NCBI GenBank assembly: GCA_964512695.1
Contig: CAZEJU010000003.1
Coordinates: 9,897-73,896, forward strand
Origin: an uncultured Gammaproteobacteria bacterium
GTDB taxonomy: Bacteria > Patescibacteriota > Microgenomatia > Levybacterales > UBA12049
Reading direction: 5' to 3'
Length of the DNA stretch: 64,000 nt
Shown: positions 1-64,000 of the stretch, one piece after another
Layout: every line of letters starts with the position of its first letter
Position numbering within the stretch: position 1 is the first letter of the stretch
Notes under the pieces: model-generated
Databases searched by the model: none
What the model saw: the letters and a program-made list of their open reading frames with translations, nothing else
What the model was told of the DNA's origin: nothing
Made by a program: the position numbers and the translations under genes

Positions 1-719
1 TCAGTGGTGCTGTATCCGGTATGATCTATTTTAAGATACGGTATCGTCATGCCGGATTAACACTTTTAACAACACAGGCTCTTCGCACGATAACAGGTAT
101 ATTCATCTGTGTCTTTCTCTACTTTTTTCTGTACGCTGATATTTTCACTATGCTTTACCCATTGGTTGAAAAAAACGCGATACAACCCATAGCCAAACTT
201 GTAGGTTATGCTTTTAAAACACCCAAATTTAGTGATGATATGTTCCGCCTCGTACCATCATATCCGCCAGCACAACGAAATCCATATGTTCCACAACCTC
301 AACCAAATCCTCCACCCTATACGAATCCACAACCGCAACCGCCTGTTACAACTATGCCAAGTCCATCTGAAATAGTCGGAGCTTTAAATAACTATCGTGC
401 TAAAAATGGTCTATCTGCTTTCACACAGGATGATTTTCTCATGGGATATGCCCAACAACGAGCCCAGTATTTCGTTTCTCGCGGAGGACTAGATAATCAC
501 GATCAATTTTTTAAAGATATTCGGGATAGTAGATTTAACGCATATTATTCGTTAGGAGAAAACTCCGCGTCTAGCGGAACAATGACAGCCGAAAAATTAA
601 TTGAGGAATTTTTCGGAAGAAGTTCAGGGCATAATGATAACCAATTAAGTACGCAGTGGACACATGTTGGTGTGGGTGTAAGTGGATCATATACCGATGT
701 AGTATTTGGAAGGAAATAA
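1..719 (+). CDS. Pro-rich secreted protein with C-terminal CAP/SCP (PR-1-like) domain; probably N-terminally truncated by the window edge
   Basis: Reading frame is open from base 3. A PQPQPNPPPYTNPQPQPP linker is followed by a ~120 aa region (GALNNYRAKNGL...HNDNQLSTQWTHVGVGV) resembling the CAP domain. Confidence 0.45.
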   Translation, partial: SGAVSGMIYFKIRYRHAGLTLLTTQALRTITGIFICVFLYFFLYADIFTMLYPLVEKNAIQPIAKLVGYAFKTPKFSDDMFRLVPSYPPAQRNPYVPQPQPNPPPYTNPQPQPPVTTMPSPSEIVGALNNYRAKNGLSAFTQDDFLMGYAQQRAQYFVSRGGLDNHDQFFKDIRDSRFNAYYSLGENSASSGTMTAEKLIEEFFGRSSGHNDNQLSTQWTHVGVGVSGSYTDVVFGRK

Positions 720-833
720 ACGCAAGGCAGGGAAACTCAAGAATACTTTCCACTCATGAAAAAATGAATCACTCTGACACAGCTTCATAAAAGAACTATA
801 ATCTCTGAGCTTCTCTGTTAGAGTAGAAAAGGT

Positions 834-859
834 AGGTGGCGGCAACATGGCCGCCACCT
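834..859. terminator. GC-rich perfect 10-bp stem/6-nt loop hairpin between convergent genes
   Basis: aggtggcggc-aacatg-gccgccacct. An A-run precedes it on the + strand, giving a T-run after the hairpin on the minus strand. It sits 16 nt downstream of the 875..1099 minus-strand ORF. Confidence 0.6.
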
Positions 860-874
860 GTGTGATTGTCAAAC

Positions 875-1099
875 TTAGCTATCACCATCTGCATCTTCTT
901 CGATACCATGTTCGGTGTCATCAGACCGGGGAACATCCCTCGTATAGAAAGCTTCAGTAGGGATTACTGCACTACTCGCATCGCTGCTCTCCGCTTGTCC
1001 TTCATCCAGAATGTCTTCTCGACGTCCCAGGGTTTCTGGTTCAATGACAACTTCATCCGCCTCTAACGAGTCTTCTGCTCTGCGCACTTCTTCAGACAT
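875..1099 (-). CDS. small highly acidic hypothetical protein (74 aa, rich in Asp/Glu)
   Basis: ORF followed by a strong intrinsic terminator. No recognisable domain. Confidence 0.35.
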   Translation of the reverse strand: MSEEVRRAEDSLEADEVVIEPETLGRREDILDEGQAESSDASSAVIPTEAFYTRDVPRSDDTEHGIEEDADGDS

Positions 1100-1339
1100 G
1101 ATGCATTCCTTTCATCTTACAAAAAATCTCTGCCTTGCGTTGTCAAAGTTCATAATGAACTATTCACCAGTTATCATATAAAACTAACAGAACATGTGGT
1201 AAATAAGTAAGTAATACGTAAGAATTTACGCGAGCTACTAGAAGATGCAGGATAGGTCTTATAGCAAATCTTTCTTTCTGAAACCTGCAGGAGATCATAC
1301 CACGAACATCTTATATACAATAATTCTAAACTTTAAACA

Positions 1340-1651
1340 TTATTCCAGCGGTATCTGATCAATGAGAGGTAAATATACACGAACTTCCTCCCAAAATTTA
1401 TCCGAAAGATTTGAAGAAAACTTTGCATATCCACTATTTTCAGATTTTGCACAGAGTTCATTATCATAACGTCTAATAATCCGTAAAATTTTTTGACCTT
1501 TTTCGTTAAATTCTTCGAGGACAGATTCATCTCCAGCTGCTAAACGGTCATGTAAACTTTTGAAGTCTGTAAAAAACTCATGATATTCGTTTACCATGGT
1601 CGTGAAGTGTTTTTTATACTTGCTCATAAACGAAGATATGTAGTATAACAC
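1340..1651 (-). CDS. hypothetical protein
   Basis: 103-aa ORF, no recognisable motif. Confidence 0.35.
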   Translation of the reverse strand: MLYYISSFMSKYKKHFTTMVNEYHEFFTDFKSLHDRLAAGDESVLEEFNEKGQKILRIIRRYDNELCAKSENSGYAKFSSNLSDKFWEEVRVYLPLIDQIPLE

Positions 1652-1728
1652 GAATATGTATACAAATGGAGAAGCAATTGTACAAAGTATAAATTATTCT
1701 TCATTACCTGAAGAGTGGTAGAGTAACT

Positions 1729-1980
1729 ATGTTTAAACCGTGGTTTAAATTAAATAAATGGAAAACAGGATGGATACCTATCTCATGGCAAGGCTGGTTA
1801 TTAACAATAGGCTTTATAGGTATGACTATGTATAATTTCTTTAGAATACACCAATCGTCTCAATCTATATTCGATACCTTACTAATTTTTATACCTCAAA
1901 CACTGATTTTTGCAGGTTTATTCAGTACTCTTTGTTACTTCCGCTCAGAGCGATCTTCAGGTGAAGAAATGTTACAATAA
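1729..1980 (+). CDS. small integral membrane protein (2 TM predicted)
   Basis: Hydrophobic segments WIPISWQGWLLTIGFIGM and LLIFIPQTLIFAGLF. Confidence 0.35.
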   Translation: MFKPWFKLNKWKTGWIPISWQGWLLTIGFIGMTMYNFFRIHQSSQSIFDTLLIFIPQTLIFAGLFSTLCYFRSERSSGEEMLQ

Positions 1981-2033
1981 AAACAAATCAACGAAGTTCT
2001 AACAACTTCTCACTGATGTAACACTAGGAATCT

Positions 2034-2720
2034 TTGTACTTTTTCATTTCTAAAACTACTATGTATTTTTTTCTTTTCTTTCTAGGACTATTCATACTTT
2101 TTTTCCTCTCTAAAGCAGTATCCATGCAAACCTCAATAATATTACATCGCATAACACATAATAAAACAGCTGCTATATTTCTTTTTTCCTTTCTTTTTCT
2201 TCCAGGAACTTTTGTCCATGAACTGGCTCATTTTCTTATGGCGAAGCTACTTTTTGTTCCTACTGGATCGTTCTCGTTAAAACCAGAACTTACAGGTAAC
2301 GACTTAAGACTAGGAAGAGTTATGATAGCAAAAACAGATATTATAAGGAGATTTCTCATAGGATCAGCCCCTTTCTTAGCAGGCACAGCTATTATCTTAT
2401 TAGCTACCTTTTTATTACAACAAGAAAACACTTGGAACAATCCATATTTCCTAGTATTTGTTATATTGATTATTTTCCAAATCGGTAACACAATGTTTTC
2501 TAGTAAAAAAGATATGGAGAGTATTGTACCTCTTCTGATTTTAGTAACTATACTAACAATAGTAGTGTATATAACAGGATTTCGTATAAAACTTGATCAA
2601 AACTCAATAGTATTTCTTAATGGCGTATTTAAGAAAGCAAGTTCCTTACTTCTGATACCTATTGGTATCGATATCGTATTGATATCCTGTTTATATTTGT
2701 ATAAAAGAGTACTTCAGTAA
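2034..2720 (+). CDS. polytopic membrane protein with HExxH motif; putative membrane zincin metallopeptidase (DUF3267-like)
   Basis: FVHELAHFLMA motif adjacent to a TM helix, several further TM segments. Confidence 0.5.
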   Translation: MYFFISKTTMYFFLFFLGLFILFFLSKAVSMQTSIILHRITHNKTAAIFLFSFLFLPGTFVHELAHFLMAKLLFVPTGSFSLKPELTGNDLRLGRVMIAKTDIIRRFLIGSAPFLAGTAIILLATFLLQQENTWNNPYFLVFVILIIFQIGNTMFSSKKDMESIVPLLILVTILTIVVYITGFRIKLDQNSIVFLNGVFKKASSLLLIPIGIDIVLISCLYLYKRVLQ

Positions 2721-2759
2721 GCTATAGCAATCACTATCTAAATTTTCTATAATACGCCT

Positions 2760-3203
2760 ATGGCAAAAGTTAAAAGTGAGATTAAGCGACTTTATCGTTC
2801 AGAAACTGATGTTATTATTGCAGGAGTAGCAGGAGGGCTAGGTGAATATTTTGAAATTGATCCAGTCATTATTCGGCTTCTTTTTCTCGCTGCTGTATTC
2901 TTTGGAGGATTTGGCGTACCAATATATCTTGTTTTGTGGATTATACTTCCTACTAAAAAATCTGGGGAACCCGCGACCCAGAAGACCATTAATCATAATA
3001 TCGCTGAAATGAGGGGGAAAGCAGCCTCCTTAGCTGAAGGATTACGTGGAGTGAAGACAGGAGAAAAATCCAAAAATACACTTGCTATTCTTCTTATCGT
3101 TATAGGTGGAATACTGTTTCTCCATAAACTGGGTATTATCCGTTTTGATTTTATATGGCCTCTCTTTTTAATCGGCTTGGGAGTTTTTCTTTTTTCCAGA
3201 TAG
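2760..3203 (+). CDS. PspC-domain membrane protein (phage-shock protein C family)
   Basis: N-terminal LYRSETDVIIAGVAGGLGEYFEIDPVIIRLLF..PIYLVLWIILP is the PspC signature. A second TM lies at the C-terminus. Confidence 0.8.
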   Translation: MAKVKSEIKRLYRSETDVIIAGVAGGLGEYFEIDPVIIRLLFLAAVFFGGFGVPIYLVLWIILPTKKSGEPATQKTINHNIAEMRGKAASLAEGLRGVKTGEKSKNTLAILLIVIGGILFLHKLGIIRFDFIWPLFLIGLGVFLFSR

Positions 3204-3238
3204 ATTTTCCCTACACAAAAAATACATGATCCACTATA

Positions 3239-3847
3239 ATGCGACATATGTCAAAAGAAATCGCATATTGTTCACTCGATCCAGATTTCCCAGAAACAGG
3301 ATATATAGGATTTCTGTTTATACTTCACGATGACAATTTGCTTGGTACATTACCCCTTGATACTATCTACACAAGTATCGATCATGCTTCAGAAGGAATA
3401 AAAGCTATATTCGAACAAATAAAGGGAACGCAAAAAAAAATAACGATACCACAAGAGTGTGTACTGATAAGTATTAAAAAACAATCTTTACTACCTTTAA
3501 AAAAGAACTATTGGAAAAATCCCCAAATAAACTATAGTGAACACTCACGTGTTACTACTTTTTCACCTGTCTTGGAAAATCCTTCTCTTTTCTCTTTGCT
3601 TGTTACACCATTTTCTTATGACGATGTTGTTAACAAATGGTACTTCACTGCCGCCATGCCTTTATATCACAAATTCAATCCTAAAACGATAGAAGCATTC
3701 ATGAAATTTAGTGATTATGTAGTCGAGCCAAGAGCAAAAACTGCCGCAATATATACATTAGAACAAAAAGTTCGATTTAATTGGATGACAAAAGAAATAA
3801 AAGAGTTTGAACATCATAAAACTATAAAACCTAAAGAAAAAAGTTAG
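3239..3847 (+). CDS. hypothetical protein
   Basis: 202-aa ORF, no recognisable motif. Confidence 0.4.
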   Translation: MRHMSKEIAYCSLDPDFPETGYIGFLFILHDDNLLGTLPLDTIYTSIDHASEGIKAIFEQIKGTQKKITIPQECVLISIKKQSLLPLKKNYWKNPQINYSEHSRVTTFSPVLENPSLFSLLVTPFSYDDVVNKWYFTAAMPLYHKFNPKTIEAFMKFSDYVVEPRAKTAAIYTLEQKVRFNWMTKEIKEFEHHKTIKPKEKS

Positions 3848-3924
3848 AGTTTAACACTCTCTATCTGGTTGTTACGATCTCTTCACTAATTACTAAAAGA
3901 TATGCTATTATGTAAAACGTCATT

Positions 3925-4401
3925 ATGAAAAAGACAATCTTTATATGGGCTCTATTACTCTTCCTTTTCGTCGAGTTCCTTCTAGTTATTTCCCCAGGTG
4001 ATATGAAAGTAACAAATTCTAACGTTTTACCTACTCAAACTATTAATCTAGCAAGTGATCAAAAAAATAAAGAAACACAATCTCTTAAAAAAGAAATCCT
4101 TAAAGAAGGAACAGGGACAGCAGTAAAAATCGGTGATACCGCCCTCGTACATTACAAGGGAACGTTAACAGATGGAACAGAATTTGATAGTTCATTTAAG
4201 AGAAATGAACCTTTTTCTGTCACATTGGGAACAAATCAGGTTATTAAAGGCTGGGAAGAAGGTATCCCAGGAATGAAGATAGGCGAGAAACGAAAACTTA
4301 CTATTCCCCCTAGCTTAGGCTATGGTGAATCTGGTTCACCACCTGTCATCCCACCTAATGCTACACTTATTTTTGAAGTTGAGCTGATTGATATTAAATA
4401 A
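3925..4401 (+). CDS. FKBP-type peptidyl-prolyl cis-trans isomerase, secreted or membrane-anchored
   Basis: N-terminal hydrophobic signal. The FKBP core is [16 protein letters not shown]...[24 protein letters not shown]...[14 protein letters not shown]. Confidence 0.85.
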
Positions 4402-5428
4402 TTCTCTGCGTAGTTTTTTGCATAATTTGTTCTTTAATAGTTTTTTCCCTCTCACGTTTAATAGCATAATCAATGATAGCTAGAATAAAAAGATTGGGAA
4501 GTAATGTACTCAAAGCGTAAAACTGAAAACTATAAAAAAGGAAAAACTGCGTTAAAAAGATGAAAATCATCACTGCAATTTTAAATTGACTATATGCACG
4601 GAGTCGTGAAGATCTCAGTAAAAAAAATCCTTCTAAAATAAAAACTGCTGCCACCAATGCAGTTATGAGAACTCCCCATTTATCAAATGATAAATAAATA
4701 CGAGCAGCAATGCTATAAGAGATAAGACCTATCGCTAAAGCTGCTTGTAATAAAAGAAAAAATATAACAAAACGGGCAAGTAAAAAAGACTTTGTCATAA
4801 ATTGGTAAATGCTTCTTAATTTCCGACGAAATATAAGAAAATAGCCAGGTTTTTTTGGTTGTATTGCTTCAATTTTTGATAATAACTCATATAACCATTG
4901 AGCAATAGGATCACTTAAATCAGATTTCTGTAAATATTCAAAGGCAAGTCTTTCCTCCTCGACATCCAAATCATTAATCACAGCTTCCTGAGTCATATCT
5001 AAGGCGTTGATCAAATATTCTTTTTTTGAATATGCACGGTACTGAGGAATCATACGAAAAAGAAGAAAGAGTAGAATAAAAATTACGTAAATAATTGCAA
5101 CAGCTGGTTGAAAAAAATAATTATTATCGCTTGTTAAAAACTTACCTAATTCATCGATAAATGCACCGAAACCGATTCCACCAATAACTGCTGCTAGCTG
5201 CATCGCAAATCTATTAAGGAATGTTAATAAGAGAATTAATGCTGCAGTCATAAACAATCCCCCCCATAACATATGTGCAACATGTATACCTCGACCACCA
5301 AGTTGGGGATAACCTGTAATGAATAAAAAGAAACGAATTGAAAAAAGTGAGGAAATGGCAGAAACTAAAAAAATTTCTAAGAGATCATCAGCCTCGATGT
5401 TTCTTATAAATATTCCTTTTAATGACAT
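4394..5428 (-). CDS. integral membrane protein of unknown function (TM clusters at both ends, central soluble segment)
   Basis: Hydrophobicity pattern; no catalytic motif recognised. Confidence 0.45.
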
Positions 5429-6051
5429 ACCTACAGTATATCAAACTTACTCTCTTCAACTGGTTAGATTACAAAAAATGTGTTATCATTCCGATGCAAA
5501 CTATGAATAAAGCAAAAAATGAAACTCTAAAAAAACAAGCTGTTACTATCGCTTCTGAGATATCACATCTTATAACTCAATATACCCATGACAGTTTCAC
5601 CTCAAAATTCTTTCTGACCGATGAAATTGGTACAAACTTTTATATAGCAGCTGGTGGTTTTGCAGCTGTAATTTATGAACCTCAATTAGAAGCTGATGAG
5701 GTGCAAAACATTCATGCATTATCATTTTTTCTTATTCTTATTACATATGGATTCCAAATATATATTCGAGAACGTTCGCTAAGAACCAATAGCTCACCTT
5801 ACACACTACCCACAAATAAGAAAAAAATTGAAGTAGCAAATTCTGTTATCTTAGAACGAGCTGAAACAGGAAACCTGGTATCTTCTCCTCTTGCTGATGA
5901 AATAATTGAACTAACACTTATGCAAGTACAAAAAACATTACATGAAAAAGACTTTACCTTAGCTGAACACAGGTTAAATGAAAAAAAATTATACACATAT
6001 ATGACTGTATCACTGTATTTCGGTTATAATATGGCTGCAGAACTCCTCTAA
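5422..6051 (+). CDS. hypothetical protein, paralog family A (copy 1); true start probably at the internal Met near 5506
   Basis: Shares YT(H/N)DSFTSKF and I(R/K)ERS.L.N..PYTL(P/E)T blocks with the next ORF. Confidence 0.5.
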   Translation: MTYLQYIKLTLFNWLDYKKCVIIPMQTMNKAKNETLKKQAVTIASEISHLITQYTHDSFTSKFFLTDEIGTNFYIAAGGFAAVIYEPQLEADEVQNIHALSFFLILITYGFQIYIRERSLRTNSSPYTLPTNKKKIEVANSVILERAETGNLVSSPLADEIIELTLMQVQKTLHEKDFTLAEHRLNEKKLYTYMTVSLYFGYNMAAELL

Positions 6052-6173
6052 GCTCTCCCAGGTCCTCGAAAATTGGCTCTGAAACTTTGCAACTATGTAA
6101 CTCATTATAACTTCATACTTGCCAAGTGTAATTTTTCTTTTTATACTAAACATACAGGCAGAAATTACTTTCG

Positions 6174-6623
6174 ATGAAAATTTTGCCTGAACCAGCTGAC
6201 CAACAAATAATTTTAGCAACACAGATTTGGGAGGACGTCGTGCATTCGATGGGTCAGTATACAAACGATAGTTTTACTTCAAAGTTTTTACCCCCCGAAG
6301 AAATACTTACATATGTGCGCCCCATAGCATCGTCGTTTGCGCAACTTCATTACACTCCTCTACCAACAAAAAAAGAAATCTATAAATCCCATCTCTATGG
6401 AGTGTTTTATTTTCTCATTATATGTGGTATGCAAATGCATATTAAAGAACGATCAATACTAAAAAACCATGCTCCTTATACACTAGAAACTCATGAAAAA
6501 TTAATCAGAGAAGCAAAAAATCGAGTTATGAATGAACTCACCGAGGGGATAAAAGTATACCCTCCTTTAAATCACGCAATGGATATTTTCCTATCAAATG
6601 TAGCAACACCGCGAAGATTATAA
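6174..6623 (+). CDS. hypothetical protein, paralog family A (copy 2)
   Basis: Collinear similarity to 5422..6051 (QYTNDSFTSKF, HIKERSILKNHAPYTLET). Confidence 0.5.
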   Translation: MKILPEPADQQIILATQIWEDVVHSMGQYTNDSFTSKFLPPEEILTYVRPIASSFAQLHYTPLPTKKEIYKSHLYGVFYFLIICGMQMHIKERSILKNHAPYTLETHEKLIREAKNRVMNELTEGIKVYPPLNHAMDIFLSNVATPRRL

Positions 6624-6771
6624 AGATTACCTTTAAAAAATTATGAATTCGACGCAGAAAAATTTGATAAATTTCTCCCCGTCACATTGTTATGGGGGTA
6701 TCTTTTTGCAAAAGAAATAATAAAAGATAAATGATTTACTATAGCATTCATCTTCAACATAGTTTGATCGT

Positions 6772-7497
6772 ATGTCTGGAATTCATGCTATAGAATCGGG
6801 AAGAAACCTTCAGTCTTTAACAGAACCCACATCTGCTTTTTCTGTCATCTCTCTACGTCAAATTGACACCCTAAAACAGGGTCTTGAATATATTAGGGAA
6901 GAAGGCCCGAAATATCGAATACTTCCCGATTCCCATACTGCTCTAAAAGTCAGACAATATGGAACACTTTGCGATGAACATACTTTTCAAACTATAGAAA
7001 AAGGTAACTGGCGAGTAACTGTTTATGATCCTGAAGGGAAATTCAATCAAGCATACTTCACCACACCGCCAGAAGTTACATTCTTAGCACAACAGCTGAC
7101 TCCACTACAAAGATTTCGCCAACCTCCTCCTGAAGATACAAGAGCTCAAAAACATACTGCAGCACAATTATTCTTAGCTGAAAATACAAGCATTTTGGCA
7201 GAACATATTTTCTGTCAGATGGGAATAGAAAAAAAAGTAACTACTATACCGCTCCTTTTAGAACTCTGGAGTAGACCAGATTTAACTCTTTTTATACCCG
7301 ATCCACTTCTCCTTGAGATTGGATTAGGAGGTAAATTTGGAAAAGTAGAAAGGTATGTAGATGACTTTGAAAGAGTATACCCTTCTATGAAAGGACGCGT
7401 TCAGGGAGCAGTCGTTCATTACACTGTAAATGAAGAAGGGGGAAACTTACGTATATTTACATCATCACCATATACAAAGATGAAACAAGCAGCATAA
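6772..7497 (+). CDS. hypothetical protein, paralog family B (copy 1)
   Basis: Full-length collinear similarity to 7508..8197 (L.Y.R...PKY.I.P..HT...V...G........G.W.VTV.DP.G.FN.A..T..PE...LA..L...Q.F..PPE.D..AQ.HT..QLFLA.NT....E.IFC.MG). Confidence 0.55.
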   Translation: MSGIHAIESGRNLQSLTEPTSAFSVISLRQIDTLKQGLEYIREEGPKYRILPDSHTALKVRQYGTLCDEHTFQTIEKGNWRVTVYDPEGKFNQAYFTTPPEVTFLAQQLTPLQRFRQPPPEDTRAQKHTAAQLFLAENTSILAEHIFCQMGIEKKVTTIPLLLELWSRPDLTLFIPDPLLLEIGLGGKFGKVERYVDDFERVYPSMKGRVQGAVVHYTVNEEGGNLRIFTSSPYTKMKQAA

Positions 7498-7507
7498 ACA
7501 TTTAAAT

Positions 7508-8197
7508 ATGAGAACAAATGTAGAGCTAGGTTATAATTCAATAGAAACAGCAATCGTTCACGCAGACAAAAATAGGCGACAAAGATTAACAGAAGGACTA
7601 GACTATCTTCGTATGCAGATGCCTAAATACCTTATTCGTCCAGAAGGCCATACTGTTCGTGAAGTAAAAAGGTTTCATGGGACATGGCCGCAACATATTT
7701 TTGATACTGTAGGCATGGGTGGCTGGCAAGTAACGGTTATAGATCCCATTGGCCTTTTCAACCGGGCTACACTTACTCCAGCGCCAGAAATAAGCCACCT
7801 TGCAGGCGAACTAGCTATTGCTCAGGATTTTATAAAACCTCCTGAATACGATAAACATGCTCAGGAACATACGAGCGTCCAACTGTTTTTAGCTGCTAAT
7901 ACGAGAAAAATGGTTGAGAGTATCTTCTGTAATATGGGAGCTGCACCGCCAAAACATATTGCACCGTTTATTCTTGAACCAGGGCATGGACCTGATATAG
8001 TAATGCTTACTCCAGATCCATTTATTGTTGAAATAGGAAAAGAAGGTAAATTTCCTGTATTAGAAGAGTATATTAAAGAATTTCAATATCAGTATCCATA
8101 TGTAGCGGATCGTGTAACAGGAGCAGTTGTATATTATAAAAAAACAAAATCAGGTGCATCTTTAAACGTTTTTAGTAGCAGAATAGGTGTAAGCTAA
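7508..8197 (+). CDS. hypothetical protein, paralog family B (copy 2)
   Basis: Tandem duplicate of 6772..7497 after a 10-nt spacer. Confidence 0.55.
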   Translation: MRTNVELGYNSIETAIVHADKNRRQRLTEGLDYLRMQMPKYLIRPEGHTVREVKRFHGTWPQHIFDTVGMGGWQVTVIDPIGLFNRATLTPAPEISHLAGELAIAQDFIKPPEYDKHAQEHTSVQLFLAANTRKMVESIFCNMGAAPPKHIAPFILEPGHGPDIVMLTPDPFIVEIGKEGKFPVLEEYIKEFQYQYPYVADRVTGAVVYYKKTKSGASLNVFSSRIGVS

Positions 8198-8221
8198 GTA
8201 TAATTATGAGATAATGACTAT

Positions 8222-8641
8222 ATGAAAATACTTATTGAAAACGATTTACAATATTTTATCCGCTTCGATAAAAATGAAGAGGTTCTAGAAGAACTTTCAA
8301 AACTTATCAATCTTAAGAATATACAAAGTGCATATTTTACTTGTATTGGTTCTGTAAAAGGACTCGTCCTATCTTACTACAATCTAACAACTAAACAGTA
8401 TGAAGATCATACGCTAGATGAAGATCTAGAGGTAGTAAGTATAACTGGAAATGTAGCGATTATGAATGATAAACCTGTTATTCATGCGCATGGCGTATTC
8501 TCAAAAAAAGATTTACATACTGTAGGTGGACATATAAAAAAACTACTCGTATCAGCAACATGCGAAGTATTTTTAACAAATTTATCTAATAATCTCTCCC
8601 GATCATTTGATAATGAAACAGGTCTTAATCTCCTGCAGTAA
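8222..8641 (+). CDS. PPC/DUF296-like domain protein
   Basis: C-terminal pattern SITGNVA...KPVIHAHGVFS......GGHI......EVFL matches the PCC (DUF296) fold signature. Confidence 0.45.
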   Translation: MKILIENDLQYFIRFDKNEEVLEELSKLINLKNIQSAYFTCIGSVKGLVLSYYNLTTKQYEDHTLDEDLEVVSITGNVAIMNDKPVIHAHGVFSKKDLHTVGGHIKKLLVSATCEVFLTNLSNNLSRSFDNETGLNLLQ

Positions 8642-8697
8642 AATACTATTACTTTATAGAAAAAAAATCTTTATTATGCTAGAGTATCAGAAGTCTT

Positions 8698-9858
8698 ATG
8701 AATATATATAAAAAAGTTTCGTTATTTCTTCTCATAATCATCCTCAGCTTCATTAATGTTCGAATTTCGTATGCTGCAACAGTTAAAACAGGGGACAGTA
8801 TTTACCTTTCTGAAGAGAAACAATACGAAGATCTTTATCTTTTTGGTAGTACGATTACAGCTGAAGCACCTATAAAGAATGATCTTATTGCTGCCGGAGG
8901 AGAAGTAACTCTTAATGGAGATGTAACAGGCAGCTTAATGGCTGCCGGGGGTACTCTTACTATACGTTCAAATGTTGATAACACAATGCGTGTAGCAGCT
9001 GGAGATGTTATTATAAGCGGAACTATCACACGTGATGTATTGATAGCCGCGGGTGTAGCTCGTATTACTAAAACTGCATCTATTAGCGGTGACTTAATCT
9101 TTATAGGCAGTGAGTTAGTAGTCGAGGGCACTGTAAAAGGGAAAGTAAATGCAACGGGTGAACAAGTAACAATTAATAGTCGTGTCGGTTCTGTAGAAGG
9201 CAATATGGGTTTACTAACCCTTGGGAAAAAAACAATAATAGAGAAAGAGCTTCGGTATTCTTCGCCCACGAAAGCAGCAATTCATGAATCCGCAACTATT
9301 CAAGGAAAAACCTACTATTCAGCGGTTAAACAAGAACCTAAAAACACACAAGGTATTTTAAGAGCTTTCACTCCAGGTGCGCTTTATACTTTATTCCTTG
9401 ATATGTTGCTTTCGCTAGGAGTTGTAGTCTTCTTACCAAATTTCGTTAAAAAAATAATAGCAACTTTGTCTAAATCCCCTCTTAATTCTGCAGGAACAGG
9501 TTTCTTCTTTGTTATTTTCTGGCCGCTTCTTAGCCTGGTTATGCTCTTTCTTCTCTGGTTATCTCTCATTTCATTTCTTTTTTATGCACTTATTCTTATT
9601 ACTAGTATTTTCTTAATGAAAATTGTCGTTGGGTGGCGACTTCTTAAATGGTGGCATATGCATCAAAAAACCACAGAAAAGTATCAAATAAATAGCTGGA
9701 AAACAGCAGTAGTTGGATCAATCGCTGTGTATATACTTATGCTTATACCTATTATAGGTTGGATTATCCTTATATTTATTTATCTTTTGACTGTAGGAGC
9801 TACTGTAAAAGCATTCCTTTCCTTTGTCCAATCATCTAGGATCAGTAACAAAAAATAA
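8698..9858 (+). CDS. secreted beta-helical repeat protein (bactofilin/DUF583-like G-rich repeats) with C-terminal multi-TM anchor
   Basis: Signal peptide MNIYKKVSLFLLIIILSFINVRISYA. Repeated (V/I).G.V.G.(L/I) units (AAGGEVTLNGDVTGSLMAAGGTLTI...AAGDVIISGTITRDVLIAAGVARI). Four hydrophobic helices at the C-terminus. Confidence 0.45.
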   Translation: MNIYKKVSLFLLIIILSFINVRISYAATVKTGDSIYLSEEKQYEDLYLFGSTITAEAPIKNDLIAAGGEVTLNGDVTGSLMAAGGTLTIRSNVDNTMRVAAGDVIISGTITRDVLIAAGVARITKTASISGDLIFIGSELVVEGTVKGKVNATGEQVTINSRVGSVEGNMGLLTLGKKTIIEKELRYSSPTKAAIHESATIQGKTYYSAVKQEPKNTQGILRAFTPGALYTLFLDMLLSLGVVVFLPNFVKKIIATLSKSPLNSAGTGFFFVIFWPLLSLVMLFLLWLSLISFLFYALILITSIFLMKIVVGWRLLKWWHMHQKTTEKYQINSWKTAVVGSIAVYILMLIPIIGWIILIFIYLLTVGATVKAFLSFVQSSRISNKK

Positions 9859-9859
9859 A

Positions 9860-10492
9860 ATGAAAATTACAAAATATCTACATTCTTGTTTACTTGTTGA
9901 AGAGCAAGGAAAAATTGTACTAATAGATCCTGGTCAGTATACTTATGATGCAAAAGTGTTTCCGCTAGCTACAATCCCGCAAATAGATACTCTGGTGATA
10001 ACTCACGAGCATATAGACCATTTTTCTATACCATTTATAAAAGATATTATTGCCAGATTTCCAAATATCGAAATTTTTAGTAATGAATCTGTTGTCGCTC
10101 TTCTTGATAAAGAAGGCATTGCCGCAACTTCAGATGGCAATGAATATATAACATTACAACCAGTGCCTCATGAAGATGTAGTGATAGCTGTACCACCCCA
10201 GAATGTACTACTTACCGTATTTGGAAAATTCGCAGATCCAGGTGATTCGCATCATTTTTCCACAAACGCACCCATCCTTGCTCTTCCTATACAAGCTCCA
10301 TGGGGTAGTTTTGCTGATGCACTAAAGCTTGCGGAAGAAATTAGCCCGCAGTATGTTATTCCCATTCATGACTGGCATTGGAAAGATGACGTGAGAAAGG
10401 GAATGTACCAACGTGCAGCAGAATATTTACAACAGTCAGATATTCAATTCAAAGGATTAGAAACTGGGGAAACAATAGAATTAGCAATTTAA
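9860..10492 (+). CDS. MBL-fold metallo-hydrolase
   Basis: HxHxDH motif (VITHEHIDHF) and later His/Asp ligands. Start placed at MKITKY, just after the upstream stop. Confidence 0.75.
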   Translation: MKITKYLHSCLLVEEQGKIVLIDPGQYTYDAKVFPLATIPQIDTLVITHEHIDHFSIPFIKDIIARFPNIEIFSNESVVALLDKEGIAATSDGNEYITLQPVPHEDVVIAVPPQNVLLTVFGKFADPGDSHHFSTNAPILALPIQAPWGSFADALKLAEEISPQYVIPIHDWHWKDDVRKGMYQRAAEYLQQSDIQFKGLETGETIELAI

Positions 10493-10493
10493 A

Positions 10494-11009
10494 TCACCTC
10501 AAGAAATTTTCTTCTTTCGGTTCTTGAATTATCTTACTAAAAATAAACTCGTCATTTCCAAACCATGATTTTTTATGGAAACCCACCATCTCAAAACCCA
10601 TTTTTTCATAAAAATTTTTATTCCTCTTATCAGCATATAAATAGAGATTATGTCCGCCTAGCTCTACTATCCTTTCTTCCCAATTTTTTAATAAATTTTT
10701 ACCTATCCCTTTTCTTCGAAATTTCGGATCTACCATAAGCCAAATAGCCAAGCTTACACCAGCAAAAGGATATTCCGCTTCTAAAAAGCCTACGAGCTCT
10801 TCATTCTTAAAAGCACCCAGCAGTATTCTTGTATGGTTTTTAAGAATGGATTCAAAATTTTCTTTGTTCCACATTCGTGGACTTGTTAGCATATACTTTT
10901 TTGATCTTGCTGAGTATTCAGCAAACTCTGCTAGTAAAACAGAAGAAAAAAAATCGAAAAAAATATCTAGCTCTGATAATGCTAGTTGTCTAATCTGCAG
11001 ATTTCTCAT
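10494..11009 (-). CDS. GNAT family N-acetyltransferase
   Basis: Acetyl-CoA binding motif VDPKFRRKGIGKNLL. Confidence 0.75.
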   Translation of the reverse strand: MRNLQIRQLALSELDIFFDFFSSVLLAEFAEYSARSKKYMLTSPRMWNKENFESILKNHTRILLGAFKNEELVGFLEAEYPFAGVSLAIWLMVDPKFRRKGIGKNLLKNWEERIVELGGHNLYLYADKRNKNFYEKMGFEMVGFHKKSWFGNDEFIFSKIIQEPKEENFLR

Positions 11010-11827
11010 TTTACCCGTTTGTTCTCTAAGAGTAAGTTTATAACAACTGCCACTCCTTCTTCTTTATACGAAGGAGCTATATAATCTGCAATTGCTTTTA
11101 ATGCTTCATTTGCATTTTCCATAGCTATTTTATAGCCACAGGCAGTCAATAGCGGGTAGTCGTTATAACCGTCCCCAATGCCAATTACTTCTTCTTCCTT
11201 CAGCCCAAGCATTTTCATTAGCAACAGTACTCCCATATGTTTTGTCGCTTTTATTGAAGTTATATCCCATCCTTTACCTGCTGGGCTACTTGAATCTATA
11301 AAAGAAAGTCTTTTCGATTTCGTGCTAAGCATCTCTTCAACTATCTTTTGCTTAGCAATATCTTTAATAGCGCTTACATGTATTTTTGGTATATCAGCAA
11401 CCACCAGATCTTTAATGTCTTTAAATATATATGGACCATATCCCTTAAATAGGAAAGCATCCGGTGTATAGGCGACATCTTTTTTTTCGACTGCGAACAT
11501 TATACCTTCTTCTAGAAACAGTTTTATTAGTTCTCTAACATCACTATCTGGCATATATTCTATATGCAATGTCTTTCCAGACTGCGGGTCGACTATTTCA
11601 GCACCACCGCGCGTTATAATAGGATTTGTTAGAGCAAGAAGCCTACATGTTTGTTGCAGTATTCCTGGAAATGCTCTTCCAGAAGCAATTGAAAAAATAG
11701 ATTGAGAGTCTACCCATCGTTTAATCGCAGCTTTTACCTTTAATGGAATCTGAAAGTCTGAACCTGCTAGTGTTCCATCGAAGTCGCTTATGATGGCTTT
11801 ATACTTTTTTGAATTTTGAAGATTCAT
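11006..11827 (-). CDS. Cof-type HAD-IIB family hydrolase (sugar phosphatase-like)
   Basis: Motif I AIISDFDGTL, motif IV GIGDGYNDYPLL, YbiV/Cof-like length. Confidence 0.8.
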   Translation of the reverse strand: MNLQNSKKYKAIISDFDGTLAGSDFQIPLKVKAAIKRWVDSQSIFSIASGRAFPGILQQTCRLLALTNPIITRGGAEIVDPQSGKTLHIEYMPDSDVRELIKLFLEEGIMFAVEKKDVAYTPDAFLFKGYGPYIFKDIKDLVVADIPKIHVSAIKDIAKQKIVEEMLSTKSKRLSFIDSSSPAGKGWDITSIKATKHMGVLLLMKMLGLKEEEVIGIGDGYNDYPLLTACGYKIAMENANEALKAIADYIAPSYKEEGVAVVINLLLENKRVK

Positions 11828-12294
11828 TAACGCTTTGGAGATTGCTTTCTTCTTCGGGCTTTACCACCTGTGCCGACCTTTCGTCGTTCACGTACACGAT
11901 CATCTCGTGTAAGAAAGCCTTTCTTCTTTAGCAAGGGTCTATATTCATCTGGCTCTAATGCTGCTAAAGCACGGGAAATACCTGAAGCTACAGCTTCTAA
12001 CTGACCTTCAATACCTCCTCCAACTACTCTAATAGTAAACGCATATTTATTTTGAGCATTTACCACACGGAGAGGCTCACTGTACGTCCTTCGCATTACC
12101 TCACTAGAAAAATATTCAGTAATAGGTTTCTCATTTACTAGCATTTCTCCTTTTACAATAGGTTGTTGATTCCAAACAGCATCAGGCTTAACACTTGTAT
12201 AAAGACGTACTCGTGCTACCGCTTGTTTCCGGCGACCAACTGCAAATATATAATCCTTTTTTTGTTGTTTTGTTTGTTTAACTTGTTCTACCAT
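11827..12294 (-). CDS. rpsI: 30S ribosomal protein S9
   Basis: C-terminal GGG.EGQ..A...GISRAL......R..LKK.G.LTRD.R..ERRK.G..KARR..Q.SKR. Confidence 0.9.
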   Translation of the reverse strand: MVEQVKQTKQQKKDYIFAVGRRKQAVARVRLYTSVKPDAVWNQQPIVKGEMLVNEKPITEYFSSEVMRRTYSEPLRVVNAQNKYAFTIRVVGGGIEGQLEAVASGISRALAALEPDEYRPLLKKKGFLTRDDRVRERRKVGTGGKARRRKQSPKR

Positions 12295-12308
12295 ATAATT
12301 TTTGAATT

Positions 12309-12731
12309 TTAACTTTTAAATTTATCATTGTATGTATGTTGTTCACCCGAGAAAATAAATAAACGCTTCATCATACTGGCAGCAAGTTTATTATCAGGTA
12401 ACATACCTTTTACTGCATGTCGAATAATCTCCTCAGGTTTTCGCTCCCGTAACTCACGTAACGTTTCTGATCGATATCCTCCTGGATACCCAGAGTGTCT
12501 TACATATGTCTTCTGTTCTTCCTTCTTACCTGTTACATTAACATCTTTAGCATTCGTAATAACCACATAATCACCACAGTCAAGATTACGAACAAAGTAC
12601 GGTTTGCTTTTACCCATTAGTAATTGTGCAATCTCTGTCGCGAATCTACCTAAAGTTTTTCCTCGAGCATCTCGTAAATGCCATGCTCTCTCAACTGTAC
12701 CTATTTTTGTAGGAACTGTAATCCCATTCAT
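12309..12731 (-). CDS. rplM: 50S ribosomal protein L13
   Basis: RAWHLRDARGKTLGRFATEIAQLLMGK...DCGDYVVITNA. Confidence 0.9.
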   Translation of the reverse strand: MNGITVPTKIGTVERAWHLRDARGKTLGRFATEIAQLLMGKSKPYFVRNLDCGDYVVITNAKDVNVTGKKEEQKTYVRHSGYPGGYRSETLRELRERKPEEIIRHAVKGMLPDNKLAASMMKRLFIFSGEQHTYNDKFKS

Positions 12732-13267
12732 TATTTTTTCTCCTTTTTTACGGCTTCTTTTTTACCTTTTGTTCCATGCTGTGATTTACTACTTACTTTT
12801 TTATCTGTTTTTTTCTCGGCTTTTACATTTTTTGCTCCACTATTCAGAGCTATTACCTTATCAGTATTCGCAGCTTTAGTAACTTTCTTCTTATTTTTTT
12901 CACTTAACTGAATACCTTTATCAACCCATTCTATAATCACTACGGATGCATCATCTCCAAAACGTTTTCCCAATCTCATAATCCGTGTATATCCTCCTGG
13001 TCTATTTATGAAACGAGGAGCAATATCTGTAATCATCCTTTTTGCTGCATCTTCATGTAAATAAGGTAATAAAAAAGGAGTCGCTGCAACACCTTTTATC
13101 TTTGCCCTCGTTACAAGCTTCTCAACTGAACCTTTTATTGCTTTCGCTTTTTCTTCAGTTGTCTGGATACGCTCTTTTAAGACTAACGATGACATTAAAC
13201 CCTTAAAAAGGGCTTTTCTTTCATTTGCATCTCTTTTAAATTGTCTTCCAAAAACATTTTTTTTCAT
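12731..13267 (-). CDS. rplQ: 50S ribosomal protein L17 with Lys-rich C-terminal extension
   Basis: FGRQFKRDANERKALFKGLMSSLVLKERIQTTEEKAKAIKGSVEKLVTRAK. Tail is rich in Lys/Ala. Confidence 0.85.
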   Translation of the reverse strand: MKKNVFGRQFKRDANERKALFKGLMSSLVLKERIQTTEEKAKAIKGSVEKLVTRAKIKGVAATPFLLPYLHEDAAKRMITDIAPRFINRPGGYTRIMRLGKRFGDDASVVIIEWVDKGIQLSEKNKKKVTKAANTDKVIALNSGAKNVKAEKKTDKKVSSKSQHGTKGKKEAVKKEKK

Positions 13268-13271
13268 AAAA

Positions 13272-13381
13272 AAATCTCAAAACTCAAATCTCAAATCGTA
13301 AAACTACAACGCAAATCGTAAATCTCTATGTATTGATTTACTGCTGTAGATTTGACATTTGAGATCTAAGATTTGAGATTC
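13272..13381. repeat. long imperfect palindrome (about 50-bp arms) built from CTCAAAT/CAAAAC-like units, in the rpoA-rplQ spacer
   Basis: Left arm aaatctcaaaactcaaatctcaaatcgtaaaactacaacgcaaatcgtaaatc. The reverse complement of the right arm gatttactgctgtagatttgacatttgagatctaagatttgagattc aligns to it with few mismatches. Confidence 0.7.
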
Positions 13382-13383
13382 AA

Positions 13384-14313
13384 TTAGGCAGGTAATGTTA
13401 TTCCTTTAGCTTGAAGCTTCTCTTCGATGACTGTTAATGACTTCCCACCCATATTCCTCATACCAACAAGTTCTTTACGAGGAGTGTTAATTAATTCTTC
13501 TACTGTCTCTATTCCACCATTTCTCAAAGAATTATAAATTCTCGTAGGTAAATCCAATTCATCGATAGTGAGTTTTAATGTCTCAGGTGCAATTGTAGAA
13601 ACTGTAGTTGTAGCTTCTCCATCGGTAGTTACAGGAGCTTTTGGATTGTAAACCATAAAGAATGACTCTGCAAGAATTTTTGCTGCATCATCAAGAGCTT
13701 TTCTAGGATTAATCGTACCATTTGTCCAAATTTTAATTACAAGCTTATCAAGATTTGTTTGTCTTCCTACACGCGTTGCTTCAACAGTATATGTAACTCT
13801 TTTTATTGGTACAAATACAGCATCTGTTGGGATTATTTCTAGACTTGAAGATTTTCGATCTTCTGCTAGCGAATAACCTAATCCTCTTTCTACTGTTAAT
13901 TCCATTTCTAATTTTGCCTTTGGACCCGTTAGTGTTCCTAAATAAAGATCTTTATTCATAACTTCAACGCCATCAGTTTCCTCTAAATCTGCAGCTGTGA
14001 CTACTTTATCTCCTTTGACAGATAGCTTGATAGTTGCTGATTCTTTAGAATCTGCAAGCTTGATACAAACTTGTTTAATATTAAGAAGAAGATCAATAAT
14101 ATTTTCTTTTAATCCTGGAAGAGTTGAGAATCGATGTTTTACTCCACTAATACGTACAGAGGTTACTGCAGCACCAGGAGTAGACGTATAAAGAACACGT
14201 CTAAGAGCATTTCCCATAGTATAACCATAACCTGGCTCAAGTGGTTCGATAACGAACTCACCATATTCTTCTGTCAGTGTAGCTTCTTTAACTTTAAAAT
14301 CTAATTCGACCAT
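13384..14313 (-). CDS. rpoA: DNA-directed RNA polymerase subunit alpha
   Basis: EFVIEPLEPGYGYTMGNALRRVLY, with a C-terminal domain. The ORF-track N-terminal 27 aa (Tyr-rich) are rejected and the start is set at MVELDFKVKE. Confidence 0.9.
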   Translation of the reverse strand: MVELDFKVKEATLTEEYGEFVIEPLEPGYGYTMGNALRRVLYTSTPGAAVTSVRISGVKHRFSTLPGLKENIIDLLLNIKQVCIKLADSKESATIKLSVKGDKVVTAADLEETDGVEVMNKDLYLGTLTGPKAKLEMELTVERGLGYSLAEDRKSSSLEIIPTDAVFVPIKRVTYTVEATRVGRQTNLDKLVIKIWTNGTINPRKALDDAAKILAESFFMVYNPKAPVTTDGEATTTVSTIAPETLKLTIDELDLPTRIYNSLRNGGIETVEELINTPRKELVGMRNMGGKSLTVIEEKLQAKGITLPA

Positions 14314-14420
14314 ATAGTAATAATAATTATAGCTAAAAGTTGGATTGTAATAAGTGTAGAATTGCTTATATTTCCACAATCTAACTTCTAGCATCTAGAC
14401 TCAACTTGTCTAGTATACCA

Positions 14421-15023
14421 TTAACGAGAATAATATTCAATAATCTGTCTTGTGTTAAATGGTAGCTCAATATCTTCTCTTTTTGGCATACGAACAAGCT
14501 TTCCTTGATTACCCTCTTTCGAAAGAAAGGAAACAACTGGCACATTTTCTTCCATAAGTTTCATAATATCGGGATTCTTCTGCATTGCATTAGAAATGCT
14601 GATTATATCATTTTCTTTTACCTGATATGATGGAATGGTCATTTTCTCTCCATTAACTGTAACATGCCCATGGGTAACCATTTGTCTAGCCATAAATCTG
14701 GATTTAGCGAATCCCAAACGATATATAACGTTATCTAAACGTGTCTCTAAAAGAGATAAAAGTAATTCTTCTGTGTCACCCTTTTGTTTAGATACACGAT
14801 CAACTAATTGTTTAAACTGTTTTTCAAGCACTCCGTAAATAGCTTTTGCTTTCTGTTTCTCTCGAAGTTGTAAACCGTACTCAGATAACCTTCTTTTTCT
14901 TTTTCTTCCATGAACACCAGGTGGGATACTAATACGACGAAGCAAACTTGCAGATGTTTTATCAAGAATATTGACTCCTTCTCTTCGTGCAATTCGATGT
15001 TTAGGACCTGTATAGTGTGCCAT
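14421..15023 (-). CDS. rpsD: 30S ribosomal protein S4
   Basis: [19 protein letters not shown]... with an S4 RNA-binding domain. Confidence 0.9.
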   Translation of the reverse strand: MAHYTGPKHRIARREGVNILDKTSASLLRRISIPPGVHGRKRKRRLSEYGLQLREKQKAKAIYGVLEKQFKQLVDRVSKQKGDTEELLLSLLETRLDNVIYRLGFAKSRFMARQMVTHGHVTVNGEKMTIPSYQVKENDIISISNAMQKNPDIMKLMEENVPVVSFLSKEGNQGKLVRMPKREDIELPFNTRQIIEYYSR

Positions 15024-15424
15024 TATACTCTCCTCCTTTTTTGTGCTCTAGGACCATTATGAGGAATCGGTGTTATATCTGTGATGGACACAATACTTAA
15101 TCCTCCTGCTTTTACTCCGCGTAATGCAGATTCTCTTCCTGAACCTGGTCCTTTAATAAAGACATCAACTGTCTTTAAACCACTTACTACTGCCTTTTTT
15201 GCAGCGTCTTCTACAGCAAGTGATGCTGCGTATGGTGTGGACTTCCTCGTACCTTTGAATCCTTTTGCTCCAGAAGAACTCCATGAGATAGCATCACCAG
15301 TATCATTCGTGATAGTAACAAGTGTATTATTAAATGTCGCGCTTATATAGACTTTTCCATGTACACCTACAGTAAGTGTACTTTTCTTTTTCGTTTGTTT
15401 TACTACTGCCGTTTTTTTAGCCAT
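15023..15424 (-). CDS. rpsK: 30S ribosomal protein S11
   Basis: [33 protein letters not shown]...RKSTPYAA. Confidence 0.9.
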
Positions 15425-15445
15425 ATATTATTAAATCACTACTTA

Positions 15446-15859
15446 CTACTTTGCTGCTTCTTTAGTTTTCTGTGCAGCTTCAATCTTTGCCATGACTTCT
15501 TTCTTAATAGCACCAATTGTAACACGTTTACCACGTTTTGTACGTGCATTCGAGCGTGTTCTTTGGCCTCGCGCTGGAAGATTCCGAGCATGACGCATTC
15601 CTTTATATGAACCAATCTCTTTTAATCTGCGTATATTTCCTTGTACTTCTGCTCGTAAATCTCCTTCAATCTTTATATGTTCTAAAGCATCCGTTATTTT
15701 TTTAACTTCAGATTCTGTTAACGTTTTTGCTCGCTTAGCACCATCAATCTCTGCTTTTGCTAAGATATTCTTTACGTTACTTCTTCCGATACCATAAAGG
15801 TACGTTAACGCAATATCAATTCTCTTTTCGTCTGGTATAGTTGCACCAAGTATTCTCAT
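15446..15859 (-). CDS. rpsM: 30S ribosomal protein S13
   Basis: MRILGATIPDEKRIDIALTYLYGIGRS. Confidence 0.9.
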   Translation of the reverse strand: MRILGATIPDEKRIDIALTYLYGIGRSNVKNILAKAEIDGAKRAKTLTESEVKKITDALEHIKIEGDLRAEVQGNIRRLKEIGSYKGMRHARNLPARGQRTRSNARTKRGKRVTIGAIKKEVMAKIEAAQKTKEAAK

Positions 15860-15866
15860 AATCTAG

Positions 15867-15980
15867 TTATCCTTGCCTCTGCTTGTGTTTTGCTGTTGTA
15901 CAGACAATATATACAACACCTTTTCGTCTAATAATCTTACAATTTTTGCATCGAGGCTTTACACTTGCTTGTACTTTCAT
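15867..15980 (-). CDS. rpmJ: 50S ribosomal protein L36 (not in ORF track; found by manual translation)
   Basis: The reverse complement translates to [37 protein letters not shown], a canonical Zn-ribbon L36. Confidence 0.85.
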
Positions 15981-15981
15981 A

Positions 15982-16200
15982 TTATTTTGTTCTCCTTACT
16001 ATTCTTCCTTTCGTCGGGTCATACTTCGTCATCTCAACCCTTACCTTGTCACCAGGTAAAATACGTATAAAATTCATTCGCATCTTTCCTGATAAATGAC
16101 AAAGAACGATAGAACCATCCTCTAGCTCAACACGAAAAAGTGTATTGGGCAAAGCTTCTTTTACAATTCCATCAACTTCAATCGATCCCTGATGAGCCAT
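15982..16200 (-). CDS. infA: translation initiation factor IF-1
   Basis: [68 protein letters not shown]. Start set at the internal Met; the upstream 27 aa of the ORF are rejected. Confidence 0.88.
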
Positions 16201-16376
16201 ATGACACGAAACACACGAATACAGCTTCTCATTCAAAAAACGTTTCGTGTTTTTCGAGAGCGAGGTGATCTTGAAGTTCAATTCTCAACTCGCGAACTAT
16301 CGCGAACAGGCAGAATAAGAAAGCGCATTCGTGTCTTTTCGCATATTATAGCAAACAAGCCTAGAAAGAGCAAACA

Positions 16377-17156
16377 TTATTTTGTCAATATTTCAGGACC
16401 ATTCTCAATTATAGCTATTGAACGCTCAAAAACCGCAGATAAACTCCCGTCAGCTGACTTTATAGTCCAATCATCCGTACCAGCATACACGACATCCGGC
16501 CTACCCATATTATAAATTACCTCAACAGCGATGGTCATTCCCTTTTCAAGTAAAGGAGTTCGTGATATAGGCTGGTCGAGAAAACCGGGCACCTCTGGCT
16601 CTTCGTGAAGCTCTTTTCCTACCCCATGACCTATTAATGTACGAACGATAGAGTAGCCACCTTCTTTTTCCACAATATCTTGTATCGCTTTAGAAATATG
16701 TCCAATACGATTCCCTAATACAGCCTGAGCAATACCTGCCTCCAAAGCCTTTTTACCAATAGCTAAAAAGAGCTGTTTTTCTTTGTAATTTTGAGTTTTG
16801 AGTTTGGAGTTTTGAGTTGAGACCAGTATGGTCTCGGCCATATCGGTATGATATCCCTGAAAATATACGCCAGCGTCTATACATACGACGTCTCTTTCTT
16901 TAAATTTATAGGGAGAAGGAACTCCATGTACAACAACATCATTCGTACAAATACACAACGTGTGATGGTATCCTGGAACTTTTTTAAACCCTGGTTCTCC
17001 ACCTTTTTCCCGGATTAACCTTTCTGCCAAAGTATCTATCTCTATTTCAGAAACTCCTGGTTTTACATTCCCAAGCACTTCCCACAATACATCTGAGAGA
17101 ATTTTTCCCCCTTGTTTCATATATTCAATTTGTTTTAAATTTTTTATATCTATCAT
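16377..17156 (-). CDS. map: type I methionine aminopeptidase
   Basis: GYHHTLCICTNDVVVHGVP, DVVCIDAGVYFQGYHTD, metal-ligand pattern. Confidence 0.9.
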   Translation of the reverse strand: MIDIKNLKQIEYMKQGGKILSDVLWEVLGNVKPGVSEIEIDTLAERLIREKGGEPGFKKVPGYHHTLCICTNDVVVHGVPSPYKFKERDVVCIDAGVYFQGYHTDMAETILVSTQNSKLKTQNYKEKQLFLAIGKKALEAGIAQAVLGNRIGHISKAIQDIVEKEGGYSIVRTLIGHGVGKELHEEPEVPGFLDQPISRTPLLEKGMTIAVEVIYNMGRPDVVYAGTDDWTIKSADGSLSAVFERSIAIIENGPEILTK

Positions 17157-17863
17157 AGTAAACCTCTCTTACGTATTTCATCTAAGATTACCTTTACTGT
17201 TTTCTCTTTAGAATAATCAGAGTTATCGATCATTATATACCCCTGACGTTCTGGATTTACTGGTAAGGGATATATTTTCCTTTCTTCATCACGACTATCT
17301 CTCTGTTTAATTTCTTCTGCTACCTCAGCTAATGAGATATTTGTCATTCCCATTGCTAACCATTGTTGTAATCGTCTTTCTGCACGAACAGACAACCGTG
17401 CAGTTAAATATAACTTAACATCTGCAGAAGGAAAAATCGCTGTTGCAGTATTTCTACCTTCTATAACAATTATAGCTCCCCTCGCTAACCGTTCATTAGA
17501 AACTGAACGGTAGATACTAATCATTTCATACTGGACTTCATTAATAGTAGCTATTTTCGAAGAAGCTGCTGATACTTCTACTGTTCTTATTTTATCGGAT
17601 ACGTCATCTTTATTTAATAAAACCCGCTTTTCTCCCAAAAAATGTATAGATATTTTTGGTAATGCTGTTATTACTGCATTTTTATCCTCAACATTTATCC
17701 CATGCTCCAAACAGTATAATGCTAAACATCTAAAAAACACTCCAGTATCAATATAAAAACCTCCCAGCTTTTCTGCAAGTAAAGGTGCAAGCGTTCCTTT
17801 ACCGGAGGCCATGGGACCATCTATAGCTATAATGAAACCTTTTCTCTCTGTCATGCCTAACAT
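17153..17863 (-). CDS. cmk: cytidylate kinase
   Basis: IIAIDGPMASGKGT P-loop and CMP-kinase architecture. Confidence 0.8.
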   Translation of the reverse strand: MLGMTERKGFIIAIDGPMASGKGTLAPLLAEKLGGFYIDTGVFFRCLALYCLEHGINVEDKNAVITALPKISIHFLGEKRVLLNKDDVSDKIRTVEVSAASSKIATINEVQYEMISIYRSVSNERLARGAIIVIEGRNTATAIFPSADVKLYLTARLSVRAERRLQQWLAMGMTNISLAEVAEEIKQRDSRDEERKIYPLPVNPERQGYIMIDNSDYSKEKTVKVILDEIRKRGLL

Positions 17864-17919
17864 GTTTCGGCATCCTCAAATAGCGGATCCTGAAACAGGT
17901 TTAGAATAACAGAGGAAAT

Positions 17920-18489
17920 CTATACACGAAGTTTACTCATAATTTCTTTATGGATTTTTTCGACAGGTTGTTCGCCATTCACTTCTATAAGTAAACGTTT
18001 TCTATGGTAATAATGAAGAACAGGTTCGGTAAATTTATGGAATAATTCAATTCTATGTCTGACTGCAGCAAGTGTTTCATCATCTCTTTGTTCAGTTTCA
18101 TGTTCTTCTCTGTAGGATAATCTCCATAACGCCTCCCGATCAGATACTTTTAAATAAATAACTTCATCTATCTTCTCGTCAAATGCTTCTGCTTGCTTCA
18201 ATGTTCTTGGAAAACCATCAAGAATATATCCTGAAATATATTCTGACCTTTTAAGATATTCCGAAACAATCTTTATAGTCCGGTTATCAGGTATTAATGT
18301 CCCCGCATGAAGAAGCTCTTTAATATAACGGCCTAATTTAGAGCGTTCTTTAGCTAGCTCACGAAAAATATGACCTGTAGAGAGATATGGAACATGAAGC
18401 TGTTTAGAAAGTAAATTACCCTGTGTGGATTTCCCTGAACCCTGGATACCGATAATTATTATTTTTAGTGTTTTACTTTCTGAAGTCAT
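17920..18489 (-). CDS. adk: adenylate kinase
   Basis: IIGIQGSGKSTQG...GHIFRE...GTLIPD; canonical position after secY. Confidence 0.85.
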   Translation of the reverse strand: MTSESKTLKIIIIGIQGSGKSTQGNLLSKQLHVPYLSTGHIFRELAKERSKLGRYIKELLHAGTLIPDNRTIKIVSEYLKRSEYISGYILDGFPRTLKQAEAFDEKIDEVIYLKVSDREALWRLSYREEHETEQRDDETLAAVRHRIELFHKFTEPVLHYYHRKRLLIEVNGEQPVEKIHKEIMSKLRV

Positions 18490-18494
18490 TGTTT

Positions 18495-19784
18495 CTATTT
18501 CCTCAAGAACTCTTCATAGTTACGAGTAACAAGATTGGCTTCTATAGATTTAAACATTTCTAATACTACACTAACAACGATAAGAATACCTGTACCTCCT
18601 AATAATAAAGTCTGTGTGTTTGTTATTCCTTGAACTGCTGTTGGAAGGATGGCTATCAGACCTAAAAATAATGCACCAACCAATGTTATTCTGTTTAAAA
18701 TATAATTTAAATATTTTGCAGTTTGGCTTCCTGGACGAATACCTGGGATAAATCCACCATATTTTTGAATTTCCTCTGCTATTTTTTGAGGATTGAAAAC
18801 AACAGCAGTATAGAAATAAGTAAATCCAACAACCAGAATGAAATACATAATATTATAAGGAATTCCTACTGGATTAAACCAGGTTGTCAACGTCTGACCT
18901 ATATTACTAAGATTCTTATCAGGTGAAGATATAAGATAATTACCTAACAGTGAAGGCAAGAGGACAAGAGATACTGCAAAAATTATTGGGATAACTCCAG
19001 CTTGATTTAACCGAAGAGGTAAATGGGTAGACTGACCACCAGCCATTTTACTTCCTCTTACTCTTTTCGCATAATACACAGTAATTTGTCTTGTAGCTTC
19101 ATTAACCACAATAATTGCCGCAATCATTACTACGCTTAAAAGTAATAATAAACCAGTCGTAAGAATATTCTCCGAGGTTATAGTTTCTGCAGTCTGTCCC
19201 AAAAGAATAGGTAGTCTTCCTACGATTCCCGCGAAAATCAGTACGGATGTACCGTTACCCACACCTCGTTCTGAAATCAACTCCCCAAGCCATACCAAAA
19301 ACATTGTGCCCGCAACCATTGTTAAAATAAATGATATAAGACCTAACGGCGGAAGTGTCGAAATAATACCTTGACTACGAAGTAAAGCATACATTCCGAG
19401 AGCTTGAAGTGCGCCTAGAGGAACAGTAATAAAACGAGTATATTGATTTATCTTTCTTCTTCCTTGTTCTCCTTCCTTCGATAACTCTTCTAATTTCGGG
19501 AAGATCATGGTTAAAAGTTGCAGAATGATAGATGCATTAATATAAGGATTCAAGCCTAAGGCCATAATAGAAAAATTAGCAAGAGTTCCTCCTGAAAAGA
19601 TATCGAGTAACCCGAGGAATTGATTTTGGCTAAACAAATTCCGGAGTTGTGTTACATTTACACCCGCAACAGGAATATATGCAAATAACCTGAAGATGAA
19701 AAGTATAACAATAGTAAACAGAATTTTCTTTCGAATTTCTGGAGTACTTAAACTTTTACGGAGAGTACGGATCGCTTCATTCAT
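18495..19784 (-). CDS. secY: preprotein translocase subunit SecY
   Basis: 10-TM protein of the right length, in the conserved position between rplO and adk. Confidence 0.9.
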
Positions 19785-19822
19785 GGATTGTTAGCTAATT
19801 TACGCTGATACAGCATTTTTAA

Positions 19823-20266
19823 CTATACTTTGTTTTCTATACTGCCACCAGCTTTTATTATTTTATCAGCAGCGGATTGTGAAACAGGAACTTTTACAGT
19901 TAAAGGGTTATTTACAGTACCATGGCCCAAAAGCTTTACACCCACTTTTCGTGCATTTTCTTCTACTATTTTCATCTTTATAAGTGTATCTACGTCTACT
20001 GTACCTTTTGCTGGAATTCTTGCTAAATCATGTAGGTTCAACACATATGGCTTTAACCCCCTGGCTTTATTACGAAGCTTACCTCGTAAAAAAGGCATTC
20101 TTTTTACTAATGGAAGAGCTCCACCTTCAAATCGTAACGGGACAGAATTTCTTGCTTTCTGACCTTTTGTACCCCGGCCTCCTGTCTTTCCACGGCCTGA
20201 ACCATGACCTAAACCAAGTCTTTTCTTATTTCTCTGTACTACTGATGGCAATGTATGAAGTTCCAT
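19823..20266 (-). CDS. rplO: 50S ribosomal protein L15
   Basis: RLGLGHGSGRGKTGGRGTKGQKAR. Confidence 0.9.
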   Translation of the reverse strand: MELHTLPSVVQRNKKRLGLGHGSGRGKTGGRGTKGQKARNSVPLRFEGGALPLVKRMPFLRGKLRNKARGLKPYVLNLHDLARIPAKGTVDVDTLIKMKIVEENARKVGVKLLGHGTVNNPLTVKVPVSQSAADKIIKAGGSIENKV

Positions 20267-20784
20267 TATTTCTTTTTCTCCTTTTTATCTAATCTCATTC
20301 GTTCATACTGATGAGCAACTTGTCGAAGCGCTTCCATCGTAGCATAAACATTATTCGCCTGATTCTTTGTGCCTAATACTTTGCTTGAGATATTTTGGAT
20401 TCCCGCTGCCGCAACGACACTTCTTACTGCTCCGCCAGCGATAATACCTGATCCTGGAGGTGCTGGCTTTAACATGATCTTCGCTGCACCATGCTTTACA
20501 TCGATTCTTAATGGAATAGTACCATTAATAATTGGTACTGTTATCATATGTTTTTTCGCTAAAATAATTCCTTTTCGAATAGCTGAAGATACATCCATTG
20601 CTTTACCTAAACCAATTCCTACTTTACCATTTTTATCTCCCACTACAGCTAAAGCAGCAAATCCCATCTTATTACCGCCCTTTGTTTTTTTCGATACACG
20701 GTTAATGTTTACTACTTGTTCTGAGAAGCCATTAAGCATTTCAGCTTCTTTTTGTATATTTTTATTCGTGTTTTTATTATTCAT
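20266..20784 (-). CDS. rpsE: 30S ribosomal protein S5
   Basis: VNINRVSKKTKGGNKMGFAALAVVGDKNGKVGIGLGKA. Directly abuts rplO, so there is no rpmD. Confidence 0.9.
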   Translation of the reverse strand: MNNKNTNKNIQKEAEMLNGFSEQVVNINRVSKKTKGGNKMGFAALAVVGDKNGKVGIGLGKAMDVSSAIRKGIILAKKHMITVPIINGTIPLRIDVKHGAAKIMLKPAPPGSGIIAGGAVRSVVAAAGIQNISSKVLGTKNQANNVYATMEALRQVAHQYERMRLDKKEKKK

Positions 20785-20796
20785 ATATTTAACAAA

Positions 20797-21135
20797 TTAG
20801 AACTGCAATCCTCCCTCTCTGGCACCTTCTGCAATTGCTTTTATTTTACCATGATAGGAATATCGGCCTTTATCAAAAACTACTTCTGATATCTTCTTTT
20901 CCTTGGCAAGCTTAGCAATAGCCATACCTAAAGCTTTCGCACGTTCTACACCAGTTCCTGCTTCTTCTTTACCATCCATAGCGCTAACTATAGTTTTACC
21001 AGTTTTATCATCAATTATCTGCGCATACATATGCTTGTTTGAACGAAATACTGATAACCGCACTCTGTCAGTAATCAATCGGAATTTTTTTCGTATTCTT
21101 GTTTGTCTTTGTAATGCTCTTTTATTTTTATTCAT
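20797..21135 (-). CDS. rplR: 50S ribosomal protein L18
   Basis: RLSVFRSNKHMYAQIID...AKALGMAIAKLAKEKKI..VVFDKGRYSYHGKIKAIAEGAREGGL. Confidence 0.9.
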   Translation of the reverse strand: MNKNKRALQRQTRIRKKFRLITDRVRLSVFRSNKHMYAQIIDDKTGKTIVSAMDGKEEAGTGVERAKALGMAIAKLAKEKKISEVVFDKGRYSYHGKIKAIAEGAREGGLQF

Positions 21136-21161
21136 AGGTATTTTTAACTTTCAATTCTTAT

Positions 21162-21713
21162 TTACTTCGTTCCCACAGCTTTAGCTGCTTTTCCTACTTT
21201 TCGTTTAACCTGTTCGCCTTTATAACGGATACCTTTACCTTTATATGGTTCTGGTGGTTTAATTGCTCTGATTTTAGCAGCAGTTTCCCCAACTAATGTC
21301 TTATCAGTACCAGAAACACTAATAATGTTTTCTGCTACAGCAATTTTAATAGATTTATCTGGCTGGAATTTGACAGGATGAGAAAATCCTAACGATAAAA
21401 CTAGATCATTTCCTTGTACTTGTGCTCTATATCCTACGCCTTGCAATTCTAATTTCTTTTCAAACCCGGTATCTACACCTTTTATAACATTAGCAATTTG
21501 TGCTCGCGTCAAACCATATAAAGCTCGTACCTTACGATCCTGTTGATTAGCCGCACTAAACTGTAATCTCCCATCTGTAAGTGAAACAGTAATACCGTTG
21601 GGAACAGGATATACTACTTCTCCTTTAGGTCCTGATATTTTTACAGTATTACCTTCTACAACAACTTGTATGCCTGACTTAATTTCGATTGGTGTTTTTC
21701 CTATTTTTGACAT
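21162..21713 (-). CDS. rplF: 50S ribosomal protein L6
   Basis: MSKIGKTPIEI start, two L6 repeats. Confidence 0.88.
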   Translation of the reverse strand: MSKIGKTPIEIKSGIQVVVEGNTVKISGPKGEVVYPVPNGITVSLTDGRLQFSAANQQDRKVRALYGLTRAQIANVIKGVDTGFEKKLELQGVGYRAQVQGNDLVLSLGFSHPVKFQPDKSIKIAVAENIISVSGTDKTLVGETAAKIRAIKPPEPYKGKGIRYKGEQVKRKVGKAAKAVGTK

Positions 21714-21808
21714 AGTAAAAAAAATATTCACTCTTAAAAATAAAACAGTAGATATAAATCGCTGCCTTCCCAGTCATTATATATACTATTCAATCTTTAA
21801 TCCCTCTA

Positions 21809-22195
21809 TTACCAAATCTTGAAAAGAATCTCTCCACCAATACCTTTTTTTAAAGCTTCTTTACCAGTCATGATACCGCTACTTGTCGAAATAATTGCTG
21901 TCATAGCTCTATCTTTATCCTGCTTAAGATGTGTATTATCGATATAAACACGAATAGATGGTTTTGAGATCAGTTTTACATCGTGCATTGCTGGACGACG
22001 ATTTTCGTATCGGAGATGCGCAATCAATAGTTTCTTTCCATCTACTTCCTGTTCTTCAATCTTGGCGAGATATCCTTCTTTTACCAATACACGAGCAATA
22101 GATTGATTAATCTTTGAGAAAGGCATAGTGACTTGCTTTTGTCTAGCAAGATATGCGTTTTTAACTCGTAATATAAAATCTCCTACATGATACAT
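21809..22195 (-). CDS. rpsH: 30S ribosomal protein S8
   Basis: DFILRVKNAYLARQKQVTMPFSKINQSIARVLVKEGYL. Confidence 0.9.
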   Translation of the reverse strand: MYHVGDFILRVKNAYLARQKQVTMPFSKINQSIARVLVKEGYLAKIEEQEVDGKKLLIAHLRYENRRPAMHDVKLISKPSIRVYIDNTHLKQDKDRAMTAIISTSSGIMTGKEALKKGIGGEILFKIW

Positions 22196-22205
22196 ATGTC
22201 GGTAT

Positions 22206-22391
22206 TTACCAGCTTGATTTAATAACGCCTGGTAATTCTCCTTTCATCGCTAATTCACGAAAACACAAACGGCAAAGACCAAATCTTCGAAAGTAAGCTC
22301 TCGACCTCCCACAAATACCACAACGGTTTACATGTCTCACCGTATATTTCTGTTTTCTCTTAAATTTAACTATATCTGATGTTTTTGCCAT
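22206..22391 (-). CDS. rpsZ: 30S ribosomal protein S14 type Z (zinc-binding, 61 aa)
   Basis: [38 protein letters not shown]. Confidence 0.9.
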
Positions 22392-22486
22392 AAATATTTT
22401 TTTTAATAAATAGGTTACTCGAATCTAGCCTCACGAATTATACCATAGTTGTGGCTATTCGCATATTCACCTTATTTATTTATACC

Positions 22487-23029
22487 TTACCGCTTCTCAA
22501 AAGGCATACCTAGAGCCTTTAACAGCGCTAAGCCTTGTATATTATCTTTTGCGGTATTCACAAAAATAATTTCTAGACCTTGTAAACGATCAACTGTTCC
22601 TAGATCTATTTCAGGAAAAACAGAATATTCATGAAATCCTAATGCATAGTTACCTCTTCCATCAAAGCTTTTTGTACTAATACCATGAAAGTCTTTTACA
22701 CGAGGCAATACTATAGTGACAAGTCTTTCCATAAATTCATACATCTTTTTACCCCGTAAAGTTACTGTTACACCAATCGGATCACCTTGTCGAAGCTTAA
22801 ATGATGCGATCGACTTTTTTGCACGAGAAACTTTTGGTTTTTGGCCTGCGATAGCAGCCACAACATCAACCATACGGTCGATAAGCTTTTTATCAGAAGT
22901 TGCATCTTTAACACCCATATTAATTACAATCTTTTCAAGCTTAGGTGTTGCCATAGGATTCTTAATGCCTAGCTCACTTTGCAGGTTTGTAACTATTTCT
23001 TCTTTATATTTTTTTTGTAAATCTAACAT
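22487..23029 (-). CDS. rplE: 50S ribosomal protein L5
   Basis: MLDLQKKYKEEIVTNLQSELGIKNPMATPKLEKIVINMGV. Confidence 0.9.
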   Translation of the reverse strand: MLDLQKKYKEEIVTNLQSELGIKNPMATPKLEKIVINMGVKDATSDKKLIDRMVDVVAAIAGQKPKVSRAKKSIASFKLRQGDPIGVTVTLRGKKMYEFMERLVTIVLPRVKDFHGISTKSFDGRGNYALGFHEYSVFPEIDLGTVDRLQGLEIIFVNTAKDNIQGLALLKALGMPFEKR

Positions 23030-23070
23030 ATGTAAATTCTAATCCTCACTACTTGTTTGAATGTATCAAC

Positions 23071-23376
23071 TTATATTTCCTTATTACACTTTCTACAAAC
23101 TCTCATTTTTTTGTTTTTTTCGAATGTATACCCTATTCGTGTAGGCTGTTTGCACTTAGGGCAGACAAGTGCAACTTGTGAAACTGGCAAAGGCTTTGTA
23201 ATTGTAACAATTTCTGATTGTTGTCCTTGTGCACGAGCTTTAACATGACGTTTGAATTGATTAACGCCAGGAATCAAGACTTTCATCTCTTTAGCAAAAA
23301 CCTTCTCTACTTTTCCAGTTTTTCCTGCGTCTTTACCGTGTAAAATTTTTATTTCATCACCTTTATGTAATTTCAT
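23071..23376 (-). CDS. rplX: 50S ribosomal protein L24 with C-terminal CxxC...CxxC (putative zinc ribbon)
   Basis: KOW region MKLHKGDEIKILHGKDAGKTGKVEKV. C-terminus is VCPKCKQPTRIGYTFEKNKKMRVCRKCNKEI. Confidence 0.85.
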   Translation of the reverse strand: MKLHKGDEIKILHGKDAGKTGKVEKVFAKEMKVLIPGVNQFKRHVKARAQGQQSEIVTITKPLPVSQVALVCPKCKQPTRIGYTFEKNKKMRVCRKCNKEI

Positions 23377-23377
23377 A

Positions 23378-23752
23378 CTAAACAACCTCCACTGCCATAC
23401 TTGCTATTTTTGTAAAGCCCCTATCACGAACTTCTCTTGGAATCGGACCGAATATACGTGTTCCTCTAGGATTTTTATCTTCTGCGTTGTCGATAATAAC
23501 TGCTGCATTATCAGAAAACCGTACATACGAACCATCTTTTCTTCTATATTCTTTTCTCGTACGCACTACCACTGCCTTAACGAGCTCACTATCTTTTACT
23601 TGACCATGAGGTGAAGCACTTTTAACAACACAATTAACAATATCTCCAATTCTACCGAACTTATGTTTCGATCCACCAAAAATATGGACTACAGAAAGTG
23701 CTTTTGCACCTGAATTATCTGCGACTGATAAGATTGATCGTAATTGTATCAT
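23378..23752 (-). CDS. rplN: 50S ribosomal protein L14
   Basis: [28 protein letters not shown]. Confidence 0.9.
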
Positions 23753-24036
23753 GCTTTCTCCTCCTTTTTAGTTCCCTTCACTTTTTTGACTGTTTTTTCT
23801 TCTTTTGGTTGAATGCTTGAAATTTTAAAGTTGATTGTTTTTGAAATTGGCCTTGTTTCTATAATACTTACGCGATCTCCCACAGAAACAGTATGACCAT
23901 CTAAAGCAACACTAAATTTTTTACTTCGCTTTAACAACTTTTTATATTTTGGATGCGGTACTTTTCTCGTAATCTCTACCACAACCGCATTCATCATTTT
24001 CTTAGAAACTACAGTCCCATTAAGAATTTTTGCCAT
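23749..24036 (-). CDS. rpsQ: 30S ribosomal protein S17
   Basis: [41 protein letters not shown]. Confidence 0.88.
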
Positions 24037-24235
24037 GCGTTAACTCCTTTCCTCGTAAAACAGTACTTACTTGTGCTATTGTTTTACGTAATGAACGTAA
24101 TACACGAACATTTTTTACCTTTCCGCGTGTATGATCTAATCTTGTTGAAAGTAACTCTTTTCGTGAATCACTAAGTAATTTTTTTAATTCTTCTAGTGTT
24201 TGACTATGTAATTCTTTCTTTTTATTCGTTTTCAT
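24020..24235 (-). CDS. rpmC: 50S ribosomal protein L29
   Basis: ELKKLLSDSRKELLSTRLDHTRGKVKNVRVLRSLRKTIAQVSTVL. Confidence 0.85.
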   Translation of the reverse strand: MKTNKKKELHSQTLEELKKLLSDSRKELLSTRLDHTRGKVKNVRVLRSLRKTIAQVSTVLRGKELTHGKNS

Positions 24236-24236
24236 A

Positions 24237-24650
24237 TTACTGAACCCTTCTTTGAATCAATTTCGATCGAACTGGTAACTTATGTGCAGCTCGTTTTAAT
24301 GCTTCTACAGCAACTTCTTCAGTTACACCACCAATTTCAAACATAATACGTCCGGGTTTTACTGTCGCGACATATTCATGAACATCCCCTTTTCCTCCAC
24401 CCATACGTACTTCCGGTGGTTTCTTGGTGATAGGTTTATCTGGAAAGATTCTAATCCAAACACGTCCACCACGCTGTGTATAGTGAGTTATTGCACGTCG
24501 TGCTGACTCAATTTGTCTACTTGAAACCCATCCGGAATCTTCAGCACTTAAGCCGAATTCTCCATATGCTAGTTCAACGCCTCTACTAGCGATACCTTTC
24601 ATACTTCCTCTCATTTGTTTTCGATATTTAACTCTTCTTGGTAATAACAT
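24237..24650 (-). CDS. rplP: 50S ribosomal protein L16
   Basis: [24 protein letters not shown]. Confidence 0.9.
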
Positions 24651-24662
24651 ATGTAATTAAAT

Positions 24663-24730
24663 TCAAAAGGCAAAATGCAAAAGTTAAAAGATACTATTTT
24701 CAACTTACACTTTTGACCTTTGACTTTTGA
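24663..24730. repeat. imperfect palindrome of TCAAAAG-type units in the rpsC-rplP spacer
   Basis: Left arm tcaaaaggcaaaatgcaaaagttaaaag. The right arm cttttgacctttgacttttgag is its approximate reverse complement. Confidence 0.65.
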
Positions 24731-24734
24731 GTTT

Positions 24735-25379
24735 TTACTTTGCTTCCGATTTGTGAATCCATACCTTTACTCCTATATATCCTTTTTTCGTTAATGACGG
24801 TGTACTAGCGAAATCAATTCTTTCACGAATTGTTGACAAAGGCACTGTACCAATCTGGATTTTTTCTCGTCGACCAATTTCTGCTCCCGCAATTCTTCCA
24901 GAGAGAAGAATACGAACACCTTTCGCTCCAGCACTCATAACACGCTCTGCAGCTTGATTCATAACTCTCTTAAAAGGTAATCTCTTTTCTAACTGATCCG
25001 CGACATTTTTCGCGACTAAATATGCATCTAAATTAGGTTCTTTAATGGGCTCAACACGAATATCAAGTTTCGGCATATGCTTAGTGTTTCTTTTCGTAAA
25101 AAAACCTGTTATTGTTTTCTTTAACTCTTCTAATCCAGTTCCTGCTCTTCCGATAACTATACCCGGACGAGCAACATACACGATAATTTTAAGATTATTA
25201 ATGGATCGCTCTAACTCTATTCTCGATACGCCTGCGCTTTTTAATTTTTCTTGAAGAAGCTTTCTTAATAAGAAATCTTCAAGAACAGTATCTTTATATT
25301 GTTTTTCATTAAACCATCTACTATTCCATTGAAAAACAGCTTTTAAACGTAATGCATGTGGATTTACTTTTTGTCCCAT
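24735..25379 (-). CDS. rpsC: 30S ribosomal protein S3
   Basis: MGQKVNPHALRLKAVFQWNSRWF, KH domain. Confidence 0.9.
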   Translation of the reverse strand: MGQKVNPHALRLKAVFQWNSRWFNEKQYKDTVLEDFLLRKLLQEKLKSAGVSRIELERSINNLKIIVYVARPGIVIGRAGTGLEELKKTITGFFTKRNTKHMPKLDIRVEPIKEPNLDAYLVAKNVADQLEKRLPFKRVMNQAAERVMSAGAKGVRILLSGRIAGAEIGRREKIQIGTVPLSTIRERIDFASTPSLTKKGYIGVKVWIHKSEAK

Positions 25380-25394
25380 AATTTTAATAGTTAC

Positions 25395-25459
25395 AAGTGA
25401 TAAGTTATGAATCCTAAGTCAATAGTGACTGCTAACTTAGGACTTGCGACTTATGACTT
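25395..25459. repeat. imperfect palindrome (about 27-bp arms) in the rplV-rpsC spacer, overlapping the rplV stop
   Basis: Left arm aagtgataagttatgaatcctaagtca. The reverse complement of the right arm is aagtcataagtcgcaagtcctaagtta. Confidence 0.65.
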
Positions 25460-25834
25460 TTTAGTATCCTCCTTTTCTTTTTTCATCTCTTTTTTTACTT
25501 CTTTTATTTCATCTAATATTACTCGTATATGACTACTTCTTTTTTTATAAGGATGAATTCTTCCACGAGTTGAAGGATGAAAACGTTTAAAAGCTTGTCC
25601 TTCAACCACTTCAATATTTGCAATATATAAGCGTGTTCTATCAAGCTTCGCATTGTGTAATGCATTTGCGACAGCACTTTCCATTGTTTTCGCTATTGCC
25701 TGTGCAGCCCGTTTTCGCATAAACTGTAATGAAACTAACGCATTCTCTAATGGTAAGTTTCGTACAGAATCTGCAACCAGTCTTACTTTTCTAGGACTAA
25801 CTCTAACGTTTCTACTTATTGCTTGTACTTGCAT
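25451..25834 (-). CDS. rplV: 50S ribosomal protein L22 with Lys/Glu-rich C-terminal extension
   Basis: VRVSPRKVRLVADSVRNLPLENALVSLQFMRKRAAQAI. Confidence 0.88.
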   Translation of the reverse strand: MQVQAISRNVRVSPRKVRLVADSVRNLPLENALVSLQFMRKRAAQAIAKTMESAVANALHNAKLDRTRLYIANIEVVEGQAFKRFHPSTRGRIHPYKKRSSHIRVILDEIKEVKKEMKKEKEDTKKS

Positions 25835-25852
25835 ATATTTCCTTTCTATTTG

Positions 25853-26137
25853 TTATGTTTTACTTATTTCTCGTGCGACGACACGTCCATGACTTCTGAA
25901 TGTTCGTGTTGGCGAAAATTCACCAAGTCGTCTTCCAACCATACCTTCTTGTACAGAGACATTAATAAAAACACGTCCATTATGAACAGCGAATGTATGA
26001 CCGACAAACTCTGGCGGAATTTGGCAAGCTCTACTCCAAGTTTTTATAGCTGCTTTATCACCAGTTTGCTTTTGTTGTATAACCTTTTTTAATAGATTTT
26101 GATCTATGAATGGTCCTTTTTTACTTGAACGTGCCAT
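25853..26137 (-). CDS. rpsS: 30S ribosomal protein S19
   Basis: [19 protein letters not shown]...HNGRVFINV. Confidence 0.9.
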
Positions 26138-26139
26138 AA

Positions 26140-26880
26140 TTAACTTTTCCTCCTTTGAACAATAAATTTATCAGAGTACTTTCTTCGTAATCTTGTTTTC
26201 CCAACTGCAATTCTGCCTGCATAGTTTTTTGGGGAAGGCATACCAATACCTGACCGTCCTTCTCCTCCTCCATGCGGATGAGATCGTGGATTTTGTGCAA
26301 CTCCTCGAACTGTTGGTCTTATACCCATTCTTCGAGATCGTCCTGCTTTTCCAATAACCTCATCTTTCCACTCTATATTTCCTAACTGTCCAATTGTAGC
26401 ATATCCTGTGGCTAAAATGCGTCTGATTTCACCTGATGGGAGTTTTACATGAACATAATCACCTTCACGAGCTGAGACGATCGCACTCGTTCCTGCACTT
26501 CTGGCTATTTGTCCTCCTCTTCCAGGATGTAATTCTATATTATGAATAATAGTTCCTACAGGAATACTTCCTAAAGGAAGCGCATTACCTACTTTAATCT
26601 CAACTGTTGGACTAGAAATAACAATATCCGAAACAGACAGGGTATTTGGTGCCAAAATATATCGTCGCTCACCATCACGGTATTGCACTAAAGCAATATC
26701 AACCGATCTATTTGGATCATATTCTATAGCTACAACTTTTCCTGGAATATCACGTTTATCGCGTTTAAAGTCGATGAAACGATAATATCTCTTATGTTCT
26801 CCACCCTTATGGCGAACAACAACTTGACCATGCGCTCCTCTTCCTGTTGTTTTTCTTTTAATTACCTTTAGTTGTTTCAT
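26140..26880 (-). CDS. rplB: 50S ribosomal protein L2
   Basis: [28 protein letters not shown]...HPHGGGEGR. Start chosen at MKQLK to avoid overlapping rplW; the alternative start is 26901. Confidence 0.88.
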
Positions 26881-26884
26881 ACTA

Positions 26885-27172
26885 TTATTCAGATAATTCA
26901 AATAAACTAATTTTTTGCCCTGGCTTAACAGTAACTACAGCTTTTTTCATAGGACTCTCAGTTATTTCAGTCCTTCGCAAGCCTATTCTCTTCGTTCTCC
27001 CCTTTATGCGTGATGTTAAAATCATAATGACATTAACATTAAATGTGTTTTCGATAGCTTGCTTAATTGCTTGTTTATTTGCATCTCTCTGTACAAAAAA
27101 AGAATATTTTCCAGCTGCTGCTAATGCCATTGATCGCTCTGTAATAATTGGTTTTACTAATACTTGTTTCAT
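26885..27172 (-). CDS. rplW: 50S ribosomal protein L23
   Basis: [27 protein letters not shown]. The ORF-track N-terminal extension would overlap rplD and is rejected. Confidence 0.85.
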
Positions 27173-27173
27173 A

Positions 27174-28016
27174 TTATTCTTTTTCTTGTTTCTTTTCGTT
27201 ATTAAGGCTTTTTTCCATCTCATTAAGTGCGCTTTTCATAAAGAAGATAGCATCATGATTTAATACTTCATACGCATGTAATTGACGAGCATAATCATAG
27301 GTTACACCTTCGATATTTCTTACAGCACGGACTACATTAGCATGTTTTACATCAAGGACTAATAAAACTTTATTTTTTTTCTTCATATCTTGAACTTTCT
27401 CTAATAATGCAGCCATTTCTTTGGTTTTAGGCGCAATTTTTTCTAAACCATCAAAAACTTTTACTTTCCCTCTTCTTGCTTTATCACTTAATACAGTAAA
27501 GAGAGCAATCTTTTTCATTTTTTTAGGCATGTCTAGACTGAAATCTCTTGGTTTTGGCCCATGAGCGATACCTCCATGCACAAATATAGGAGCACGTACT
27601 CCACCATGGCGGGCTCTTCCTGTACCTTTTTGGCGATAGATTTTTCTTGTTGATCCATCGACTTCACCTCGAGTTTTTGTAGAGGCAGACCCAGCACGTT
27701 GATTAGCTAAATAAACTCTAGCCGCTTGAGCCACCAACTGAGGGTTACTCTTTACACCAAAAATCTTCCCCGGAAGCGCCAAAGATTCTACAATCTTTCC
27801 AGTTAGATCATACACATCTGCATGTAACGCATCTTTCTTCTGTCCAATTGTACCTTTCTTCATAGACTGATCTACCGATTTTTGCTTTGCACTAGCTGAC
27901 ACTTCAGTTACTGCATCAGTTTTTTTCGTAGTTGTTTTCTTAACAGCTACTTTTACTGCTGTTTTCTCTACACTTTCGACTTTTGATTTTTGACTTTTAA
28001 TTTTTTTCTCTGCCAT
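27174..28016 (-). CDS. rplD: 50S ribosomal protein L4 with about 55-aa Lys-rich N-terminal extension
   Basis: Core LHADVYDLTGKIV...GTGRARHG. Start MAEKKIK overlaps the rplC stop by 3 nt. The N-terminal extension contains a TTTTGA-type DNA repeat. Confidence 0.85.
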   Translation of the reverse strand: MAEKKIKSQKSKVESVEKTAVKVAVKKTTTKKTDAVTEVSASAKQKSVDQSMKKGTIGQKKDALHADVYDLTGKIVESLALPGKIFGVKSNPQLVAQAARVYLANQRAGSASTKTRGEVDGSTRKIYRQKGTGRARHGGVRAPIFVHGGIAHGPKPRDFSLDMPKKMKKIALFTVLSDKARRGKVKVFDGLEKIAPKTKEMAALLEKVQDMKKKNKVLLVLDVKHANVVRAVRNIEGVTYDYARQLHAYEVLNHDAIFFMKSALNEMEKSLNNEKKQEKE

Positions 28017-28017
28017 A

Positions 28018-28815
28018 TTATTGAGAATCTTTCTGTTCTTCCGGAACGTTTGCTTCTTCTGTAACTGTTTCTGTCTCAACCGCTGCATCTGTGACTTTCT
28101 CTGTTACAGATTCAGTTACTGCTGTTTCTACTGATTGTTTTTCCTCTTCTACAAGCAAGGGAACAAACTTTTTGTCTGAAAGCTCTCCTGTTTTTTCAAT
28201 TCTGACAATACTATTAACCGATCCTGGAATAAGTCCTTTTACAAGTACAGTTTTTGAAGTTCCCTTATCCACTACAGCAATCACTTGTAAATTCGCGACG
28301 CTTACTTTGTCTTGACCCATTCTACCCGCCATTCTTTTACCCTTATAAACTCTTCCTGGAGTCGTTGTTTGCCCAATAGAACCAGGAGCGCGCTCTCTAT
28401 CTGATTGTCCATGAGTTCGAGGACCACCTTTAAAGTTATGTCTCTTTACCACTCCAGCAAATCCTTTTCCTTTTGATGTGCCTGTTACTTTAATAATATC
28501 TCCTGCTTTTAAGATAGCGTCAACAGATAAAACCTCGCCTACTGCTGGAAGAGCTTCATCAGCATTTACACGAATTTCACGGATAAGATATGGTGTCGTT
28601 TTAAGATTAGCCTTTTTCGTTAAGCCTAGAAGATTTTTACCTGGTTTTTTTCGGCTACCTATACCCACTTGTACAGCTGCATAACCGTGTTTCTCTAGAG
28701 TTTTTGTGCCTACTACAGCATTATCGCTAATTGCCACAACAGAAACCGGAACTCGAGTTCCATCTGTAAGAAAAGCTTGTGTTTGCTTTGTTTTTGTACC
28801 AAAAATTACATTCAT
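28018..28815 (-). CDS. rplC: 50S ribosomal protein L3 with acidic Glu/Thr/Val-rich C-terminal extension
   Basis: MNVIFGTKTKQTQAF..GTRVPVSVV...FKGGPRTHGQSDRERAPGSIG. C-terminal extension of about 45 aa. Confidence 0.88.
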   Translation of the reverse strand: MNVIFGTKTKQTQAFLTDGTRVPVSVVAISDNAVVGTKTLEKHGYAAVQVGIGSRKKPGKNLLGLTKKANLKTTPYLIREIRVNADEALPAVGEVLSVDAILKAGDIIKVTGTSKGKGFAGVVKRHNFKGGPRTHGQSDRERAPGSIGQTTTPGRVYKGKRMAGRMGQDKVSVANLQVIAVVDKGTSKTVLVKGLIPGSVNSIVRIEKTGELSDKKFVPLLVEEEKQSVETAVTESVTEKVTDAAVETETVTEEANVPEEQKDSQ

Positions 28816-28875
28816 ATTTCCTATTGTTTTCTAAAACTTTTTTTGTATTTTGCATACCTTCTGCCTACAAAAAAA

Positions 28876-28894
28876 GATAGCCCATTCGGCTATC
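28876..28894 (-). terminator. hairpin followed by T7 run on the minus strand, inside the rpsJ-rplC spacer (attenuator-like)
   Basis: gatagcc-cattc-ggctatc preceded by aaaaa on the + strand, so on the minus strand the hairpin is followed by TTTTTTT. Confidence 0.5.
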
Positions 28895-29133
28895 TTCCTA
28901 GTACTGTTACTACTTATGAACCCGAATTTAGGCTGATCGCAACCTCCTCATTATAATATTGTTGGGCATTAAAGTTTTAAACATGTAAGCTTTACAATAA
29001 ATACAAATTTTCTTACTGTTATCTCTAAATTTAAGTTTTCGTAATAATTCGCATTAGAGAATAATGAAATACTCAACATCCGAATTAATACGAAATAGTT
29101 ATATGTGTGAGATTATTTGAGCAGATGTATAAC

Positions 29134-29442
29134 CTACATTTTTATTTCAACATCAACACCGGCTGGAAGCTCGAGATGTGTTAAACTATCAATTGTCTTG
29201 TCTGTTGGAGAAACTATATCTATAAGCCGCTTATGCACTCTTATCTCAAAATGATCCCGTGCATCTTTATCTATAAATGGCGATCTATTTACAGCATAAA
29301 GGCTTCTATCTGTTGGTAATGGAATTGGACCCACTATCTTTGCACCAGTTCGGATTGCTGTATCAAGAATTTGTTGACAACACGCATCGAGAACACGTGA
29401 ATCATAACTTTTTAGTCGTACTCGTATTTTTCCTTTCGGCAT
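29134..29442 (-). CDS. rpsJ: 30S ribosomal protein S10
   Basis: [44 protein letters not shown]. Confidence 0.9.
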
Positions 29443-29490
29443 ATGTCTATATTATTAACTCCAACAAACTGTTAAAGAGCACTGTCCAAT

Positions 29491-29518
29491 AAAAAATAGG
29501 CCTGAGGCCTATTTTTTT
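29491..29518. terminator. intrinsic terminator hairpin (A6-stem-loop-T7) at the 3' end of tuf, bidirectional in form
   Basis: aaaaaataggcc-tga-ggcctattttttt overlapping the tuf stop codon. Confidence 0.65.
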
Positions 29519-30698
29519 AAGCGATAATTTTAGTGATAACACCTGCTCCGACAGTTTTACCACCTTCGCGGATAGCGAAGCGTTGTCCCTCTTCGAGAGC
29601 AACTGGCACAATAAGCTTAACTTTCATTTTACTATTATCACCAGGCATAACCATTTCAACACCTTCTGGTAATTCAACTGCACCAGTTACATCTGTGGTT
29701 CGAATATAAAATTGTGGGCGGTATCCTTTAAAGAATGGCGTATGTCTTCCACCCTCTTCTTTCGTAAGAATATATGCTTCAGCGTCAAATTCTGTATGTG
29801 GTGTAATTGAACCTGGTTTAGCTAATACCTGTCCTCTTTCGACATCATCTTTTTCAACTCCTCGAAGAAGAAGACCGACATTATCTCCAGCTTGACCTTC
29901 ATCAAGTTGCTTTCTAAACATCTCGACACCAGTGACAACTGTAGATTTTGTGGGACGAAGACCAATAATTTCAACTGTATCATTAATCTTTACAACACCT
30001 CGATCAATTCTTCCTGTAACGACTGTACCTCGACCTTTAATAGAGAAAACATCCTCAACGGCCATTAAGAAAGGCTTATCTACAGGGCGTTCTGGCGTAG
30101 GAATATAATTATCTACTGCATCCATTAATTCCATGATTTTCTTCTCATATTCTGCATCACCCTCTAATGCCTTAAGAGAAGATCCTCGGATTATTGGCAC
30201 GTCATCACCTGGATATTTATACTTGGTAAGCAATTCACGGACTTCCATTTCAACGAGATCGAGAAGTTCAGCATCTTGTACCATATCACACTTATTGAGA
30301 TAAACAACGATTGCTGGAACACCGACTTGATAAGCTAAGAGAATATGTTCTCGGGTTTGAGGCATTGGACCATCTGGTGCGGAAACGACGAGGATAGCAC
30401 CATCCATCTGCGCAGCCCCAGTAATCATATTTTTAATATAATCAGCATGACCTGGAGCATCAATGTGAGCATAATGTCTTTTTGCAGTTTCGTATTCAAT
30501 GTGAGAAATGTTAATGGTGACCCCACGAGCTTTTTCTTCTGGAGCATTATCAATATCTTCGTACTTTTTTGCTTGAGCGAGACCTTGCTTTGCAAGTACT
30601 GTCGCAATTGCTGCTGTTGTTGTGGTTTTACCATGGTCAACATGACCAATAGTTCCAATATTTACGTGTGTTTTAGTTCTTTGAAATTTATCTGCCAT
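29517..30698 (-). CDS. tuf: elongation factor Tu
   Basis: [21 protein letters not shown], full-length EF-Tu. Confidence 0.97.
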
Positions 30699-30723
30699 AG
30701 TTTTATTGTTAAGACAAAATAAA

Positions 30724-30824
30724 TCTCATTTGGGAATGAGATATAGTGTATATTACACTACTTTGTTTTATTCGTCAATACCCTTTTAATAATTTAATAA
30801 AAATTAATTAAGAGTAGTGTAATA
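30724..30824. promoter_or_regulatory. tuf upstream/leader region with a 7-bp-stem hairpin and an exact 12-mer AGTAGTGTAATA present twice in inverted orientation
   Basis: Hairpin tctcatt-tggg-aatgaga (30724-30741). Palindrome tagtgta-tat-tacacta (30744-30760). AGTAGTGTAATA lies at 30813-30824, with its reverse complement at 30751-30762. Confidence 0.4.
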
Positions 30825-30867
30825 AACAATTACTTATTTTACAATAACCTTTATATCTATGCAATAT

Positions 30868-31530
30868 CTATTTTTGTAGATAAGCAGGTAACTCACCGAA
30901 ATTATGAAGAATATTTTTTGCATTAAGCCCTAAATTTATAAATTGCTCTTTTGTAGTAAAACCTGTCGTTACTGCTATAAAGGAAATACCCTTTGCTGCG
31001 GCTGCTTGATAATCTACGACATTATCTCCTACATATATCACTTCTTGTGACGAAATCCCTAACTGTAGTAATAATTCTAAACCTGCATCAAAAACTCTCG
31101 GGTCAGGTTTATGAAAGGGAAAATCTTCACCACTGAAGAAAAAAGTATAAGTATCATCCGGTAAGTGTAAATATCTTCTAATGGTATTCTCCATGCCTTT
31201 CCGAGGACCTGAACTAATCACTCCAAGTTTATAACCTGCTTTTTTTAGAGATGAAATTGTTATTTTCGTAAAGGGAAAGGGTTGTAAACAGAAATCAATT
31301 TCTTGAGCATGTTGTAGAAAACTCTTGGTTAACTTTTCTTCAGGTATTCCTGGCCATAAACCTGGTAAAAACGTTTTTAATGGTTTTCCCCATTGTGAAG
31401 CAACTGTCTTAAGAGAAGGATTGTCTAACTTGTATGCTGTCGAAAAAGATTTATAAAGATTAAGACATGATTGTAAAGAAGCAACTTTTGTATCATCCCA
31501 ATCACAGATAATTGCTTTAATGTGTTTCAT
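30868..31530 (-). CDS. HAD-IA family hydrolase (phosphatase)
   Basis: Motif I IICDWDDT, motif IV YVGDNVVDYQAA. Confidence 0.7.
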   Translation of the reverse strand: MKHIKAIICDWDDTKVASLQSCLNLYKSFSTAYKLDNPSLKTVASQWGKPLKTFLPGLWPGIPEEKLTKSFLQHAQEIDFCLQPFPFTKITISSLKKAGYKLGVISSGPRKGMENTIRRYLHLPDDTYTFFFSGEDFPFHKPDPRVFDAGLELLLQLGISSQEVIYVGDNVVDYQAAAAKGISFIAVTTGFTTKEQFINLGLNAKNILHNFGELPAYLQK

Positions 31531-31963
31531 GAGGACTTCTGGAATGTATAAACTCTTTTGCTTTCGATAATGCAAACTTTCTAACATTAGTCGTTGCTAA
31601 CTTAAGGGCATCATCAATACATATCCAAACGAGCCGTGAGTCAGGCTCTCCTTTTTCTTTAATATGAGAAGGAATTTCCCCTTTCCACTTTGTTACTAAA
31701 AACGCGAAATATCGAGAGCCTGTTTCTTCACGAATAGTATTACCAGCATACTGATATGCAAGTACTTTGATTTGTTCTCCAAGCTCTTCAGCGATTTCCC
31801 GTTTCATCGCTATTTGAGCATACTTTTCATCAATGTTTTTATCACCATGTTCAATCCCGCCTCCGGGAATATGCATCTCTTCATATACACCGCGTGGCCG
31901 GAACTCAAGAAGAACATCTCTATCTTTTATGAATAAAAATACTACAGCTTCTCCCATAAGCAA
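31517..31963 (-). CDS. NUDIX hydrolase
   Basis: Nudix box GGGIEHGDKNIDEKYAQIAMKREIAEELG. Confidence 0.8.
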   Translation of the reverse strand: MLMGEAVVFLFIKDRDVLLEFRPRGVYEEMHIPGGGIEHGDKNIDEKYAQIAMKREIAEELGEQIKVLAYQYAGNTIREETGSRYFAFLVTKWKGEIPSHIKEKGEPDSRLVWICIDDALKLATTNVRKFALSKAKEFIHSRSPHETH

Positions 31964-32119
31964 AACCTATCTATTATACGCTATTTTTCTCTTAATAGAT
32001 AGTCAAAGGTATCTTGCAAGGAGGAATTCCACATTCATCTGAGCTTTATATAACATCTTGCTCTACAACTTTCTTACATATTCTTTATTTAAATAAAATT
32101 ACAAAAAACTGTCGTTTTC

Positions 32120-32779
32120 CTATAGAGAGAAAACCTTTCTAACTTCTTGGAGAACTATTTGCCAATCTTTGCATATAACTACATGTATATCATCTCTGGG
32201 AGATTCTTCGCGATCATATAAAAAAACCGTTCCTTGATACGTAGCTGGTAGCTCTTTCACAAGATTTTCATTATCATCAATAATACCTATTACTTCAGGA
32301 TAAAGAGATTCAAGTACTTTTGCTTTCCATTTATTCGCATCCTCAAGCGGAATTGCCTTGGGTCGTGCTATGACCTCTGCTTCTGGAAATGCATGTTTTT
32401 TTAACCATTTTTTTGTTCCTAAAATCACAGAGTCAGGTCGAGTTGTTAAATAAGCGACTATGGGTAGCATACGATGTACTTCTTGTATAATAATGTCAAC
32501 TCCTTCTATTAATGGAAGACTTTCCTGCAATGAATCGTCATTTCTTCTATCTTCCATCCACTGTAAAGCCTCTGGTGTTTGCCAATAGGGAACAAGCTGT
32601 GTATATCGATATTTAGCGATAACTTGCTGAGGAGATAGATTTTCAGGATTACCGAACCTTTTAGACAGTTCTTTTACCCAGTAACCAACGGTCCATGATA
32701 ATGTCTCGTCAATATCTACAGCTATACCTCTTTTTTTCTCTTTAATTAGTTTTTCTTGTAATGTATTAATCGAACTCAT
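32120..32779 (-). CDS. HAD-like hydrolase (possible 5'(3')-deoxyribonucleotidase-type)
   Basis: DIDETL motif I and IIDDN motif IV. Confidence 0.4.
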   Translation of the reverse strand: MSSINTLQEKLIKEKKRGIAVDIDETLSWTVGYWVKELSKRFGNPENLSPQQVIAKYRYTQLVPYWQTPEALQWMEDRRNDDSLQESLPLIEGVDIIIQEVHRMLPIVAYLTTRPDSVILGTKKWLKKHAFPEAEVIARPKAIPLEDANKWKAKVLESLYPEVIGIIDDNENLVKELPATYQGTVFLYDREESPRDDIHVVICKDWQIVLQEVRKVFSL

Positions 32780-32788
32780 AACTGAAAA

Positions 32789-33094
32789 TTATATAACCAC
32801 TGAAACTAAATCTATCGCTGTATGTCCTCCAGTTGAAAAAACTATCGCTTTAATAGATGTATCTTGTAACATTTTATGAAAATCAGTAATTCGGTCTTCT
32901 GTGGTACCTGATGAGTAATACTGTCTTCCTAATGTGTGTGAACCTAGTACAATCTCTACTTCTAAACGTTCAGAAAAAGCTTTAACAGCAGCAAAGAATT
33001 CTTCTTTTCTATGCTGAATAGTATTTGAAGGAGAAATAATACCTACTTTGTCACCTTTTCTTAGTCTTGGTGGGATAAAAACATTCATGAGCAA
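32789..33094 (-). pseudogene. N-terminal fragment of a peptidase S66 (LD-carboxypeptidase)-like protein, about 100 of an expected 300 aa
   Basis: PPRLRKGDKVGIISPS...TEDRITDFHKMLQDTSIKAIVFSTGGH matches the S66 N-terminal domain. The catalytic C-terminal domain is absent. Confidence 0.4.
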
Positions 33095-33107
33095 ATTATA
33101 TCAGAGT

Positions 33108-33617
33108 CTATGGAGCATACTGAAAAGAATCGGCTAGAGAATTTAGTGTATCAAAGAGGAGTTCTTCAGAAGTGGTTAATACATATACATACCTTTCTCC
33201 TGAAAAAATAAAATAATAAAGGTCATTGTTAATAAAGCCCTTAACTGCAGGTAAATCGTCAATGGTAAACGTTTCACGTTTGGATAAAGAAAAAAGATTA
33301 TTATTAGTAAAATGTTGAAGGAATTCTTCGATATTTTCCTTATCTGTTGGTACACGCTTAATTGTTATATCTCCATCCTGTTTATGAAAAATTACTTCAT
33401 TTGTATCTTCTATCACTTGGAAAAAATTACTAACCTCTACAGAAAAAAGCATATCTTCTGAAGAAAAAGTTCGCATTTTTTCTTCAACTCTTGGTTTTTG
33501 AATGGTGTTTAAAGAATTTTTCGTATCTTGAAAAAGAAATACGAGAAGACAGAAGCCAAGGATAAATATACCGAAGTTAATGAAAAAATCTTTTTTCGTT
33601 TTTCCATGCAGTACCAT
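33108..33617 (-). CDS. membrane-anchored hypothetical protein
   Basis: A single N-terminal TM helix and no other motif. Confidence 0.4.
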   Translation of the reverse strand: MVLHGKTKKDFFINFGIFILGFCLLVFLFQDTKNSLNTIQKPRVEEKMRTFSSEDMLFSVEVSNFFQVIEDTNEVIFHKQDGDITIKRVPTDKENIEEFLQHFTNNNLFSLSKRETFTIDDLPAVKGFINNDLYYFIFSGERYVYVLTTSEELLFDTLNSLADSFQYAP

Positions 33618-33658
33618 ACTTCTACATTAACGTGGAACTGAATGAATTGCAATAAATA

Positions 33659-34750
33659 TTAAAAATAGGAGTACGCCCAGTAGCTAAATTGATAAAGACC
33701 TTTTGACTTTAAGTATTTTATTTTTTGATTAACAGATTCTAAAGTTTCAAACCAGATAATGTGCTTCTTCCCATTCGCATCTTTATATGAAACTGTTGTT
33801 TCTTTCGACTCTTCATCCTTTTCTAAGAAACAATTTAATTTTTTACAGTCTTTATAGATCATACTCTCGATTTCAGAAGTACTACGTGATACACCAATCT
33901 TCTGAGAAATATTTTTCTCATCAATTTCCCAGTCATATCCATAGAGTCCGAAAATAAATACAATTTTTTCTAAAGGAGCATCTTGAGTTAAACGGTTTAT
34001 TAATAACTCCATATCATAACCATACGTTTCTTGCCCTGATAACGGAAAGTTTGGACCAGGATTCCCGCCAGCTTTATGGAGATCATAAGCCATAAGATAG
34101 AGCTGATCAACGTATTTCGACAATGTACTAATCTCAAAAGGCCGAACTCTATAATAGGTGTCTCCGTATATGGTCATAGAAAAAGTCAGGTCTTCTTTTT
34201 TAACGGAAAAAGAAAAACTTTCAATAAACTTATTAATATTTTGAATAACTGACTCGAAAGGAAGTGCAGACAATTCGAGGTTTAACACAATTCCATCAAA
34301 TCCATACTCTTTTGCTATTTTAATTGTTTCAGTTATAAAGATGTTTTGATTCTTTTTATTCTCCAAAATCGTAAAATTTGTCTTTGAGTCTAACATTCGC
34401 ACTGCAAGTAGTTTAGACTTTCCTTCTGCTATTTTAGTGAATTGCTTTAACCGAAGATATCCTGCGTCTTGTGTGTTTATTGTTTCTCCTTTAGGAGCAA
34501 TCCCGAAATATATTACTGTATCGTACTTTTGTAAATTCTCCGGGGTTTTAGGTATTGCCCAGTAAGGAACAAAAATTGAAGACTTTTCTTCTCTTATTAT
34601 TATCGTAGGAGAGACAACAGTATTTTTTTGTGTTTTTTCTTCTCGCTTTACAGGTGCAGTGTCTTTACTAAAAAAAATTATGAGGAAAAAAACTGAGATT
34701 ATTAGAAAAAAAAGTTTTCTCATGCAGGTATTATATCGGTAACGAGGCAC
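33659..34750 (-). CDS. secreted glycoside-hydrolase-like TIM-barrel protein (GH18-like DG..LNLE motif)
   Basis: N-terminal signal/TM. YGFDGIVLNLE resembles the GH18 DGxDxDWE catalytic strand. Confidence 0.35.
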   Translation of the reverse strand: MPRYRYNTCMRKLFFLIISVFFLIIFFSKDTAPVKREEKTQKNTVVSPTIIIREEKSSIFVPYWAIPKTPENLQKYDTVIYFGIAPKGETINTQDAGYLRLKQFTKIAEGKSKLLAVRMLDSKTNFTILENKKNQNIFITETIKIAKEYGFDGIVLNLELSALPFESVIQNINKFIESFSFSVKKEDLTFSMTIYGDTYYRVRPFEISTLSKYVDQLYLMAYDLHKAGGNPGPNFPLSGQETYGYDMELLINRLTQDAPLEKIVFIFGLYGYDWEIDEKNISQKIGVSRSTSEIESMIYKDCKKLNCFLEKDEESKETTVSYKDANGKKHIIWFETLESVNQKIKYLKSKGLYQFSYWAYSYF

Positions 34751-34768
34751 AAAAGGAAATTAATAATT

Positions 34769-35074
34769 TCAAGTAACCTCATCGAGAATAATTCGTTTAC
34801 TAAATAACCCTGCTTCTTTAGCTTTCTTTTGTTTAATTTGCTTTATTTTTTTTCTACTAAGTCCTCTTGCTTCCACTATAGCATCAAGCACCTCTAAAAT
34901 ATCCGCCATCTCCTCTTCGTTTTTTGCAAACAAAAATTCATTTATTTCTTCCTGGAGTTTTTCATCCAATTTTTTAAGGTATTCTCTATCATCCGCAATA
35001 TGAGTTACAGGTTTTTTACCTCTTGCCTGTATATTGAAGGGCACGTTGTCGCGAACAAGTTTATCGTATCTCAT
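34769..35074 (-). CDS. MazG-like NTP pyrophosphohydrolase (PRA-PH fold house-cleaning enzyme)
   Basis: YDKLVRDNVP...EE.ADILEVL signature. Confidence 0.55.
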   Translation of the reverse strand: MRYDKLVRDNVPFNIQARGKKPVTHIADDREYLKKLDEKLQEEINEFLFAKNEEEMADILEVLDAIVEARGLSRKKIKQIKQKKAKEAGLFSKRIILDEVT

Positions 35075-35742
35075 GAATATACTGTATCGATTTTTTTCTT
35101 AATAAGAAAATGTTCTTGTTTAGGAAGTTTTTCACTTCTTTCTAAAATACCTTGGGCATCATGCCATTGACTCTTATGCTCCATCATTCCCTTTACCTTT
35201 ATATCCCATACTTTACTCGTATCAATTGTTTCGTTTATCTCTTCGTTTTTATATCCCGGTGGGAAATAGATAAAATACTCATCTTCTCGTTTTCTTTGCA
35301 CTTCATCAAGACAAAAGTACATTATTTTTTTTATGTAATCCTTTTTTTCAAAAATATATGATGTGACCATAGAAACAGCAACGTGATCGATATGTCCCGA
35401 AACTCCACGGGGTTCGTATGTTAGGAGAGTAGTAGGTCTGAACTTATCAAGTTCATGCTGTATTTTCTCGGCAAGTTCATGATAGATACTGTTACTAAGA
35501 GTGCCATCTTTATATCCTAAAAAAATGACGTTCTTTACACCTAACACTTTAGCAGAACGTTCAAGTTCTTCTCTACGAAGCTCTCCCAGCTCACATTCTT
35601 CTTGAAGACTAGTATCCCCTGCATCGCCATCAGTAACGCAAATAATATATACATCATGCTGCTGGGCGAGTAGTGTAATAGTACCTCCTGGTCCAAAAGC
35701 TTCATCATCAGGATGAGCAAAAATACAAACTATCGTTTCCAT
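35071..35742 (-). CDS. PIG-L/LmbE family N-acetylglucosaminyl deacetylase
   Basis: IFAHPDDEAFGPGGTI motif. Confidence 0.8.
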   Translation of the reverse strand: METIVCIFAHPDDEAFGPGGTITLLAQQHDVYIICVTDGDAGDTSLQEECELGELRREELERSAKVLGVKNVIFLGYKDGTLSNSIYHELAEKIQHELDKFRPTTLLTYEPRGVSGHIDHVAVSMVTSYIFEKKDYIKKIMYFCLDEVQRKREDEYFIYFPPGYKNEEINETIDTSKVWDIKVKGMMEHKSQWHDAQGILERSEKLPKQEHFLIKKKIDTVYS

Positions 35743-35791
35743 GATGGATTTATTTTACTATACTTGAAGCTAACTTAACAAATTTTAGCTA

Positions 35792-36061
35792 TTAACTTTT
35801 TGTTTCTTTACCTGTTTGTCCTTCTCCTTCAGTTAAAGCTAGAAGACTTCCCATTTCTTTAAGAAAACGTTTTGCATGATTACGACTCATACCTATTCGT
35901 GACACAATTCTTAACTGGTTGGAAGGACCTAGTTTCTGGCAAATATCGAGTACCACTCCATCCTCATTTGTTGTCATAAGAATATTATCTGTATAAAGTA
36001 TCGGTGTAGTATCAACATTTATATTTATTTGTAATTCATTTTTTTTATCTATAAAAATCAC
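35792..36061 (-). CDS. hypothetical protein (DUF3467-like?)
   Basis: Small ORF; weak resemblance only. Confidence 0.3.
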   Translation of the reverse strand: MIFIDKKNELQININVDTTPILYTDNILMTTNEDGVVLDICQKLGPSNQLRIVSRIGMSRNHAKRFLKEMGSLLALTEGEGQTGKETKS

Positions 36062-36112
36062 CTCCGTCAGTTATGCATTATTAACAAAGACCGTCTAAAT
36101 TGTAGTATAACT

Positions 36113-37129
36113 CTATATTCTTAACCCTGCGTTTTTTAAAATCTCATCAGAGGTTAATGGAACTATATTTGTACCGAATGATTTATTTAAACCCTCAAGC
36201 AAATAGTTTGCAAAAAGTCCATTTAGTACTGTACCTGGATGGATTGTATCACTAAGAAAAGCCCTTTCTGGATTATCACCTGGAATATATAATGAAATAT
36301 TTTCTGATCCTACTTTTGTACTTCCAAGAATGGCATTTGAAACTAATTTTCTATAATAATCATTTATATCTAGTAGTGTAATTTTACGTTTATCAGCTAT
36401 TTCAACAAGTTTTCTATTGACACTTGCGATAGCATTTGAAACACGTTCTCTTCCTTCATCATTTCTATTTGCAACTTCAATAACAGGACTAAGATTCCAA
36501 TCAGGTACGGTAACCAACACGATTTTAGAATCTGCAAGTTTCCCATTATTCAATCTAATTTTTTGAATCGTATCTAACATGAGTGTAATATTCTCAACAA
36601 TGTCTTCAATTTTTTCACGGAGTTCTCTTTCAGAAAGCACACCATTATAAATTGGTAAATAACCGTCTTTTGTATTAAAAGGCGAGAAATCATTTCCTCC
36701 GATATAAATAATTACGGCATTAATTTCTCCATTTGCTACATACTGCGCTAGACCCGTATGCTGTCCATTAGCAATAGCGTCACTGATTGTAGCTCCACTT
36801 CGAGACCAGTTATATTGAAATCCGGTTCTTCTTGCATCCCCCCATTGATTCCATACACCGAAGTTTATTCTCCTGTTTTTTACTAACTGTTCAACCCAAT
36901 TTAAGGTTGTGGGGGCGTATTCATATCCTCTTGCATCATCTGCCTGATATTCGTCTGATAAACTATCTCCTATTATTCCTATACCTTTAATAACGAAAGT
37001 TTGCTTAGTTTCGCGAAGAAACAATTTCATAAAGTATTTATCGAATATTTCTGGCCGAAAATACGTCATTAATAATGTAATAAGAAACGTGATACTAAAG
37101 AGAAAAAGTATATACTGATTTTTTGACAT
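36113..37129 (-). CDS. secreted SGNH/GDSL-family hydrolase (lipase/esterase or carbohydrate esterase)
   Basis: N-terminal TM/signal. GDSLSDEY block I. GGNDF and a DxxH-like (DTIHP) block at the C-terminus. Confidence 0.7.
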   Translation of the reverse strand: MSKNQYILFLFSITFLITLLMTYFRPEIFDKYFMKLFLRETKQTFVIKGIGIIGDSLSDEYQADDARGYEYAPTTLNWVEQLVKNRRINFGVWNQWGDARRTGFQYNWSRSGATISDAIANGQHTGLAQYVANGEINAVIIYIGGNDFSPFNTKDGYLPIYNGVLSERELREKIEDIVENITLMLDTIQKIRLNNGKLADSKIVLVTVPDWNLSPVIEVANRNDEGRERVSNAIASVNRKLVEIADKRKITLLDINDYYRKLVSNAILGSTKVGSENISLYIPGDNPERAFLSDTIHPGTVLNGLFANYLLEGLNKSFGTNIVPLTSDEILKNAGLRI

Positions 37130-37182
37130 AACGTGGCTTAGTATAGAAGGTTACAAAGAAAGGTTCAACTGTAAAATACATT

Positions 37183-37710
37183 CTATTCAACAATACTTAC
37201 TGTTCGCAGCATCTCATTAAAGATAGCCTCTTCATGCTTATCTATAAGCTGTAAAGAATAGTAGCCTTTTTTGAAAGGAAAATAATATGCAGATTTATAG
37301 TTATATTTGTTATCAAAAATAAATGCTTTTTTTCCATCTATAATACTTTCTTGTAAGAATCCTAGATAACGTTGCTGGGGATTATAGAAATCTTCAATAA
37401 AACTATTTGCTGATACTAAAAATATAACGGATATCTGCTTTCTATCATTATTGAAAACAACCATAAGATCAGACGTACCAGGTCCATAATTTTCCTTAAA
37501 CGTCCAAGTAGAAGGATAATATATCGAAACATGAAAATAAGAAGCATCTTCTTTTTCATATTTTTTCCAAAATATTTCTGCTGGCTTCCGAGTCATTTCC
37601 TTTATGAGAGTTTTCGAAGAATCCCAATTTACTTTCACAACAATAGTGATACTAATTAATACGATAGTTAAAAAAATTCCTGCTAGAAAAATACCTTGTT
37701 CTCGCTTCAT
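37183..37710 (-). CDS. membrane-anchored hypothetical protein
   Basis: N-terminal TM, no motif. Confidence 0.4.
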   Translation of the reverse strand: MKREQGIFLAGIFLTIVLISITIVVKVNWDSSKTLIKEMTRKPAEIFWKKYEKEDASYFHVSIYYPSTWTFKENYGPGTSDLMVVFNNDRKQISVIFLVSANSFIEDFYNPQQRYLGFLQESIIDGKKAFIFDNKYNYKSAYYFPFKKGYYSLQLIDKHEEAIFNEMLRTVSIVE

Positions 37711-37753
37711 TATTTATAATCTTTACAAGTACAGATCATGAAGTCAAGAGAAG

Positions 37754-38341
37754 TTACTTTGCCTTACGCAACTTCTCGTTTGTTTCTTTTTGCACCAATT
37801 CTCGCAATTCTTTTATCACATCATTAAAATTACAATGTTCGTGAGCGTAGATTAGATTAAATTCTTTTTCAATTTCGTTCCATGTAGAAATATCTGCTTC
37901 ATTATGTTGAACAAGTGTTTCTACTTTTTCAACAGCCTGTGCAAACTTTGATTCAGTACTTTGTCTTTTTTCGAACTCTTCCCATATAGCTGTTAATTCT
38001 TGCTGTTTATGTTTTGGCAACATCTTTAGTAATTTTTCTAAAGCTTTTTGCTCTAACTCATGCTTATTTGCTAATACTCCTTTCCAGGCATGATGATCGC
38101 CTGCATAGATTTCAGCAAGATCGTGGATAGTTAGCATTTGTAATACTTTTCCGATATCGACTTTCTTTCCAATTTCTGAATAAAGAACCAATGCAATTAA
38201 TCCAGACCGCCAACTATGCTCAGCAACACTTTCCTGTCTTCCATCAGATAACCAAGAATGACGAAGCAACTTTTTCAGCGGCTCAACTTCGTGGAAAAAA
38301 GACAGGTAGTCTCTTAACTTTTTGGTAGATGCCTTATTCAT
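37754..38341 (-). CDS. HD-domain phosphohydrolase (YfbR-like 5'-deoxynucleotidase family)
   Basis: H..RSGLIALVL....HDLAEIYAGD metal-binding pattern. Confidence 0.6.
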   Translation of the reverse strand: MNKASTKKLRDYLSFFHEVEPLKKLLRHSWLSDGRQESVAEHSWRSGLIALVLYSEIGKKVDIGKVLQMLTIHDLAEIYAGDHHAWKGVLANKHELEQKALEKLLKMLPKHKQQELTAIWEEFEKRQSTESKFAQAVEKVETLVQHNEADISTWNEIEKEFNLIYAHEHCNFNDVIKELRELVQKETNEKLRKAK

Positions 38342-38549
38342 ATGGCTAAGTATAAACCATTTTCCTAGAAGAGAGAAGTATTTATTAACGAATTAAGGTA
38401 ATTAAAAATTAAATTCAATAAAAAGCTTAAAACCATAATTGATCCGACAATCAATCCCATGTTGCTCCCAAACTCAAAGTAATTAATGTTACTAAATAAG
38501 GCAAACAAATACATTTATAGTAAAGATAAAAAAGTAGCTACCAACAAAT

Positions 38550-40664
38550 TTATGCAGCGATGCGGCCGGTAAAGGTGGATTTAGCAAGCATTGCTTGGAC
38601 AATATTGTTTGGAACTTCTTCATAATGAGAAGGTTCCATATAATATGATGCACGACCTTGAGACATAGAACGTAACTGTGTAGCATAGCCGGATAACTCA
38701 GCAAGTGGAACTGATGCGAGAATAATAGTAGCATTTCCACGTTCTTCAGTACCCATAATCTGTGCACGTTTTGCTGAAAGGTCTCCGATAACATCTCCCA
38801 TAAACTCTGATGGAGTCGTAACTTCTACCTTCATAATAGGCTCAAGTAACGACATTTGCGCTTTCTTCGCTGCTGCTTGCATAGCTTGAGATGCAGCTAT
38901 TTTAAATGCTTGTTCAGAAGAATCGACATCATGATATGAACCGTCATAACACGTAACTTTAATATCGACTAATGGGTAGCCGAGCATAACACCATTATCC
39001 AGCATTTCTGTAACTCCTTTTTGCACAGCTTTTACGAATTCAGCAGGAATTGCGCCTCCCTTAATGGCATCGACAAATTCAAATCCTTCCCCACGTGGCT
39101 TTGGTTCAACCCGAAGCATACAGTGTCCATACTGTCCACGTCCTCCTGATTGGCGAATATATTTACCTTCTGCTTCCGCTTGAGAGGCAAAGGTTTCTTT
39201 ATAGGCAACTTGAGGGGCACCGACGTTTGCTAAAACATTAAATTCTCTTTTCATACGATCTACCATAATTTCAAGCTGAAGCTCGCCAATACCCGAGATA
39301 ATTGTCTGCCCAGTCTCATGATTGGTTTTCACTCGAAATGTCGGATCTTCTTCCATAAGACGTTTCAATGCAAGACCTAGTTTTTCCTGATCTGATTTCG
39401 TTTGAGGTTCTATAGCGAGGGATATAACAGGCTCTGGAAAGGAAATCTGCTCAAGGATAATTGGCTTCGCCTCATCACATAAGGTGTCACCTGTGATAGT
39501 ATCTTTTAAACCCACAATGGCAACAATTTCTCCTGCGTATGCTTCTTTTATCTCTTCTCGCTCATTTGCATGCATTAAGAGTAATCGGCCAACACGTTCC
39601 CGTATATTTTTTGAACTATTATAAATATATGATCCTGACTGAATAACACCAGAATAAACACGGAAATATGTTAATTTACCAACATGGGGATCATTTTGAA
39701 TTTTAAATGCAAGACCAGAATATGCTTCTTCTGGAATGAGCTTACGGACTTCTTCTTGCTCTGTATTCGGATTTTTACCTTTTACTTCACCCAAATCAAC
39801 AGGTGAGGGAAGGTAGTCGATTACAGCATCGAGGAGAGGCTGAACGCCTTTATTCCGGAGGGAAGTACCCGCATAAATCGGAACAAGCTTATAAGCAATT
39901 ACTGCAGCTCGCAGTGCTTTTTTTAATTCCTCAACTGTAGGTTCTTCACCACCAAGATATTTCTCTAGCATCTGATCATCAGTTTCTGATATCTTTTCGA
40001 TGAGTTTATTACGATATTCCTCAACCTGAGCTTTCATGTGTTCAGGGATTTCATCAGTGATATCAAATTTTGCACCTAATTCTTCAGAATTCCAAATGAT
40101 TACTTTTCGAGTTAATAAATCTACATTACCTACGTAGGTGTTTTCTGATCCGATTGGTAATACCATAATCGCTGGATTAGCACCTAATCGTTTTTCAATA
40201 CTTCCTACTGTTTTGAGGAAATCTGCACCGAGTTTATCCATCTTATTTACAAAACAAATACGCGGCACTCTATATTTATCTGCCTGTCGCCATACAGTTT
40301 CAGACTGTGACTGGACACCTTCTTCAGCATCAAGAACGGTAATCCCCCCATCAAGAACACGTAATGAACGTTCGACTTCTGCAGTAAAATCTACATGACC
40401 TGGAGTATCAATAATATTAATACGATGGTCTTTCCAAAATGTAGTTGTTGCAGCGGAGACAATTGTAATACCCCGTTCTCTTTCCTGCTCCATCCAGTCC
40501 ATTTGGGTATTACCCTCATCAATATCTCCAATTTTATAAGTCCGACCAGTATAGAAAAGAATACGCTCTGTGGTAGTCGTTTTCCCTGCGTCGATATGGG
40601 CGATAATTCCGATATTTCGGATCTTATCAAGAGGATACATTCGTGATTTTGCTACATCTGCCAT
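38550..40664 (-). CDS. fusA: elongation factor G
   Basis: [31 protein letters not shown], full five-domain length. Confidence 0.97.
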
Positions 40665-40670
40665 AAAAAA

Positions 40671-40749
40671 AGTTAAAAATTCAAACTACAAAGTTCAAAA
40701 CTACAAGAAAATTAAGAACTTTTCATTTTTACCTTTGAACTTTTAACTC
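40671..40749. repeat. imperfect palindrome (AGTTAAAA..TTCAAA units) immediately upstream of fusA
   Basis: Left arm agttaaaaattcaaactacaaagttcaaaactac. The reverse complement of the right arm is agttaaaagttcaaaggtaaaaatgaaaa. Confidence 0.6.
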
Positions 40750-40797
40750 TAAAAGTATAGCACACATTTCTTGTTTATTCTAGTAGGTTAGATGACA

Positions 40798-41661
40798 CTA
40801 CACACTTAAGATTGCAAGGAAAACAATTCCTGAAAGCGTAGTTAGAAGACCTACAATCTGCTGTCTTGTTATAGACTCTTTTAAAAATAAAAAGGCAAGG
40901 AGGACGAACATAGTTGGGGAAGAGCTTGCAATAGGAGTAACAATGGCTGTAAGTCCTGTGCCCAATGCAGCGTTAAGACTGAAATCGCTAATTCCTGTAA
41001 GAAAACCAAAAAGAAAAACGTTCCGAAACACCTCAGGGTCTTTAGGTATCGGTAACGGAAGACCTCGAAGTTTCGTATAGAGATAAATAACCGGAAAAAC
41101 AATCATTGAGATGAACCCAGGCCAAAACCAGCCAATTTCTTTTATAGGTATTTTTAAGAATGTAAAGTATATTCCCCAACAAAGCATTGTCGTAAATGCA
41201 AGCATTACACTTTTATCGAATTTTACCTTCTTTTCGCGTAGATCACGAAGATTAAATGTACAGAGAAATACTCCTATGAGGATAAATAAGATTGCAAAGA
41301 CTTGTAACTCTGTAATTTTCTCATGAAAGAAAATGACCGATAACGGTATTACTATAACTGAATAAGAAGCAGAAATCGTTGCGGTAATAGATGCAGCACT
41401 TGCTTTTAATGCTTCAGTATAAGTAACGATCCCTGTGATTAAAATAACACCAAGAAAAAGTGTAAAAAGAAACATTGAAGTTGACAGAGTATGCAATTCT
41501 GATAAAGCAAAAGGAATATAGATAAGAGAAAGTAGTACCCTAATACATAACATCCAAAAAGTGGTCGAATAACCTCCCATTTTACGAGTCGCCAAGGTGC
41601 CAAACATATCGCCTGTACTCCATCCAAAGTAGGGAATAAGAGCTAATAAAATAGGTATCAT
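40798..41661 (-). CDS. EamA/DMT-superfamily transporter (10 TM)
   Basis: Two-fold repeat of five hydrophobic helices, about 290 aa. Confidence 0.55.
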   Translation of the reverse strand: MIPILLALIPYFGWSTGDMFGTLATRKMGGYSTTFWMLCIRVLLSLIYIPFALSELHTLSTSMFLFTLFLGVILITGIVTYTEALKASAASITATISASYSVIVIPLSVIFFHEKITELQVFAILFILIGVFLCTFNLRDLREKKVKFDKSVMLAFTTMLCWGIYFTFLKIPIKEIGWFWPGFISMIVFPVIYLYTKLRGLPLPIPKDPEVFRNVFLFGFLTGISDFSLNAALGTGLTAIVTPIASSSPTMFVLLAFLFLKESITRQQIVGLLTTLSGIVFLAILSV

Positions 41662-41900
41662 GGGTGCATTGTAACAAAATCATTCTCAGTTTAAAATAAA
41701 ATAAAAAGAGCTTTACAAACTCCTCAAAAACACCTATTCTTTTCCGCTTATAAATGGGATATACCTAACGTAGCTTTGCATGGAAAAATCAACTTTCTTT
41801 TTCTGGAAGCTCTAGGTTCGAGAAGATATACCAATTATTGCAAAAACAAATCGCAGTGGTATAGACTGGAAGTAGGTCCGTTCATTCGGACTTATCTGTT

Positions 41901-42440
41901 ATGGCAAAAGATATCCTGTCCATCAATTTGCTAGATGATAAACAAAAAAGCTTTACTGACACTATTCTCGACTGGGCAATTTATATCGGCCGTTTACTTG
42001 TAATTATTACTGAAGCAGTAGCCTTATTCGTTTTTATTAATCGCTTTACGCTGGATAGAAAGCTTATCGATCTTCATGATGAAATTAAGAAGAATCAATC
42101 CTTTATAGGATATATGCAAAGTCGTGAAGAAATATACAGAGGAATACATGAAAAACTACAAACGAACTTTATCAGCAGTACAGACAACGATGAAAGAATA
42201 ATCCTCTTTGAAGAACTTACTAGTAATGTGAATCCTCAGTTAAGTATTCTTAGCTTCTCAGTAAATCCTTCTTCTTTAACCATTGCGGTACAAGCACGTT
42301 CTATACAAGCGCTTTCTGATTTCCATGAAAAAGTAAAACAACACCCATCCATCGCTTCAATTACCGTCGATAAAATAGAAAATAAGACAGCAAACGCCAT
42401 AATTCTTGTTTCCTATACGGCAAAGCTAAAAGCTAAATAA
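41901..42440 (+). CDS. PilN-like type IV pilus assembly protein
   Basis: N-terminal INLL(D) motif followed by a single TM and an about 120-aa periplasmic domain, of typical PilN length. Confidence 0.5.
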   Translation: MAKDILSINLLDDKQKSFTDTILDWAIYIGRLLVIITEAVALFVFINRFTLDRKLIDLHDEIKKNQSFIGYMQSREEIYRGIHEKLQTNFISSTDNDERIILFEELTSNVNPQLSILSFSVNPSSLTIAVQARSIQALSDFHEKVKQHPSIASITVDKIENKTANAIILVSYTAKLKAK

Positions 42441-42442
42441 TT

Positions 42443-43057
42443 ATGATATTTTTTAAACAAACTTTTTTAAAGGATTTCGCAAAAGAGAGGTATATGGCAA
42501 TTGTACGTGCGTATCCTCGACTCCAGGAGGATAAAACACAACGATATATTCTACTAACGTTGACGTTCCTAGCTTTATCATTTTTAGGAATATTAGCTAT
42601 AAATCCAACACTAAAAACTATTACAGAGTTAAATAAGAAACTCGAGGATAGTGAATTTGTTAATCAGGCCCTTAAAACAAAACTTGCTAATCTCTCTTCA
42701 TTAAATAGTCAATATGAACGTATGTCTACTGATATACCTCTTATTGAAGCAGCTGTACCTAGTTCTGCTCAAGCGCCTTTCCTACTGGGACAATTACGAA
42801 CACTGGCAAAGACTACTGATGTAACAATTACCAGTCTTCAAACATACCAAATCAACATGACACAACAGAAAATTACTCCACCTAGAACTGTTAATTTTAT
42901 CTTTACCTTAAGTATAGAGGGTGAAAAAAGTAACTTAGTAGATTTTCTTCATGCTTTAAATTCATTTGATAGAACTGTCGTTATTGAGTCATTACATTTT
43001 ATAAGTGAGGAAGAACAACGCTTAACAATTCGCGCAAAAGCATTTTTCATACCATGA
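42443..43057 (+). CDS. PilO-like type IV pilus assembly protein
   Basis: Short cytoplasmic N-terminus, one TM, a coiled-coil, then a C-terminal domain ending LVDFLHALNSFDRTVVIESLHF...RLTIRAKAFF, typical of PilO. Start overlaps the PilN-like stop. Confidence 0.45.
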   Translation: MIFFKQTFLKDFAKERYMAIVRAYPRLQEDKTQRYILLTLTFLALSFLGILAINPTLKTITELNKKLEDSEFVNQALKTKLANLSSLNSQYERMSTDIPLIEAAVPSSAQAPFLLGQLRTLAKTTDVTITSLQTYQINMTQQKITPPRTVNFIFTLSIEGEKSNLVDFLHALNSFDRTVVIESLHFISEEEQRLTIRAKAFFIP

Positions 43058-43410
43058 AAAAAAGGAAATATACAATTCAAAAAGATCTGACGATCTTGTC
43101 ATTTTCTCTGTTTGTAGTAGTTACACTATGGATCGCATTTACCATACACGGAATCTATGTCACAAGCACTATTAGTGATACATTGCAAATACAGATAGTT
43201 CCTATTAAAGGTGTTTTTGATGAATCCAGTATAGAAATTATCAAAAACAGAACTCCAATAATTCCTGATTATTCCGCAAGTGTATCAGCAAATACACTCC
43301 GTATTAATGCTTTACCTATTGATCAACCGCAACCAACGTCCGAAGTAACTCTTACACCAACTGATGTATTTTTACCGAATAGTACATCTAGCGCAGAGCC
43401 ATCCTTATGA
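43054..43410 (+). CDS. small single-TM protein (PilP-like position)
   Basis: Translationally coupled (4-nt overlaps on both sides); no motif. Confidence 0.35.
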   Translation: MKKRKYTIQKDLTILSFSLFVVVTLWIAFTIHGIYVTSTISDTLQIQIVPIKGVFDESSIEIIKNRTPIIPDYSASVSANTLRINALPIDQPQPTSEVTLTPTDVFLPNSTSSAEPSL

Positions 43411-44870
43411 AACCAACAATCTTGAATAAAAAAATACCATCATATCTTGGATTTCTATCACTAATTTTAATGATACCCATAATTGCGTGGATAGTCGAAA
43501 ATAATACTGTCGTACCCGTCAGAGCAAACCCGGATCATACACCACAAGATGTACAGATTAGTAACATTACTGACAACTCTTTTACTATCTCTTATACAAC
43601 AATTGAAGCTACTATCGGTTCTGTCTCATATGGACCGACAGACAAACTGGGTCAAATAGCATTTGATATTCGAGATACCGCTCGTGGAAAACCATTACCT
43701 CACCGAGTCCATTATTTCGACATAAAAGGTCTTCAACCTAATACAACGTATTACTTCATATTACTGTCTGGTAATACGACGTATAAAAAAGACAATAAGC
43801 CATACGCTATAACCACAGGGCCAACTCTCTCCCAGACACAAACTAGTAGAAAAATCGCAGGAAACGTTTTGCTACCAAACGGCAGCTATCCTGGAGAGAC
43901 AGTTGTATATGCAATAAGTAGTACTTCACAACTTCTTTCAAAACTGGTAGAAGTAGACGGATCTTTCTCCATAGATAATTCATCCCTACGAACTAGTACG
44001 CTTGATTCGTATGCGGAAGAACAAGAAACTGCAGAGTTTCAAATACGTTTAGTAAACAGTGATATGCAAACGTACATGAATGTTTTATCGAAAGATCTAG
44101 ATTCACTCCCTACGGTTACTCTGTCGAAAAACTATGATTTTACTTATGAATTACTTCCTACTAAATCACTGGACAACAACGTAAATCTCTTAGATACCGC
44201 AGAGCTTTTCCCAGAATATTCGACAAATACTACGTTTAGCCAAACTCCTCAGATTATAGTGCCAAAGAAAGATCAAGCATTTGATGATCTCCAACCGGAA
44301 TTCCGTGGATCTGCTCCCCCTTCTAAAAATATCGAAATTAGTTTTGATACAGCGACTACAAAAGTAACTGTAAGAACTACTGCAACAGGAACATGGTTAT
44401 ATAGACCAAAACAGCCAATGACAGCAGGTAATCATACGATTATCGTCAGCATGAAAGATATATCAGGCATGACGCTAACAACGTCTCAAACCTTTGCTAT
44501 TCATGCTATAGGTAGCCAGTTTTTTGCTCCATCACCAACTGTCTCTCCTACAGCAATACCATCTCCAAGTCCATCACTAAACCCATCACCTATAGCATCG
44601 CCTTCTGTATCACCTGCTCAACCATCAATATCGCCCTCACCTTCGATATCCGTAAGTCCCACAGTATCACCTATACTGTCACCCACGGAAATTCTTATAC
44701 CTTCACCAACGTTAATTCCTAGCCCTACACAAATAACAGTATCGCTTCCACCAGCATCTCCCGTACCTAGTCTGACGCCTACTGGTAGTGGTACTGCAGT
44801 CCTCACGTTTGGCTTTGCGCTATTTGCTACGATTACAGGTGTTGTGTTATTCTTTTTAACTCATACATAA
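43407..44870 (+). CDS. large cell-surface protein: N-terminal TM/signal, FN3-like domain, C-terminal Ser/Pro/Thr-rich repeat and C-terminal TM anchor
   Basis: VQISNITDNSFTISYTT...PNTTYYFILLSG (FN3-like). SPTVSPTAIPSPSPSLNPSPIASPSVSPAQPSISPSPSISVSPTVSPILSPTEILIPSPTLIPSPTQ repeat. Terminal hydrophobic helix. Confidence 0.55.
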   Translation: MKPTILNKKIPSYLGFLSLILMIPIIAWIVENNTVVPVRANPDHTPQDVQISNITDNSFTISYTTIEATIGSVSYGPTDKLGQIAFDIRDTARGKPLPHRVHYFDIKGLQPNTTYYFILLSGNTTYKKDNKPYAITTGPTLSQTQTSRKIAGNVLLPNGSYPGETVVYAISSTSQLLSKLVEVDGSFSIDNSSLRTSTLDSYAEEQETAEFQIRLVNSDMQTYMNVLSKDLDSLPTVTLSKNYDFTYELLPTKSLDNNVNLLDTAELFPEYSTNTTFSQTPQIIVPKKDQAFDDLQPEFRGSAPPSKNIEISFDTATTKVTVRTTATGTWLYRPKQPMTAGNHTIIVSMKDISGMTLTTSQTFAIHAIGSQFFAPSPTVSPTAIPSPSPSLNPSPIASPSVSPAQPSISPSPSISVSPTVSPILSPTEILIPSPTLIPSPTQITVSLPPASPVPSLTPTGSGTAVLTFGFALFATITGVVLFFLTHT

Positions 44871-44874
44871 ATCT

Positions 44875-46146
44875 ATGAATATAGGTATTATTGGAGCTGG
44901 ATTTACCGGACTATCAGCAGGATATCAACTTACAAAAAGAGGCCATTCAGTTACCATCTTTGAGAAAGATCTTCAACCCGGAGGACTAGCAATTGGTTAT
45001 AAGGAGAAAGAATGGGAATGGTCACTTGAGAAACATTACCACCATTGGTTCACAAACGATAAATTTATTTTAAACCTTGCGAGAGAAATTGGTCATAAAG
45101 TATTCATCCGTCGTCCAGAAACATCAGCATATATTGATGATAATATTTACCAACTTGATTCTCCATTAAAAGTATTACAGTTTCCACAACTTTCAATTGT
45201 TGATCGTGTTCGAATGGGAGTTGCATTAGCAGCTCTCCGGTATAATCCTTTTTGGCAGCCATTAGAAAAAATATATGCAGTTCCTGTATTAAGGGAAACA
45301 ATGGGAGAAAAGTCCTATAAAATGCTTTGGGAACCCCAACTTAAAAATAAGTTTGGTACGTATTTTAAAAATGTATCACTTGCATGGTTTTGGGCACGTA
45401 TAAAAAAACGAACATCATCACTTGCGTATCCGGAAGGTGGATTTTTACATTTTGCCGAACACCTTATCGATGTAATAAAAGAAAATGGAGGAAACGTAGT
45501 ATTTAATGCAGAGATTTCGGAATTAAGGGATGATGGACAAAAAACAACACTTATGAAAGAAAAAAAATTGCATACCTTCGATAAAGTACTCGTAACACTT
45601 CCGTCTGTTTTTTTTATAAATATTACTCCTCAACTTCCTAAAACTTATACTGATAAACTGACAAGACTAAAAGGTTTAGGTGCAACGAATCTTGTTTTAC
45701 GTCTTAACAAACCTTTTTTCAAAACGAAAACATACTGGCTAAGCGTTTGTGATACAACATCACCTATTATGGCAATCGTAGAACATACAAATTTTATGGA
45801 TAGAAAATATTACAATAATGAACATATCGTGTATTTAGGAAACTATGTTGGAACGACTCATCCATACTTTTCCATGACTGAAGAAGAAATGCTCGCACAC
45901 TTTCATCCATTTTTAAAGAAAATAAATCCAAAATACAAAGATTCGTTAATCAGTATGAAGCTTTTTAAAGCACCGTTTGCACAACCTATTATTCCTACTA
46001 ACTATTCTCGATTGATTCCCCCTATGGCGACTCCTTTAAAAAATGTCTTTCTTGCAAATATTGAACAAGTGTATCCTTGGGATAGAGGAACAAACTATGC
46101 AGTAGAGTTAGGTGAGAAAGTAGCAAAGCTTATTGTAAACGAATGA
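44875..46146 (+). CDS. FAD/NAD(P)-binding oxidoreductase (amine-oxidase / phytoene-desaturase / UDP-galactopyranose-mutase-like fold)
   Basis: N-terminal Rossmann motif IGIIGAGFTGLSAGYQL...VTIFEKDLQPGGLA. Confidence 0.6.
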   Translation: MNIGIIGAGFTGLSAGYQLTKRGHSVTIFEKDLQPGGLAIGYKEKEWEWSLEKHYHHWFTNDKFILNLAREIGHKVFIRRPETSAYIDDNIYQLDSPLKVLQFPQLSIVDRVRMGVALAALRYNPFWQPLEKIYAVPVLRETMGEKSYKMLWEPQLKNKFGTYFKNVSLAWFWARIKKRTSSLAYPEGGFLHFAEHLIDVIKENGGNVVFNAEISELRDDGQKTTLMKEKKLHTFDKVLVTLPSVFFINITPQLPKTYTDKLTRLKGLGATNLVLRLNKPFFKTKTYWLSVCDTTSPIMAIVEHTNFMDRKYYNNEHIVYLGNYVGTTHPYFSMTEEEMLAHFHPFLKKINPKYKDSLISMKLFKAPFAQPIIPTNYSRLIPPMATPLKNVFLANIEQVYPWDRGTNYAVELGEKVAKLIVNE

Positions 46147-46240
46147 ATTTTCCATTTTCCAAGTTTCATTTTCCAACAAATCAAGATTTGAAATTACTAA
46201 ATAATCAATGGCAAAATGAAAAATGACAAATGGAAAATTT
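46146..46240. repeat. imperfect palindrome (TTTTCCA/ATGGAAAA-type arms) spanning the annotated start of the first GT-C gene
   Basis: Left arm aattttccattttccaagtttcattttccaa. The reverse complement of the right arm is aaattttccatttgtcatttttcattttgcca. Confidence 0.6.
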
Positions 46241-47957
46241 CGGACAACAAATACAGCAGAAAACTACAATACTTCTTTTTATATTAATGTTAATTGGTGT
46301 TTTTCTCCGTTTCTATAATCTAAATTGGGGCGCTCCTTACTATTTTCATCCTGATGAACGAAATATTATCAGTTCAGTTACTCAGTTACGGTTTCCTGAT
46401 CAGACGAATCCACATTTTTTTGCGTACGGATCTATTCCTATTTATACCATTTATGGCATTGGAGTAATACAGAATATCGTGACTTCCTGTTTTTATAGTA
46501 CTCTATGTCCTATAACGAAACTTCTTGTAGAGAAACAAACCCCGCTCTGGAATGAAATAAATATTGTTACATTTAATGATGCAATACTTATAGCCAGGAG
46601 TATATCAGCATTTTTTTCTCTACTTCTTATTCCCCTTGTCTTTATTATAGGAAAAAAAGTGCATACACAGAAAACAGGATTACTAAGCGCTTTTTTTACA
46701 GTAACTAGTGTTGGGCTACTTCAATATGCACATTTTGCGACATTTGAATTATGGCTTACTTTCTTTAGCGTCTTAGCTTTGTATTATAGTCTAAAAATAG
46801 CTGGAGATCATCATACCGGTGATATATTAATTCTTGGCGTTCTTATGGGAATCTTAGTCGGTATAAAAATATCCAGCCTTGTACTTTTACCACTACCTTT
46901 TCTTGCTATTTTTTATGGATGTTTTAGGGACATAAAACTAGTAAAGAAAAATTTACCAATACTGGGTAAGACTGCGTTACTTTTTATGGCAGAAGCTCTC
47001 TGTTTATTGCTTTTAGGAGCGATCATATTTATGATAACTAACCCTTTTGTTCTCTTAGATGTAACCTCTTTTCAAGATTCAATAGACTATGAAGTTAGTG
47101 TCGCTAATGGATCTCTTATTGTTTTCTATAACCAATTATTTCGTGACACAATACCAGGCATTTATCAGCTCTTCCATGTTTATCCCTTTCTCATTAATCC
47201 GCTTCTTACATTTCTACTTATTCCCACACTGCTGGTTACATTCTTTCTTAGTAAAAAAGAAAAAAATACTTCATTATTTTTTGTATTCCTCACTTTTATG
47301 ATCCTTTTCATATCCCAGGCTTTTCTGTTCGTAAAATGGGTACGGTATATGATTCCAACCCTACCATTTTTTTATGTGATGTTTTCAGTTGTAGTAATGA
47401 CAATATCAACCAATAAAAAATTTGCAGCTTATAGGAAGTATCTTATATTTTCTCTGGTTAGCATAAGTAGCATCTATACATTCTCCTATTTTGTCACAGT
47501 TATCGCCAAAGAGGATACAAGGTTACAAGCAAAAACATGGATTGAAAGATTTACAAGTACTAACAAAAAAGTTCTCAGTGAGTCGTATGATCCCGGCAGT
47601 ATGGCATTTACTGGAATCTTTTCTGAAATAACATATTGCAATATCTATGACCTTGAAATACACCTCAAGGTTTGTGAAGATGTTTCTTTAGAACATAAAC
47701 TGAAAGATGTAACATATATCTTATTACCTAGTGAAAGAGTTGTGCAATCTCGCTTAGTGAATAAAAAACGATTTCCCAGAGGATACAATTTCTATACATC
47801 CTTATTTACTGACAAAGAAAGTTATAAGCTTGTATACAAAACTCCATGTGACATATTCTGTAAAATTCTTTATATGGGTAATAAATTACTTCTTGAGCAG
47901 ACCGCTTATGTTTTCGATAGACCGACAGTTTATGTTTTCGAAAAAATTAAACAATGA
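46230..47957 (+). CDS. GT-C fold glycosyltransferase (PMT/ArnT, GT39/GT83-like), copy 1
   Basis: HPDERN in the first extracytoplasmic loop after TM1 and about 12 TM helices. Start may be downstream at the Met near 46290. Confidence 0.6.
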   Translation: MENFGQQIQQKTTILLFILMLIGVFLRFYNLNWGAPYYFHPDERNIISSVTQLRFPDQTNPHFFAYGSIPIYTIYGIGVIQNIVTSCFYSTLCPITKLLVEKQTPLWNEINIVTFNDAILIARSISAFFSLLLIPLVFIIGKKVHTQKTGLLSAFFTVTSVGLLQYAHFATFELWLTFFSVLALYYSLKIAGDHHTGDILILGVLMGILVGIKISSLVLLPLPFLAIFYGCFRDIKLVKKNLPILGKTALLFMAEALCLLLLGAIIFMITNPFVLLDVTSFQDSIDYEVSVANGSLIVFYNQLFRDTIPGIYQLFHVYPFLINPLLTFLLIPTLLVTFFLSKKEKNTSLFFVFLTFMILFISQAFLFVKWVRYMIPTLPFFYVMFSVVVMTISTNKKFAAYRKYLIFSLVSISSIYTFSYFVTVIAKEDTRLQAKTWIERFTSTNKKVLSESYDPGSMAFTGIFSEITYCNIYDLEIHLKVCEDVSLEHKLKDVTYILLPSERVVQSRLVNKKRFPRGYNFYTSLFTDKESYKLVYKTPCDIFCKILYMGNKLLLEQTAYVFDRPTVYVFEKIKQ

Positions 47958-49642
47958 CAAAATATATATCAAAAGAAAGAATTGTTTTTTTATTTATCTT
48001 ATTACTTGCAGCTTTTCTCCGATTTATAAATCTTGATTGGGATCAAGGACAACATTTACATCCTGATGAAAGATTTCTTACGATGGTGGTCAATAAAATA
48101 ACAATTCCCAAATGGTTTAATGAATATTTAAACCCATCTTTATCGAGTCTTAACCCTGTAAATAACGGGTTTGATTTTTTTGTTTACGGTTTATTTCCTC
48201 TTACGATAGCTAAATTCTTTGCAGTATGGACAAATAATGATACGTATGCAACATTTACAGTTTTAGGGCGATGTATCTCTGCTTTCTTTGATTTAATAGC
48301 GGTTATCCTTGTCTATAAAATAGTTGACCTTTTGGGGAAACATTCCAAGCTTCATCACCATACCAAATATTATGCAATGTTTTTCTATGCGATAGCAGTC
48401 CTTCCTATCCAGCTCTCTCATTTCTATGCATCTGATACTTTTTTAAATACTCTTTTTCTTTTTTCAGTATTCTTTATTCTGAAATTTTATTATTTCTCTT
48501 CTTATGCTTCTCTTATAGGTAGCGGGATATTCTACGGACTGGCGTTCTCTTCAAAGGTTAGTGCTATATATGGGGCACCTTTAATTGGTTTTTTTTTATT
48601 TTTCGGATTAGTAAAAAAGAGTTTTAAAGACAAAAAAAATATCCTGTATCTTCTCACTTCTACTTTTTTAACAACTATACTTTTCAGTATTTCGTGCTAT
48701 TTCACAGTAAGAATAGCTAACCCGTATATGTTTTCTTCAGCAAATCTTTTCGATCCCCGGATTAATCCTCAATTTTTTGAAAGTCTTAAGATGTTAAAAT
48801 CCTGGGAAGGCTACGACACTTGGTTTCCTCCAGCAATTCAATGGATTAATAAAATGCCTGTATTATTTAGTCTAATAAACATGGCTATTTTCGGAATTGG
48901 TATTCCATACTTTCTTCTAGTTCTTGCGGGCATAGCATATGTATTGACCAAGAAACGAAAAAGTATTCTTTTTATTCTCGTCTTTTGGTTTCTAGGTATT
49001 TTTATTTATCAGTCAATACAATTCGTGAAAGTAATGCGATATTTTATTTTTCTCTATCCATTTCTAGCGCTTTTATCTGCCATAGGGTTTCAACACCATT
49101 TGCAAAAACAAAAAAATATGATTAAAGGTACTATTCTTTTTATATGTTTTCTATGGCCTCTATCATTTATTTCAATTTACCTACATCCACACTCACGAGT
49201 AACAGCATCTACGTGGATTTATGCCAATATACCTAATAATAGTATCCTCTTAAGTGAATATTGGGATGATGCCTTACCACTACCTATCATGAGTCAGTCT
49301 AAACATTTTTTTGTAGAACAATTACATGTATTTGATCCAGACACTTCAGAAAAATGGCATGAGATGGAACGTCTTCTTTATCAAGCTGACTATTATATTT
49401 TATCGTCAAATCGCGCTTGGGGGAGTATTTCGACAGTTCCTGAGAAATATCCTCGAATGAGTAAATTTTATAAAGATTTATTCGCAGGAAAAACACAATA
49501 TATGAAAGTTCATGAGATAACTTCTTATCCCTCGCTTTCGTATCTAGGAATACCTATTACATTCATTGATGATTGGAGCGACGAATCATTTACTGTATAT
49601 GATCACCCGAAAGTTATTATTTTTAAAAATGTTGCTAAATAA
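47954..49642 (+). CDS. GT-C fold glycosyltransferase (PMT/ArnT-like), copy 2 (tandem paralog)
   Basis: LHPDERFL loop-1 motif and a polytopic membrane protein. 4-nt overlap with copy 1. Confidence 0.6.
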   Translation: MTKYISKERIVFLFILLLAAFLRFINLDWDQGQHLHPDERFLTMVVNKITIPKWFNEYLNPSLSSLNPVNNGFDFFVYGLFPLTIAKFFAVWTNNDTYATFTVLGRCISAFFDLIAVILVYKIVDLLGKHSKLHHHTKYYAMFFYAIAVLPIQLSHFYASDTFLNTLFLFSVFFILKFYYFSSYASLIGSGIFYGLAFSSKVSAIYGAPLIGFFLFFGLVKKSFKDKKNILYLLTSTFLTTILFSISCYFTVRIANPYMFSSANLFDPRINPQFFESLKMLKSWEGYDTWFPPAIQWINKMPVLFSLINMAIFGIGIPYFLLVLAGIAYVLTKKRKSILFILVFWFLGIFIYQSIQFVKVMRYFIFLYPFLALLSAIGFQHHLQKQKNMIKGTILFICFLWPLSFISIYLHPHSRVTASTWIYANIPNNSILLSEYWDDALPLPIMSQSKHFFVEQLHVFDPDTSEKWHEMERLLYQADYYILSSNRAWGSISTVPEKYPRMSKFYKDLFAGKTQYMKVHEITSYPSLSYLGIPITFIDDWSDESFTVYDHPKVIIFKNVAK

Positions 49643-50419
49643 TTATTTTTTCTTCGCTGCTATAAAAAGATAAGGACCTTTTTTCGTATTCTGTTGTGTT
49701 TCTCGTAAAATAACAGACTCCAAATTCCCTAAATATTTTTCTTTTTTTGGAAAAAGAACCCATCTATTAAATATTTTTTTTGTGAGTAGAGAACTAACAC
49801 TTAAATAATGACTGATATCAAAAAGCCACATGATTTTTTTATTATCTAAATAATGTTGAAATTCTATAATTTCTAAGTTATTCGTTTCAAGTTTTTTACT
49901 CCAGGTTTTAACGCTATACATGTTGTAATGTTTCGATTTCTTAACAAAAAACCTTTTGTAAAAGTTGCCTAAGAAGAGGCTACCAAATAAATATTTAGGC
50001 CAGATATCTGTTACAGTTGTAAAATATAGCATCCCTCCTTTTTTTAGTACTCTTGCTGTCTCTAAGAGTACTTCATCGATATTCGAGATATGCTCATATG
50101 TAGAATTACAAACGATTGTATTAAATGTAGCCTTAGGATACGGTATTACCTTACCATCATAGGGTTTAATTTCTTTATACACCTTTCTTTTTTTAGCTTC
50201 TTTTATTGCTGAGCCATTGGGATCAATTCCTGCATCTACTTGGTCAAAAGCAACCTCTGCAAAAAAACCATCTCCACAACCCAAATCGAGTACTGGTTTT
50301 TTAAAAGGTTTATACTTTTGATATAAACTTACTTCTTTAGGTCTAACAATGGAGAAGAAAAATGGTTTTTCTTTAAGAAATGCTTTTAAGTAACTCTTCA
50401 TAAAAAACAATTGTATCAC
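49643..50419 (-). CDS. class I SAM-dependent methyltransferase
   Basis: VLDLGCGDGFF motif I. Confidence 0.7.
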   Translation of the reverse strand: MIQLFFMKSYLKAFLKEKPFFFSIVRPKEVSLYQKYKPFKKPVLDLGCGDGFFAEVAFDQVDAGIDPNGSAIKEAKKRKVYKEIKPYDGKVIPYPKATFNTIVCNSTYEHISNIDEVLLETARVLKKGGMLYFTTVTDIWPKYLFGSLFLGNFYKRFFVKKSKHYNMYSVKTWSKKLETNNLEIIEFQHYLDNKKIMWLFDISHYLSVSSLLTKKIFNRWVLFPKKEKYLGNLESVILRETQQNTKKGPYLFIAAKKK

Positions 50420-51515
50420 GGAAAGAAAATGTTTTCATTAAAGTTTTTCTACTTCTCATATATTTTTTTTTGTTTTTAAATATAATAGCTATTTTATATG
50501 CAATATCTTCACTATTTTTTGGTTCTACTAACTCACCCATACCAGTAACGCTAATAGGTACTCTGACGCCTGGCAAATCGGAAGCAACGACAGGCACACC
50601 TGAAAACATAGCCTCAACTTGAACCATTCCAAATGCTTCTGTAGAGTTAATGCTCGGTAGAACCAAAACATCTATCTGTTTATAGAAAGTTTTCATCTCT
50701 TCAGGTGAAATAGCGCCCACAAAAACTATGTTTCTTTTATATTTCTTAATTAATGGTTGCATGCGAATCCAGTACTTATCTTCACCTGCCGGATGTTCAG
50801 GACCAGCAAATACGATAATAAAATTATCTCCTAGTTGTTTTTTAAGGAAAGGTATTGACTCTATTAAAAACTCAAAACCTTTTTCAGCTGCGAACCTTGC
50901 TGCTACTCCAATTACATATTTATTATCTGCTATCTTCTCTGATAATTCCTTCTTTAATTTTTTATTTTCTGTTCCTGTGAAAGGAATTGGGGGATATACG
51001 TAGACAGTTTTATGTAGAAAAAATTTTAAGGTTCTTGAATGTTGTGCATAATCTTTAGTATATGTGATTATTTTCTCTGCAAACAGTAATGTAATATAGT
51101 GAGAAACATCTAAAAAAAATTTAACTATCAGGTTAATAAAGCCTTTCGGAAGAATAACATCACAATGATAAATACAGTAGAATTTCTTTCTTTGTAAAAA
51201 ACAAAAGAGAGAAGTAATACAGCCTTCAAATTGAGGTAGATGAGAAATGACAACTGAAGATTTGTTAATGTTTTTCCAACTTTCTATAAAAAATTTAGGC
51301 ATAAAAAAACCTTTATGTAATTTTATAAAATAAGGTACTCTTTTAATCTGAACATTGTTAACCTCCTCAATAAGGGGGATTTTTTTGTCATGTTGGGTAG
51401 TAAGAACCGTTATTGAATACTTTCTTTTTGCTAAACTTTCTGCTAAACGACTCGCATAAATGGTAAGTCCAGAAATATAAGGGGTATAATACGTGATCGT
51501 AAAAAGAACGTTCAT
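50373..51515 (-). CDS. GT-B glycosyltransferase, family 4
   Basis: C-terminal EAFGMVQVEAMFSGVPVVASDLPG (E-x7-E region). Confidence 0.75.
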   Translation of the reverse strand: MNVLFTITYYTPYISGLTIYASRLAESLAKRKYSITVLTTQHDKKIPLIEEVNNVQIKRVPYFIKLHKGFFMPKFFIESWKNINKSSVVISHLPQFEGCITSLFCFLQRKKFYCIYHCDVILPKGFINLIVKFFLDVSHYITLLFAEKIITYTKDYAQHSRTLKFFLHKTVYVYPPIPFTGTENKKLKKELSEKIADNKYVIGVAARFAAEKGFEFLIESIPFLKKQLGDNFIIVFAGPEHPAGEDKYWIRMQPLIKKYKRNIVFVGAISPEEMKTFYKQIDVLVLPSINSTEAFGMVQVEAMFSGVPVVASDLPGVRVPISVTGMGELVEPKNSEDIAYKIAIIFKNKKKYMRSRKTLMKTFSFRDTIVFYEELLKSIS

Positions 51516-51550
51516 GAAATTTTCTGAATGGAATCAATGTTATTTCTTAT

Positions 51551-52537
51551 CTATGTGACTAATTTCATTATTCCTTCACCTTTATTCGTTTTGGGTTGCC
51601 AGTGTAAAATTTCTTTTAATTTCGAGTTGTCTGATATATAAACATCCTGATCTCCTGGTCTTTTATCTTTAAAAACTGTTGTGATGTTCGTATGTAGTAT
51701 GTCTTTTAATTCTTCTATACTTTCTAAAAGAGAAATTGTATTTTCCTTTCCACCACCTATATTAAATATTTCACCTGCTACTTTACTCCTACACTTTATG
51801 GCAGCTTCATAAGCTTCGATAAGATCAGATATGTATAAGATATCGCGTACTTGGTATCCTGTTCCATAAATAGTAATTTTGTTCTTTTGTAAAGCCTTTA
51901 TCACAAAATGTGCTAACCAACCTTGATCTTCTATTCCAAATTGGTGTTCACCATAAATGCAAGACTGTCGAAAAACTAATGTAGGTATATCATAAATTCT
52001 TGCATAATCGCGAACATACTGATCTGCTGCGCCTTTAGAACAACCATATGGTGAATAGAAATCTAATGGTTGTTGCTCGGAGATACCATTTGGGTATGTA
52101 ATATCTATATATCTTTTATCTGTATGTTTAATAGTTCCTTTAGAGTTACCATATACTTTATTTGTAGAGCTATAGATTATTAGTGGTTTATGTTTTGCTA
52201 AACGGGCTTGTTCTAAAATATTAAAAGTACCCAAAACATTCACTTCAAAATCATATCTTGGATCTTTAATCGAAGTAGTTACCGCTACTTGACCAGCTAA
52301 ATGAATAATTACTTCATTTTCTTTTATATACTGTTTTATGGAAGAAGCATCTCGGATATCTGCCGTAATTATTTTAACTTTAGGAAATAAAGCAGCAATA
52401 TGTTGGGCATTTAAAGGTGTCCCTTTCCGGGAAAAATTGTCAAGGATTGTAACATCATGACCGTTTTCTAAAAAAAAAAGCGCTGTATTAGTACCTATAA
52501 AACCTGCTCCTCCAGTGATTAAAATTTTCATATACAA
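51551..52537 (-). CDS. NAD-dependent nucleotide-sugar epimerase/dehydratase (extended SDR)
   Basis: KILITGGAGFIGTN, SSTNKVYG, YGCSKGAADQY (YxxxK). Confidence 0.8.
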   Translation of the reverse strand: MYMKILITGGAGFIGTNTALFFLENGHDVTILDNFSRKGTPLNAQHIAALFPKVKIITADIRDASSIKQYIKENEVIIHLAGQVAVTTSIKDPRYDFEVNVLGTFNILEQARLAKHKPLIIYSSTNKVYGNSKGTIKHTDKRYIDITYPNGISEQQPLDFYSPYGCSKGAADQYVRDYARIYDIPTLVFRQSCIYGEHQFGIEDQGWLAHFVIKALQKNKITIYGTGYQVRDILYISDLIEAYEAAIKCRSKVAGEIFNIGGGKENTISLLESIEELKDILHTNITTVFKDKRPGDQDVYISDNSKLKEILHWQPKTNKGEGIMKLVT

Positions 52538-52649
52538 TAAGTTATTCTAGCAAAAACATATCATGAATTATATACACCTTCTATTCAAATTTATAGATAT
52601 GTATCATAGATTCAGAAGTCTAGCTTAGACACTGCAAATCTGTAGTCGA

Positions 52650-53210
52650 GTGGTATATAATAACCTAATCATGAGAATAGGATTTGACCTAGATAATATT
52701 TTTATTAATCACCCGCCCTTTATTCCAGGCAGTATAATTGAACGGTTATATCGGAAAAAAACAAATGGGTCTTTAGAGTATAGAATACCATCTCACTATG
52801 AACAGTTTGTCCGTCGAATTTCGCACGCAGCTTTTTTACGTCCACCTATCAAAAGTAATCTAGAGATTCTCAGCTCTATTCAAAAGAATAAACATTTATT
52901 ATATCTTGTCTCAAGTCGATTCGGTTTTTTGAAAAAACCGACAGAACAGTTAGTTAAAAAATATAAATTGAACTCATTGTTTTCCGAACTGTATTTTAAC
53001 TTTCATAATAAACAACCTCATGAATTTAAGGATGAAATTATTAGAAAGCTTAAAATCGATATATATATTGATGATGATTTATACCTGTTGAAATATATTG
53101 CAGGTAAAAATAATAAAGTAAAATTATTCTGGCTGAACAACAAAAATAATAAAAGAATAAGTCAAAATATAACCGCTATTACATCCCTAAAAGATATCTT
53201 TAAAGAGTAG
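52650..53210 (+). CDS. hypothetical protein, possibly HAD-like
   Basis: GFDLDNIF and IYIDDD resemble HAD motifs I and IV. Confidence 0.3.
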   Translation: MVYNNLIMRIGFDLDNIFINHPPFIPGSIIERLYRKKTNGSLEYRIPSHYEQFVRRISHAAFLRPPIKSNLEILSSIQKNKHLLYLVSSRFGFLKKPTEQLVKKYKLNSLFSELYFNFHNKQPHEFKDEIIRKLKIDIYIDDDLYLLKYIAGKNNKVKLFWLNNKNNKRISQNITAITSLKDIFKE

Positions 53211-53215
53211 ACAAT

Positions 53216-55837
53216 ATGATTTCCAGTGACTTTTTATTTATTATTCAATGGTGGATTCTTCTTTTTCTCCTAGGCATTTTGTTCATACCTTTGACTGTGA
53301 AGCTTTTTTCTAACTTTTGGGATAAAGGATATGCTTTTTCTAAAGTTCTAGGTATCATTCTCTCAAGTTATACGATATTTCTTCTAGGCGTTCTAAAAAT
53401 AGTTCCTTTTACAACTTTCACTATTTACCTAGTATTTTTAGTCCTAGGTATTACTTTATTTGTCAAGTTCAGAAACTTTAGGCAAGAAATATTTGACAAA
53501 AAGATAATTAGGATCTGGTTTTTTGAAGAAATACTCTTCTTTTTGGGCCTTTGGTGGTGGTCTATAGTACGTGCATATAACCCTGAAATCTTTGGATTAG
53601 AAAAATATATGGATTTTGGATTTGTTAACACTATCCTTCGCTCAACATATTTTCCACCTATAGATATGTGGTATCCACCTGAACCCATAAATTATTACTA
53701 TTTCGGGCATCTCATGACAGCAGTCCTAACAAAAGCCTCAGCAATTCCTTCACACATAACTTACAATCTTATGATTGCTACACTTTTTGCTTTGACATTT
53801 ACTCAATCGTTTTCTCTAGGTAGTACCCTTATTAGAAAATTACATGATAAAACTTTTTCTATAAGAAAAGTAGTTCTAGGAGGAATACTCATTGCTTGTC
53901 TTATCACACTCGCTGGCAATTTACACGTTTTCTATGCATTTTTCAAACCATACGAAGCAGATAAACCAAAACCCTTTTGGGAACTAGAATTGTCTCTAAA
54001 AAATCCATGTTACCAAAAAGATTTTTATGAAAAAGATCTTGGTGACGGTACTTTTGAAACAGTTAACTGTTCTCTAGAAGATAAAAAAAAGGTTTCTTTA
54101 TTTCCAAATTCTTACTGGTATCCCAATGCTACCCGTTTTATTTACCACACTATTCATGAATTCCCTATATATTCTTGGGTAGTTGCAGACCTTCATGGAC
54201 ATGTTGCTGATATACCCACTGTTATTTTAAGTATTGCATTTCTTTTCGCTATTTTTCTTACTCATCAAGAAAAAATTAATAAAAAAGCATACACGAGATC
54301 CAAGAAGAATATCATTATTCATGTTTTAACTGTCAGTAAGGAATTTATATTTTTTGGATTTCTTCTCGCTATTATGTTTATGACAAATGCGTGGGATGCA
54401 TTGACATATCTTTTATTAGCGGGTTTATTGCTGCTGTATCTGCAATGGTATCGAACTGTTATTATAAAACAAGATAATATACACCCAGTACAGGTATTAG
54501 TTCCCTCTCTCAGTAACAAAAATCTGCAGAAATACTTCCATCACCATACTATTCTTAATATAGTAACTGGAGCAGCAGTTTATGGAATTGTAATATTATT
54601 TTCATTCTTTGTTTTTTCAAGACCATTTGCGATATTTTTTAATGCTTCTCAAATTGTGGGTGGTATAGGTGTACTTAATGTCCCTTCTTTTATGTTAGAA
54701 AAAAAATCTTTAGATCCTCAAAAAAAAGTCTACGGTCATGATCACCGTCCATTACTATCGAAAATAATTCTACCTGACCACTGCAGGAGTTTATTAACTC
54801 CTGAAGAAACAGATCTAATAACAACACAATATGAAACCAGAAAGATTGGGCCGTTTCTTTTTGAACCAGATCACTGTCTTCGTTCACCGTGGTGGCAATT
54901 ATTAATACTCTATGGATTTTTTTATTTTTTTGTAATTTCTCTAGGATTATTTCTTTGGAAAAAACAAAAAAATATTACTGATATTTTTATCTTTCTTCTT
55001 ATTATTGCTTCTTCTTTGTTAATTATTATTCCTGAGTTTTTTTACATGAAAGATATTTATCCTGATCATTATAGAGCTAACACTATGTTCAAGCTCGTCT
55101 TTCAAGCCTTTATCATGCTTTCTATCGTTTCAGGTTATACAATCTTCCGCATACTTTCTAAGAAAGATCTTTTACGAGCTTCTTTATATCGTAGAACTGC
55201 CTATGTACTTTTTCTTCTATGCTCGACGATTCTATTAACACTTGTATTTACCTATCCGTATTTTGCCATAACTTCTTACTATGCTGGTTATAAAGAGGAT
55301 ATCGATAAAACTATATGTACTACTTTCTCTCCTTATCTTATCTTTATGAAAATAATGACGAAGGAAGAACAGGAAAAATGTTCTTTGAAAACGTCGAAAT
55401 ACATTGGACTGAATGGTTTAATCTATTTAAAAAATCGAAACCTAGTTGATAAAGATGAAGATTTTAAAGCTATTATGTGGTTTAATCAACAAATCAAAGG
55501 TCAGCCTTTCATTCTTGAAGCACAAGGAGATTCTTATTCTGAATATCAACGTATATCATCAAATACTGGACTACCTACTGTTCTTGGATGGTATGTTCAC
55601 GAATGGTTATGGAGGGGAGAAAGCACACCTAAGCCTCGTGCAGATGATATTAAAACATTATATGAATCAGTTAATATACCTGAAACAAAACAATTACTTG
55701 AAAAGTATAGTATTCAATATGTTGTTATAGGTCGGCTGGAGAAAGAAAAGTACGCTAACATCTCTGTTCAAAAGTTTAAAGAACTGGGAAGGGAAGTGTT
55801 CAAAGTGGGGGATACGGTTATTTATGAAATTTTATAG
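53216..55837 (+). CDS. large polytopic membrane protein of the YYY-motif (Chlor_Arch_YYY/DUF2298-like) family; putative glycosyltransferase or polymerase
   Basis: 873 aa with more than 15 TM helices. WYPPEPINYYYFGH motif and a C-terminal soluble domain. Confidence 0.45.
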   Translation: MISSDFLFIIQWWILLFLLGILFIPLTVKLFSNFWDKGYAFSKVLGIILSSYTIFLLGVLKIVPFTTFTIYLVFLVLGITLFVKFRNFRQEIFDKKIIRIWFFEEILFFLGLWWWSIVRAYNPEIFGLEKYMDFGFVNTILRSTYFPPIDMWYPPEPINYYYFGHLMTAVLTKASAIPSHITYNLMIATLFALTFTQSFSLGSTLIRKLHDKTFSIRKVVLGGILIACLITLAGNLHVFYAFFKPYEADKPKPFWELELSLKNPCYQKDFYEKDLGDGTFETVNCSLEDKKKVSLFPNSYWYPNATRFIYHTIHEFPIYSWVVADLHGHVADIPTVILSIAFLFAIFLTHQEKINKKAYTRSKKNIIIHVLTVSKEFIFFGFLLAIMFMTNAWDALTYLLLAGLLLLYLQWYRTVIIKQDNIHPVQVLVPSLSNKNLQKYFHHHTILNIVTGAAVYGIVILFSFFVFSRPFAIFFNASQIVGGIGVLNVPSFMLEKKSLDPQKKVYGHDHRPLLSKIILPDHCRSLLTPEETDLITTQYETRKIGPFLFEPDHCLRSPWWQLLILYGFFYFFVISLGLFLWKKQKNITDIFIFLLIIASSLLIIIPEFFYMKDIYPDHYRANTMFKLVFQAFIMLSIVSGYTIFRILSKKDLLRASLYRRTAYVLFLLCSTILLTLVFTYPYFAITSYYAGYKEDIDKTICTTFSPYLIFMKIMTKEEQEKCSLKTSKYIGLNGLIYLKNRNLVDKDEDFKAIMWFNQQIKGQPFILEAQGDSYSEYQRISSNTGLPTVLGWYVHEWLWRGESTPKPRADDIKTLYESVNIPETKQLLEKYSIQYVVIGRLEKEKYANISVQKFKELGREVFKVGDTVIYEIL

Positions 55838-56965
55838 AGCTTCTTCTGTAGGAATTGGAGTAACAGAACAATTATCGCTTCCATTTTTAATTAAACAGTT
55901 AACATAGGAGTGTATTTGAGAGTAATTATCACTTCCGAGACGAGGAACTATAACCCACTGATAGCCAAACTCTTCATTTGTTTGTGGATTAATGAATAAA
56001 CCTAGTGCTTCAGATTGTTCTCCTCCTACGTTTAATACAGCACTTTCGATCTTAGCTTCTCTCATCTTTTCTGCCAGTTTTACAAAATCATCATACTCTT
56101 CCTTCTTAATATCTGTATCAATACTATCTTGTATTATATCCACTAAACTAAGTACTTTTACAGGATTCAACACTGTACCTGCAGAAAAAATCTTATCTTT
56201 AAATGCCCTAATAACTCTTTCCTGTCTTTGACTTCTTGAGAAGTCGGAACCTTCTACACCTAAAGCGTGACGTGAACGCACATATTTCAATGCTGTTTCA
56301 CCATTCATTTGAGTTATACCTTTATCAAAATGAAGATGTTCATATCTGCATGGAAATGCTTCTAACTGTGCCTCTTCAGTAGCTCGTCTTTGGAACTCTT
56401 CATCTTTAAAGCCGCAATCATCTTCTTCCTTACCTGCAATAGGGTATTCATAATCATCAAATGTTCGTTCCACATCCACATCTATTCCTCCGATGGTATC
56501 AACAGCTTTTATAAAGCCATTAAAGTCTATACGAAAACCATAATCTATATGTTGGCCAAGAATTTCTGAGACTACTTTTTTTGCTTCTTGCAGACCAGAG
56601 CCTTTTTCTTTAGCCTCTGCGTAGGCATAAATAGTATTTATTTTTGCTCGTAGTCGAGAAACCCATAAATCGCGAGGTAGAGATATCAGCACTGCTTTTT
56701 TTGCTTCGGGGTCAATGCTAGCAAGAATGATCGTGTCCGTTAACAGAGGACCTTCATGTCTACCTCCTCCAATTCCGAGCAGAAGAATATTTATCCTTTG
56801 TTCCTTTGTTTTTTTTAATTCTATATTTTTATTAAATGTATATTCGTATACTGGGGTAATAAACTGAAAGATCTTCGTGATTAATAAAAATGCTCCTATT
56901 AAAAAAAGGAGTCCTAAAAGGAAAAAAATTCGTTCTCGTATTGGTTTTTTACGTTTTATGGGCAT
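55832..56965 (-). CDS. LytR-CpsA-Psr (LCP) family cell-envelope glycopolymer ligase
   Basis: N-terminal TM, INILLLGIGGGRHEGPLLTDTIILASIDP...ISLPRDLWV. Confidence 0.8.
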   Translation of the reverse strand: MPIKRKKPIRERIFFLLGLLFLIGAFLLITKIFQFITPVYEYTFNKNIELKKTKEQRINILLLGIGGGRHEGPLLTDTIILASIDPEAKKAVLISLPRDLWVSRLRAKINTIYAYAEAKEKGSGLQEAKKVVSEILGQHIDYGFRIDFNGFIKAVDTIGGIDVDVERTFDDYEYPIAGKEEDDCGFKDEEFQRRATEEAQLEAFPCRYEHLHFDKGITQMNGETALKYVRSRHALGVEGSDFSRSQRQERVIRAFKDKIFSAGTVLNPVKVLSLVDIIQDSIDTDIKKEEYDDFVKLAEKMREAKIESAVLNVGGEQSEALGLFINPQTNEEFGYQWVIVPRLGSDNYSQIHSYVNCLIKNGSDNCSVTPIPTEEAL

Positions 56966-57053
56966 ATTCCAATAAAAATAGGTCTATAAGCAAATGAAAG
57001 TCTTATAAACCCAATTATACAATGTATTTATTCTTTCTTTGAAAAGGTAACTC

Positions 57054-57719
57054 TTACGAATTCAAAATAATATTAACGAATGAATCTGCATCTAGACTGG
57101 ATTTCCCGGGTAAAACTCCTGCTATATGATCTTTCTCTGTAAATGATCTCACATTTTCTCCAGTAACACTCCCACCATATATAATGTTTTCTATACCTTT
57201 ATTTGCGATTTCTAAAGCAACACGTTCTGCGTTATCTGGTGTATCGGCCTGACCTGTTCCTATAGCAAACAATGGTTCGTAAGCTACAATCTTTACTCCT
57301 GCTGGGATAGATGTCTCACTATCTTTGACACAGAAGATTGGAGTTAACCCATTTGCTAAAGCCATCGTAACTTTTTTAGCCAAGACTTCATCTGTTTCAG
57401 CAAAATTTTGTCTTCGTTCAGAATGTCCAATAATTACAAATGAACAGTATTCGCTAAGTTGTTTACCATTTATTGCACCTGTATAGGCACCTTCCCCAAA
57501 CGGAGAAATATCCTGCGCAGCAAGGTGTATATCTAAAGCATATTTTCCTATGAGAGATTTTGCTAATGGTAAAAAGAGATATGGAACGCAAATAACGGTT
57601 TTCTTAAATGCATCTTTTGCTATGAGATCTTTTTTATGAGCTATTTTTTCAAACCATTCCACGGTTTGCGAAGATGATTTATTTGACTTCCAATTCCCAA
57701 TAATATAAATATTTTTCAT
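57054..57719 (-). CDS. tpiA: triosephosphate isomerase (short form)
   Basis: GNWKSN, IIGHSERR, YEPLFAIGTG, GGSV. Confidence 0.8.
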   Translation of the reverse strand: MKNIYIIGNWKSNKSSSQTVEWFEKIAHKKDLIAKDAFKKTVICVPYLFLPLAKSLIGKYALDIHLAAQDISPFGEGAYTGAINGKQLSEYCSFVIIGHSERRQNFAETDEVLAKKVTMALANGLTPIFCVKDSETSIPAGVKIVAYEPLFAIGTGQADTPDNAERVALEIANKGIENIIYGGSVTGENVRSFTEKDHIAGVLPGKSSLDADSFVNIILNS

Positions 57720-57850
57720 ATGGTTTGCCTCTTCAACTTCTCAAAAAAATGCATATACCTAACGAAGCCTTGTTTGAATATTTAACTATATCATAGTTAT
57801 ACTTTTGACAGCTACGAAGGTACTTACTTGCTTTTGTAAATCAAAGCAAA

Positions 57851-59728
57851 GTGGTATACAATGCATTATACCTTATGGAAAACCCCATCCTCAAGCAGGT
57901 GAATCATGAACAAAAACAAGCAATTCTTCACACTGATGGCCCGACAATAGTACTTGCAGGAGCAGGGTCTGGCAAGACTCGCGTATTAACATATAAAGTT
58001 TTATATTTAATTCTTGAGAAGCATGTCGATCCAGACACTATTCTTATGGTCACGTTTACCAATAAAGCAGCTAATGAAATGAAAGAACGTATTCAGTCTT
58101 TCTTTAAAAATTTACCTTTAGAGAAAACGTTTTCTACTCAACCTTTCATTTCTACATTCCACTCATTATGTGCTAAATTGTTGCGAAAAGAAGCAAAATA
58201 TCTTGGTTTTTCACCACATTTTGTTATTTACGATGATCAAGATCAATTAGATGCTATCAAAGAATGTATGAGTCGATTATCAATATCTCCCAAAGACACG
58301 AAACCAAATAGTGTCTTAGCTACTATTTCTCAAGCAAAAAATGAACTTGTTTCACCCGAAGATTATGGTTTGTTTGCCCGGGGAACATTTCAGCAGACTG
58401 TCGCGAAACTGTATACACAGTACCAGCAACTTCTGAGAGAACATGACGCAGTCGACTTTGATGATCTCATTTTTCATGTAGTAACTCTGTTTAAAACCTC
58501 ACCCCAAATCTTAGAAAAATATCAAAACCAGTTCCGGTATATTCTCATTGATGAATATCAAGATACTAATAGAGCACAATATGTTTTAACAAAAATGCTT
58601 GCACAAATTCATAATAATGTCTGTGTGGTCGGTGATTTCTCACAAAGTATTTATTCTTGGCGGGGAGCCGATTACAGAAATCTGTTACGGTTTAAAGAAG
58701 ATTTCCCGAATACGAAAACTTTTTCTTTATCACAAAACTATCGATCAACGCAGAAAATCCTCGATGGCGCTTCAACAGTTATTGCGAAAAACACATCGCA
58801 CCCAGTACTTTCACTCTGGACAGAAAATCCAAGCGGTGAGGAAATTGAAATTTATGAAGCCGTTAACGAACAAGATGAAGCAGATTTCATTATAAAGACA
58901 ATCTATTCTATAGGTATGAGCAAGTTAGACAGTATGGCTGTTCTCTATCGTACAAACGCACAATCTCGTGTAATTGAAGAAGCGTTTCTGCACCATGGTA
59001 TTCCTTATACACTGATAGGAGGAACCCGCTTTTATGAGCGTAAAGAGATTAAAGACGTACTATCATATTTACGTTTTTTTCGTAACCCAAAAGATATGAT
59101 TTCTTATAAGCGTTTAGAAAAAATAGGAAAAACAAGATTAAAAAAATTTCAAACCTTTAAAGAAGTAGCTGATCCAGAAGAAGAAAACCAAACAATTGAT
59201 ATTATGGACGAAATTATCAAAGTAACAAACTATTTAGATCTCTACGATGAGAATGATGAACAGGATAGAACGCGGCTTGAGAATATTAAAGAGCTTCGTT
59301 CAGTAGCTCTAGCCTTTCCTAGTCTTACAGATTTTCTCGAAAACGTTGCACTTGTTGAAAATGAATATATTACAGAAAAGACCGCAAATGAAGAGAAAAA
59401 AAATGCTATTACATTAATGACTCTTCATGCAGCAAAAGGCCTAGAATTCCCAATTATTTTTATGATTGGAATGGAAGAGGGGATATTCCCTCATAGTCGA
59501 TCACTTATGAATAGGGAAGAACTAGAAGAAGAACGGCGATTATGTTATGTAGGGATGACGCGTGCTAAAGAGAAGCTATATTTAACATATGCTAGAAGAA
59601 GAATATTTTTCGGTCAACGAACGAATAATTCCGTCTCTCGATTTATTTTCGATCTTCCTGAACACGTAATTAGTAAAAATTTTGAATATACTAAAGTTAA
59701 ACGTGAAGGTATGATGGACTACTTCTAA
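57851..59728 (+). CDS. UvrD/PcrA-family ATP-dependent DNA helicase
   Basis: LAGAGSGKTRVLTYKV (Walker A), DEYQDTN, VGD..QSIY.WRGA, YRS, TLHAAKGLEFP, VGMTRAK. Confidence 0.85.
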   Translation: MVYNALYLMENPILKQVNHEQKQAILHTDGPTIVLAGAGSGKTRVLTYKVLYLILEKHVDPDTILMVTFTNKAANEMKERIQSFFKNLPLEKTFSTQPFISTFHSLCAKLLRKEAKYLGFSPHFVIYDDQDQLDAIKECMSRLSISPKDTKPNSVLATISQAKNELVSPEDYGLFARGTFQQTVAKLYTQYQQLLREHDAVDFDDLIFHVVTLFKTSPQILEKYQNQFRYILIDEYQDTNRAQYVLTKMLAQIHNNVCVVGDFSQSIYSWRGADYRNLLRFKEDFPNTKTFSLSQNYRSTQKILDGASTVIAKNTSHPVLSLWTENPSGEEIEIYEAVNEQDEADFIIKTIYSIGMSKLDSMAVLYRTNAQSRVIEEAFLHHGIPYTLIGGTRFYERKEIKDVLSYLRFFRNPKDMISYKRLEKIGKTRLKKFQTFKEVADPEEENQTIDIMDEIIKVTNYLDLYDENDEQDRTRLENIKELRSVALAFPSLTDFLENVALVENEYITEKTANEEKKNAITLMTLHAAKGLEFPIIFMIGMEEGIFPHSRSLMNREELEEERRLCYVGMTRAKEKLYLTYARRRIFFGQRTNNSVSRFIFDLPEHVISKNFEYTKVKREGMMDYF

Positions 59729-59782
59729 GATAGTAAATACAATAAAAAATAGTTATAAAAAAAATTATTTTATATATTCAAT

Positions 59783-60847
59783 ATGGTAATAAAAGAAATT
59801 ACTGAACATGATAAAAAAGCATTCAATAAAGTAGTATCCCATCCTCTCCAATCCTATGAGTGGGGTGAATTTCGGAAAAAAACAAACGTAAAAGTTATAA
59901 GACGTGGTATTTTTAAAACTAACAAACTCATTGATGGGTTTCAATTAACGATACACCCTATCCCTAAGACACCGTGGACAATTGGATATCTGCCGAAAGG
60001 CAATATTCCCACTGAAGAGGTTCTTCATGAACTGAAAGTAATTGGAAAAGCAGAAAAATGTATCTTTATTCAGTTAGAACCGAATGTAAAGGCAAGAGAA
60101 GGCAGATTACAAATAAACAATATAATTCATAATTCTCAGTTCTTAATGCATAATTCCGAACATCCTCTTTTTACGAAATATACATTTATTCTCAATCTTA
60201 CAAAATCAGAAGAAGAGCTATTAAAAAGTATGCATTCTAAGGCAAGATATAACATTAAGATTGCGAAAAAACATGGCGTTGAAATCATATTTAACTCCTC
60301 AGAAGAAACATTACAAACTTTTCTCCGTTTAAATAGTGAAACAAATACTAGACAAAAATTTTATACTCGTCCGGATTGGCACTTTAAAGAAATGAAAAAG
60401 TTATTTAATGAATTTCCAGTAGACGATAAAAATCAACCTAGGGAAGGGGATAGCGATGATCATTTAAGGATGCAAATCTTAACAGCCACATATAAAAGTA
60501 AACCTTTAGTTTCGTGGATTCTATTTTCTTTTCATGATACGTTATATTATCCCTATGGAGCGTCAAGCAGTGAACATCGAGAGGTTATGGCATCTAGCCT
60601 TATAATGTGGGAAGCAATACGCTTAGGTAAAAACTTACGTCTTAAAAATTTTGATATGTGGGGTGCGCTAGAACCGAATCCAGATCCACAGAATCCTTGG
60701 TTTGGTTTTCATACTTTTAAACAAAAGTATGGACCTGAACATGTAGAGTTCATAGGAAGTTATGATTTTATTATTAATAAATCACTTTACCAAGTTTACA
60801 AAATAGCTAATAAACTACGCTGGCTTTATTTACGTTTTAAAAAGTAA
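59783..60847 (+). CDS. FemAB/FemX-family peptidoglycan bridge aminoacyltransferase
   Basis: Collinear resemblance to FemX (QSYEWGEF, KSMHSKARYNIKIAKK, YYPYGASS..H...A...I.WEAI, FKQKYG). Confidence 0.6.
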   Translation: MVIKEITEHDKKAFNKVVSHPLQSYEWGEFRKKTNVKVIRRGIFKTNKLIDGFQLTIHPIPKTPWTIGYLPKGNIPTEEVLHELKVIGKAEKCIFIQLEPNVKAREGRLQINNIIHNSQFLMHNSEHPLFTKYTFILNLTKSEEELLKSMHSKARYNIKIAKKHGVEIIFNSSEETLQTFLRLNSETNTRQKFYTRPDWHFKEMKKLFNEFPVDDKNQPREGDSDDHLRMQILTATYKSKPLVSWILFSFHDTLYYPYGASSSEHREVMASSLIMWEAIRLGKNLRLKNFDMWGALEPNPDPQNPWFGFHTFKQKYGPEHVEFIGSYDFIINKSLYQVYKIANKLRWLYLRFKK

Positions 60848-60867
60848 CTCTATCTAACGCTTCTTCT

Positions 60868-61404
60868 CTATGATTTAATTTTATACACATATATTTTCTG
60901 AATTTTATCATGTCTTACTAATGGTAAATAGCTTATTGGATAAATATAGCTAATCACTCTTGTACCCGGCTTTAGTTCTTTTACTAACTTCTTTTTCAAC
61001 TTTGTAATAACTCTTGGAACTAAGTAAAGGTAAACAACTGAAGCAGGGGAGAGGTCTACACTAAAAAAGTCCTTTCTAAGAAATGTAACTTTATCTCGAG
61101 GAATATTGTTTTTTTTAGCTTTCATTTTTGACCACCATATCCGAGATTTACTTGATTCAACTCCAACTGCAGTTGCTCCAAATTCTTTAACTATAGTAAC
61201 TATGGTTGTTCCTGTACCTGAGCCTAACTCATAAAAAATATCTCTTTTAGTTATACGTGCTAATCTACCTATTTCTCGTGAAACTTCTGTTGAAGTGGAC
61301 CACCAGGGTGACCAAGGACTATCCGTGGGAAGAAACCATGTTAATAGGTAAAGAACAATAAGAATTGCTATTAATACAAATATTTGAGTAACAATAAAAA
61401 CCAT
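60868..61404 (-). CDS. small membrane-anchored SAM-dependent methyltransferase
   Basis: N-terminal TM, YELGSGTGTTIV motif I. Confidence 0.5.
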   Translation of the reverse strand: MVFIVTQIFVLIAILIVLYLLTWFLPTDSPWSPWWSTSTEVSREIGRLARITKRDIFYELGSGTGTTIVTIVKEFGATAVGVESSKSRIWWSKMKAKKNNIPRDKVTFLRKDFFSVDLSPASVVYLYLVPRVITKLKKKLVKELKPGTRVISYIYPISYLPLVRHDKIQKIYVYKIKS

Positions 61405-61454
61405 ACATGTTATTGTATAGTAAAATTTGAAAATGGAGTATAGGCAAAGTAGAA

Positions 61455-61784
61455 TTATTTATCTATTTTTTGTCGACTACTTTTATTTTTTTTAAAAATG
61501 TTAATTACTTTTGCTTTTATATTGTTCCTCTCCACTAAACCAAACACTTTACTATCCGTACTTCTAGATACATTATCACCTATAAGGAAAAATTTCTTAT
61601 TTTTTATGTCAGCTAATCTTTTTATTATAGGACGTTTATCTCTCGGGTCTTCACATAGTATCAAATCTCCTATTTCAGGATTTTTAAAAAAGTAGGGAAG
61701 AGGGGAGACTAGTACGATATCTCCAGGGTTCAGTGTTGGTATCATACTATTACCAGTAACTGTACATTTTTTTAAAATAAACAT
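61455..61784 (-). CDS. sodX: S26 signal-peptidase-like protease, probable NiSOD maturation peptidase SodX
   Basis: GNSMIPTL (catalytic Ser), IKRL (catalytic Lys box), GDNVSRSTDSKVFG. No TM helix. Immediately downstream of sodN. Confidence 0.65.
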   Translation of the reverse strand: MFILKKCTVTGNSMIPTLNPGDIVLVSPLPYFFKNPEIGDLILCEDPRDKRPIIKRLADIKNKKFFLIGDNVSRSTDSKVFGLVERNNIKAKVINIFKKNKSSRQKIDK

Positions 61785-61889
61785 TTTCTATAAAATTGTG
61801 TAAATACGTGATACTTTAACTCATTTTACTATGATATTACGTAATTTCGTGAAAAATTGATAAAAAATATAGTAAATATTTCACAGGGG

Positions 61890-62330
61890 CTATTTAGCAG
61901 TCGCTTTCGTCTGGTGAAAAATATCTGCTATTTCATCCACTGCCCTGACTAATTCCTGAGCAGCTTCTTTATTCACTTCTTGCTTATTTTTCGAGACTAG
62001 TTTCATTGCTTTCCAAAATTTATCGTGTAAATGGGGAAATTTTTCGAGGTGTTCAGGCTTAAAATAATCAGCCCATAATATCATAAGTTCTTCTTTACAT
62101 TTCCGTCCATGCTCTTCTTTCGTCCAAATAGCTCTTATTAATTTATTTCTATCGTTTAGCGATTTAGTTGATTGGTCAACACTTTCAATAATCTCAACCA
62201 TTTTTAATATAGTGGCAGCAGCATTCTGTGCTATTCCCGGATCATATATACCACAAGGAACATCACAATGTGCATATACAGTTTCTGAAGGAAGAAAATT
62301 TATGACTTTACGTAATATAGTATGAAACAT
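61890..62330 (-). CDS. sodN: nickel-containing superoxide dismutase precursor
   Basis: Ni-hook HCDVPCGIYDP directly after a 20-aa propeptide. LWADYFKPEHLEKFPHLH block conserved with Streptomyces NiSOD. Confidence 0.85.
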   Translation of the reverse strand: MFHTILRKVINFLPSETVYAHCDVPCGIYDPGIAQNAAATILKMVEIIESVDQSTKSLNDRNKLIRAIWTKEEHGRKCKEELMILWADYFKPEHLEKFPHLHDKFWKAMKLVSKNKQEVNKEAAQELVRAVDEIADIFHQTKATAK

Positions 62331-62740
62331 AGACCTACCTTACAATATACAATTCTATATGTCAATACATTTAATAACATCATATGCTTAAACCGTACTA
62401 TCCTCACCTGTTTAGCAAACCACTATGGTGTTTGATCAGCTATTATCTACTACTAACTATATCAAAATAATCGTTTCTATATTTTCGTATTTTTTTCATT
62501 TTACAAGCAGTTGACTATATATTAAGAAAGATAATAGTTATCCACATTTCTTTTCTTATCTTTCAGGTCGTACAATATTTTTAGCTTACTCGCAGAGTAG
62601 AGAAGTTTATTGTAGTAAACAACATTTTATACAATCACTATATATAGATCTCATTTCTTTACACATCAATACCCCACCCTTTTCCCTATCCTTTATTCCC
62701 TACTCTCATATTGACGCTCTTCTAGATAATTTGGTACGCT

Positions 62741-63790
62741 ATGTATATGTCTAAAAAAGTTAAAAAGCGGTTAAAGGCTACTTCATCTAAAAGGCTTTTT
62801 CGATCACGGGGTTTTATCGCTGATTTCGCAATTATCATTCTAGCTGTGGTCTTAGGTATTTTCTTAATAGGCAACCTATTTCCAAAAATCCCAAGCTCTT
62901 CTAATCCACTTGATCAGTATGAAATCGATGCCACTATAGATCCTACAGTCCATAATAATCTACAGTTAAAAACATTTAAATTCCAAAAATGTTTAGCTTC
63001 CATCGCAATTAGCTTCTTAATTGATCAATCAGGGTCTATGGACGACTTTATTAACCGTGCAGATCGCTCAAAAGGAACGAAATTAGCCAATTTACAGACA
63101 GGCCTCCGATATTTTGCAAGTAGATTTCCTGATAAAGGAGCTATAGCTTTACAAATTCATAAAACTAATAGTGACTGGCCGATCCCAATAAAGTATAACC
63201 AACTACTCGTAGATTATGGCTATTTCCAAGATAAAAAAACACAATTTTTACAGCAAATTGCTGGCTTTTCGCCGCTAGGAGCTACTTATTCGAAAGATGC
63301 GTTTACCGAACTGAAAACAAATCTTTTTAGAGCTATCGATAGTAATATATTCCCTAATTCATATAAATTTGCAGTTGTTTATATTTCAGACGGTATCCCG
63401 GAAACTGCAGAAATGAATAACAAATATTTCAATCCGACTGCAGGGCTTGGAGGATCTTTATGTAATCCAATAGATGCCACCGACACTGCGTTAGGTGTAC
63501 GTTGTACTCCATATACAAATGTACGAACGAATAGATCTTCCTGTCGTTGTTTAGACCCTAACCAGGACCCTAGAAGCGTAGCAGATGAAATAAAGGCCAG
63601 AGGAATACGCATATTTACTATACGCTACATAGGTGACGCTGATGGTTATTTCGACGACGATTTACAGCGCATTATGGAAGGAATCGCAACAACACCCCAA
63701 GATGCCTATGTCGCTCCTCTTAATGAACAATTAGATAAAGTAATCGACCAAATCGCTACGCGAGCCTGCTCAACACTTAGTCCTCTTTAA
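62741..63790 (+). CDS. membrane-anchored von Willebrand factor A (VWA) domain protein
   Basis: N-terminal TM, MIDAS motif LIDQSGSMDD, Cys-rich C-terminal region. Confidence 0.65.
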   Translation: MYMSKKVKKRLKATSSKRLFRSRGFIADFAIIILAVVLGIFLIGNLFPKIPSSSNPLDQYEIDATIDPTVHNNLQLKTFKFQKCLASIAISFLIDQSGSMDDFINRADRSKGTKLANLQTGLRYFASRFPDKGAIALQIHKTNSDWPIPIKYNQLLVDYGYFQDKKTQFLQQIAGFSPLGATYSKDAFTELKTNLFRAIDSNIFPNSYKFAVVYISDGIPETAEMNNKYFNPTAGLGGSLCNPIDATDTALGVRCTPYTNVRTNRSSCRCLDPNQDPRSVADEIKARGIRIFTIRYIGDADGYFDDDLQRIMEGIATTPQDAYVAPLNEQLDKVIDQIATRACSTLSPL

Positions 63791-64000
63791 ATTGCAAAAA
63801 TACCCGAATGTATTATTTCTTACATAGTGTAACCGAAAAGTTTTTGAGTGTATCCTGAAGACAATTCAAAATCTGAGAATGAGTAGTTATTTACGTTTCA
63901 AAAAGTCACATTTGAAGATACGCGAGCTGTTTACCAACGGAAGTGTGCAAATGCACGATTAGCTTCAGCTTGTTTATGCATGACGTCTTTCTTTTTCATG

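Follow-up and report, generated by a model that had tools for sequence, protein, structure and literature searches.

A predicted PD-(D/E)XK-like protein family encoded in tandem upstream of a PCC/DUF296 gene, beside a second duplicated family, in a Patescibacteria genome

Results

Genes of the locus

The window analyzed here, a stretch of 64,000 nucleotides, encodes two consecutive pairs of hypothetical proteins (families A and B) between a divergently oriented membrane protein and a PCC/PPC domain protein:

4394..5428, minus strand: membrane protein M, multi-pass, 344 aa, conserved, divergently oriented neighbor of A1
5494..6051, plus strand: A1, ancestral copy of family A, 185 aa from its Met; the ORF opens at 5422
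6174..6734, plus strand: A2, diverged family A paralogue, 186 codons with an in-frame TAA at 6621-6623; the called ORF ends at 6623
6772..7497, plus strand: B1, family B, 241 aa; predicted PD-(D/E)XK-like C-terminal domain (approximately residues 123-230) with an N-terminal helix and beta-hairpin
7508..8197, plus strand: B2, family B paralogue, 229 aa, 10 bp past B1
8222..8641, plus strand: PCC/PPC domain protein (DUF296, PF03479), 24 bp past B2; Pfam score 102.1 bits (cutoff 25)

The original prediction described the four hypothetical ORFs as two pairs of paralogues; the ORFs exist, with corrections to the start of A1 and the length of A2, and both pairs align significantly in BLASTP (A1/A2, 38% identity over 118 aa, E 6e-23; B1/B2, 43% identity over 198 aa, ungapped, E 2e-59). 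Its statement that the four proteins contain no recognizable sequence domain also holds, that is, A1, A2, B1, and B2 have no significant match in Pfam, NCBIfam, PADLOC, or PHROGs. Sequence and profile searches of the PDB with both families found nothing, the family B profile giving one chance match, and a scan of all members of both families at E ≤ 10 returned only faint, non-recurring matches (TsiV3, DUF2914, and Mlh1_C). The window contains no tRNA or Rfam elements.

Family A is a conserved protein located beside a membrane protein

The A1 ORF that opens at 5422 overlaps the divergent gene for M; the true start is the internal Met at 5494, which matches all homologues. The A2 paralogue is old and diverged and is shared with the relative L002; its copy in this genome has a premature TAA. 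The TAA occupies a position that is Glu in the orthologues (contigs from two independent Logan assemblies stop short of 6621-6623). The A2 orthologue in L002 (74% identical) is uninterrupted and ends in ERLPLKNFEFDSAKFDKFLPVTLLWGYLFARGIIIDK followed by its stop; the same ERLPLKNFEFDSAKFDKFLPVTLLWGYLFARGIIIDK tail is found in frame after the TAA in the window and is also encoded in L001. The 36 codons past the TAA are still conserved, with 83% amino acid identity in the tail and a pN of 0.12 vs a pS of 0.60.

Approximately 17 relatives of family A are known, restricted to a subgroup of Patescibacteria, and most genomes encode one copy; the single gene is syntenic in distant relatives. The structure of family A is confidently predicted as an all-alpha bundle. 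M contains several hydrophobic 19-residue windows (Kyte-Doolittle values up to 2.85) and has no match in Pfam or NCBIfam. An orthologue of M (47% identity) adjoins the single family A gene in L005/L006 and is located near family A in L007; the orthologue in L002 is 68% identical. Family A is a soluble, cytoplasmic protein encoded on the conserved chromosomal backbone beside M and is one of the ordinary conserved hypothetical proteins of the lineage. Because family A stays adjacent to M, its product may be a partner of this membrane protein.

Families A and B do not form a fast-evolving accessory locus

Both pairs had been interpreted together as one accessory locus that evolves fast and whose proteins might act at the surface, in host interaction, or in immunity. 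The duplicated proteins without recognizable domains, the patchy distribution of family B, and the envelope-related neighbors (PspC and a DUF8173/bactofilin-like membrane protein) are what such a locus might look like, but the rates of divergence do not agree with it: A1 and A2 are 72-74% identical to their orthologues in L002, on par with the neighboring FKBP or MBL and above PspC or PCC, and in the comparison of the window with L001, B1 and B2 are 62-63% identical while the adjacent PCC is 64% identical. Values of dN/dS for A1, A2, B1, and B2 are approximately 0.08-0.14 (orthologue comparison, with saturated dS), that is, the genes are under purifying selection; between the paralogues, synonymous sites are saturated, so that the dN/dS of these pairs carries no information.

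A surface location also finds no support, in that a crude test with Kyte-Doolittle windows identified no signal peptide or TM segment in the four proteins; the maximum 19-residue values are 1.73 for A1 (internal), 1.22 for A2, 1.13 for B1, and 0.85 for B2, with no hydrophobic N-terminus. Neither family has an anti-phage defense match in PADLOC below E 0.01 or a match in PHROGs, and family B lacks phage, plasmid, or viral association. The neighbors FKBP, PspC, the MBL-fold protein, and ribosomal proteins are counted as housekeeping. Family A is, in addition, single-copy and syntenic in distant relatives. The interpretation is largely refuted, and we give it very little credence.

Families A and B instead belong to two separate units, family A on the conserved backbone by M and family B with the downstream PCC gene as its conserved partner. 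Only the description as accessory survives, and it applies to family B: this family is patchily distributed, single-copy in some relatives and missing from both the closest syntenic relative, L002, and 38 other PCC loci.

Family B is very rare and retains a set of invariant polar residues

The cytoplasmic family B proteins are very rare: searches that covered up to 15 billion proteins recovered eight true members. A search of 5.8 billion clusters gave two matches and an exhaustive profile search of 1.84 billion representatives gave six, one of them spurious; P0025, a single-copy homologue, is one further member. No match was found in GTDB species genomes, JGI metagenome contigs, IMG/VR, phages, or plasmids, and scans of genome, metagenome, and viral contigs yielded no additional family B loci. 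Two candidates were rejected: the similarity of P0021 (746 aa), an IPT/TIG repeat protein, is confined to the 30-residue GxWxVTVxxPxG hairpin, and a 225-aa gene upstream of PCC in L002 is the A2 orthologue. The tandem duplication predates the split between the window and L001, in which P0020 is the B2 orthologue (63% identity), and postdates the split from the single-copy relatives. The family B genes show only a slight GC excess.

P87, H128, Q132, N138, E182, I183, G184, K188, Y195, and Y217 are invariant across the family, and B2 retains every invariant residue. D170 is found in seven of the eight members, the alignment being ambiguous there in P0024. Invariant His, Thr, Asp, and Cys positions had been suggested to mark an active site. 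An active site is plausible, but several of the residues considered invariant (Cys148, His55, Thr129, and Asp86) are lost in distant members; without the Cys and Thr, the conserved candidates are His, Gln, Asn, Asp, Glu, Lys, and Tyr.

A PD-(D/E)XK-like fold is predicted for the C-terminal domain of family B

In the AF2 model of family B, DSSP assigns helix a1 (123-147), strands b1 (159-163), b2 (171-175), and b3 (177-183), helix a2 (188-202), and strands b4 (211-220) and b5 (223-229). This is the core alpha-beta-beta-beta-alpha-beta topology of PD-(D/E)XK proteins. As judged from the model, the C-terminal ~110 residues of family B most likely adopt this restriction-endonuclease-like fold. In the model, the conserved residues map onto the catalytic elements of the fold: P169-D170 directly precedes b2, the position expected for the Asp of the 'PD' motif. 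The (D/E)-x-K motif is absent from b3, where E182-I183-G184 is invariant and the +2 residue is Gly; an invariant Lys, Lys188, is located at the N-terminus of a2. The conserved constellation in the model comprises His128 and Gln132 (both on a1), Pro-Asp170 before b2, Glu182 in b3, and, where a2 begins, Lys188.

The closest known proteins are the minimal members of the superfamily, that is, the archaeal Hjc resolvase (1ob8, 1gef, and 2wcw), UPF0102/YraN (3fov), and NucS (2vld). Family B differs from these in having no detectable sequence or profile similarity to them, an invariant Gly in place of the +2 Lys with an invariant Lys four residues further on in helix a2, an additional N-terminal region of ~120 residues (a helix and the GxWxVTVxDPxG hairpin), and an association with a PCC gene. 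Helix a1 has His, Gln, and Asn in place of the usual acidic residue. The cap-snatching endonucleases that contain a His, that is, influenza PA-Nter and the N-terminal domain of bunyavirus L (Ebinur Lake virus, 7ewu), are also close known systems. The active site of influenza PA-Nter includes His41, Glu80, Asp108, and Glu119 as well as Lys134 on a helix, and the position of the lysine is not maintained across PD-(D/E)XK nucleases (PMC3893164); PA-Nter thus provides a precedent for the His and helix-borne Lys predicted in family B.

Alternatively, family B could have the fold and be catalytically dead, serving as a nucleic-acid-binding, structural, or regulatory partner of PCC, with B1/B2 as a heterodimeric scaffold. 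The canonical Lys of (D/E)xK is replaced by the invariant Gly184, helix a1 offers no acidic residue, no family B member matches an active nuclease family or any curated PD-(D/E)XK family by sequence or profile, and inactive domains with this fold exist, e.g., thogotovirus PA-Nter (PMC3893164). However, the conservation of D170, E182, K188, H128, Q132, Y195, and Y217 extends to members with ~20% identity, as is typical of a functional site, and both the helix-borne Lys and the His metal ligand have active precedents (PMC3893164). We regard a dead domain as rather unlikely.

The fold prediction could also be misleading, in which case family B would be an orphan, restricted to its lineage and with another function, and its adjacency to PCC would be gene order inherited within one Patescibacteria lineage with occasional loss. 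The model was built from an alignment of seven sequences and has a mean pLDDT of 64 (core, ~70-87); a Foldseek search of the PDB with it gave nothing significant, and hhalign of the family B profile to Pyrococcus furiosus Hjc (an approximate query sequence) left the nuclease core unaligned. The family B-linked PCC genes all belong to one PCC subclade, and the neighbors of PCC differ between clades (e.g., a CheY-like receiver elsewhere), as inherited gene order would produce. We consider this explanation unlikely.

Family B is encoded immediately upstream of a PCC/DUF296 gene

The gene at 8222-8641 is a clear member of the prokaryotic PCC/PPC family (PF03479, COG1661); the match is above the gathering threshold and spans positions 3-116 of the 117 in the profile, and its relatives in the PDB are 2h6l (E 3.6e-20), 3htn, 3hwu, and 2dt4. 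It is the partner of family B and not a member of it. Family B is immediately upstream of PCC in five of six contigs (the window, L001, L003, L008, and a contig of JGI 3300045391), where the two genes overlap or are at most 24 bp apart; the adjacency is maintained down to 21-24% identity in family B and 46-47% identity in PCC and occurs with or without family A. On the plus strand, we found no terminator-like site between A2 and PCC and no convincing promoter within A2-B1-B2-PCC. Unlike the window, most PCC genes have no family B neighbor. Within the same PCC subclade, family B is absent from this site in L002, L014, L012/13, L016, and L034. A single-sequence PCC scan of genomes found only one distant locus.

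Sporadic presence at a fixed site is also what a selfish, free-standing homing-endonuclease-like gene would show if it were repeatedly inserted or kept upstream of PCC and cut alleles that lack it. However, we observed neither an association with mobile DNA nor signs of recent transfer: no repeats or mobile-element signatures flank family B, and it has no phage, plasmid, or virus relatives. Family B and PCC diverge in step between the window and L001 under purifying selection, the two tandem copies have been stable since before that split, and the family is extremely rare for a mobile gene. We judge a homing gene to be very improbable.

Discussion

Our interpretation is that the locus contains two unrelated families and that family B is a new, divergent family with the PD-(D/E)XK fold that works with PCC; to this reading we assign about an even chance. 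If it is correct, family B would be a nuclease that depends on divalent metals or, at minimum, a module that handles nucleic acids; it would probably be co-transcribed with the downstream PCC/DUF296 gene and may act together with the product of that gene.

The tandem duplication may have changed a homodimer of family B into a B1/B2 heterodimer; that both copies keep the conserved residues under purifying selection fits such a shift. Duplication of the subunit of a homodimer has given rise to other heterodimeric nucleases, e.g., the large and small subunits of R.BspD6I and the heteromeric archaeal tRNA-splicing endonucleases. In contrast with R.BspD6I-type heterodimers, the B1/B2 pairing is one that we purely infer, and the single-copy relatives show that one family B protein suffices. 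In its fullest form, the proposal is that B1/B2 is a heterodimeric, His-dependent PD-(D/E)XK nuclease that forms a complex with trimeric PCC/DUF296 and acts on DNA or RNA, a previously unrecognized two-component nucleic-acid-processing module; this version is speculative and, in our view, quite unlikely. If true, the module would have a role in repair, defense, or selfish homing at the PCC locus and would offer a first clue to the function of the prokaryotic PCC domain.

Otherwise, the significance is mainly corrective, in that the locus does not correspond to a fast-evolving cassette of surface or immunity genes. Family B would add to the PD-(D/E)XK superfamily a very divergent branch from the poorly characterized Patescibacteria, with an active-site variant that uses a His and a relocated Lys. 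Prokaryotic PCC/DUF296 proteins are widespread and have several structures from structural genomics, and they are labeled only "putative DNA-binding protein", a label that derives from the plant AT-hook relatives; the literature that we found covers only plant AHL proteins. A dedicated partner gene with a nuclease fold would be a testable clue that PCC acts on nucleic acids.

Two tandem pairs of paralogs in a syntenic neighborhood

All four ORFs (A1 and A2 of family A; B1 and B2 of family B) were found where the original prediction had placed them, and its description of two tandem paralog pairs without recognizable domains stands. In BLASTP, both pairs align: A1 with A2 at an E-value of 6e-23 (38% identity, 118 aa aligned) and B1 with B2 at 2e-59 (43% identity, a gapless 198 aa); none of the four matched Pfam, NCBIfam, PADLOC or PHROGs models or PDB sequences. 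At 35% GC, the window carries genes for PspC and FKBP, a multi-pass membrane protein, the PCC/PPC (DUF296) protein (hereafter PCC), a bactofilin-like/DUF8173 membrane protein, and MBL-fold and GNAT proteins, followed by S9, L13, L17 and RpoA; a 225-kb contig of a relative (L002, GCA_041906785.1) is syntenic with it over this stretch.

Features of the window
4394-5428, minus strand: multi-pass membrane protein, 344 aa, no domain, conserved
5494-6051, plus strand: A1, 185 aa, starting at an internal Met
6174-6734, plus strand: A2, 186 codons, in-frame TAA at 6621-6623
6772-7497, plus strand: B1
7508-8197, plus strand: B2
8222-8641, plus strand: PCC (PF03479), 139 aa
9824-10492: MBL-fold ORF; its listed TTG start overlaps the preceding gene
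11006-11827, minus strand: HAD-like ORF between the GNAT and S9 genes, with no counterpart in L002

The 210-aa L002 ortholog of the MBL-fold protein suggests that its true start is the ATG near 9860 (MKITKYLH...). The start of A1 was corrected to an internal Met because every homolog begins there.

The product called for A2 in the deposited assembly has 149 aa, ending at a TAA where the orthologs in L002 and in L001 (the locus of a relative that carries B orthologs) have Glu (GAA). Past this codon, 36 codons continue in the same frame (RLPLKNYEFDAEKFDKFLPVTLLWGYLFAKEIIKDK, then a stop) with 83% amino acid identity to the L002 C-terminus and a pN of 0.12 vs a pS of 0.60; given this conserved tail, we treat A2 as a 186-codon gene. 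The TAA could be a very recent nonsense mutation, a sequence or assembly error, or a site of read-through. Two independent Logan contigs (SRR8893623) from the same or a near-identical organism do not quite reach the TAA site. L046 runs only to codon 138 of A2 and L048 begins within B1, placing a break at about 6590-6955, exactly at the junction between the end of A2 and the start of B1; strain heterogeneity or low coverage may lie behind it.

Family A is an ordinary conserved family

Family A has about 17 homologs of 182-210 aa, one of which its source labels "Patescibacteria group bacterium". Three more distant relatives (L005, L006 and L007) have a single family A gene in a conserved recA/recX ... 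FKBP ... MBL neighborhood, L002 has both A1 and A2, and the B pair occurs only in the lineage of the window and L001. A1, at 49% and 45% identity, is the ortholog of the single-copy gene of these relatives and hence the ancestral copy, and A2 is only about 30% identical to that gene; the duplication is older than the split between the window and L002, since L002 also has both copies. In L002, a UvrD-like helicase gene (10602-12428, minus strand) that is missing from the window lies between them.

Identity to the L002 orthologs is 72% for A1 and 74% for A2; the corresponding values for neighbors are PspC 62%, FKBP 73%, membrane protein 68%, PCC 58%, MBL 77% and GNAT 61%, and the ribosomal proteins and RpoA are at 81-88%. 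With a dN/dS near 0.08 (dS is saturated), family A is not evolving fast. Neither protein has a signal peptide or a convincing TM helix. The conserved motifs (QYTHDSxTSKFFL, RERS, APYTLP and SLYxGYN) are mostly in the last helix and two loops, and may mark a binding site. The single family A gene of the distant relatives adjoins or is close to an ortholog (47% identity) of the 344-aa membrane protein (L005 8001-9577; L007 8001-10980), with the gene order inverted between lineages; this hints at a functional pair, and we propose only tentatively that family A is the cytoplasmic partner. Overall, family A is still unassigned, but as a conserved, lineage-specific protein it is ordinary.

Family B is rare and mostly encoded next to PCC

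A word-indexed search of 5.8 billion clusters returned just B1 itself and one 62% homolog. An exhaustive profile search of 1.84 billion representatives returned six proteins, one of them (P0021) spurious, and a profile search with an enlarged alignment added P0025. Family B thus has eight true members: B1, B2, two L001 orthologs, P0022, P0023, P0025 and the shorter P0024. Searches of GTDB species-representative genomes, JGI metagenome contigs, IMG/VR, INPHARED phages and PLSDB plasmids gave no member. P0021 (746 aa) was rejected as an IPT/TIG repeat protein that shares only a 30-residue GxWxVTVxxPxG hairpin; the profile matched it eight times via the motif GGTWTVTVVNPSG. The N-terminal hairpin of B (GxWxVTVxDPxG) resembles the terminal beta-hairpin of Ig-like TIG domains, and the same resemblance accounts for faint DUF2914 matches.

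In the window, L001, L003, L008 and a JGI contig (3300045391), B is followed directly by a PCC gene of 139 aa, with spacing from an overlap up to 24 bp; only the weakest member, P0024, is without a PCC neighbor. This adjacency is kept even though identity among the B proteins falls as low as 21-24% and the upstream genes are unrelated. In L002, PCC lies 20 bp after A2 and B is missing, so that B is an insertion relative to L002. PCC often occurs without B: neither a B nor an A gene is present at L009 or at any of 36 metagenomic PCC loci. In a neighbor-joining tree, the B-linked PCCs all fall within one subclade, with B-less members interspersed. In another clade, a highly conserved CheY-like single-domain receiver (~125 aa) is directly upstream of PCC (14 of the 36 loci: L010, L011, L015, L017, L020-L022, L025, L027, L028, L030-L032 and L045) and may offer a further, independent hint as to what PCC does.

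The GC content of B1 and B2 (38-39%, vs 31-34% for A1, A2, PCC and the membrane-protein gene) deviates only mildly, which is compatible with a foreign origin but not decisive. No repeats were found flanking B, and its short spacers are conserved between the window and L001. B could also be a homing-endonuclease-like selfish gene aimed at a site upstream of PCC; we regard this as very unlikely.

The B1/B2 duplication is confined to the lineage of the window and L001 and predates their split. Purifying selection acts on both copies (dN/dS 0.10-0.14), and they have diverged from L001 to a similar extent as PCC (62-63% vs 64% identity); neither has a signal peptide or TM segment. The original prediction had read the two pairs as a fast-evolving accessory cassette, perhaps for surface, host-interaction or immunity functions; the rates, the selection (dN/dS 0.08-0.14 across both families), the topology and the context all oppose this reading, to which we give hardly any credence.

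Predicted fold and function of family B

The AF2 model of B (7 sequences) is of moderate quality overall (pLDDT 64, pTM 0.62), with residues ~68-234 at about 70-87. Its elements (a1 123-147, b1 159-163, b2 171-175, b3 177-183, a2 188-202, b4 211-220, b5 223-229) follow the predicted order a-b-b-b-a-b, that of the PD-(D/E)XK core. Structural neighbors include four Hjc resolvases (82-84 residues, about 3 A), NucS and UPF0102; N.BspD6I and its small subunit, BpuSI, FokI, MspI, NgoMIV, HindIII, SdaI and PaqCI; and Cas4 proteins, lambda-exonuclease-like enzymes, VRR-NUC, YaeQ, Dna2, Can2 and a bunyaviral cap-snatching endonuclease. In Foldseek against the PDB, the matches were not significant, and compact superpositions were obtained only with Hna, UPF0102 and Hjc. 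The fold prediction could be wrong and the adjacency of B and PCC inherited synteny; we judge this quite unlikely.

The invariant residues are H128, Q132 and N138 (a1), E182-I183-G184 (end of b3), K188 and Y195 (a2) and Y217 (b4); P169-D170, in 7 of 8 members, is just ahead of b2. They map onto the catalytic elements of the predicted fold, so the canonical Asp and Glu would be present, with spacing like that in Hjc. Cys148, His55 and Thr129, earlier put forward as active-site candidates, are not kept in distant members. B has Gly in place of the canonical +2 Lys, and an invariant Lys four residues on, at the helix start. The sequence position of the lysine varies in the superfamily, and influenza PA-Nter (His41, Glu80, Asp108, Glu119) provides a precedent with catalytic Lys134 on a helix (PMC3893164). 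Every family-invariant residue is retained in both B1 and B2. Alternatively, B could share this fold but serve as an inactive scaffold, which we consider unlikely.

Our preferred reading, to which we give an even chance, is that B forms a new and strongly diverged PD-(D/E)XK-fold family, probably a metal-dependent nuclease or at least a protein acting on nucleic acid, that would work together with the probably co-transcribed PCC protein and, in this lineage, was duplicated to give a probable B1/B2 heterodimer. New PD-(D/E)XK families are discovered regularly. For prokaryotic PCC proteins, the literature and databases gave only papers on plant AHL proteins and unannotated structural-genomics entries. 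The coupling of B to PCC is therefore the one useful lead.

Follow-up and report, generated by a model that had tools for sequence, protein, structure and literature searches.

Why should ribosomal protein genes in a Candidatus Levybacteria genome, from a group of uncultured CPR bacteria, be separated by long palindromes at junctions that are normally tight? The window analyzed here, a stretch of 64,000 nucleotides, had been described in a first-pass annotation as carrying at least five such palindromes, and inverted repeats are present at all five loci (W1 to W5). Each is an imperfect palindrome in which both arms are tandem arrays of 7-nt units. A sixth locus (W6) is a candidate member:

W1, 13268–13383, minus strand: hairpin filling the rpoA/rplQ spacer, unit AAATCTC / GAGATTT; arms 13273–13308 and 13345–13380 (36 nt, 81% complementary).
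W2, 24651–24741, minus strand: hairpin of the rpsC/rplP spacer, unit GTCAAAA / CTTTTGA; arms 24666–24688 and 24719–24741 (23 nt, 78% complementary).
W3, 25380–25467, minus strand: rplV/rpsC hairpin, units AAGTCNN / NNGACTT; arms 25387–25426 and 25428–25467 (40 nt, 70% complementary).
W4, 40665–40750, minus strand: hairpin of the fusA 5' leader, 7-8-nt units AGTTAAAAG / TTCAAAGG; arms 40668–40696 and 40716–40744 (29 nt, 76% complementary).
W5, 46146–46239, plus strand: hairpin between genes for an FAD-oxidoreductase and a PMT_2 glycosyltransferase, units ATTTTCC / GGAAAAT; arms 46146–46172 and 46213–46239 (27 nt, 85% complementary).
W6, 21732–21808, minus strand: candidate sixth member, a hairpin with 24-nt arms (21734–21757 and 21777–21800) in the 77-nt rpsH/rplF spacer.

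According to Tandem Repeats Finder, each arm of W1, W2 and W5 holds a period-7 array and W4 has a period of 15 nt (7+8), and a separate periodicity scan gives period 7 for W3; W6 has a weak 7-nt periodicity (period-7 score 0.56). The first-pass annotation had overlooked this unifying period, and with it the lineage-wide hypervariable family to which the loci belong. Much of what it did claim holds: the five copies share no consensus (nor are W1 to W5 copies of one another within the 64-kb window), NCBIfam confirms rplQ, rpoA, rplP, rpsC, rplV and fusA, and its "GT-C" gene encodes the PMT_2-family glycosyltransferase. The junctions are indeed normally tight: the spacers of W1 to W5, at 116, 84, 71, 133 and 83 nt, are abnormal against a median of at most 4 nt at most orthologous junctions in relatives. 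The rplV stop codon (25451–25453) falls inside the 5' arm of W3; in W5 the T-rich arm comes first, and every reading frame of the 3' arm has an ATG, with the ORF start at 46230 among them.

Could the arms pair because AT-rich, low-complexity DNA is often complementary by chance, or could the palindromes be artefacts of assembly? When each of W1 to W5 was folded on the mRNA strand and compared with 300 dinucleotide shuffles, none or one of the shuffles folded equally well, and z-scores of -8.3, -2.7, -4.8, -4.3 and -3.0 place the five hairpins beyond AT-rich chance. In favor of chance, the scores of W2 and W5 are only moderate, and the folds of W4 and W5 are not significant over the whole spacer and become so once trimmed to the element. 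Against it, a scan of 1.46 Mb (the first part of the data, window and relatives) recovered 99 inverted repeats with a best arm period of 7 versus 0 in dinucleotide shuffles, and well over 100 contigs, drawn from a wide range of samples and projects, have the same architecture. The flanking ORFs are intact, and a separate Logan assembly contig (L001), which may derive from the same sample as the window, is identical to it across W2 and W3. We consider chance or artefact extremely improbable, and the shuffles together with the replication across assemblies rule it out.

The five loci are members of a class of palindromic heptanucleotide repeats that extends across Levybacteria and some other Microgenomates. 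A search for similar palindromes, which the first-pass annotation had advised, covered 144 related r-protein loci, or 2.2 Mb, and counted 154 heptamer hairpins. Of these, 153 are intergenic, and the hairpins are spread over more than 20 junctions. Tandem arrays with a period of 7 were counted 225 times, versus 8 in block shuffles. In the usual order, an A-rich array is followed by a non-repeat loop and then by the complementary T-rich array. From stop codon to element the median gap is 3 nt, and from element to start codon it is 7 nt, gene starts in relatives being placed by a tblastn heuristic. Transcription of the operon presumably includes the elements, and a predicted long AU-rich hairpin would take up the spacer between the stop and start codons.

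Expansion of the repeats, also part of the earlier proposal, is borne out by differences in unit number among close relatives, probably produced by slipped-strand mispairing, and by arrays that keep the register of the upstream gene's last heptamer and stop codon. L007 and L011, in which the W3 unit family AAGTCCT recurs at three junctions, are distinguished by two additional AAGTCCT units, confined to one arm. Arrays without a partner arm also occur in the window:

16789–16818, minus strand: unpaired array CTCAAAA x 4, in frame within the methionine aminopeptidase (MetAP) gene, encoding STQNSKLKTQN.
27974–28005, minus strand: unpaired array GTCAAAA / ATCAAAA, in frame in the N-terminal extension of ribosomal protein L4.
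12296–12323, minus strand: short solitary array TTAAAAG / TTAAAAT / TCAAAAA, running across the stop codon of rplM at its junction with rpsI.

The repeat process behind the hairpin arms also accounts for the CTCAAAA array. The rplM/rpsI array could be the seed or the remnant of a hairpin; full hairpins occupy this junction in other genomes. In-frame unpaired arrays lie inside MetAP, L4, L17 and L22, with 73 of 75 A-rich on the sense strand, and MetAP carries arrays of various units at the same position in 27 loci. Rickettsia palindromic elements (RPE) are selfish repeats that also occur in frame within essential protein genes; the heptamer arrays in these four genes resemble them in this respect but are single non-palindromic arrays, not whole palindromes.

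Does expansion followed by inverted duplication through a template switch account for the elements entirely, with each made where it stands and nothing copied? The wide variation of units from locus to locus fits such a purely local origin, as do the solitary in-frame arrays, which indicate that heptamers do expand in situ, and in-phase arrays continuous with the upstream 3' end and stop (L027, GAAAAATAA-AAAATAA-AATATAA; L152, AAAGACTTAAGGACTAAAAGACTT). Near-identical copies spanning 60–115 nt, some with their own Shine-Dalgarno (SD) sequence, argue otherwise. L113 carries the same ~100-nt cassette, ending in ACTGAAAGGAGT and then ATG, at three consecutive junctions (99% and 91% identity); copies within a genome are also found in L044 (96% over 79 nt), L088 (98.5% over 68 nt), L039 (rplV/rpsC versus rplM/rpsI, 94% over 67 nt) and L103. 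Between genomes, L028 and L032 share an element that is 97% identical over 61–69 nt, loop included, at different junctions, L039 and L085 one that is 93% identical over 86/89 nt, and L027 and L035 a further full-length copy at non-orthologous junctions. Units resemble one another more within a genome than across genomes, to a degree matched by 0 of 300 permutations. Since full-length elements, with loops and flanking modules, recur nearly identical at non-orthologous junctions, whole elements are copied between operon junctions, and these copies within and between genomes contradict local origin as the sole mechanism, a reading that we hold to be unlikely. Expansion thus stands and an exclusively local route does not. 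The L152 rpsS/rplV insertion, the one insertion checked arm by arm, is not a near-perfect palindrome, which speaks against the inversion-duplication of the first-pass annotation in a simple, fresh form.

Copying may proceed through recombination or hairpin-targeted transposition, the copied cassette sometimes comprising a stop-proximal left end and its own SD at the right end. No enzyme, terminal inverted repeats separate from the arms, or target-site duplication was found for the elements, so the case for calling them mobile is the copies themselves. Genomes 97–99% identical in secY differ by whole elements: the rplE/rpsZ spacers of L086 and L087 (98.7% identical in secY) measure 142 and 1 nt, and L065 and L152 (96.6%) differ at at least eight junctions. 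W5 is missing at the orthologous junction in L162, L163 and L164, where spacers are 16, 37 and 6 nt, and for W2, W3 and W5 alike the element turns over or is absent in close relatives. Elements appear and disappear within the time that strains take to diverge.

Correia/NEMIS elements of Neisseria and ERIC elements of Yersinia are non-autonomous, dispersed and variable MITEs that sit in operon junctions and are transcribed as hairpins, some of them with expression signals. The heptamer elements share the dispersal, the variable presence, the operon-junction hairpins and, in some cases, the expression signals, but we found no distinct terminal inverted repeats, target-site duplication or parental IS, and 7-nt periodicity and unit slippage are traits of the heptamer elements, not of MITEs. 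They are also reminiscent of the REP/BIME/REPIN palindromes of enterobacteria and Pseudomonas, which are short, imperfect, extragenic, multi-copy and strain-variable, lie between co-transcribed genes and form hairpins in the mRNA; REP hairpins can protect upstream mRNA or attenuate transcription (PMC3733652). Unlike REPs, the heptamer elements are longer (60–130 nt) and very AU-rich, and their arms are freely varying heptamer arrays that lack both a conserved GTAG/CGTC head and a consensus for the family as a whole. No RAYT gene was seen.

Among the long SSRs of prokaryotes, heptamer units are the most frequent according to Mrazek (2007), and cyanobacteria carry intergenic STRR / TTTTGAA heptamer repeats (bioRxiv 10.1101/2022.06.06.494920). 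In Beggiatoaceae, TAACTGA repeats lie upstream of SD-less starts, including those of fusA and r-protein operons, and protein binding to them has been proposed (PMC4679880); MacGregor counted 169 direct repeat sets and one inverted. The heptamer elements likewise place tandem 7-nt units just upstream of SD-less starts in r-protein operons and at fusA, and some Levybacteria hairpins share the TCAGTTA/TAACTGA unit itself. STRR and TAACTGA repeats are, however, direct arrays of one fixed unit, whereas the intergenic rule in Levybacteria, a CPR lineage, is an inverted pair with many units. By analogy, the arrays could be tandem sites for a ~7-nt single-strand binder (cold-shock protein, S1 or CsrA-like) that melts a hairpin switch for antitermination or translational control. 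Such a binder would explain why the 7-nt period is strict while unit sequence varies freely, and why arrays lie directly upstream of SD-less starts, as the TAACTGA repeats do before fusA, L3 and S4 (PMC4679880); TCAGTTA / TAACTGA units even occur at rpoA/rplQ in some relatives. The diversity of units within a single genome is nevertheless hard to square with one sequence-specific protein, and the same arrays in frame inside proteins point to a mutational process, which makes the binder quite improbable.

Are the hairpins instead all selected RNA elements, RNase III/E sites or attenuators that uncouple r-protein cistrons? Every element lies in a predicted transcribed junction or leader and fills its spacer, the predicted 20–45 bp stems would suit RNase III, the elements are commoner in translation-gene operons, with only one in 61 kb of other context, and W1 and W4 fold better on the sense strand (-44.2 versus -32.5 kcal/mol and -21.5 versus -11.1 kcal/mol on the antisense strand). 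Outside rpoA/rplQ the family has no sense preference (60 versus 53, p = 0.69; G-U pairs 222 versus 224), many hairpins are weak (-4 to -15 kcal/mol per 70–115 nt), presence varies among nearly identical genomes, and most junctions in most genomes function with spacers of at most 4 nt. That selection maintains every member therefore appears rather unlikely. W2 shows no strand bias (z -2.7 sense, -3.5 antisense) and has neither a U-tract nor an SD ahead of rplP; W3 (z -4.8 and -3.3; -21.8 and -22.8 kcal/mol) has no SD ahead of rpsC; W5 scores -3.0 and -3.3. W2, W3 and W5 have neither strand bias nor a U-tract, and they turn over or are absent in close relatives; they behave like REP/MITE elements and, like most copies, look from their sequence like tolerated selfish or near-neutral passengers.

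The rpoA/rplQ class is different. Of its hairpins, 30 have the better fold on the sense strand and 8 on the antisense (p = 1.6e-4), with 114 sense versus 67 antisense G-U pairs, and the 8-nt tail averages 5.5 T versus 2.4–3.6 at the other measured r-protein-to-r-protein junctions. On the mRNA strand of W1, the hairpin is followed by a U7 tract (13268–13274) and the rplQ AUG, with no SD. Homologous hairpins occur in at least 12 relatives, and the W1-type spacer retains 73% identity across genomes in which four-fold sites are saturated at 38%, a value that repeat alignment may inflate. The W1 class is thus the only one to unite RNA optimization on the sense strand with a U-tract and with conservation that far exceeds that of saturated synonymous sites. 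Covariation in the W1 alignment was not significant (4 double changes versus 2.0 in shuffles, 54 of 500 reaching 4), and the hairpin is not indispensable, as most of it is missing from L152, which is closely related to L065. L019, L028, L056 and L072 have no heptamer hairpin at rpoA/rplQ and carry an ordinary GC hairpin with a T-run instead.

The fusA leader shows a similar arrangement. W4 is followed by a U7 tract (40665–40671) and the fusA AUG, again with no SD, and a candidate promoter lies just upstream:

40754–40764, minus strand: predicted extended -10 promoter of fusA, sense TGTGCTATACT, read from sequence.

The predicted -10 box stops ~4 nt upstream of the first stem base. An identical or nearly identical TGnTATACT box occupies the same position in L162, L163 and L164, and all four leaders have the order TGnTATACT, hairpin, U-tract, ATG. 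L163 and L164 have a CCCGAAAGGG-like hairpin here, L162 has a type-A heptamer hairpin, and the window has a heptamer hairpin with another unit. In W6, a U-rich tail and a GTG start come after the hairpin (-17.6 sense versus -8.1 kcal/mol antisense; z -3.9). An SD follows 25% of hairpins versus 62% at tight junctions, and a T6 run follows 17% versus 1%.

A hairpin followed by U7 is the hallmark that W1 and W4 share with intrinsic terminators and leader attenuators, and the small GC hairpins with a U-tract at both sites in relatives have the same form. The E. coli rnd leader, studied by Zhang and Deutscher in 1992, reportedly has a terminator-like hairpin and a U8 run before the start codon that is needed for translation. 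W1 and W4 differ from both in their imperfect AU-rich stems of 25–45 bp, with the AUG at once and no SD. A strong terminator just before the essential rplQ and fusA would be harmful; termination would therefore be partial, or the module would serve stability or translation. Of the earlier proposals, that of attenuators is thus supported for W1 and W4 only, through the sense-strand bias, the U-tract and the ordinary hairpin and U-tract that relatives keep at both sites. That of REP/MITE-like selfish elements fits the behavior of W2, W3 and W5.

Taken together, we favor as the probable reading that these are slippage-prone, copy-spreading heptamer palindromes of the REP/MITE kind, mostly passengers, with W1 and W4 in a hairpin-signal role. 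The best reading of W1 and W4 is that they fill a terminator-like or leader hairpin role: at these sites the lineage would need a hairpin and U-tract directly before an SD-less AUG, and the heptamer palindrome may stand in for the ordinary GC hairpin. At rpoA/rplQ it would act as an attenuator resembling an intrinsic terminator or would protect an RNA end; at fusA it would form a 5' stem-loop in the leader, followed by a U-tract serving as ribosome landing site. The heptamer hairpins are a lineage-wide, hypervariable and fast-changing family of r-protein operons.

The window has a GC content of 35%, and its genes, together with the five palindromic junctions (W1 to W5), are arranged as follows.

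Minus strand: rplQ, rpoA, rplP, rpsC, rplV, fusA and the genes for L13, S9, cmk, adk, IF-1, L3, L4 and L6 (NCBIfam and Pfam)
Plus strand: a FAD-oxidoreductase gene, then two PMT_2 (GT-C-type) glycosyltransferase genes (NCBIfam and Pfam)
W1: rpoA/rplQ spacer
W2: rpsC/rplP spacer
W3: rplV/rpsC spacer
W4: 5' leader of fusA
W5: FAD-oxidoreductase/PMT_2 junction
21732-21808: a sixth, weaker candidate hairpin in the rpsH/rplF spacer (inverted-repeat scan and fold)

Relatives identified through SecY among species-representative genomes are nearly all Candidatus Levybacteria or Microgenomates MAGs (86% to 58% identity), and the window organism is therefore a CPR/Patescibacteria bacterium; a metagenome search for nearer relatives gave a best match of only 76% SecY identity.

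The palindromes that the first-pass annotation had placed at W1 to W5 are all imperfect inverted repeats whose arms are 23-40 nt long and 70-85% complementary. The annotation had allowed that this complementarity might be mere chance in AT-rich sequence, an explanation that fails on two counts. Folded on the mRNA strand, every trimmed element beats 300 dinucleotide shuffles (z of -8.3 for W1, -2.7 for W2, -4.8 for W3, -4.3 for W4 and -3.0 for W5), and an inverted-repeat finder that also scores arm periodicity (arms of at least 18 nt, complementarity of at least 70%, loop of at most 70 nt) returned 99 inverted repeats with a best arm period of 7 from the window and 80 related loci (1.46 Mb), versus 0 in dinucleotide shuffles. 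Tandem arrays of period 7 numbered 225, versus 8 in block shuffles. What the five have in common is this period of 7 and no common sequence: for W1, W2 and W5 Tandem Repeats Finder detects period 7 in each arm, for W4 it detects a 15-nt (7+8) period, and the periodicity scan shows W3 to be heptameric as well. Pairwise comparison of the five found no mutual copies and, as the annotation had held, no common consensus. A separate Logan contig is base-identical to the window across W2 and W3.

The addition of 63 non-redundant metagenome loci brought the survey to 144 loci (2.2 Mb), which hold 154 heptamer hairpins, each with two arms built of tandem 7-nt units around a non-repeat loop. All but one (153/154) are intergenic, and they occupy more than 20 junctions.

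Heptamer hairpins per junction
rpoA/rplQ: 38
infA/rpmJ-rpsM: 20
map/infA: 14
rpsC/rplP: 12
rplE/rpsZ: 11
rplV/rpsC: 10

At most of these junctions relatives have a median spacer of no more than 4 nt, so the elements are insertions into tight junctions, and the annotation was right to call the window's spacers abnormal. They fill the spacers they occupy, with median gaps of 3 nt between the stop codon and the paired region and 7 nt between the paired region and the start codon; a 61-kb non-ribosomal context from three relatives contained only one. In 108 elements the A-rich arm precedes the T-rich one; in a minority of 28, W5 among them, the order is reversed. Unit sequences vary freely across the family.

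Several comparisons point to growth by slippage and to rapid gain and loss. Copy number differs by whole units between relatives, the hallmark of slippage in heptanucleotide STRR/LSSR: one arm of an element in locus L011 has two AAGTCCT units more than its counterpart in L007, the element being otherwise 96% identical. Many arrays continue the phase of the upstream gene's final heptamer and stop codon, and 75 of 213 arrays lie in frame within genes, where they encode K/S/Q/N-rich 7-residue repeats, with different units at one site in different genomes. On the sense strand 73 of these 75 are A-rich, which we read as the stop-free orientation. The sites concerned, with the two arrays of this kind in the window, are listed here.

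MetAP: around residue 113 (27 loci)
L4: N-terminal extension
L17 and L22: C-termini
16789-16818: in-gene array in map
27974-28005: in-gene array in rplD

Spacers turn over between near-identical genomes: two loci whose secY DNA is 98.7% identical (L086 and L087) nevertheless have rplE/rpsZ spacers of 142 nt and 1 nt, and another pair (L065 and L152, 96.6%) differs at at least eight junctions. The orthologous junction in L162, L163 and L164 lacks W5. In L002 (SecY 86%), rpsC/rplP and rpoA/rplQ hold hairpins as they do in the window, but the units are unrelated. Two arrays in the window stand apart from any hairpin. A solitary A-rich heptamer array at 12296-12323 (-), which spans the rplM stop codon and has no inverted partner, may be the seed or remnant of an element. 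On the other strand, at 60122-60156 (+), five ATAATTC units form a period-7 array that lies within the ORF 59783-60847 and is translated (NNIIHNSQFLMHNS).

The annotation had explained the hairpins as local products of repeat expansion followed by inversion-duplication. Expansion agrees with the difference in unit number between L007 and L011, but a purely local origin does not agree with the near-identical full-length elements, loops included, that we find at non-orthologous junctions within and between genomes. In L113, one cassette of about 100 nt occupies rpsS/rplV, rplV/rpsC and rpsC/rplP (99% and 91% identity); it reads TATGA, 5' array, loop, 3' array, ACTGAAAGGAGT and ATG, and therefore brings its own Shine-Dalgarno (SD) sequence. 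The same element flanks rpsC on both sides in L044 (96% over 79 nt), copies in L088 and L103 are 98.5% and 93.5% identical over 68 and 62 nt, and in L039 the rplV/rpsC and rplM/rpsI elements, 13 kb apart, are 94% identical over 67 nt, the match taking in the last ~24 nt of the upstream ORF. Between genomes, L028 and L032 (secY 91%) share an element that is 97% identical over 61-69 nt and occupies different junctions, infA/rpmJ and rpsS/rplV, in the two, and the rplB/rpsS element of L039 matches that at rplV/rpsC in L085 (93% over 86/89 nt). Near-identical copies number two or three per 20-kb locus in L113, L044, L088, L103, L039 and L011, and none among the window's five. More generally, units at different sites fall within one mismatch of each other in 22.5% of comparisons within a genome versus 15.9% between genomes, a level that none of 300 permutations reached. 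Copies start directly after the stop codon and have unrelated flanks. Alignments of filled with empty sites revealed no evident target-site duplication or microhomology at the borders, and the ~40 window proteins scanned (about half of the window's genes) included no transposase or reverse transcriptase.

Set against known systems, these elements join traits of heptamer repeats with traits of extragenic palindromes and depart from every single family in its defining features. Like heptanucleotide STRR/LSSR, they contain three or more head-to-tail 7-nt copies beyond chance; a general excess of heptanucleotide SSRs is reported (Mrazek 2007, as cited by others), and the TTTTGAA repeats of Nostoc are a heptamer precedent (bioRxiv 10.1101/2022.06.06.494920). 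TAACTGA repeats, known from Beggiatoaceae, cyanobacteria and Bacteroidetes, are direct arrays located just upstream of SD-less starts, including those of fusA, L3 and S4, with one inverted set only (PMC4679880). No window element has that unit; TCAGTTA/TAACTGA is present in some Levybacteria relatives, but as inverted pairs, and TCAGTTN/NAACTGA units build the rpoA/rplQ hairpins of L006, L007, L015, L030, L051 and L060. REP/REPIN elements have a conserved consensus with a GTAG or CGTC head and are associated with a RAYT (Y1 transposase), whereas here units are free, neither head occurs and the ~40 window proteins scanned include no transposase. The terminal inverted repeats and target-site duplication of MITEs are missing from the Levybacteria elements, which nevertheless resemble MITEs in presence/absence polymorphism and in having copies at unrelated sites. 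Unlike the short GC-rich stem of an intrinsic terminator beside its U-tract, the stems are long, imperfect and AU-rich; their predicted 20-45 bp would fall within the length range of RNase III substrates (~20 bp or more of dsRNA). Rfam gave no family match at gathering threshold over the whole window, and at an E-value threshold over 12.5-31 kb its only matches at palindromes were spurious plant miRNA precursors at W1. A scan for consensus promoters and terminators yielded fewer sites than shuffled sequence did and passed over the long AU-rich hairpins. In a full-text literature search we found no account of such elements in CPR.

Folds computed for the two strands of every element distinguish two classes, rpoA/rplQ and all other junctions.

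Two-strand folding by junction class
rpoA/rplQ: sense strand better in 30, antisense in 8 (p 1.6e-4); G-U pairs 114 sense, 67 antisense
All other junctions: sense strand better in 60, antisense in 53 (p 0.69); G-U pairs 222 sense, 224 antisense

The G-U signal emerges only once rpoA/rplQ is set apart; in the ungapped arms of the pooled hairpins, G-U and A-C mismatches are not significantly different (108 vs 89). Within the window, sense-biased folds occur at W1 (-44.2 vs -32.5 kcal/mol) and W4 (-21.5 vs -11.1 kcal/mol), and W2, W3 and W5 are unbiased. The same two combine a stable hairpin with a following U-tract (U7 after -44 kcal/mol in W1 and after -21.5 kcal/mol in W4), which W2, W3 and W5 lack. 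U-tracts follow the site rather than the element: the 8-nt tail has a mean of 5.5 T at rpoA/rplQ and 5.3 in three map/infA tails, against 2.4-3.6 at the other r-protein-to-r-protein junctions measured. In at least 12 genomes the variant units of the W1-type spacer stand in the same order, and the spacer has a mean identity of 73%, a figure that repeats inflate in alignment, versus a saturated 38% at four-fold degenerate sites of six flanking genes; in L152, a close relative, the hairpin is mostly gone. In a W1 alignment of 12 sequences 91% of cells are paired. Covariation in these sequences (RNAalifold and pair counts) was not significant, with 4 double-change pairs versus 2.0 in shuffles (54/500), because they are too conserved.

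Relatives that have something else at these sites are informative. Where rpoA/rplQ lacks a heptamer hairpin (L019, L028, L056, L072), an ordinary GC hairpin and then a T-run stand instead; in more distant Microgenomates the spacer is 0-2 nt. Through EF-G homologues we obtained the fusA leaders of L162, L163 and L164, and all four leaders, with the window's, contain a TGnTATACT extended -10 box followed within ~10 nt by hairpin, U-tract and ATG. An energy test detected no SD in the window leader, and none was seen at normal spacing in the leaders of the three relatives. As their hairpin, L163 and L164 have a small GC stem (TTCCCGGGAGGGAA, CCCGAAAGGG), L162 (EF-G 96% identical) has a heptamer element of AAATCTC units, the type found in W1, and the window has a heptamer hairpin (W4) of a different unit. 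Map/infA repeats the arrangement, with a conserved TGnTATAAT box ahead of its hairpins; an infA promoter at the corresponding position is known in B. subtilis (PMC4495994). These three comparisons indicate that the lineage keeps a module of hairpin, U-tract and SD-less AUG, in which heptamer palindromes and ordinary hairpins are interchangeable. We infer that this module could attenuate or terminate upstream transcription, protect RNA ends (as a 5'-terminal stem at fusA and infA and a 3' barrier at rpoA) or offer ribosomes a U-rich, single-stranded, SD-independent loading site, as in the E. coli rnd leader.

The surroundings of these sites offer further observations. In the map/infA spacer, upstream of infA, a conserved extended -10 box common to relatives (TTTGCTATAAT) lies at ~16345-16355 (-). 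The IF-1 domain begins at residue 34 of a 99-aa ORF, so the true infA start is probably downstream, which would place a 26-nt inverted repeat (16209-16234 / 16313-16338) in a long infA leader. At 38550-41661 of the window, fusA stands apart from rpsL/rpsG and tuf and has its own predicted promoter; in L162-L164 fusA is head-to-head with a pilN/pilO-like operon, whereas in the window an intervening EamA transporter gene separates the two. L017, L026, L052 and L060 carry, immediately 3' of the heptamer hairpin at rpoA/rplQ, a second, GC-richer palindrome (TTATGACCC...GGGTCATA, ~45 nt) that may be another dispersed element. Between tuf and rpsJ, a GC-rich terminator-like hairpin with T-run (AATAGGCCTCAGGCCTATTTTTT, 29443-29516 (-)) shows that this genome uses conventional hairpins too. 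The rpsJ/rplC spacer (28816-29133) comprises 318 non-coding nt, with a median of 246 nt in relatives, and has unusually stable local folds at ~29001-29120; it has no Rfam match and could represent a leader-type structure of the S10 operon.

The genome is poor in SD sequences overall, only 25% of the 79 window genes reaching -4 kcal/mol or better. Of the genes that follow a hairpin, 25% have an SD and 17% a T6 run; at tight junctions the figures are 62% and 1%. A TATAAT-like box ends 6-7 nt before the start codon in 12 of 31 first genes (7.0 +/- 2.4 expected), which suggests that leaderless mRNAs are widespread in this CPR genome; start codons exemplifying the SD-poor or leaderless pattern are at 2760(+), 5428(-), 38341(-), 41661(-), 52537(-) and 61404(-). 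Two ways in which hairpins might serve translation starts were considered and set aside. In the first, the hairpin brings the upstream gene's old SD beside the AUG; for the two elements read, the spacing is an estimated ~23 nt at W3 and no SD-like sequence lies near the rpsC 3' end at W2, and the idea was dropped as a general explanation. In the second, the 3' arm and T-run form a leaderless promoter (TAAGAT-T6-ATG), which suits some short copies with AAATCTC units and does not suit W1, W4 or other unit types.

On balance, we think it probable that the elements are palindromic heptamer repeats, prone to slippage and spread by copying, with W2, W3 and W5 as tolerated passengers, selfish or near-neutral, and W1 and W4 in a conserved terminator-like or leader-hairpin slot. 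The mechanism of mobility and every RNA-level function of the heptamer hairpins are what we infer from these comparisons. A further reading, which we regard as unlikely when taken whole, is that they constitute an undescribed, self-propagating junction cassette of CPR bacteria. Such an intercistronic module would have an array near the stop codon, then a loop and the complementary array, and either its own SD or a U-tract; it would spread among translation-machinery operons by a hairpin- or junction-targeted mechanism, with no known enzyme, and could stand in for ordinary terminator or leader hairpins. A heptamer-binding RNA chaperone (Csp- or S1-like) may recognise the 7-nt period of its arms. 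Were the chaperone part true, it would amount to global, tunable control of r-protein genes, rpoA, infA and fusA in organisms largely without SD.

Few gene arrays in bacteria are as compact and as conserved as the r-protein operons. Junction inserts of 60-140 nt and in-frame arrays in MetAP, L4, L17 and L22 represent an unexpected plasticity in tiny CPR genomes, produced by a repeat family that turns over between strains ~97-99% identical in secY and brings heptanucleotide microsatellites and extragenic palindromes, each a known phenomenon, together in one element. These hypervariable sites could act as Levybacteria strain markers, and gene callers should be wary of them, since start and stop codons fall inside the arrays. 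Disrupted junctions are also natural experiments in how SD-poor bacteria translate past an insert, the solutions seen here being an insert folded away, a carried SD and a U-tract. At rpoA/rplQ and fusA, the takeover of a terminator or leader-hairpin role by a selfish repeat can be put to the test in a concrete setting.

Follow-up and report, generated by a model that had tools for sequence, protein, structure and literature searches.

The uL24 protein of Thermus thermophilus is counted among the Zn2+-coordinating ribosomal proteins (r-proteins) of the bacterial ribosome (PMC10450194, Nucleic Acids Research 2023), and the legend to Figure 2 of the same study lists eight Zn-binding r-proteins with reference to the structure PDB 4Y4Y. 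There, the C+ isoform of uL24 is defined by the pattern (CXXC)-(CXXC), and C+ and C- isoforms were classified over 2021 bacteria (PMC10450194). The metal site of uL24 was described as invariably present in bacteria growing at temperatures of at least 80 °C, C+ uL24 was tied mainly to thermophily, and the cysteines of the protein were used as a 'molecular thermometer' (PMC10450194). Only cultured bacteria whose growth optimum is known were surveyed, and the Candidate Phyla Radiation (CPR)/Patescibacteria are unmentioned in the study (PMC10450194). A literature search combining L24, zinc and Patescibacteria returned nothing relevant.

The uL24 encoded in the window, i.e., in the whole 64-kb stretch of DNA analysed here, carries a C-terminal motif of four cysteines that falls under this definition (PMC10450194), and the protein is an ordinary member of the known C+ class, an isoform that is already documented. 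A preceding sequence-only reading of the window had stated that L24 is absent from the r-proteins known to occur in C+ and C- forms and that the protein would be a new zinc-binding r-protein variant. The first statement is wrong, as uL24 is classified into C+ and C- isoforms (PMC10450194), and the second does not hold either, as C+ uL24 is already present in T. thermophilus structures and has been surveyed. The overall significance is small, a documented isoform having been re-discovered, the zinc site of which is known from the bacterial ribosome structure that has been studied most. What follows from it is a correction, namely that uL24 belongs with those bacterial r-proteins that have metal-binding and metal-free forms, beyond the classic seven.

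The uL24 gene and its operon context

The gene rplX is located at positions 23071..23376 on the minus strand and encodes a bacterial uL24 of 101 aa in its C+ (Cys4) isoform. Translation of 23071-23376 (minus strand) yields MKLHKGDEIKILHGKDAGKTGKVEKVFAKEMKVLIPGVNQFKRHVKARAQGQQSEIVTITKPLPVSQVALVCPKCKQPTRIGYTFEKNKKMRVCRKCNKEI, and the 101-residue sequence reads MKLHKGDEIK...VALVCPKCKQPTRIGYTFEKNKKMRVCRKCNKEI. The protein was assigned by its scores against the profiles TIGR01079 (rplX_bact; 104.3 bits at a cut-off of 53.7) and PF17136 (80.3 bits at a cut-off of 27), by matches to 75 distinct solved uL24 chains in the PDB with a best E-value of 2.4e-22, and by structural comparison using Foldseek. 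An N-terminal KOW motif was recognized in addition (24.6 versus a cut-off of 22.3). The true start of the gene is the ATG at 23376, because this codon follows the L14 stop by 1 nt, because a Shine-Dalgarno sequence GGAGG, read directly from the sequence at 23386..23390 (minus strand) within the end of rplN, lies 9 nt upstream of it, and because M1 and K2 are invariant among the homologs. A longer open reading frame (ORF) with a TTG start was considered and rejected as the uL24 gene.

On the minus strand, the genes of the window are arranged in the order S17-L14-L24-L5-S14-S8-L6-L18-S5-L15-SecY, and uL24 is found where the spc operon usually has it, flanked by rplN (L14) and rplE (L5). The same order is kept in 79 of 81 related loci, which comprise the best 80 loci of a scan of GTDB genomes and the contig carrying the window's own gene.

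Several further features of the window were recorded. The gene for S5 (20266-20784, minus strand) is directly followed by that for L15 (19823-20266, minus strand), stop and start sharing base 20266, and no rpmD (L30) is found between the two in window positions 19823-20784. Absence of L30 is a trait of CPR/Patescibacteria. S14 (22206-22391, minus strand) is the short C+ form of 61 aa with the motif CGICGR...CRLC, and L36 (15867-15980, minus strand) is C+ as well (CxxC...C...H). S4 (14421-15023, minus strand) contains no cysteine at all and represents the C- form, and adenylate kinase (17920-18489, minus strand) is likewise devoid of cysteine, its lid being Zn-free. Since S14, L36, and L24 are C+ but S4 is C- and adenylate kinase is Cys-free, the organism mixes C+ and C- states. 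The low GC content of the window (34.8%), the missing L30 between S5 and L15, and the combination of C+ S14 and L36 with a Cys-free S4 are consistent with a CPR genome. A non-coding gap of 318 nt (28816-29133) separates rpsJ (S10, 29134-29442) from rplC (L3, 28018-28815) in an otherwise tight operon. The L4 ORF (27174-28088) has a 5' extension of which ~70 nt are shared with L3, which suggests that the true L4 start is located further downstream. A cytidylate-kinase-like gene (GFIIAIDGPMASGKGT..., 17153-17863, minus strand) lies between adk and map in the spc/alpha r-protein cluster, an arrangement that differs from that in model bacteria.

The C-terminal Cys4 motif and its putative metal site

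The protein contains exactly four cysteines, C72, C75, C94, and C97, which form the motif CPKC-x18-CRKC within its last 30 residues. The first putative zinc knuckle, CPKC, comprises residues 72-75 (23152..23163, minus strand; cysteine codons TGC..TGC) and aligns with CPAC of T. thermophilus uL24. It is followed by a spacer of 18 residues, 76-93 (23098..23151, minus strand), which is predicted by AlphaFold2 as the β-hairpin of the ribbon, and by the second putative zinc knuckle, CRKC, at residues 94-97 (23086..23097, minus strand; cysteine codons TGT..TGT), which aligns with CAKC of T. thermophilus. The Cys4 zinc-ribbon-like motif at the C-terminus of L24, the central observation of the sequence-only reading, is borne out by its conservation, by the alignment with T. 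thermophilus and by the hairpin predicted between the knuckles, while two details have to be corrected: the spacing given as CxxC-x13-CxxC was a miscount, and the motif had been assigned to the last 35 residues.

An AlphaFold2 model, which was built on an alignment of 60 sequences and which has a mean pLDDT of 84 (73-82 in the tail, 78-82 in the hairpin strands), contains strands at residues 68-71, 81-86, and 89-94. CPKC is thereby placed just before the β-hairpin and CRKC at its end, and the tail, for which a structure prediction had been proposed as a check, is accordingly predicted as knuckle, β-hairpin and knuckle, as in a classical zinc ribbon. When the model was compared with the PDB using Foldseek, the top matches were all uL24 chains, with TMq values of 0.81-0.90 over the uL24 proteins of S. 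aureus (0.90), Listeria, M. smegmatis, and T. thermophilus (chain 4v8a_AY, 0.89). This match supports the identity of the protein as uL24 but not metal binding, because the Cys-free uL24 proteins of S. aureus and Listeria reach an equal TM-score.

We propose that the C-terminal 30 residues of uL24 form a small zinc ribbon, in which two CxxC knuckles would embrace a β-hairpin and the four thiolates would most likely chelate one structural Zn2+. The ion would cross-brace and rigidify the small C-terminal domain, and the site would be of structural rather than regulatory nature. The C-terminal domain of uL24 packs on domain I of the 23S rRNA near the tunnel exit. The analysis shows that the protein is uL24, that the four cysteines are present and conserved, that they are equivalent to those of T. 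thermophilus, and which fold is predicted; from this we infer zinc binding by the window protein as well as a role of the site in stability. The presence of zinc in T. thermophilus uL24 itself is taken from the statement in PMC10450194. Taken as a whole, it is very probable that the window encodes the single-copy, operon-encoded C+ uL24 of a Levybacteria-related CPR bacterium and that its four thiolates hold one structural Zn2+.

The Cys4 site could hold iron or an iron-sulfur cluster instead of zinc, as reported for T. thermophilus uS4, and CPR bacteria are mostly anaerobes. The Fe4S4 cluster described for uS4 illustrates that Cys sites of r-proteins are not always occupied by zinc, but the same study assigns Zn2+ to uL24 specifically (PMC10450194), and the arrangement CxxC-hairpin-CxxC represents the canonical geometry of a mononuclear zinc ribbon, so that we consider iron to be a very unlikely occupant and structural zinc to be the preferred one.

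A different function of the site would be that of a zinc-economy switch, in which a Cys-free paralog replaces C+ L24 during zinc starvation in a Zur-regulated manner. Zur-regulated pairing is known for L31, L33, L36, S14, and S18, and uL24 exists naturally in both C+ and C- forms. Against such a switch, tblastn detected a single L24 locus in the 64 kb and no Cys-free paralog beside it, whether queried with the L24 protein of the window itself or with those of T. thermophilus and E. coli, and no assembly with two L24 loci was found among the best 80 genome loci. Cys-free uL24 was encountered in four of the related loci (L013, L027, L044, and L065), and in each of them it is the sole ortholog and sits in the L14-L24-L5 slot of the main operon. 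As these Cys-free proteins occupy the same slot, they are orthologs that lost their cysteines in place and do not form a paralog pair, and such in-place loss is the pattern described as 'recurrent disruption of Zn ribbons'. With one L24 in the window and Cys-free relatives in the same operon slot, the relevance to zinc economy that had been suggested finds no support, and we regard a switch of this kind as highly improbable. The preferred reading is that of a single-copy protein with a structural zinc site.

The motif is strongly conserved. Alignment of relatives, which the sequence-only reading had named as a check on the four cysteines, revealed the pattern CxxC...CxxC in 119 of 120 uL24 homologs (60-100% identity), and 114 of these 119 share the spacer length of 18 residues. 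Three of the four cysteines (C72, C75, and C97) show no variation in the 60-sequence alignment and C94 reaches a conservation of at least 90%, and the four cysteines are under purifying selection in the relatives. Cysteine is scarce in the 34 proteins of the operon region, where it accounts for only 0.44% of the residues, and 11 of the 26 cysteines in this region reside in the three metal-type motifs of L36, S14, and L24. For a random protein of 101 aa with the composition of the operon region, the expected count of such a motif is ~6e-7. That the four cysteines arose by chance or artefact, through a frameshifted tail or lineage noise, and are functionless can be dismissed, because the conservation in homologs and this expectation exclude a chance origin, because the tail is colinear with that of the homologs up to the last residue and with the L24 proteins of T. 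thermophilus and E. coli as far as the C-terminus, which rules out the frameshifted C-terminus that the sequence-only reading had allowed for, and because nothing was found in its favour.

C+ uL24 among Patescibacteria and other relatives

Cys4 uL24 is encoded in 77 of the 81 loci, a proportion that is biased upward by the choice of the best 80 loci with a C+ query and that does not represent a frequency for bacteria overall. The loci with the motif belong to many CPR classes, to Chloroflexota and Dehalococcoidia, and to Clostridia; the latter include the cultured Gemmiger formicilis and metagenome-assembled genomes (MAGs) labelled Faecalibacterium and Christensenella. Among the relatives with a taxon name, Levybacteria are the closest, and other Patescibacteria are more distant. 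Some of the loci (L008, L010, L016, L003/L005/L006 and others) stem from records entitled 'Candidatus Sulfotelmatobacter', 'Acidiferrales', 'Eisenbacteria', or 'uncultured Gammaproteobacteria', and their L24 proteins are 57-64% identical to that of the window. Such titles have the look of placeholders or of taxonomic mis-assignments of Patescibacteria MAGs, and they do not constitute evidence of C+ uL24 in the phyla named.

In two CPR-like uL24 proteins (L016:1501-1827 and L033:1501-1824) the hairpin contains an insertion of 7-8 residues, which results in a spacer of 25-26 residues versus 18, e.g., ...VEVSAKGRSSSGRKVRVCRKC. Variation in length is tolerated at the tip of the ribbon hairpin, as these two proteins show. 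The uL24 proteins of three Clostridia MAGs labelled Catabacter, Christensenella, and 'uncultured Clostridia' (L056:1501-2007, L064:1501-1998, and L070:1501-1995) comprise 165-169 aa, with a normal C4 domain that is followed by a low-complexity tail of ~65 residues rich in lysine, alanine, and threonine.

The near-universal occurrence of C+ uL24 in the Patescibacteria of the examined set, which was assembled with a bias toward C+, is the one modest addition of this analysis, CPR bacteria being outside the published survey (PMC10450194). In evolutionary terms, the Zn site would be an old feature of uL24, which may have been retained in Thermus, CPR bacteria, Chloroflexota, and many Clostridia, and which other lineages would have lost repeatedly as their cysteines were substituted in place. 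The distribution in CPR bacteria mildly favours such an ancestral retention over a thermal adaptation as the reading of the uL24 site, and the prevalence of the C+ form in this group mildly qualifies the proposal that the cysteines of uL24 report growth temperature. A more far-reaching generalization can be offered only tentatively: in these non-thermophilic groups, C+ uL24 might be near-universal (Patescibacteria) or common (Chloroflexota and gut Clostridia), and the Zn site might be an ancestral trait that deep or streamlined lineages have retained, and not a thermal marker. If true, the 'molecular thermometer' of uL24 cysteines would not apply to much of bacterial diversity.

Comparison with known uL24 proteins and zinc-ribbon r-proteins

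The name L24 is also used for an unrelated protein. Archaeal and eukaryotic eL24 (L24e) contains a treble-clef zinc finger and shares with the window protein only the name 'L24' and zinc binding, and Ribosomal_L24e is not among the Pfam matches of the window uL24 (E ≤ 0.1). Two reports of an 'L24 zinc finger' (PMC4999995 and PMC3352095) were examined as possible prior art on uL24 and rejected, as both concern eL24/L24e.

The r-proteins L31, L33, L36, S14, S18, L28, and L32 have a recurrently disrupted Zn ribbon in common with uL24. For these seven, Zur-regulated pairs of C+ and C- forms were reportedly described by Makarova and colleagues in 2001. In contrast to these pairs, no L24 paralog pair is seen here, and the loss of cysteines occurs in place in a single operon copy.

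The Cys-free uL24 proteins of E. coli, B. subtilis, S. aureus, and Listeria have the fold in common with the window protein (TMq up to 0.90) and likewise keep the sequence PTR[IV]G..KK.R of the C-terminal hairpin; Listeria uL24 is 42-43% identical to the window protein. The differences are found at the knuckles: Listeria and Staphylococcus have DPKT in place of CPKC and AKKS in place of CRKC, while E. coli uL24 has NAAT and FKSN at these positions, the ligand columns being occupied by N, T, F, and N. In a search of the 42-residue tail against the PDB, the Cys-free Staphylococcus chains rank first, and T. thermophilus is absent among the matches listed.

The uL24 of T. thermophilus, known from 70S crystal and cryo-EM structures (e.g., PDB 4Y4Y and 4V8A), the sequence of which is an exact match to the PDB sequence u287 (267 entries), resembles the window protein in family, in sequence (38% identity over the full length), in the positions of the CxxC pairs, in its operon slot, and in its fold (TMq 0.89). 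Its motif CPAC-x19-CAKC, with Cys76, Cys79, Cys99, and Cys102 in the numbering of the 110-residue PDB sequence, places all four cysteines in the same MAFFT columns as those of the window uL24. The spacer comprises 18 residues in the window protein versus 19 in Thermus, and Thermus uL24 has a 4-residue N-terminal and a 4-residue C-terminal extension, both of which are missing in the window protein. The hosts differ as well, the window originating from a low-GC CPR bacterium and Thermus being a thermophile, and whereas the published classification links the C+ form mainly to thermophily (PMC10450194), C+ is the rule in the CPR bacteria analysed here.

Follow-up and report, generated by a model that had tools for sequence, protein, structure and literature searches.

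Probable lineage-specific erosion of the str operon around fusA and tuf in Candidatus Levybacteria

In the 64-kb stretch of DNA analysed here (the window), the genes of the str operon are spread apart, and the likely explanation is ordinary erosion of this operon, specific to the Candidatus Levybacteria lineage (Patescibacteria/Microgenomates), and not an imported island. The series rpsL-rpsG-fusA-tuf, which is normally contiguous, is broken at both internal junctions, rpsG/fusA and fusA/tuf, and the fusA-tuf break is real and is old in this lineage.

Gene order and assembly

The fusA and tuf genes lie 7.85 kb apart on the minus strand, and between them are 12 co-oriented ORFs, with 85 aa taken as the minimum length; rpsG, on this strand too, lies 23.3 kb upstream of fusA (Table 1). 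The order rpsG-fusA-tuf-rpsJ is retained on one strand despite both openings. These distances confirm the split, non-canonical operon described in an earlier note on this DNA, and the transporter gene that it placed before fusA is likewise present. The note had also reported no rpsL-rpsG upstream of fusA; rpsG is indeed not adjacent, but a search for it located its 3' end upstream at the window edge. This end comprises the last 22 codons and the stop codon (63931-63999, minus strand), with a translation ending in AEANRAFAHFRW; it shares 59% identity with E. coli S7 over the last 22 residues (tblastn) and agrees with the S7 C-terminal sequences encoded by rpsG in 75 loci. Where the note counted 13 genes between tuf and fusA we find 12, the number also called on two independent contigs, and a thirteenth is reached only by counting an ORF of 31-49 aa at 38365-38514. 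This ORF sits in the 208-nt spacer between fusA and the HD_3 gene, with GGGAG 6 nt ahead of an internal ATG, and has no counterpart in the closest relative (locus L164), where that spacer is 54 nt.

The encoded EF-G shares 95.7% identity with that of L164 and about 60% with Bacillus fusA, and EF-Tu is 97.7% identical to that of L164. From rpsJ, the S10-type ribosomal protein cluster runs to about position 10494, with L3, L4, L23, and L2 downstream. The EamA gene has the fusA promoter on one side and a divergent pilN cluster on the other; it was not found at the corresponding site in L001, L003, L005-L007, L163, or L164, and among the close relatives examined it occupies this site in this genome only.

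A chimeric contig, in which assembly or binning had joined fusA and tuf to unrelated DNA, is an extremely improbable explanation. The source organism is uncultured, and exact-match searches with the fusA, tuf, and HD_3 proteins of the window returned no recorded gene, but Logan contigs from two different sequencing runs (SRR11524805 and SRR8893623) match positions 30531-38008, including the tuf junction, at 99.98-100% identity. L164 repeats the order pilN cluster-fusA-cargo-tuf-rpsJ-L3-L4, and the arrangement fusA ... GH18 ... tuf recurs on dozens of other contigs, so that this reading is effectively refuted.

Table 1. Features of the split str operon in the window
Feature	Position	Strand	Evidence or remark
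rpsG (ribosomal protein S7), 3' end	63931..64000	-	cut by window edge; upstream str remnant
EamA/DMT transporter	40798..41661	-	Pfam EamA, E = 1.2e-30
Predicted fusA extended -10 (TGCTATACT)	40754..40762	-	conserved motif
fusA (EF-G, 704 aa)	38550..40664	-	all five EF-G Pfam domains
Possible small hydrophobic ORF, 31-49 aa, uncertain	38365..38514	-	ORF list
HD_3 / YfbR-like HD-domain phosphohydrolase	37754..38341	-	Pfam HD_3, E = 1.2e-41
Membrane-anchored hypothetical, 175 aa	37183..37710	-	no Pfam match; window-specific cargo
GDSL/SGNH hydrolase, N-terminal membrane anchor	36113..37129	-	Pfam Lipase_GDSL, E = 1.2e-12
Small DUF3467-like protein, 89 aa	35792..36061	-	weak Pfam DUF3467, E = 0.0019
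PIG-L (LmbE/CE14-type) de-N-acetylase	35071..35742	-	Pfam PIG-L, E = 3.5e-32
'MazG-like' protein, 101 aa (all-alpha NTP pyrophosphatase-like)	34769..35074	-	homologue names
Membrane-anchored GH18-like (GH85-like) glycosidase	33659..34750	-	Pfam Glyco_hydro_18, E = 2.7e-24; GH85, E = 3.9e-5
Membrane-anchored hypothetical, 169 aa	33108..33617	-	no Pfam match
Truncated S66 LD-carboxypeptidase, 101 aa	32789..33094	-	Pfam Peptidase_S66, positions 1-82 of 121 only
HAD-like (NT5C/LNS2-like) putative phosphatase	32120..32779	-	sub-threshold Pfam; DIDETL motif
NUDIX hydrolase	31517..31963	-	Pfam NUDIX, E = 1.4e-8; REIAEELGE motif
HAD_2 (HAD-IA) phosphatase, cargo gene nearest tuf	30868..31587	-	Pfam HAD_2, E = 1.1e-22
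Predicted tuf promoter TTGACG-17-TAATAT	30778-30750	-	motif conservation
tuf leader 8-bp hairpin, then T-run	30742-30723	-	directly after predicted tuf promoter
tuf (EF-Tu, 393 aa)	29517..30698	-	Pfam GTP_EFTU, D2, D3
Hairpin and T-run 3' of tuf	29513-29495	-	terminator-like hairpin scan
rpsJ	29134..29442	-	Pfam Ribosomal_S10; starts S10-type ribosomal protein cluster

Comparison with relatives and composition

The earlier note had suggested a comparison of synteny with relatives, and the Levybacteria-like loci are all gapped at the same place: a fusA-tuf gap of 0.7-11.5 kb is present in 28/28 loci that hold both genes. In all nine genome loci whose EF-G is at least 78% identical, the rpsG-fusA gap is at least 572 bp and the fusA-tuf gap at least 701 bp, unlike the Bacilli and Clostridia loci recovered by the same search, in which the gaps are about 50-160 bp. 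A quick NJ tree built on EF-G as a single protein is nested, with canonical outgroups followed by basal Levybacteria, in which rpsG is 0.6-4 kb from fusA, and then by a derived clade in which fusA has the divergent pilN cluster on its upstream side.

In the 28 gaps there are 179 ORFs. Only 66% of these are co-oriented, and 82 ORFs are singletons. The most conserved cargo gene is GH18, found in 25 of the 28 gaps, a frequency that is inflated because GH18 was the criterion by which the 80 metagenome loci were chosen (it occurs in 6/9 of the unbiased, fusA-selected set); PIG-L is found in 13 of the 28, usually directly upstream of GH18. These are also the commonest Pfam families among 199 cargo ORFs of relatives, which are otherwise heterogeneous (ATP-citrate lyase, MurB, NadD/NadE, redoxins, Ddl, DAG kinase, and others). 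L164 has 10 of the 12 cargo genes of the window with their order kept, and L163 (EF-G 90.6%) has five.

The earlier note had proposed distinct GC or codon usage as a check for a recent or foreign insertion. The cargo matches the rest of the window in both: its GC is 0.337 and its GC3 0.233, compared with 0.341 and 0.241 in the other window genes, and its codon-usage distance of 0.048 lies within the null (mean 0.043, 95th percentile 0.054). It contains no tRNA, no flanking repeats, and no integrase or other mobility gene. Native composition, the lack of mobility signs, and a gap in every Levybacteria-like relative together argue against such an insertion. In Gammaproteobacteria, small insertions made up of non-mobile genes have been described as separating operons, with the downstream operon in need of a promoter (PMC6735719).

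Cargo genes and their possible roles

On the fusA side, the HD_3 protein has 3kh1 and HDDC2 as PDB relatives, scores 29 bits against an NCBIfam 5'-deoxynucleotidase cut-off of 122, and has an orthologue in the same slot of L164 (74% identity). The 175-aa membrane protein that follows has no homologue in any relative's gap. The SGNH hydrolase carries GDSLS and DxxH motifs and has orthologues in L164 (69%) and L163 (56%), while the DUF3467-like protein is 89% identical in L164 and has homologues in the gaps of L003, L093, and L134. The label 'MazG-like' given in the earlier note agrees with the JGI name of the homologues, 'house-cleaning noncanonical NTP pyrophosphatase (MazG superfamily)', and with PF01503 in one of them, but the window protein itself has no match in Pfam, NCBIfam, or PDB. 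Its ORF overlaps the PIG-L stop by 4 nt; orthologues are found in L163 (68%) and L081 (65%), and L164 retains a 30-aa remnant.

Further towards tuf, the GH18 motif reads G-I-V-L-N-L-E in the window and mostly ...L-D-L-E in homologues, with Asn replacing the Asp of the D-x-E pair. The 169-aa membrane protein has an L164 orthologue that is 50% identical and has a weak DUF4367 match. The S66 ORF is truncated, as the earlier note had recognised, and is a gene remnant consisting of the N-terminal domain only: at the same place L164 encodes a full-length 324-aa S66+S66C protein that is 63% identical over the fragment, and the fragment is unchanged in an independent assembly. In L164, the S66 C-terminal half and a hypothetical protein of 188 aa occupy the site of the HAD-like gene. 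This gene is window-specific cargo with no homologue in L164; its product contains a DxDxT motif, finds nothing in NCBIfam or PDB, and scores below the curated Pfam cut-offs (LNS2 24.4 vs 27.7; NT5C 18.8 vs 24.8). The NUDIX hydrolase has orthologues in L164 (78%), L003 (35%), and L163 (33%) and is preceded by the sole long spacer inside the island, which measures 156 nt and contains a TATAAT box. For HAD_2, which is 56% identical in L164, the best NCBIfam models are phosphoglycolate phosphatase, PpaX, and MupP, all far under their cut-offs. The substrates of the cargo enzymes are predictions from sequence, and none of the island proteins reaches an NCBIfam equivalog cut-off.

The earlier note had read these genes as a discrete 7.5-kb island of nucleotide-sanitising and envelope hydrolases, inserted in the str operon, co-expressed with the elongation factors, and possibly adapting the cell to imported nucleotides. 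We consider this unlikely. The enrichment itself is present in the window (HAD_2, NUDIX, and HD_3 above threshold, a weak HAD-like protein, and the MazG-like protein): phosphohydrolase superfamilies account for 5/12 cargo genes and 0/31 of the other non-ribosomal window genes scanned, with a post-hoc Fisher estimate of ~1e-3, or ~0.02 when the three above-threshold families only are counted. The 12 genes share one orientation and are separated by short spacers, and no terminator was found after fusA. L164 keeps HD_3, NUDIX, and HAD_2, with a second NUDIX in place of the MazG-like gene; the L163 gap holds MazG-like, NUDIX, HD_3, NadD, and NadE, and another relative has a Maf gene in its gap. 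However, the content common to the window, L164, and L163 amounts to about one evolutionary event because they form one clade, and the theme is limited to this sub-clade (L164 and, in part, L163). In the Pfam census of the relatives' 199 cargo ORFs, NUDIX and HD each have about two members in the larger batch of ORFs and no HAD family is among the 25 families listed, whereas the genes that are conserved in gaps across the lineage are GH18 and PIG-L. The native composition, the predicted promoter of tuf's own, and the lack of equivalog-level, Pfam-level, or any profile matches for, respectively, the cargo as a whole, the second HAD protein, and the MazG-like protein also count against it.

A second reading, which we regard as possible though still doubtful, is that the conserved cargo is a cell-wall or amino-sugar salvage module whose place beside tuf was selected, for example for high growth-coupled expression, and is not neutral. 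Its parts would be an extracellular GH18/GH85-like endo-N-acetylglucosaminidase, an extracellular SGNH de-O-acetylase, a cytoplasmic PIG-L de-N-acetylase, an S66 LD-carboxypeptidase, and a phosphatase. The prevalence of GH18 with PIG-L usually directly upstream fits this, as do the N-terminal hydrophobic anchors on GH18 and SGNH and their absence from PIG-L, the intact S66 of L164, and the weak similarity of HAD_2 to the phosphoglycolate phosphatase/MupP group. Known pathways also speak for it: the Thermococcus chitin pathway combines a GH18 chitinase with a CE14 (PIG-L family) deacetylase, and the S66 enzyme LdcA acts in the recycling of murein peptides. Yet S66 is truncated in the window genome and in independent samples, the window GH18 has Asn instead of the Asp of its D-x-E pair, relatives interleave unrelated cargo (ATP-citrate lyase, glyoxalase, PEMT-like, and NAD synthesis genes), and neither fusA nor tuf lies close by in six GH18-selected loci whose 10-kb flanks are complete.

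Transcription signals

Conserved motifs point to separate starts for fusA and tuf. The motif TTGAC[GAT]-N16-18-TAn[ATC][ATC]T has a single match in the 64-kb window, counting both strands, ahead of tuf, and is found upstream of tuf in 34/39 Levybacteria-like loci compared with 70/8830 background windows (0.8%). For fusA, TGnTATA[AC]T occurs within 150 nt upstream in 31/33 Levybacteria-like loci compared with 95/8830 background windows (1.1%), and the fusA leader contains an inverted repeat (40690-40743; I19) followed by a T-run ahead of the ATG. A hairpin and T-run are found in 38/40 distinct tuf leaders, compared with 2.0 +/- 1.3 in shuffles. This hairpin would be in tuf's own transcript because it lies downstream of the predicted tuf -10, and it may be a 5' stabiliser or attenuator instead of an insulating terminator. 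In a generic scan of the region, promoter and terminator sites were no more numerous than in shuffled sequence.

On the minus strand of window positions 29000-41000 there are only two terminator-like hairpins, in the tuf leader and directly after tuf; none was found after fusA or within the island, and across loci such hairpins after fusA are not in excess (5/43 vs 5.3 in shuffles). With no such signal in either place, co-transcription of the cargo with fusA is plausible, and since a conserved promoter is predicted for tuf itself the cargo need not be co-transcribed with it. The cargo is probably read from the fusA promoter and tuf started independently, so that the earlier note's suggestion of co-transcription with the elongation factors appears plausible for fusA but need not hold for tuf. 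Sequence conservation is the basis on which promoter activity, read-through of fusA, and termination at the hairpins are predicted.

Proposed course of erosion

In the erosion that we propose, the ancestral order rpsL-rpsG-fusA-tuf-rpsJ would have opened at both internal junctions, with fusA and tuf each under its own conserved sigma-70-type promoter. Whether the promoters or the insertions came first would be told by one locus, L010, in which a bare 94-nt fusA-tuf spacer already has the same promoter and hairpin. The oldest, family-wide layer of cargo would be the membrane-anchored GH18/GH85-like glycosidase, usually with the PIG-L deacetylase; SGNH, MazG-like, and NUDIX would have joined in the sub-clade, and HD_3, the DUF3467-like protein, a membrane protein, S66, and HAD_2 at the genus level shared with L164. 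Changes confined to the window genome would be the second membrane protein, the HAD-like gene, which coincides with the S66 truncation, and EamA upstream of the fusA promoter. Transcription from the fusA promoter would continue past the end of fusA into the co-oriented genes and restart at the tuf promoter, the site of the first terminator-like hairpin and T-run. Because fusA and tuf would have promoters of their own, junction genes may be gained, lost, or replaced in these bacteria without cutting off the essential genes downstream.

Layout of the str operon

The canonical order rpsG, fusA, tuf, rpsJ is kept in the window, with all four genes on the minus strand. fusA does not directly precede tuf, from which it is separated by a 7.85-kb gap with 12 ORFs (hereafter the cargo), and rpsG does not directly precede fusA. 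A tblastn search with E. coli S7 gave a match at the extreme right edge of the window, where the minus strand reads ...KKKDVMHKQAEANRAFAHFRW-stop, and this end agrees with the S7 C-termini of 75 fetched loci, exactly at the gene 3' ends. We therefore place rpsG on the strand of fusA and 23.3 kb upstream of it (rpsG stop at 63931, fusA start at 40664), with 21 genes on both strands between them, among them a divergent PilN/PilO/Big_13 cluster, amine oxidase, PMT_2 glycosyltransferases and other envelope-glycan genes, DUF2298, LytR, TIM, UvrD, FemAB, and Ni-SOD. As both the rpsG-fusA and the fusA-tuf neighbours are apart, the operon lies in three pieces whose order and strand are retained.

An earlier note on this DNA had found no rpsL-rpsG upstream of fusA, which is right for the adjacent position but overlooks the 3' end of rpsG at the window edge. 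Its transporter gene of the DMT type upstream of fusA was recovered as an EamA/DMT gene. The 13 co-oriented genes that it placed between tuf and fusA become 12 when ORFs of at least 85 aa are counted, and 13 is reached only with a small hydrophobic ORF in the 208-nt spacer that follows fusA. This ORF would encode 49 aa from its first ATG or 31 aa from an internal ATG preceded by GGGAG, and the corresponding spacer in L164, the locus of the closest relative, is 54 nt long and has no counterpart.

Positions of the main features in the window
Feature	Position	Strand	Remarks
rpsJ	29134-29442	minus	
Post-tuf hairpin	29495-29513	minus	strong; AATAGGCC-TCA-GGCCTATT followed by T-run; right after tuf stop, before rpsJ
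tuf	29517-30698	minus	
Promoter-hairpin composite	30723-30778	minus	predicted
Hairpin of tuf leader	30742-30723		
Relaxed tuf-promoter pattern	30778-30750		
HAD_2	30868-31587	minus	Pfam HAD_2 81.5 bits (cut-off 23.8); DWDDT and GDNVVD present
NUDIX			Pfam NUDIX 35.3 bits (cut-off 21.1); REIAEELGE present
HAD-like	32120-32779		below Pfam cut-offs: NT5C 18.8 (24.8), LNS2 24.4 (27.7); DIDETL motif present
S66 fragment	32789-33094	minus	101-aa ORF; first 82 of 121 positions of N-terminal domain only
GH18	33659-34750		Pfam GH18 86.8 bits; weak GH85 match; membrane-anchored
HD_3			Pfam HD_3 142.8 bits, YfbR-like 50.4 bits; PDB relatives 3kh1 and HDDC2
Small ORF in post-fusA spacer	38365-38514	minus	
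fusA	38550-40664	minus	ordinary EFG I type, all domains; ~60% identical to Bacillus fusA
fusA leader	40690-40762	minus	extended -10 (TGnTATACT) and longer inverted repeat
EamA/DMT transporter	40798-41661	minus	
PilN-PilO-hypothetical-Big_13/fn3 cluster	41901-44870	plus	divergent from fusA; position kept throughout derived Levybacteria clade
Envelope-glycan block	46230-55837		~9.6 kb
Nickel superoxide dismutase with adjoining peptidase	61455-62330	minus	Sod_Ni, E = 1e-43

Two other features of the rpsG-fusA interval deserve mention. The envelope-glycan block (two PMT_2 genes, a methyltransferase, GT4, an epimerase, a hypothetical gene and DUF2298) is absent at positions 4541-6902 of L007, a relative's locus in which LytR adjoins the amine oxidase, and the block is a second variable region. 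The nickel superoxide dismutase gene adjoins a short gene for an S26/S24-type peptidase, which is probably its maturation protease, and together they form an oxidative-stress module in a CPR genome.

Predicted functions of the cargo genes

By Pfam, the 12 cargo ORFs comprise HAD_2, NUDIX, a sub-threshold HAD-like gene, an N-terminal S66 fragment, GH18, PIG-L, GDSL/SGNH, HD_3/YfbR-like, a weak DUF3467 match, two membrane-anchored proteins without a family and one 101-aa protein without a family. No cargo protein, the NUDIX protein included, reached an equivalog-level assignment in NCBIfam, and no recorded gene matched the fusA, tuf or HD_3 protein of the window exactly. The HAD_2 protein has the HAD fold with a DxDxT motif I, and the NUDIX protein has the Nudix fold and box (GX5EX7REUXEEXGU), but with a longer spacing upstream of REIAEELGE than is canonical. 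The HAD-like protein found nothing in NCBIfam and only noise in a PDB sequence search. The HD_3/YfbR-like domain retains its H...HD...D metal ligands, but at 29 bits against a cut-off of 122 for NF003009 of NCBIfam the protein is not an equivalog-level 5'-deoxynucleotidase. The familyless 101-aa protein had been called MazG-like. The label draws on 14 homologues with a JGI COG-based name of the MazG superfamily and on one homologue with PF01503, but Pfam, NCBIfam and PDB sequence searches with the protein gave no match (PDB returned noise).

Members of the S66 family have N- and C-terminal domains with a Ser-His-Glu triad, and the window ORF holds part of the N-terminal domain alone, with the next gene starting 9 nt downstream. 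A full-length S66 gene (324 aa) is present in L164 at 14875-15849, and the HAD-like gene of the window takes the place that the C-terminal half of S66 and a hypothetical gene have in L164. The GH18-like protein is highly divergent, and across its family only a D/N-x-E pair of the DxxDxDxE motif is kept. In the window the motif reads FDGIVLNLE, in which D-G-I-V-L-N-L-E has only the canonical Glu; most homologues end in ...D-L-E, and N-x-E is found in the window and about eight others. N-x-E is the arrangement of GH85 endo-N-acetylglucosaminidases.

The earlier note had read the cargo as enriched in nucleotide hydrolases, and in the window this is real, as three above-threshold phosphohydrolase superfamilies plus the weak HAD-like and the MazG-like proteins compare with none among 31 other non-ribosomal genes. 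The enrichment is inherited within the clade of the window, L164 and, in part, L163 (a further relative's locus), but the locus does not show it throughout the lineage, and a nucleotide-sanitising island would mostly be confined to a single sub-clade. What is conserved is the pair of a membrane-anchored GH18/GH85-like glycosidase and a neighbouring PIG-L. With SGNH and S66 added, the case for an envelope or amino-sugar salvage theme is at least as strong as that for a nucleotide-sanitising one, and both themes are putative.

Origin of the cargo

Window positions 30531-38008 recur at 99.98% and 100% identity in Logan assemblies of two separate sequencing runs, SRR11524805 and SRR8893623. This stretch takes in the tuf junction and the truncated S66 gene, and the S66 fragment is identical in an independent assembly. 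The earlier note had described the cargo as an inserted island, a view that the composition does not bear out, as GC (0.337) and GC3 (0.233) are close to those of the other non-ribosomal genes of the window (0.341 and 0.241), and the codon-usage distance of 0.048 lies within the range of random gene subsets (mean 0.043, 95th percentile 0.054). Further, the window has no tRNA, there is no integrase, transposase or other mobility domain among the 12 ORFs, and the flanking repeats are only short and of low identity. Close relatives do not have or lack the cargo as a block; its content is instead nested and layered, with 10 of the 12 genes in L164, five in L163, and GH18 with or without PIG-L across the family. 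The cargo is neither an assembly artefact nor a recognisable mobile or foreign element.

L163 and L164 were obtained by protein searches followed by context look-ups; the best matches from a metagenome scan based on the GH18 alignment were 48-52% identical, and none was a close relative of the window. L164 shares 95.7% identity with the window in EF-G, 97.7% in EF-Tu and 99% in S10, and its order is fusA, HD_3 (74%), SGNH (69%), DUF3467-like (89%), PIG-L (60%), a different NUDIX, a 30-aa MazG-like remnant, GH18 (53%), a membrane protein (50%), S66, a 188-aa hypothetical, NUDIX (78%), HAD_2 (56%) and tuf, the cargo proteins being 50-89% identical to those of the window. Because they are present in L164, 10 of the 12 cargo genes pre-date the split between the two, while a 175-aa membrane protein, the HAD-like gene and the EamA gene were seen only in the window genome. 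L163 (EF-G 90.6%) has SGNH, PIG-L, MazG-like and GH18 in the shared order, as well as NUDIX and a distant HD_3, and its gap also holds a GH99 gene and an opposite-strand block with NadE, NadD, a methyltransferase and an HD protein. L081 (EF-G 88%) has PIG-L, MazG-like and GH18.

The MazG-like remnant of L164 (13091-13180, 30 codons) lies between PIG-L and GH18 with the distinct NUDIX gene inserted alongside, and from this adjacency it seems that one putative NTP pyrophosphatase decayed beside another. We considered whether this swap marks a slot for a required NTP pyrophosphatase, and rejected it as a general rule because in other relatives the slot holds a glyoxalase-like gene, a PEMT-like gene or nothing.

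The opened operon in Candidatus Levybacteria

In an EF-G scan with one genome per species, the closest sequences were Candidatus Levybacteria MAGs (78-86% identity), followed by other Microgenomates and then by Bacilli/Clostridia (~60%). In all nine Levybacteria loci, rpsG and fusA are separated by a spacer of 572 bp or more, or by more than 10 kb, and fusA and tuf are 0.7-7.8 kb apart. The corresponding spacers in Bacilli/Clostridia are about 30-160 bp and about 54-170 bp, and other Microgenomates mostly have the canonical order, with a few exceptions.

We then compiled 28 Levybacteria-like loci with both fusA and tuf from genomes, from metagenomes found through the GH18 alignment, and from two context look-ups. 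The split that had been described in the window is shared by all of them, with fusA-tuf gaps of 0.7-11.5 kb containing 179 ORFs, just 119 of which are co-oriented. Clustering of the gap ORFs recovered GH18 in 25 of the 28 gaps (6 of 9 among the loci selected without bias through fusA) and PIG-L in 13 of 28, followed by DUF3467-like (3), NUDIX (2), SGNH (1) and HD_3 (1), with 82 singletons. GH18 and PIG-L also predominate in Pfam censuses of 72 and 127 cargo ORFs, where lesser families include PEMT/ICMT-like, NadD, NadE, redoxins, inositol monophosphatase, Ddl, ATP-citrate lyase, MurB, DAG kinase, glyoxalase, Maf and a two-component system. A neighbour-joining tree of EF-G runs from canonical outgroups through basal Levybacteria, in which 0.6-4 kb separate rpsG from fusA and the gap contains GH18, to a derived clade in which the divergent pilN cluster abuts fusA and the gap holds GH18 and PIG-L. 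The window belongs to this derived clade, with L164, L163 and L081 as its nearest relatives there.

Transcription signals and a probable mechanism

Upstream of tuf, the window and its relatives have TTGACG, a 17-nt spacer and TAnnAT. The relaxed form of this pattern occurs once in the 64 kb on both strands, and 34 of 39 Levybacteria-like loci have it no more than 150 nt from tuf, compared with 70 of 8830 background windows. A hairpin with a T-run begins 5-9 nt after the -10 box in 38 of 40 distinct tuf leaders, as counted by a per-sequence search, against 2.0 ± 1.3 in shuffled sequences. The stems differ between loci with their pairing maintained (CTCATT/AATGAG, ACCTT/AAGGT, CCATCA/TGATGG, GTCGCC/GGCGA), and RNAalifold found no structure in MAFFT-aligned leaders because the hairpins are out of register in the alignment. 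Rfam at gathering thresholds had no match in the window, tuf leader included. The promoter is near-consensus, and its predicted start site borders on the covarying hairpin with its T-run. The composite of promoter and hairpin occupies the same position in L001-L010 and L084-L164, and L010 already has both in a bare 94-nt fusA-tuf spacer; more distant outgroups have short spacers with a GGAGG ribosome-binding site and no promoter. To judge from its sequence, this element looks like a lineage-specific tuf leader, whose hairpin could terminate incoming transcription, act as an attenuator or stabilise the 5' end of the tuf mRNA.

A looser composite of similar design was found upstream of fusA, where an extended -10 (TGnTATA[AC]T) is present in 31 of 33 loci (95 of 8830 background windows) and a hairpin with a T-run in 21 of 32 leaders (3.4 in shuffled sequences). 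In relatives this hairpin is often short and GC-containing (e.g. TTCCC-GAAA-GGGAA) with the T-run directly before the ATG, and the window has its inverted repeat in place of it. Conservation of these motifs points to predicted promoters of their own for both tuf and fusA. We also observed that a GGAGG Shine-Dalgarno sequence is missing from most tuf and fusA leaders of Levybacteria (window, L001-L010), in which the stretch before the ATG is rich in U and A, while GGAGG is clear before tuf in the more distant Patescibacteria and Bacillus compared (L020, L026, L027, L029, L055).

Terminator-like hairpins are not in excess in the 90 nt after fusA (5 of 43, against 5.3 shuffled), and a generic scan for promoters (44 against 47.7 shuffled) and terminators (7 against 7.3) was uninformative alone. 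A stricter hairpin search of the minus strand at 29000-41000 returned only two: that of the tuf leader and another that begins right behind the tuf stop codon. Hairpins like the second are found in 14 of 31 tuf-rpsJ spacers of relatives (3.4 shuffled), and tuf may form a mostly monocistronic unit, or the S10 cluster may be attenuated.

The opposite-strand genes between rpsG and fusA and the conserved promoter motifs at fusA and tuf argue against a single transcription unit starting upstream of rpsL. We propose that the internal tuf promoter and the fusA promoter would have made both junctions tolerant of insertions, after which genes of native origin built up and were exchanged at these sites. 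The fusA promoter probably reads through the cargo, since all cargo genes are co-oriented, spacers are mostly 9-53 nt and no terminator-like signal appears until the tuf leader; a second start before NUDIX is possible, as the 156-nt spacer there has a TATAAT box. tuf transcription would start from its own promoter. The co-transcription of the cargo with the elongation factors proposed earlier is therefore plausible for fusA, but need not extend to tuf, which has its own conserved promoter motif.

It is conceivable, though we consider it unlikely, that the tuf composite is a dedicated insulator that stops transcription from the upstream cargo and restarts that of the elongation factor. If so, the fusA/tuf and rpsG/fusA junctions would be "safe harbours" for the gain, swap and loss of genes in a reduced CPR genome, and the cargo would ride on a strong fusA promoter, which would explain the accumulation of salvage-type enzymes.

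Comparison with known systems and significance

Relative to the canonical str operon (rpsL-rpsG-fusA-tuf), gene order, strand and the type of fusA are the same, but throughout the clade 0.6 kb to >20 kb separate fusA from rpsG, and 0.7-11.5 kb separate it from tuf. In E. coli, the str operon has internal tufA promoters within the fusA coding sequence and its genes are adjacent. By prediction, tuf in Levybacteria can likewise be transcribed independently of the upstream operon genes, but from a stand-alone, near-consensus TTGACG-17-TAnnAT that precedes a hairpin and T-run and lies downstream of as much as 11.5 kb of cargo. GH18 chitinases are paired with CE14 (PIG-L family) deacetylases in the catabolism of GlcNAc glycans, for example in Thermococcus. 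A GH18-family glycosidase gene adjoins a PIG-L-family deacetylase gene here as well, but the predicted GH18 protein is divergent with a GH85 match, has no chitin-binding domain, and is not accompanied by a downstream glucosaminidase.

Brandis, Cao and Hughes (2019; PMC6735719) described translation operons of Gammaproteobacteria that are separated by small insertions of non-mobility genes, and found that an insertion is tolerated only if the downstream operon has a promoter of its own. The cargo of the window likewise has a native composition, is non-mobile and varies, and conserved promoter motifs precede tuf and fusA. In those genomes, however, insertions lie between operons (for example str/S10 and rrnB/tufB), whereas here they interrupt what most bacteria keep as one operon (rpsG/fusA, fusA/tuf); they are fixed throughout a lineage of candidate-phylum level and include a conserved core of GH18 and PIG-L. 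In the 305-genome survey of Margus et al. (2011; PMC3150367), only two genomes with a single EF-G had the gene outside the str operon, which makes a lineage with both junctions open throughout an uncommon case. Operon erosion by insertion beside internal promoters is a known process; we found no paper reporting it for Levybacteria or for CPR generally, and a literature search for either with operon or fusA synteny returned nothing specific.

No new kind of system is revealed by these results. The str operon is among the most conserved bacterial gene arrangements and serves as an anchor for synteny, marker-gene extraction and quality checks of MAGs, so it is useful to know that it is opened in the whole of this lineage. 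Recognition of a fusA-tuf gap with a conserved GH18/PIG-L pair and fast-turnover cargo aids annotation, and the Levybacteria provide a natural example of how internal promoters render core operons tolerant of insertion.
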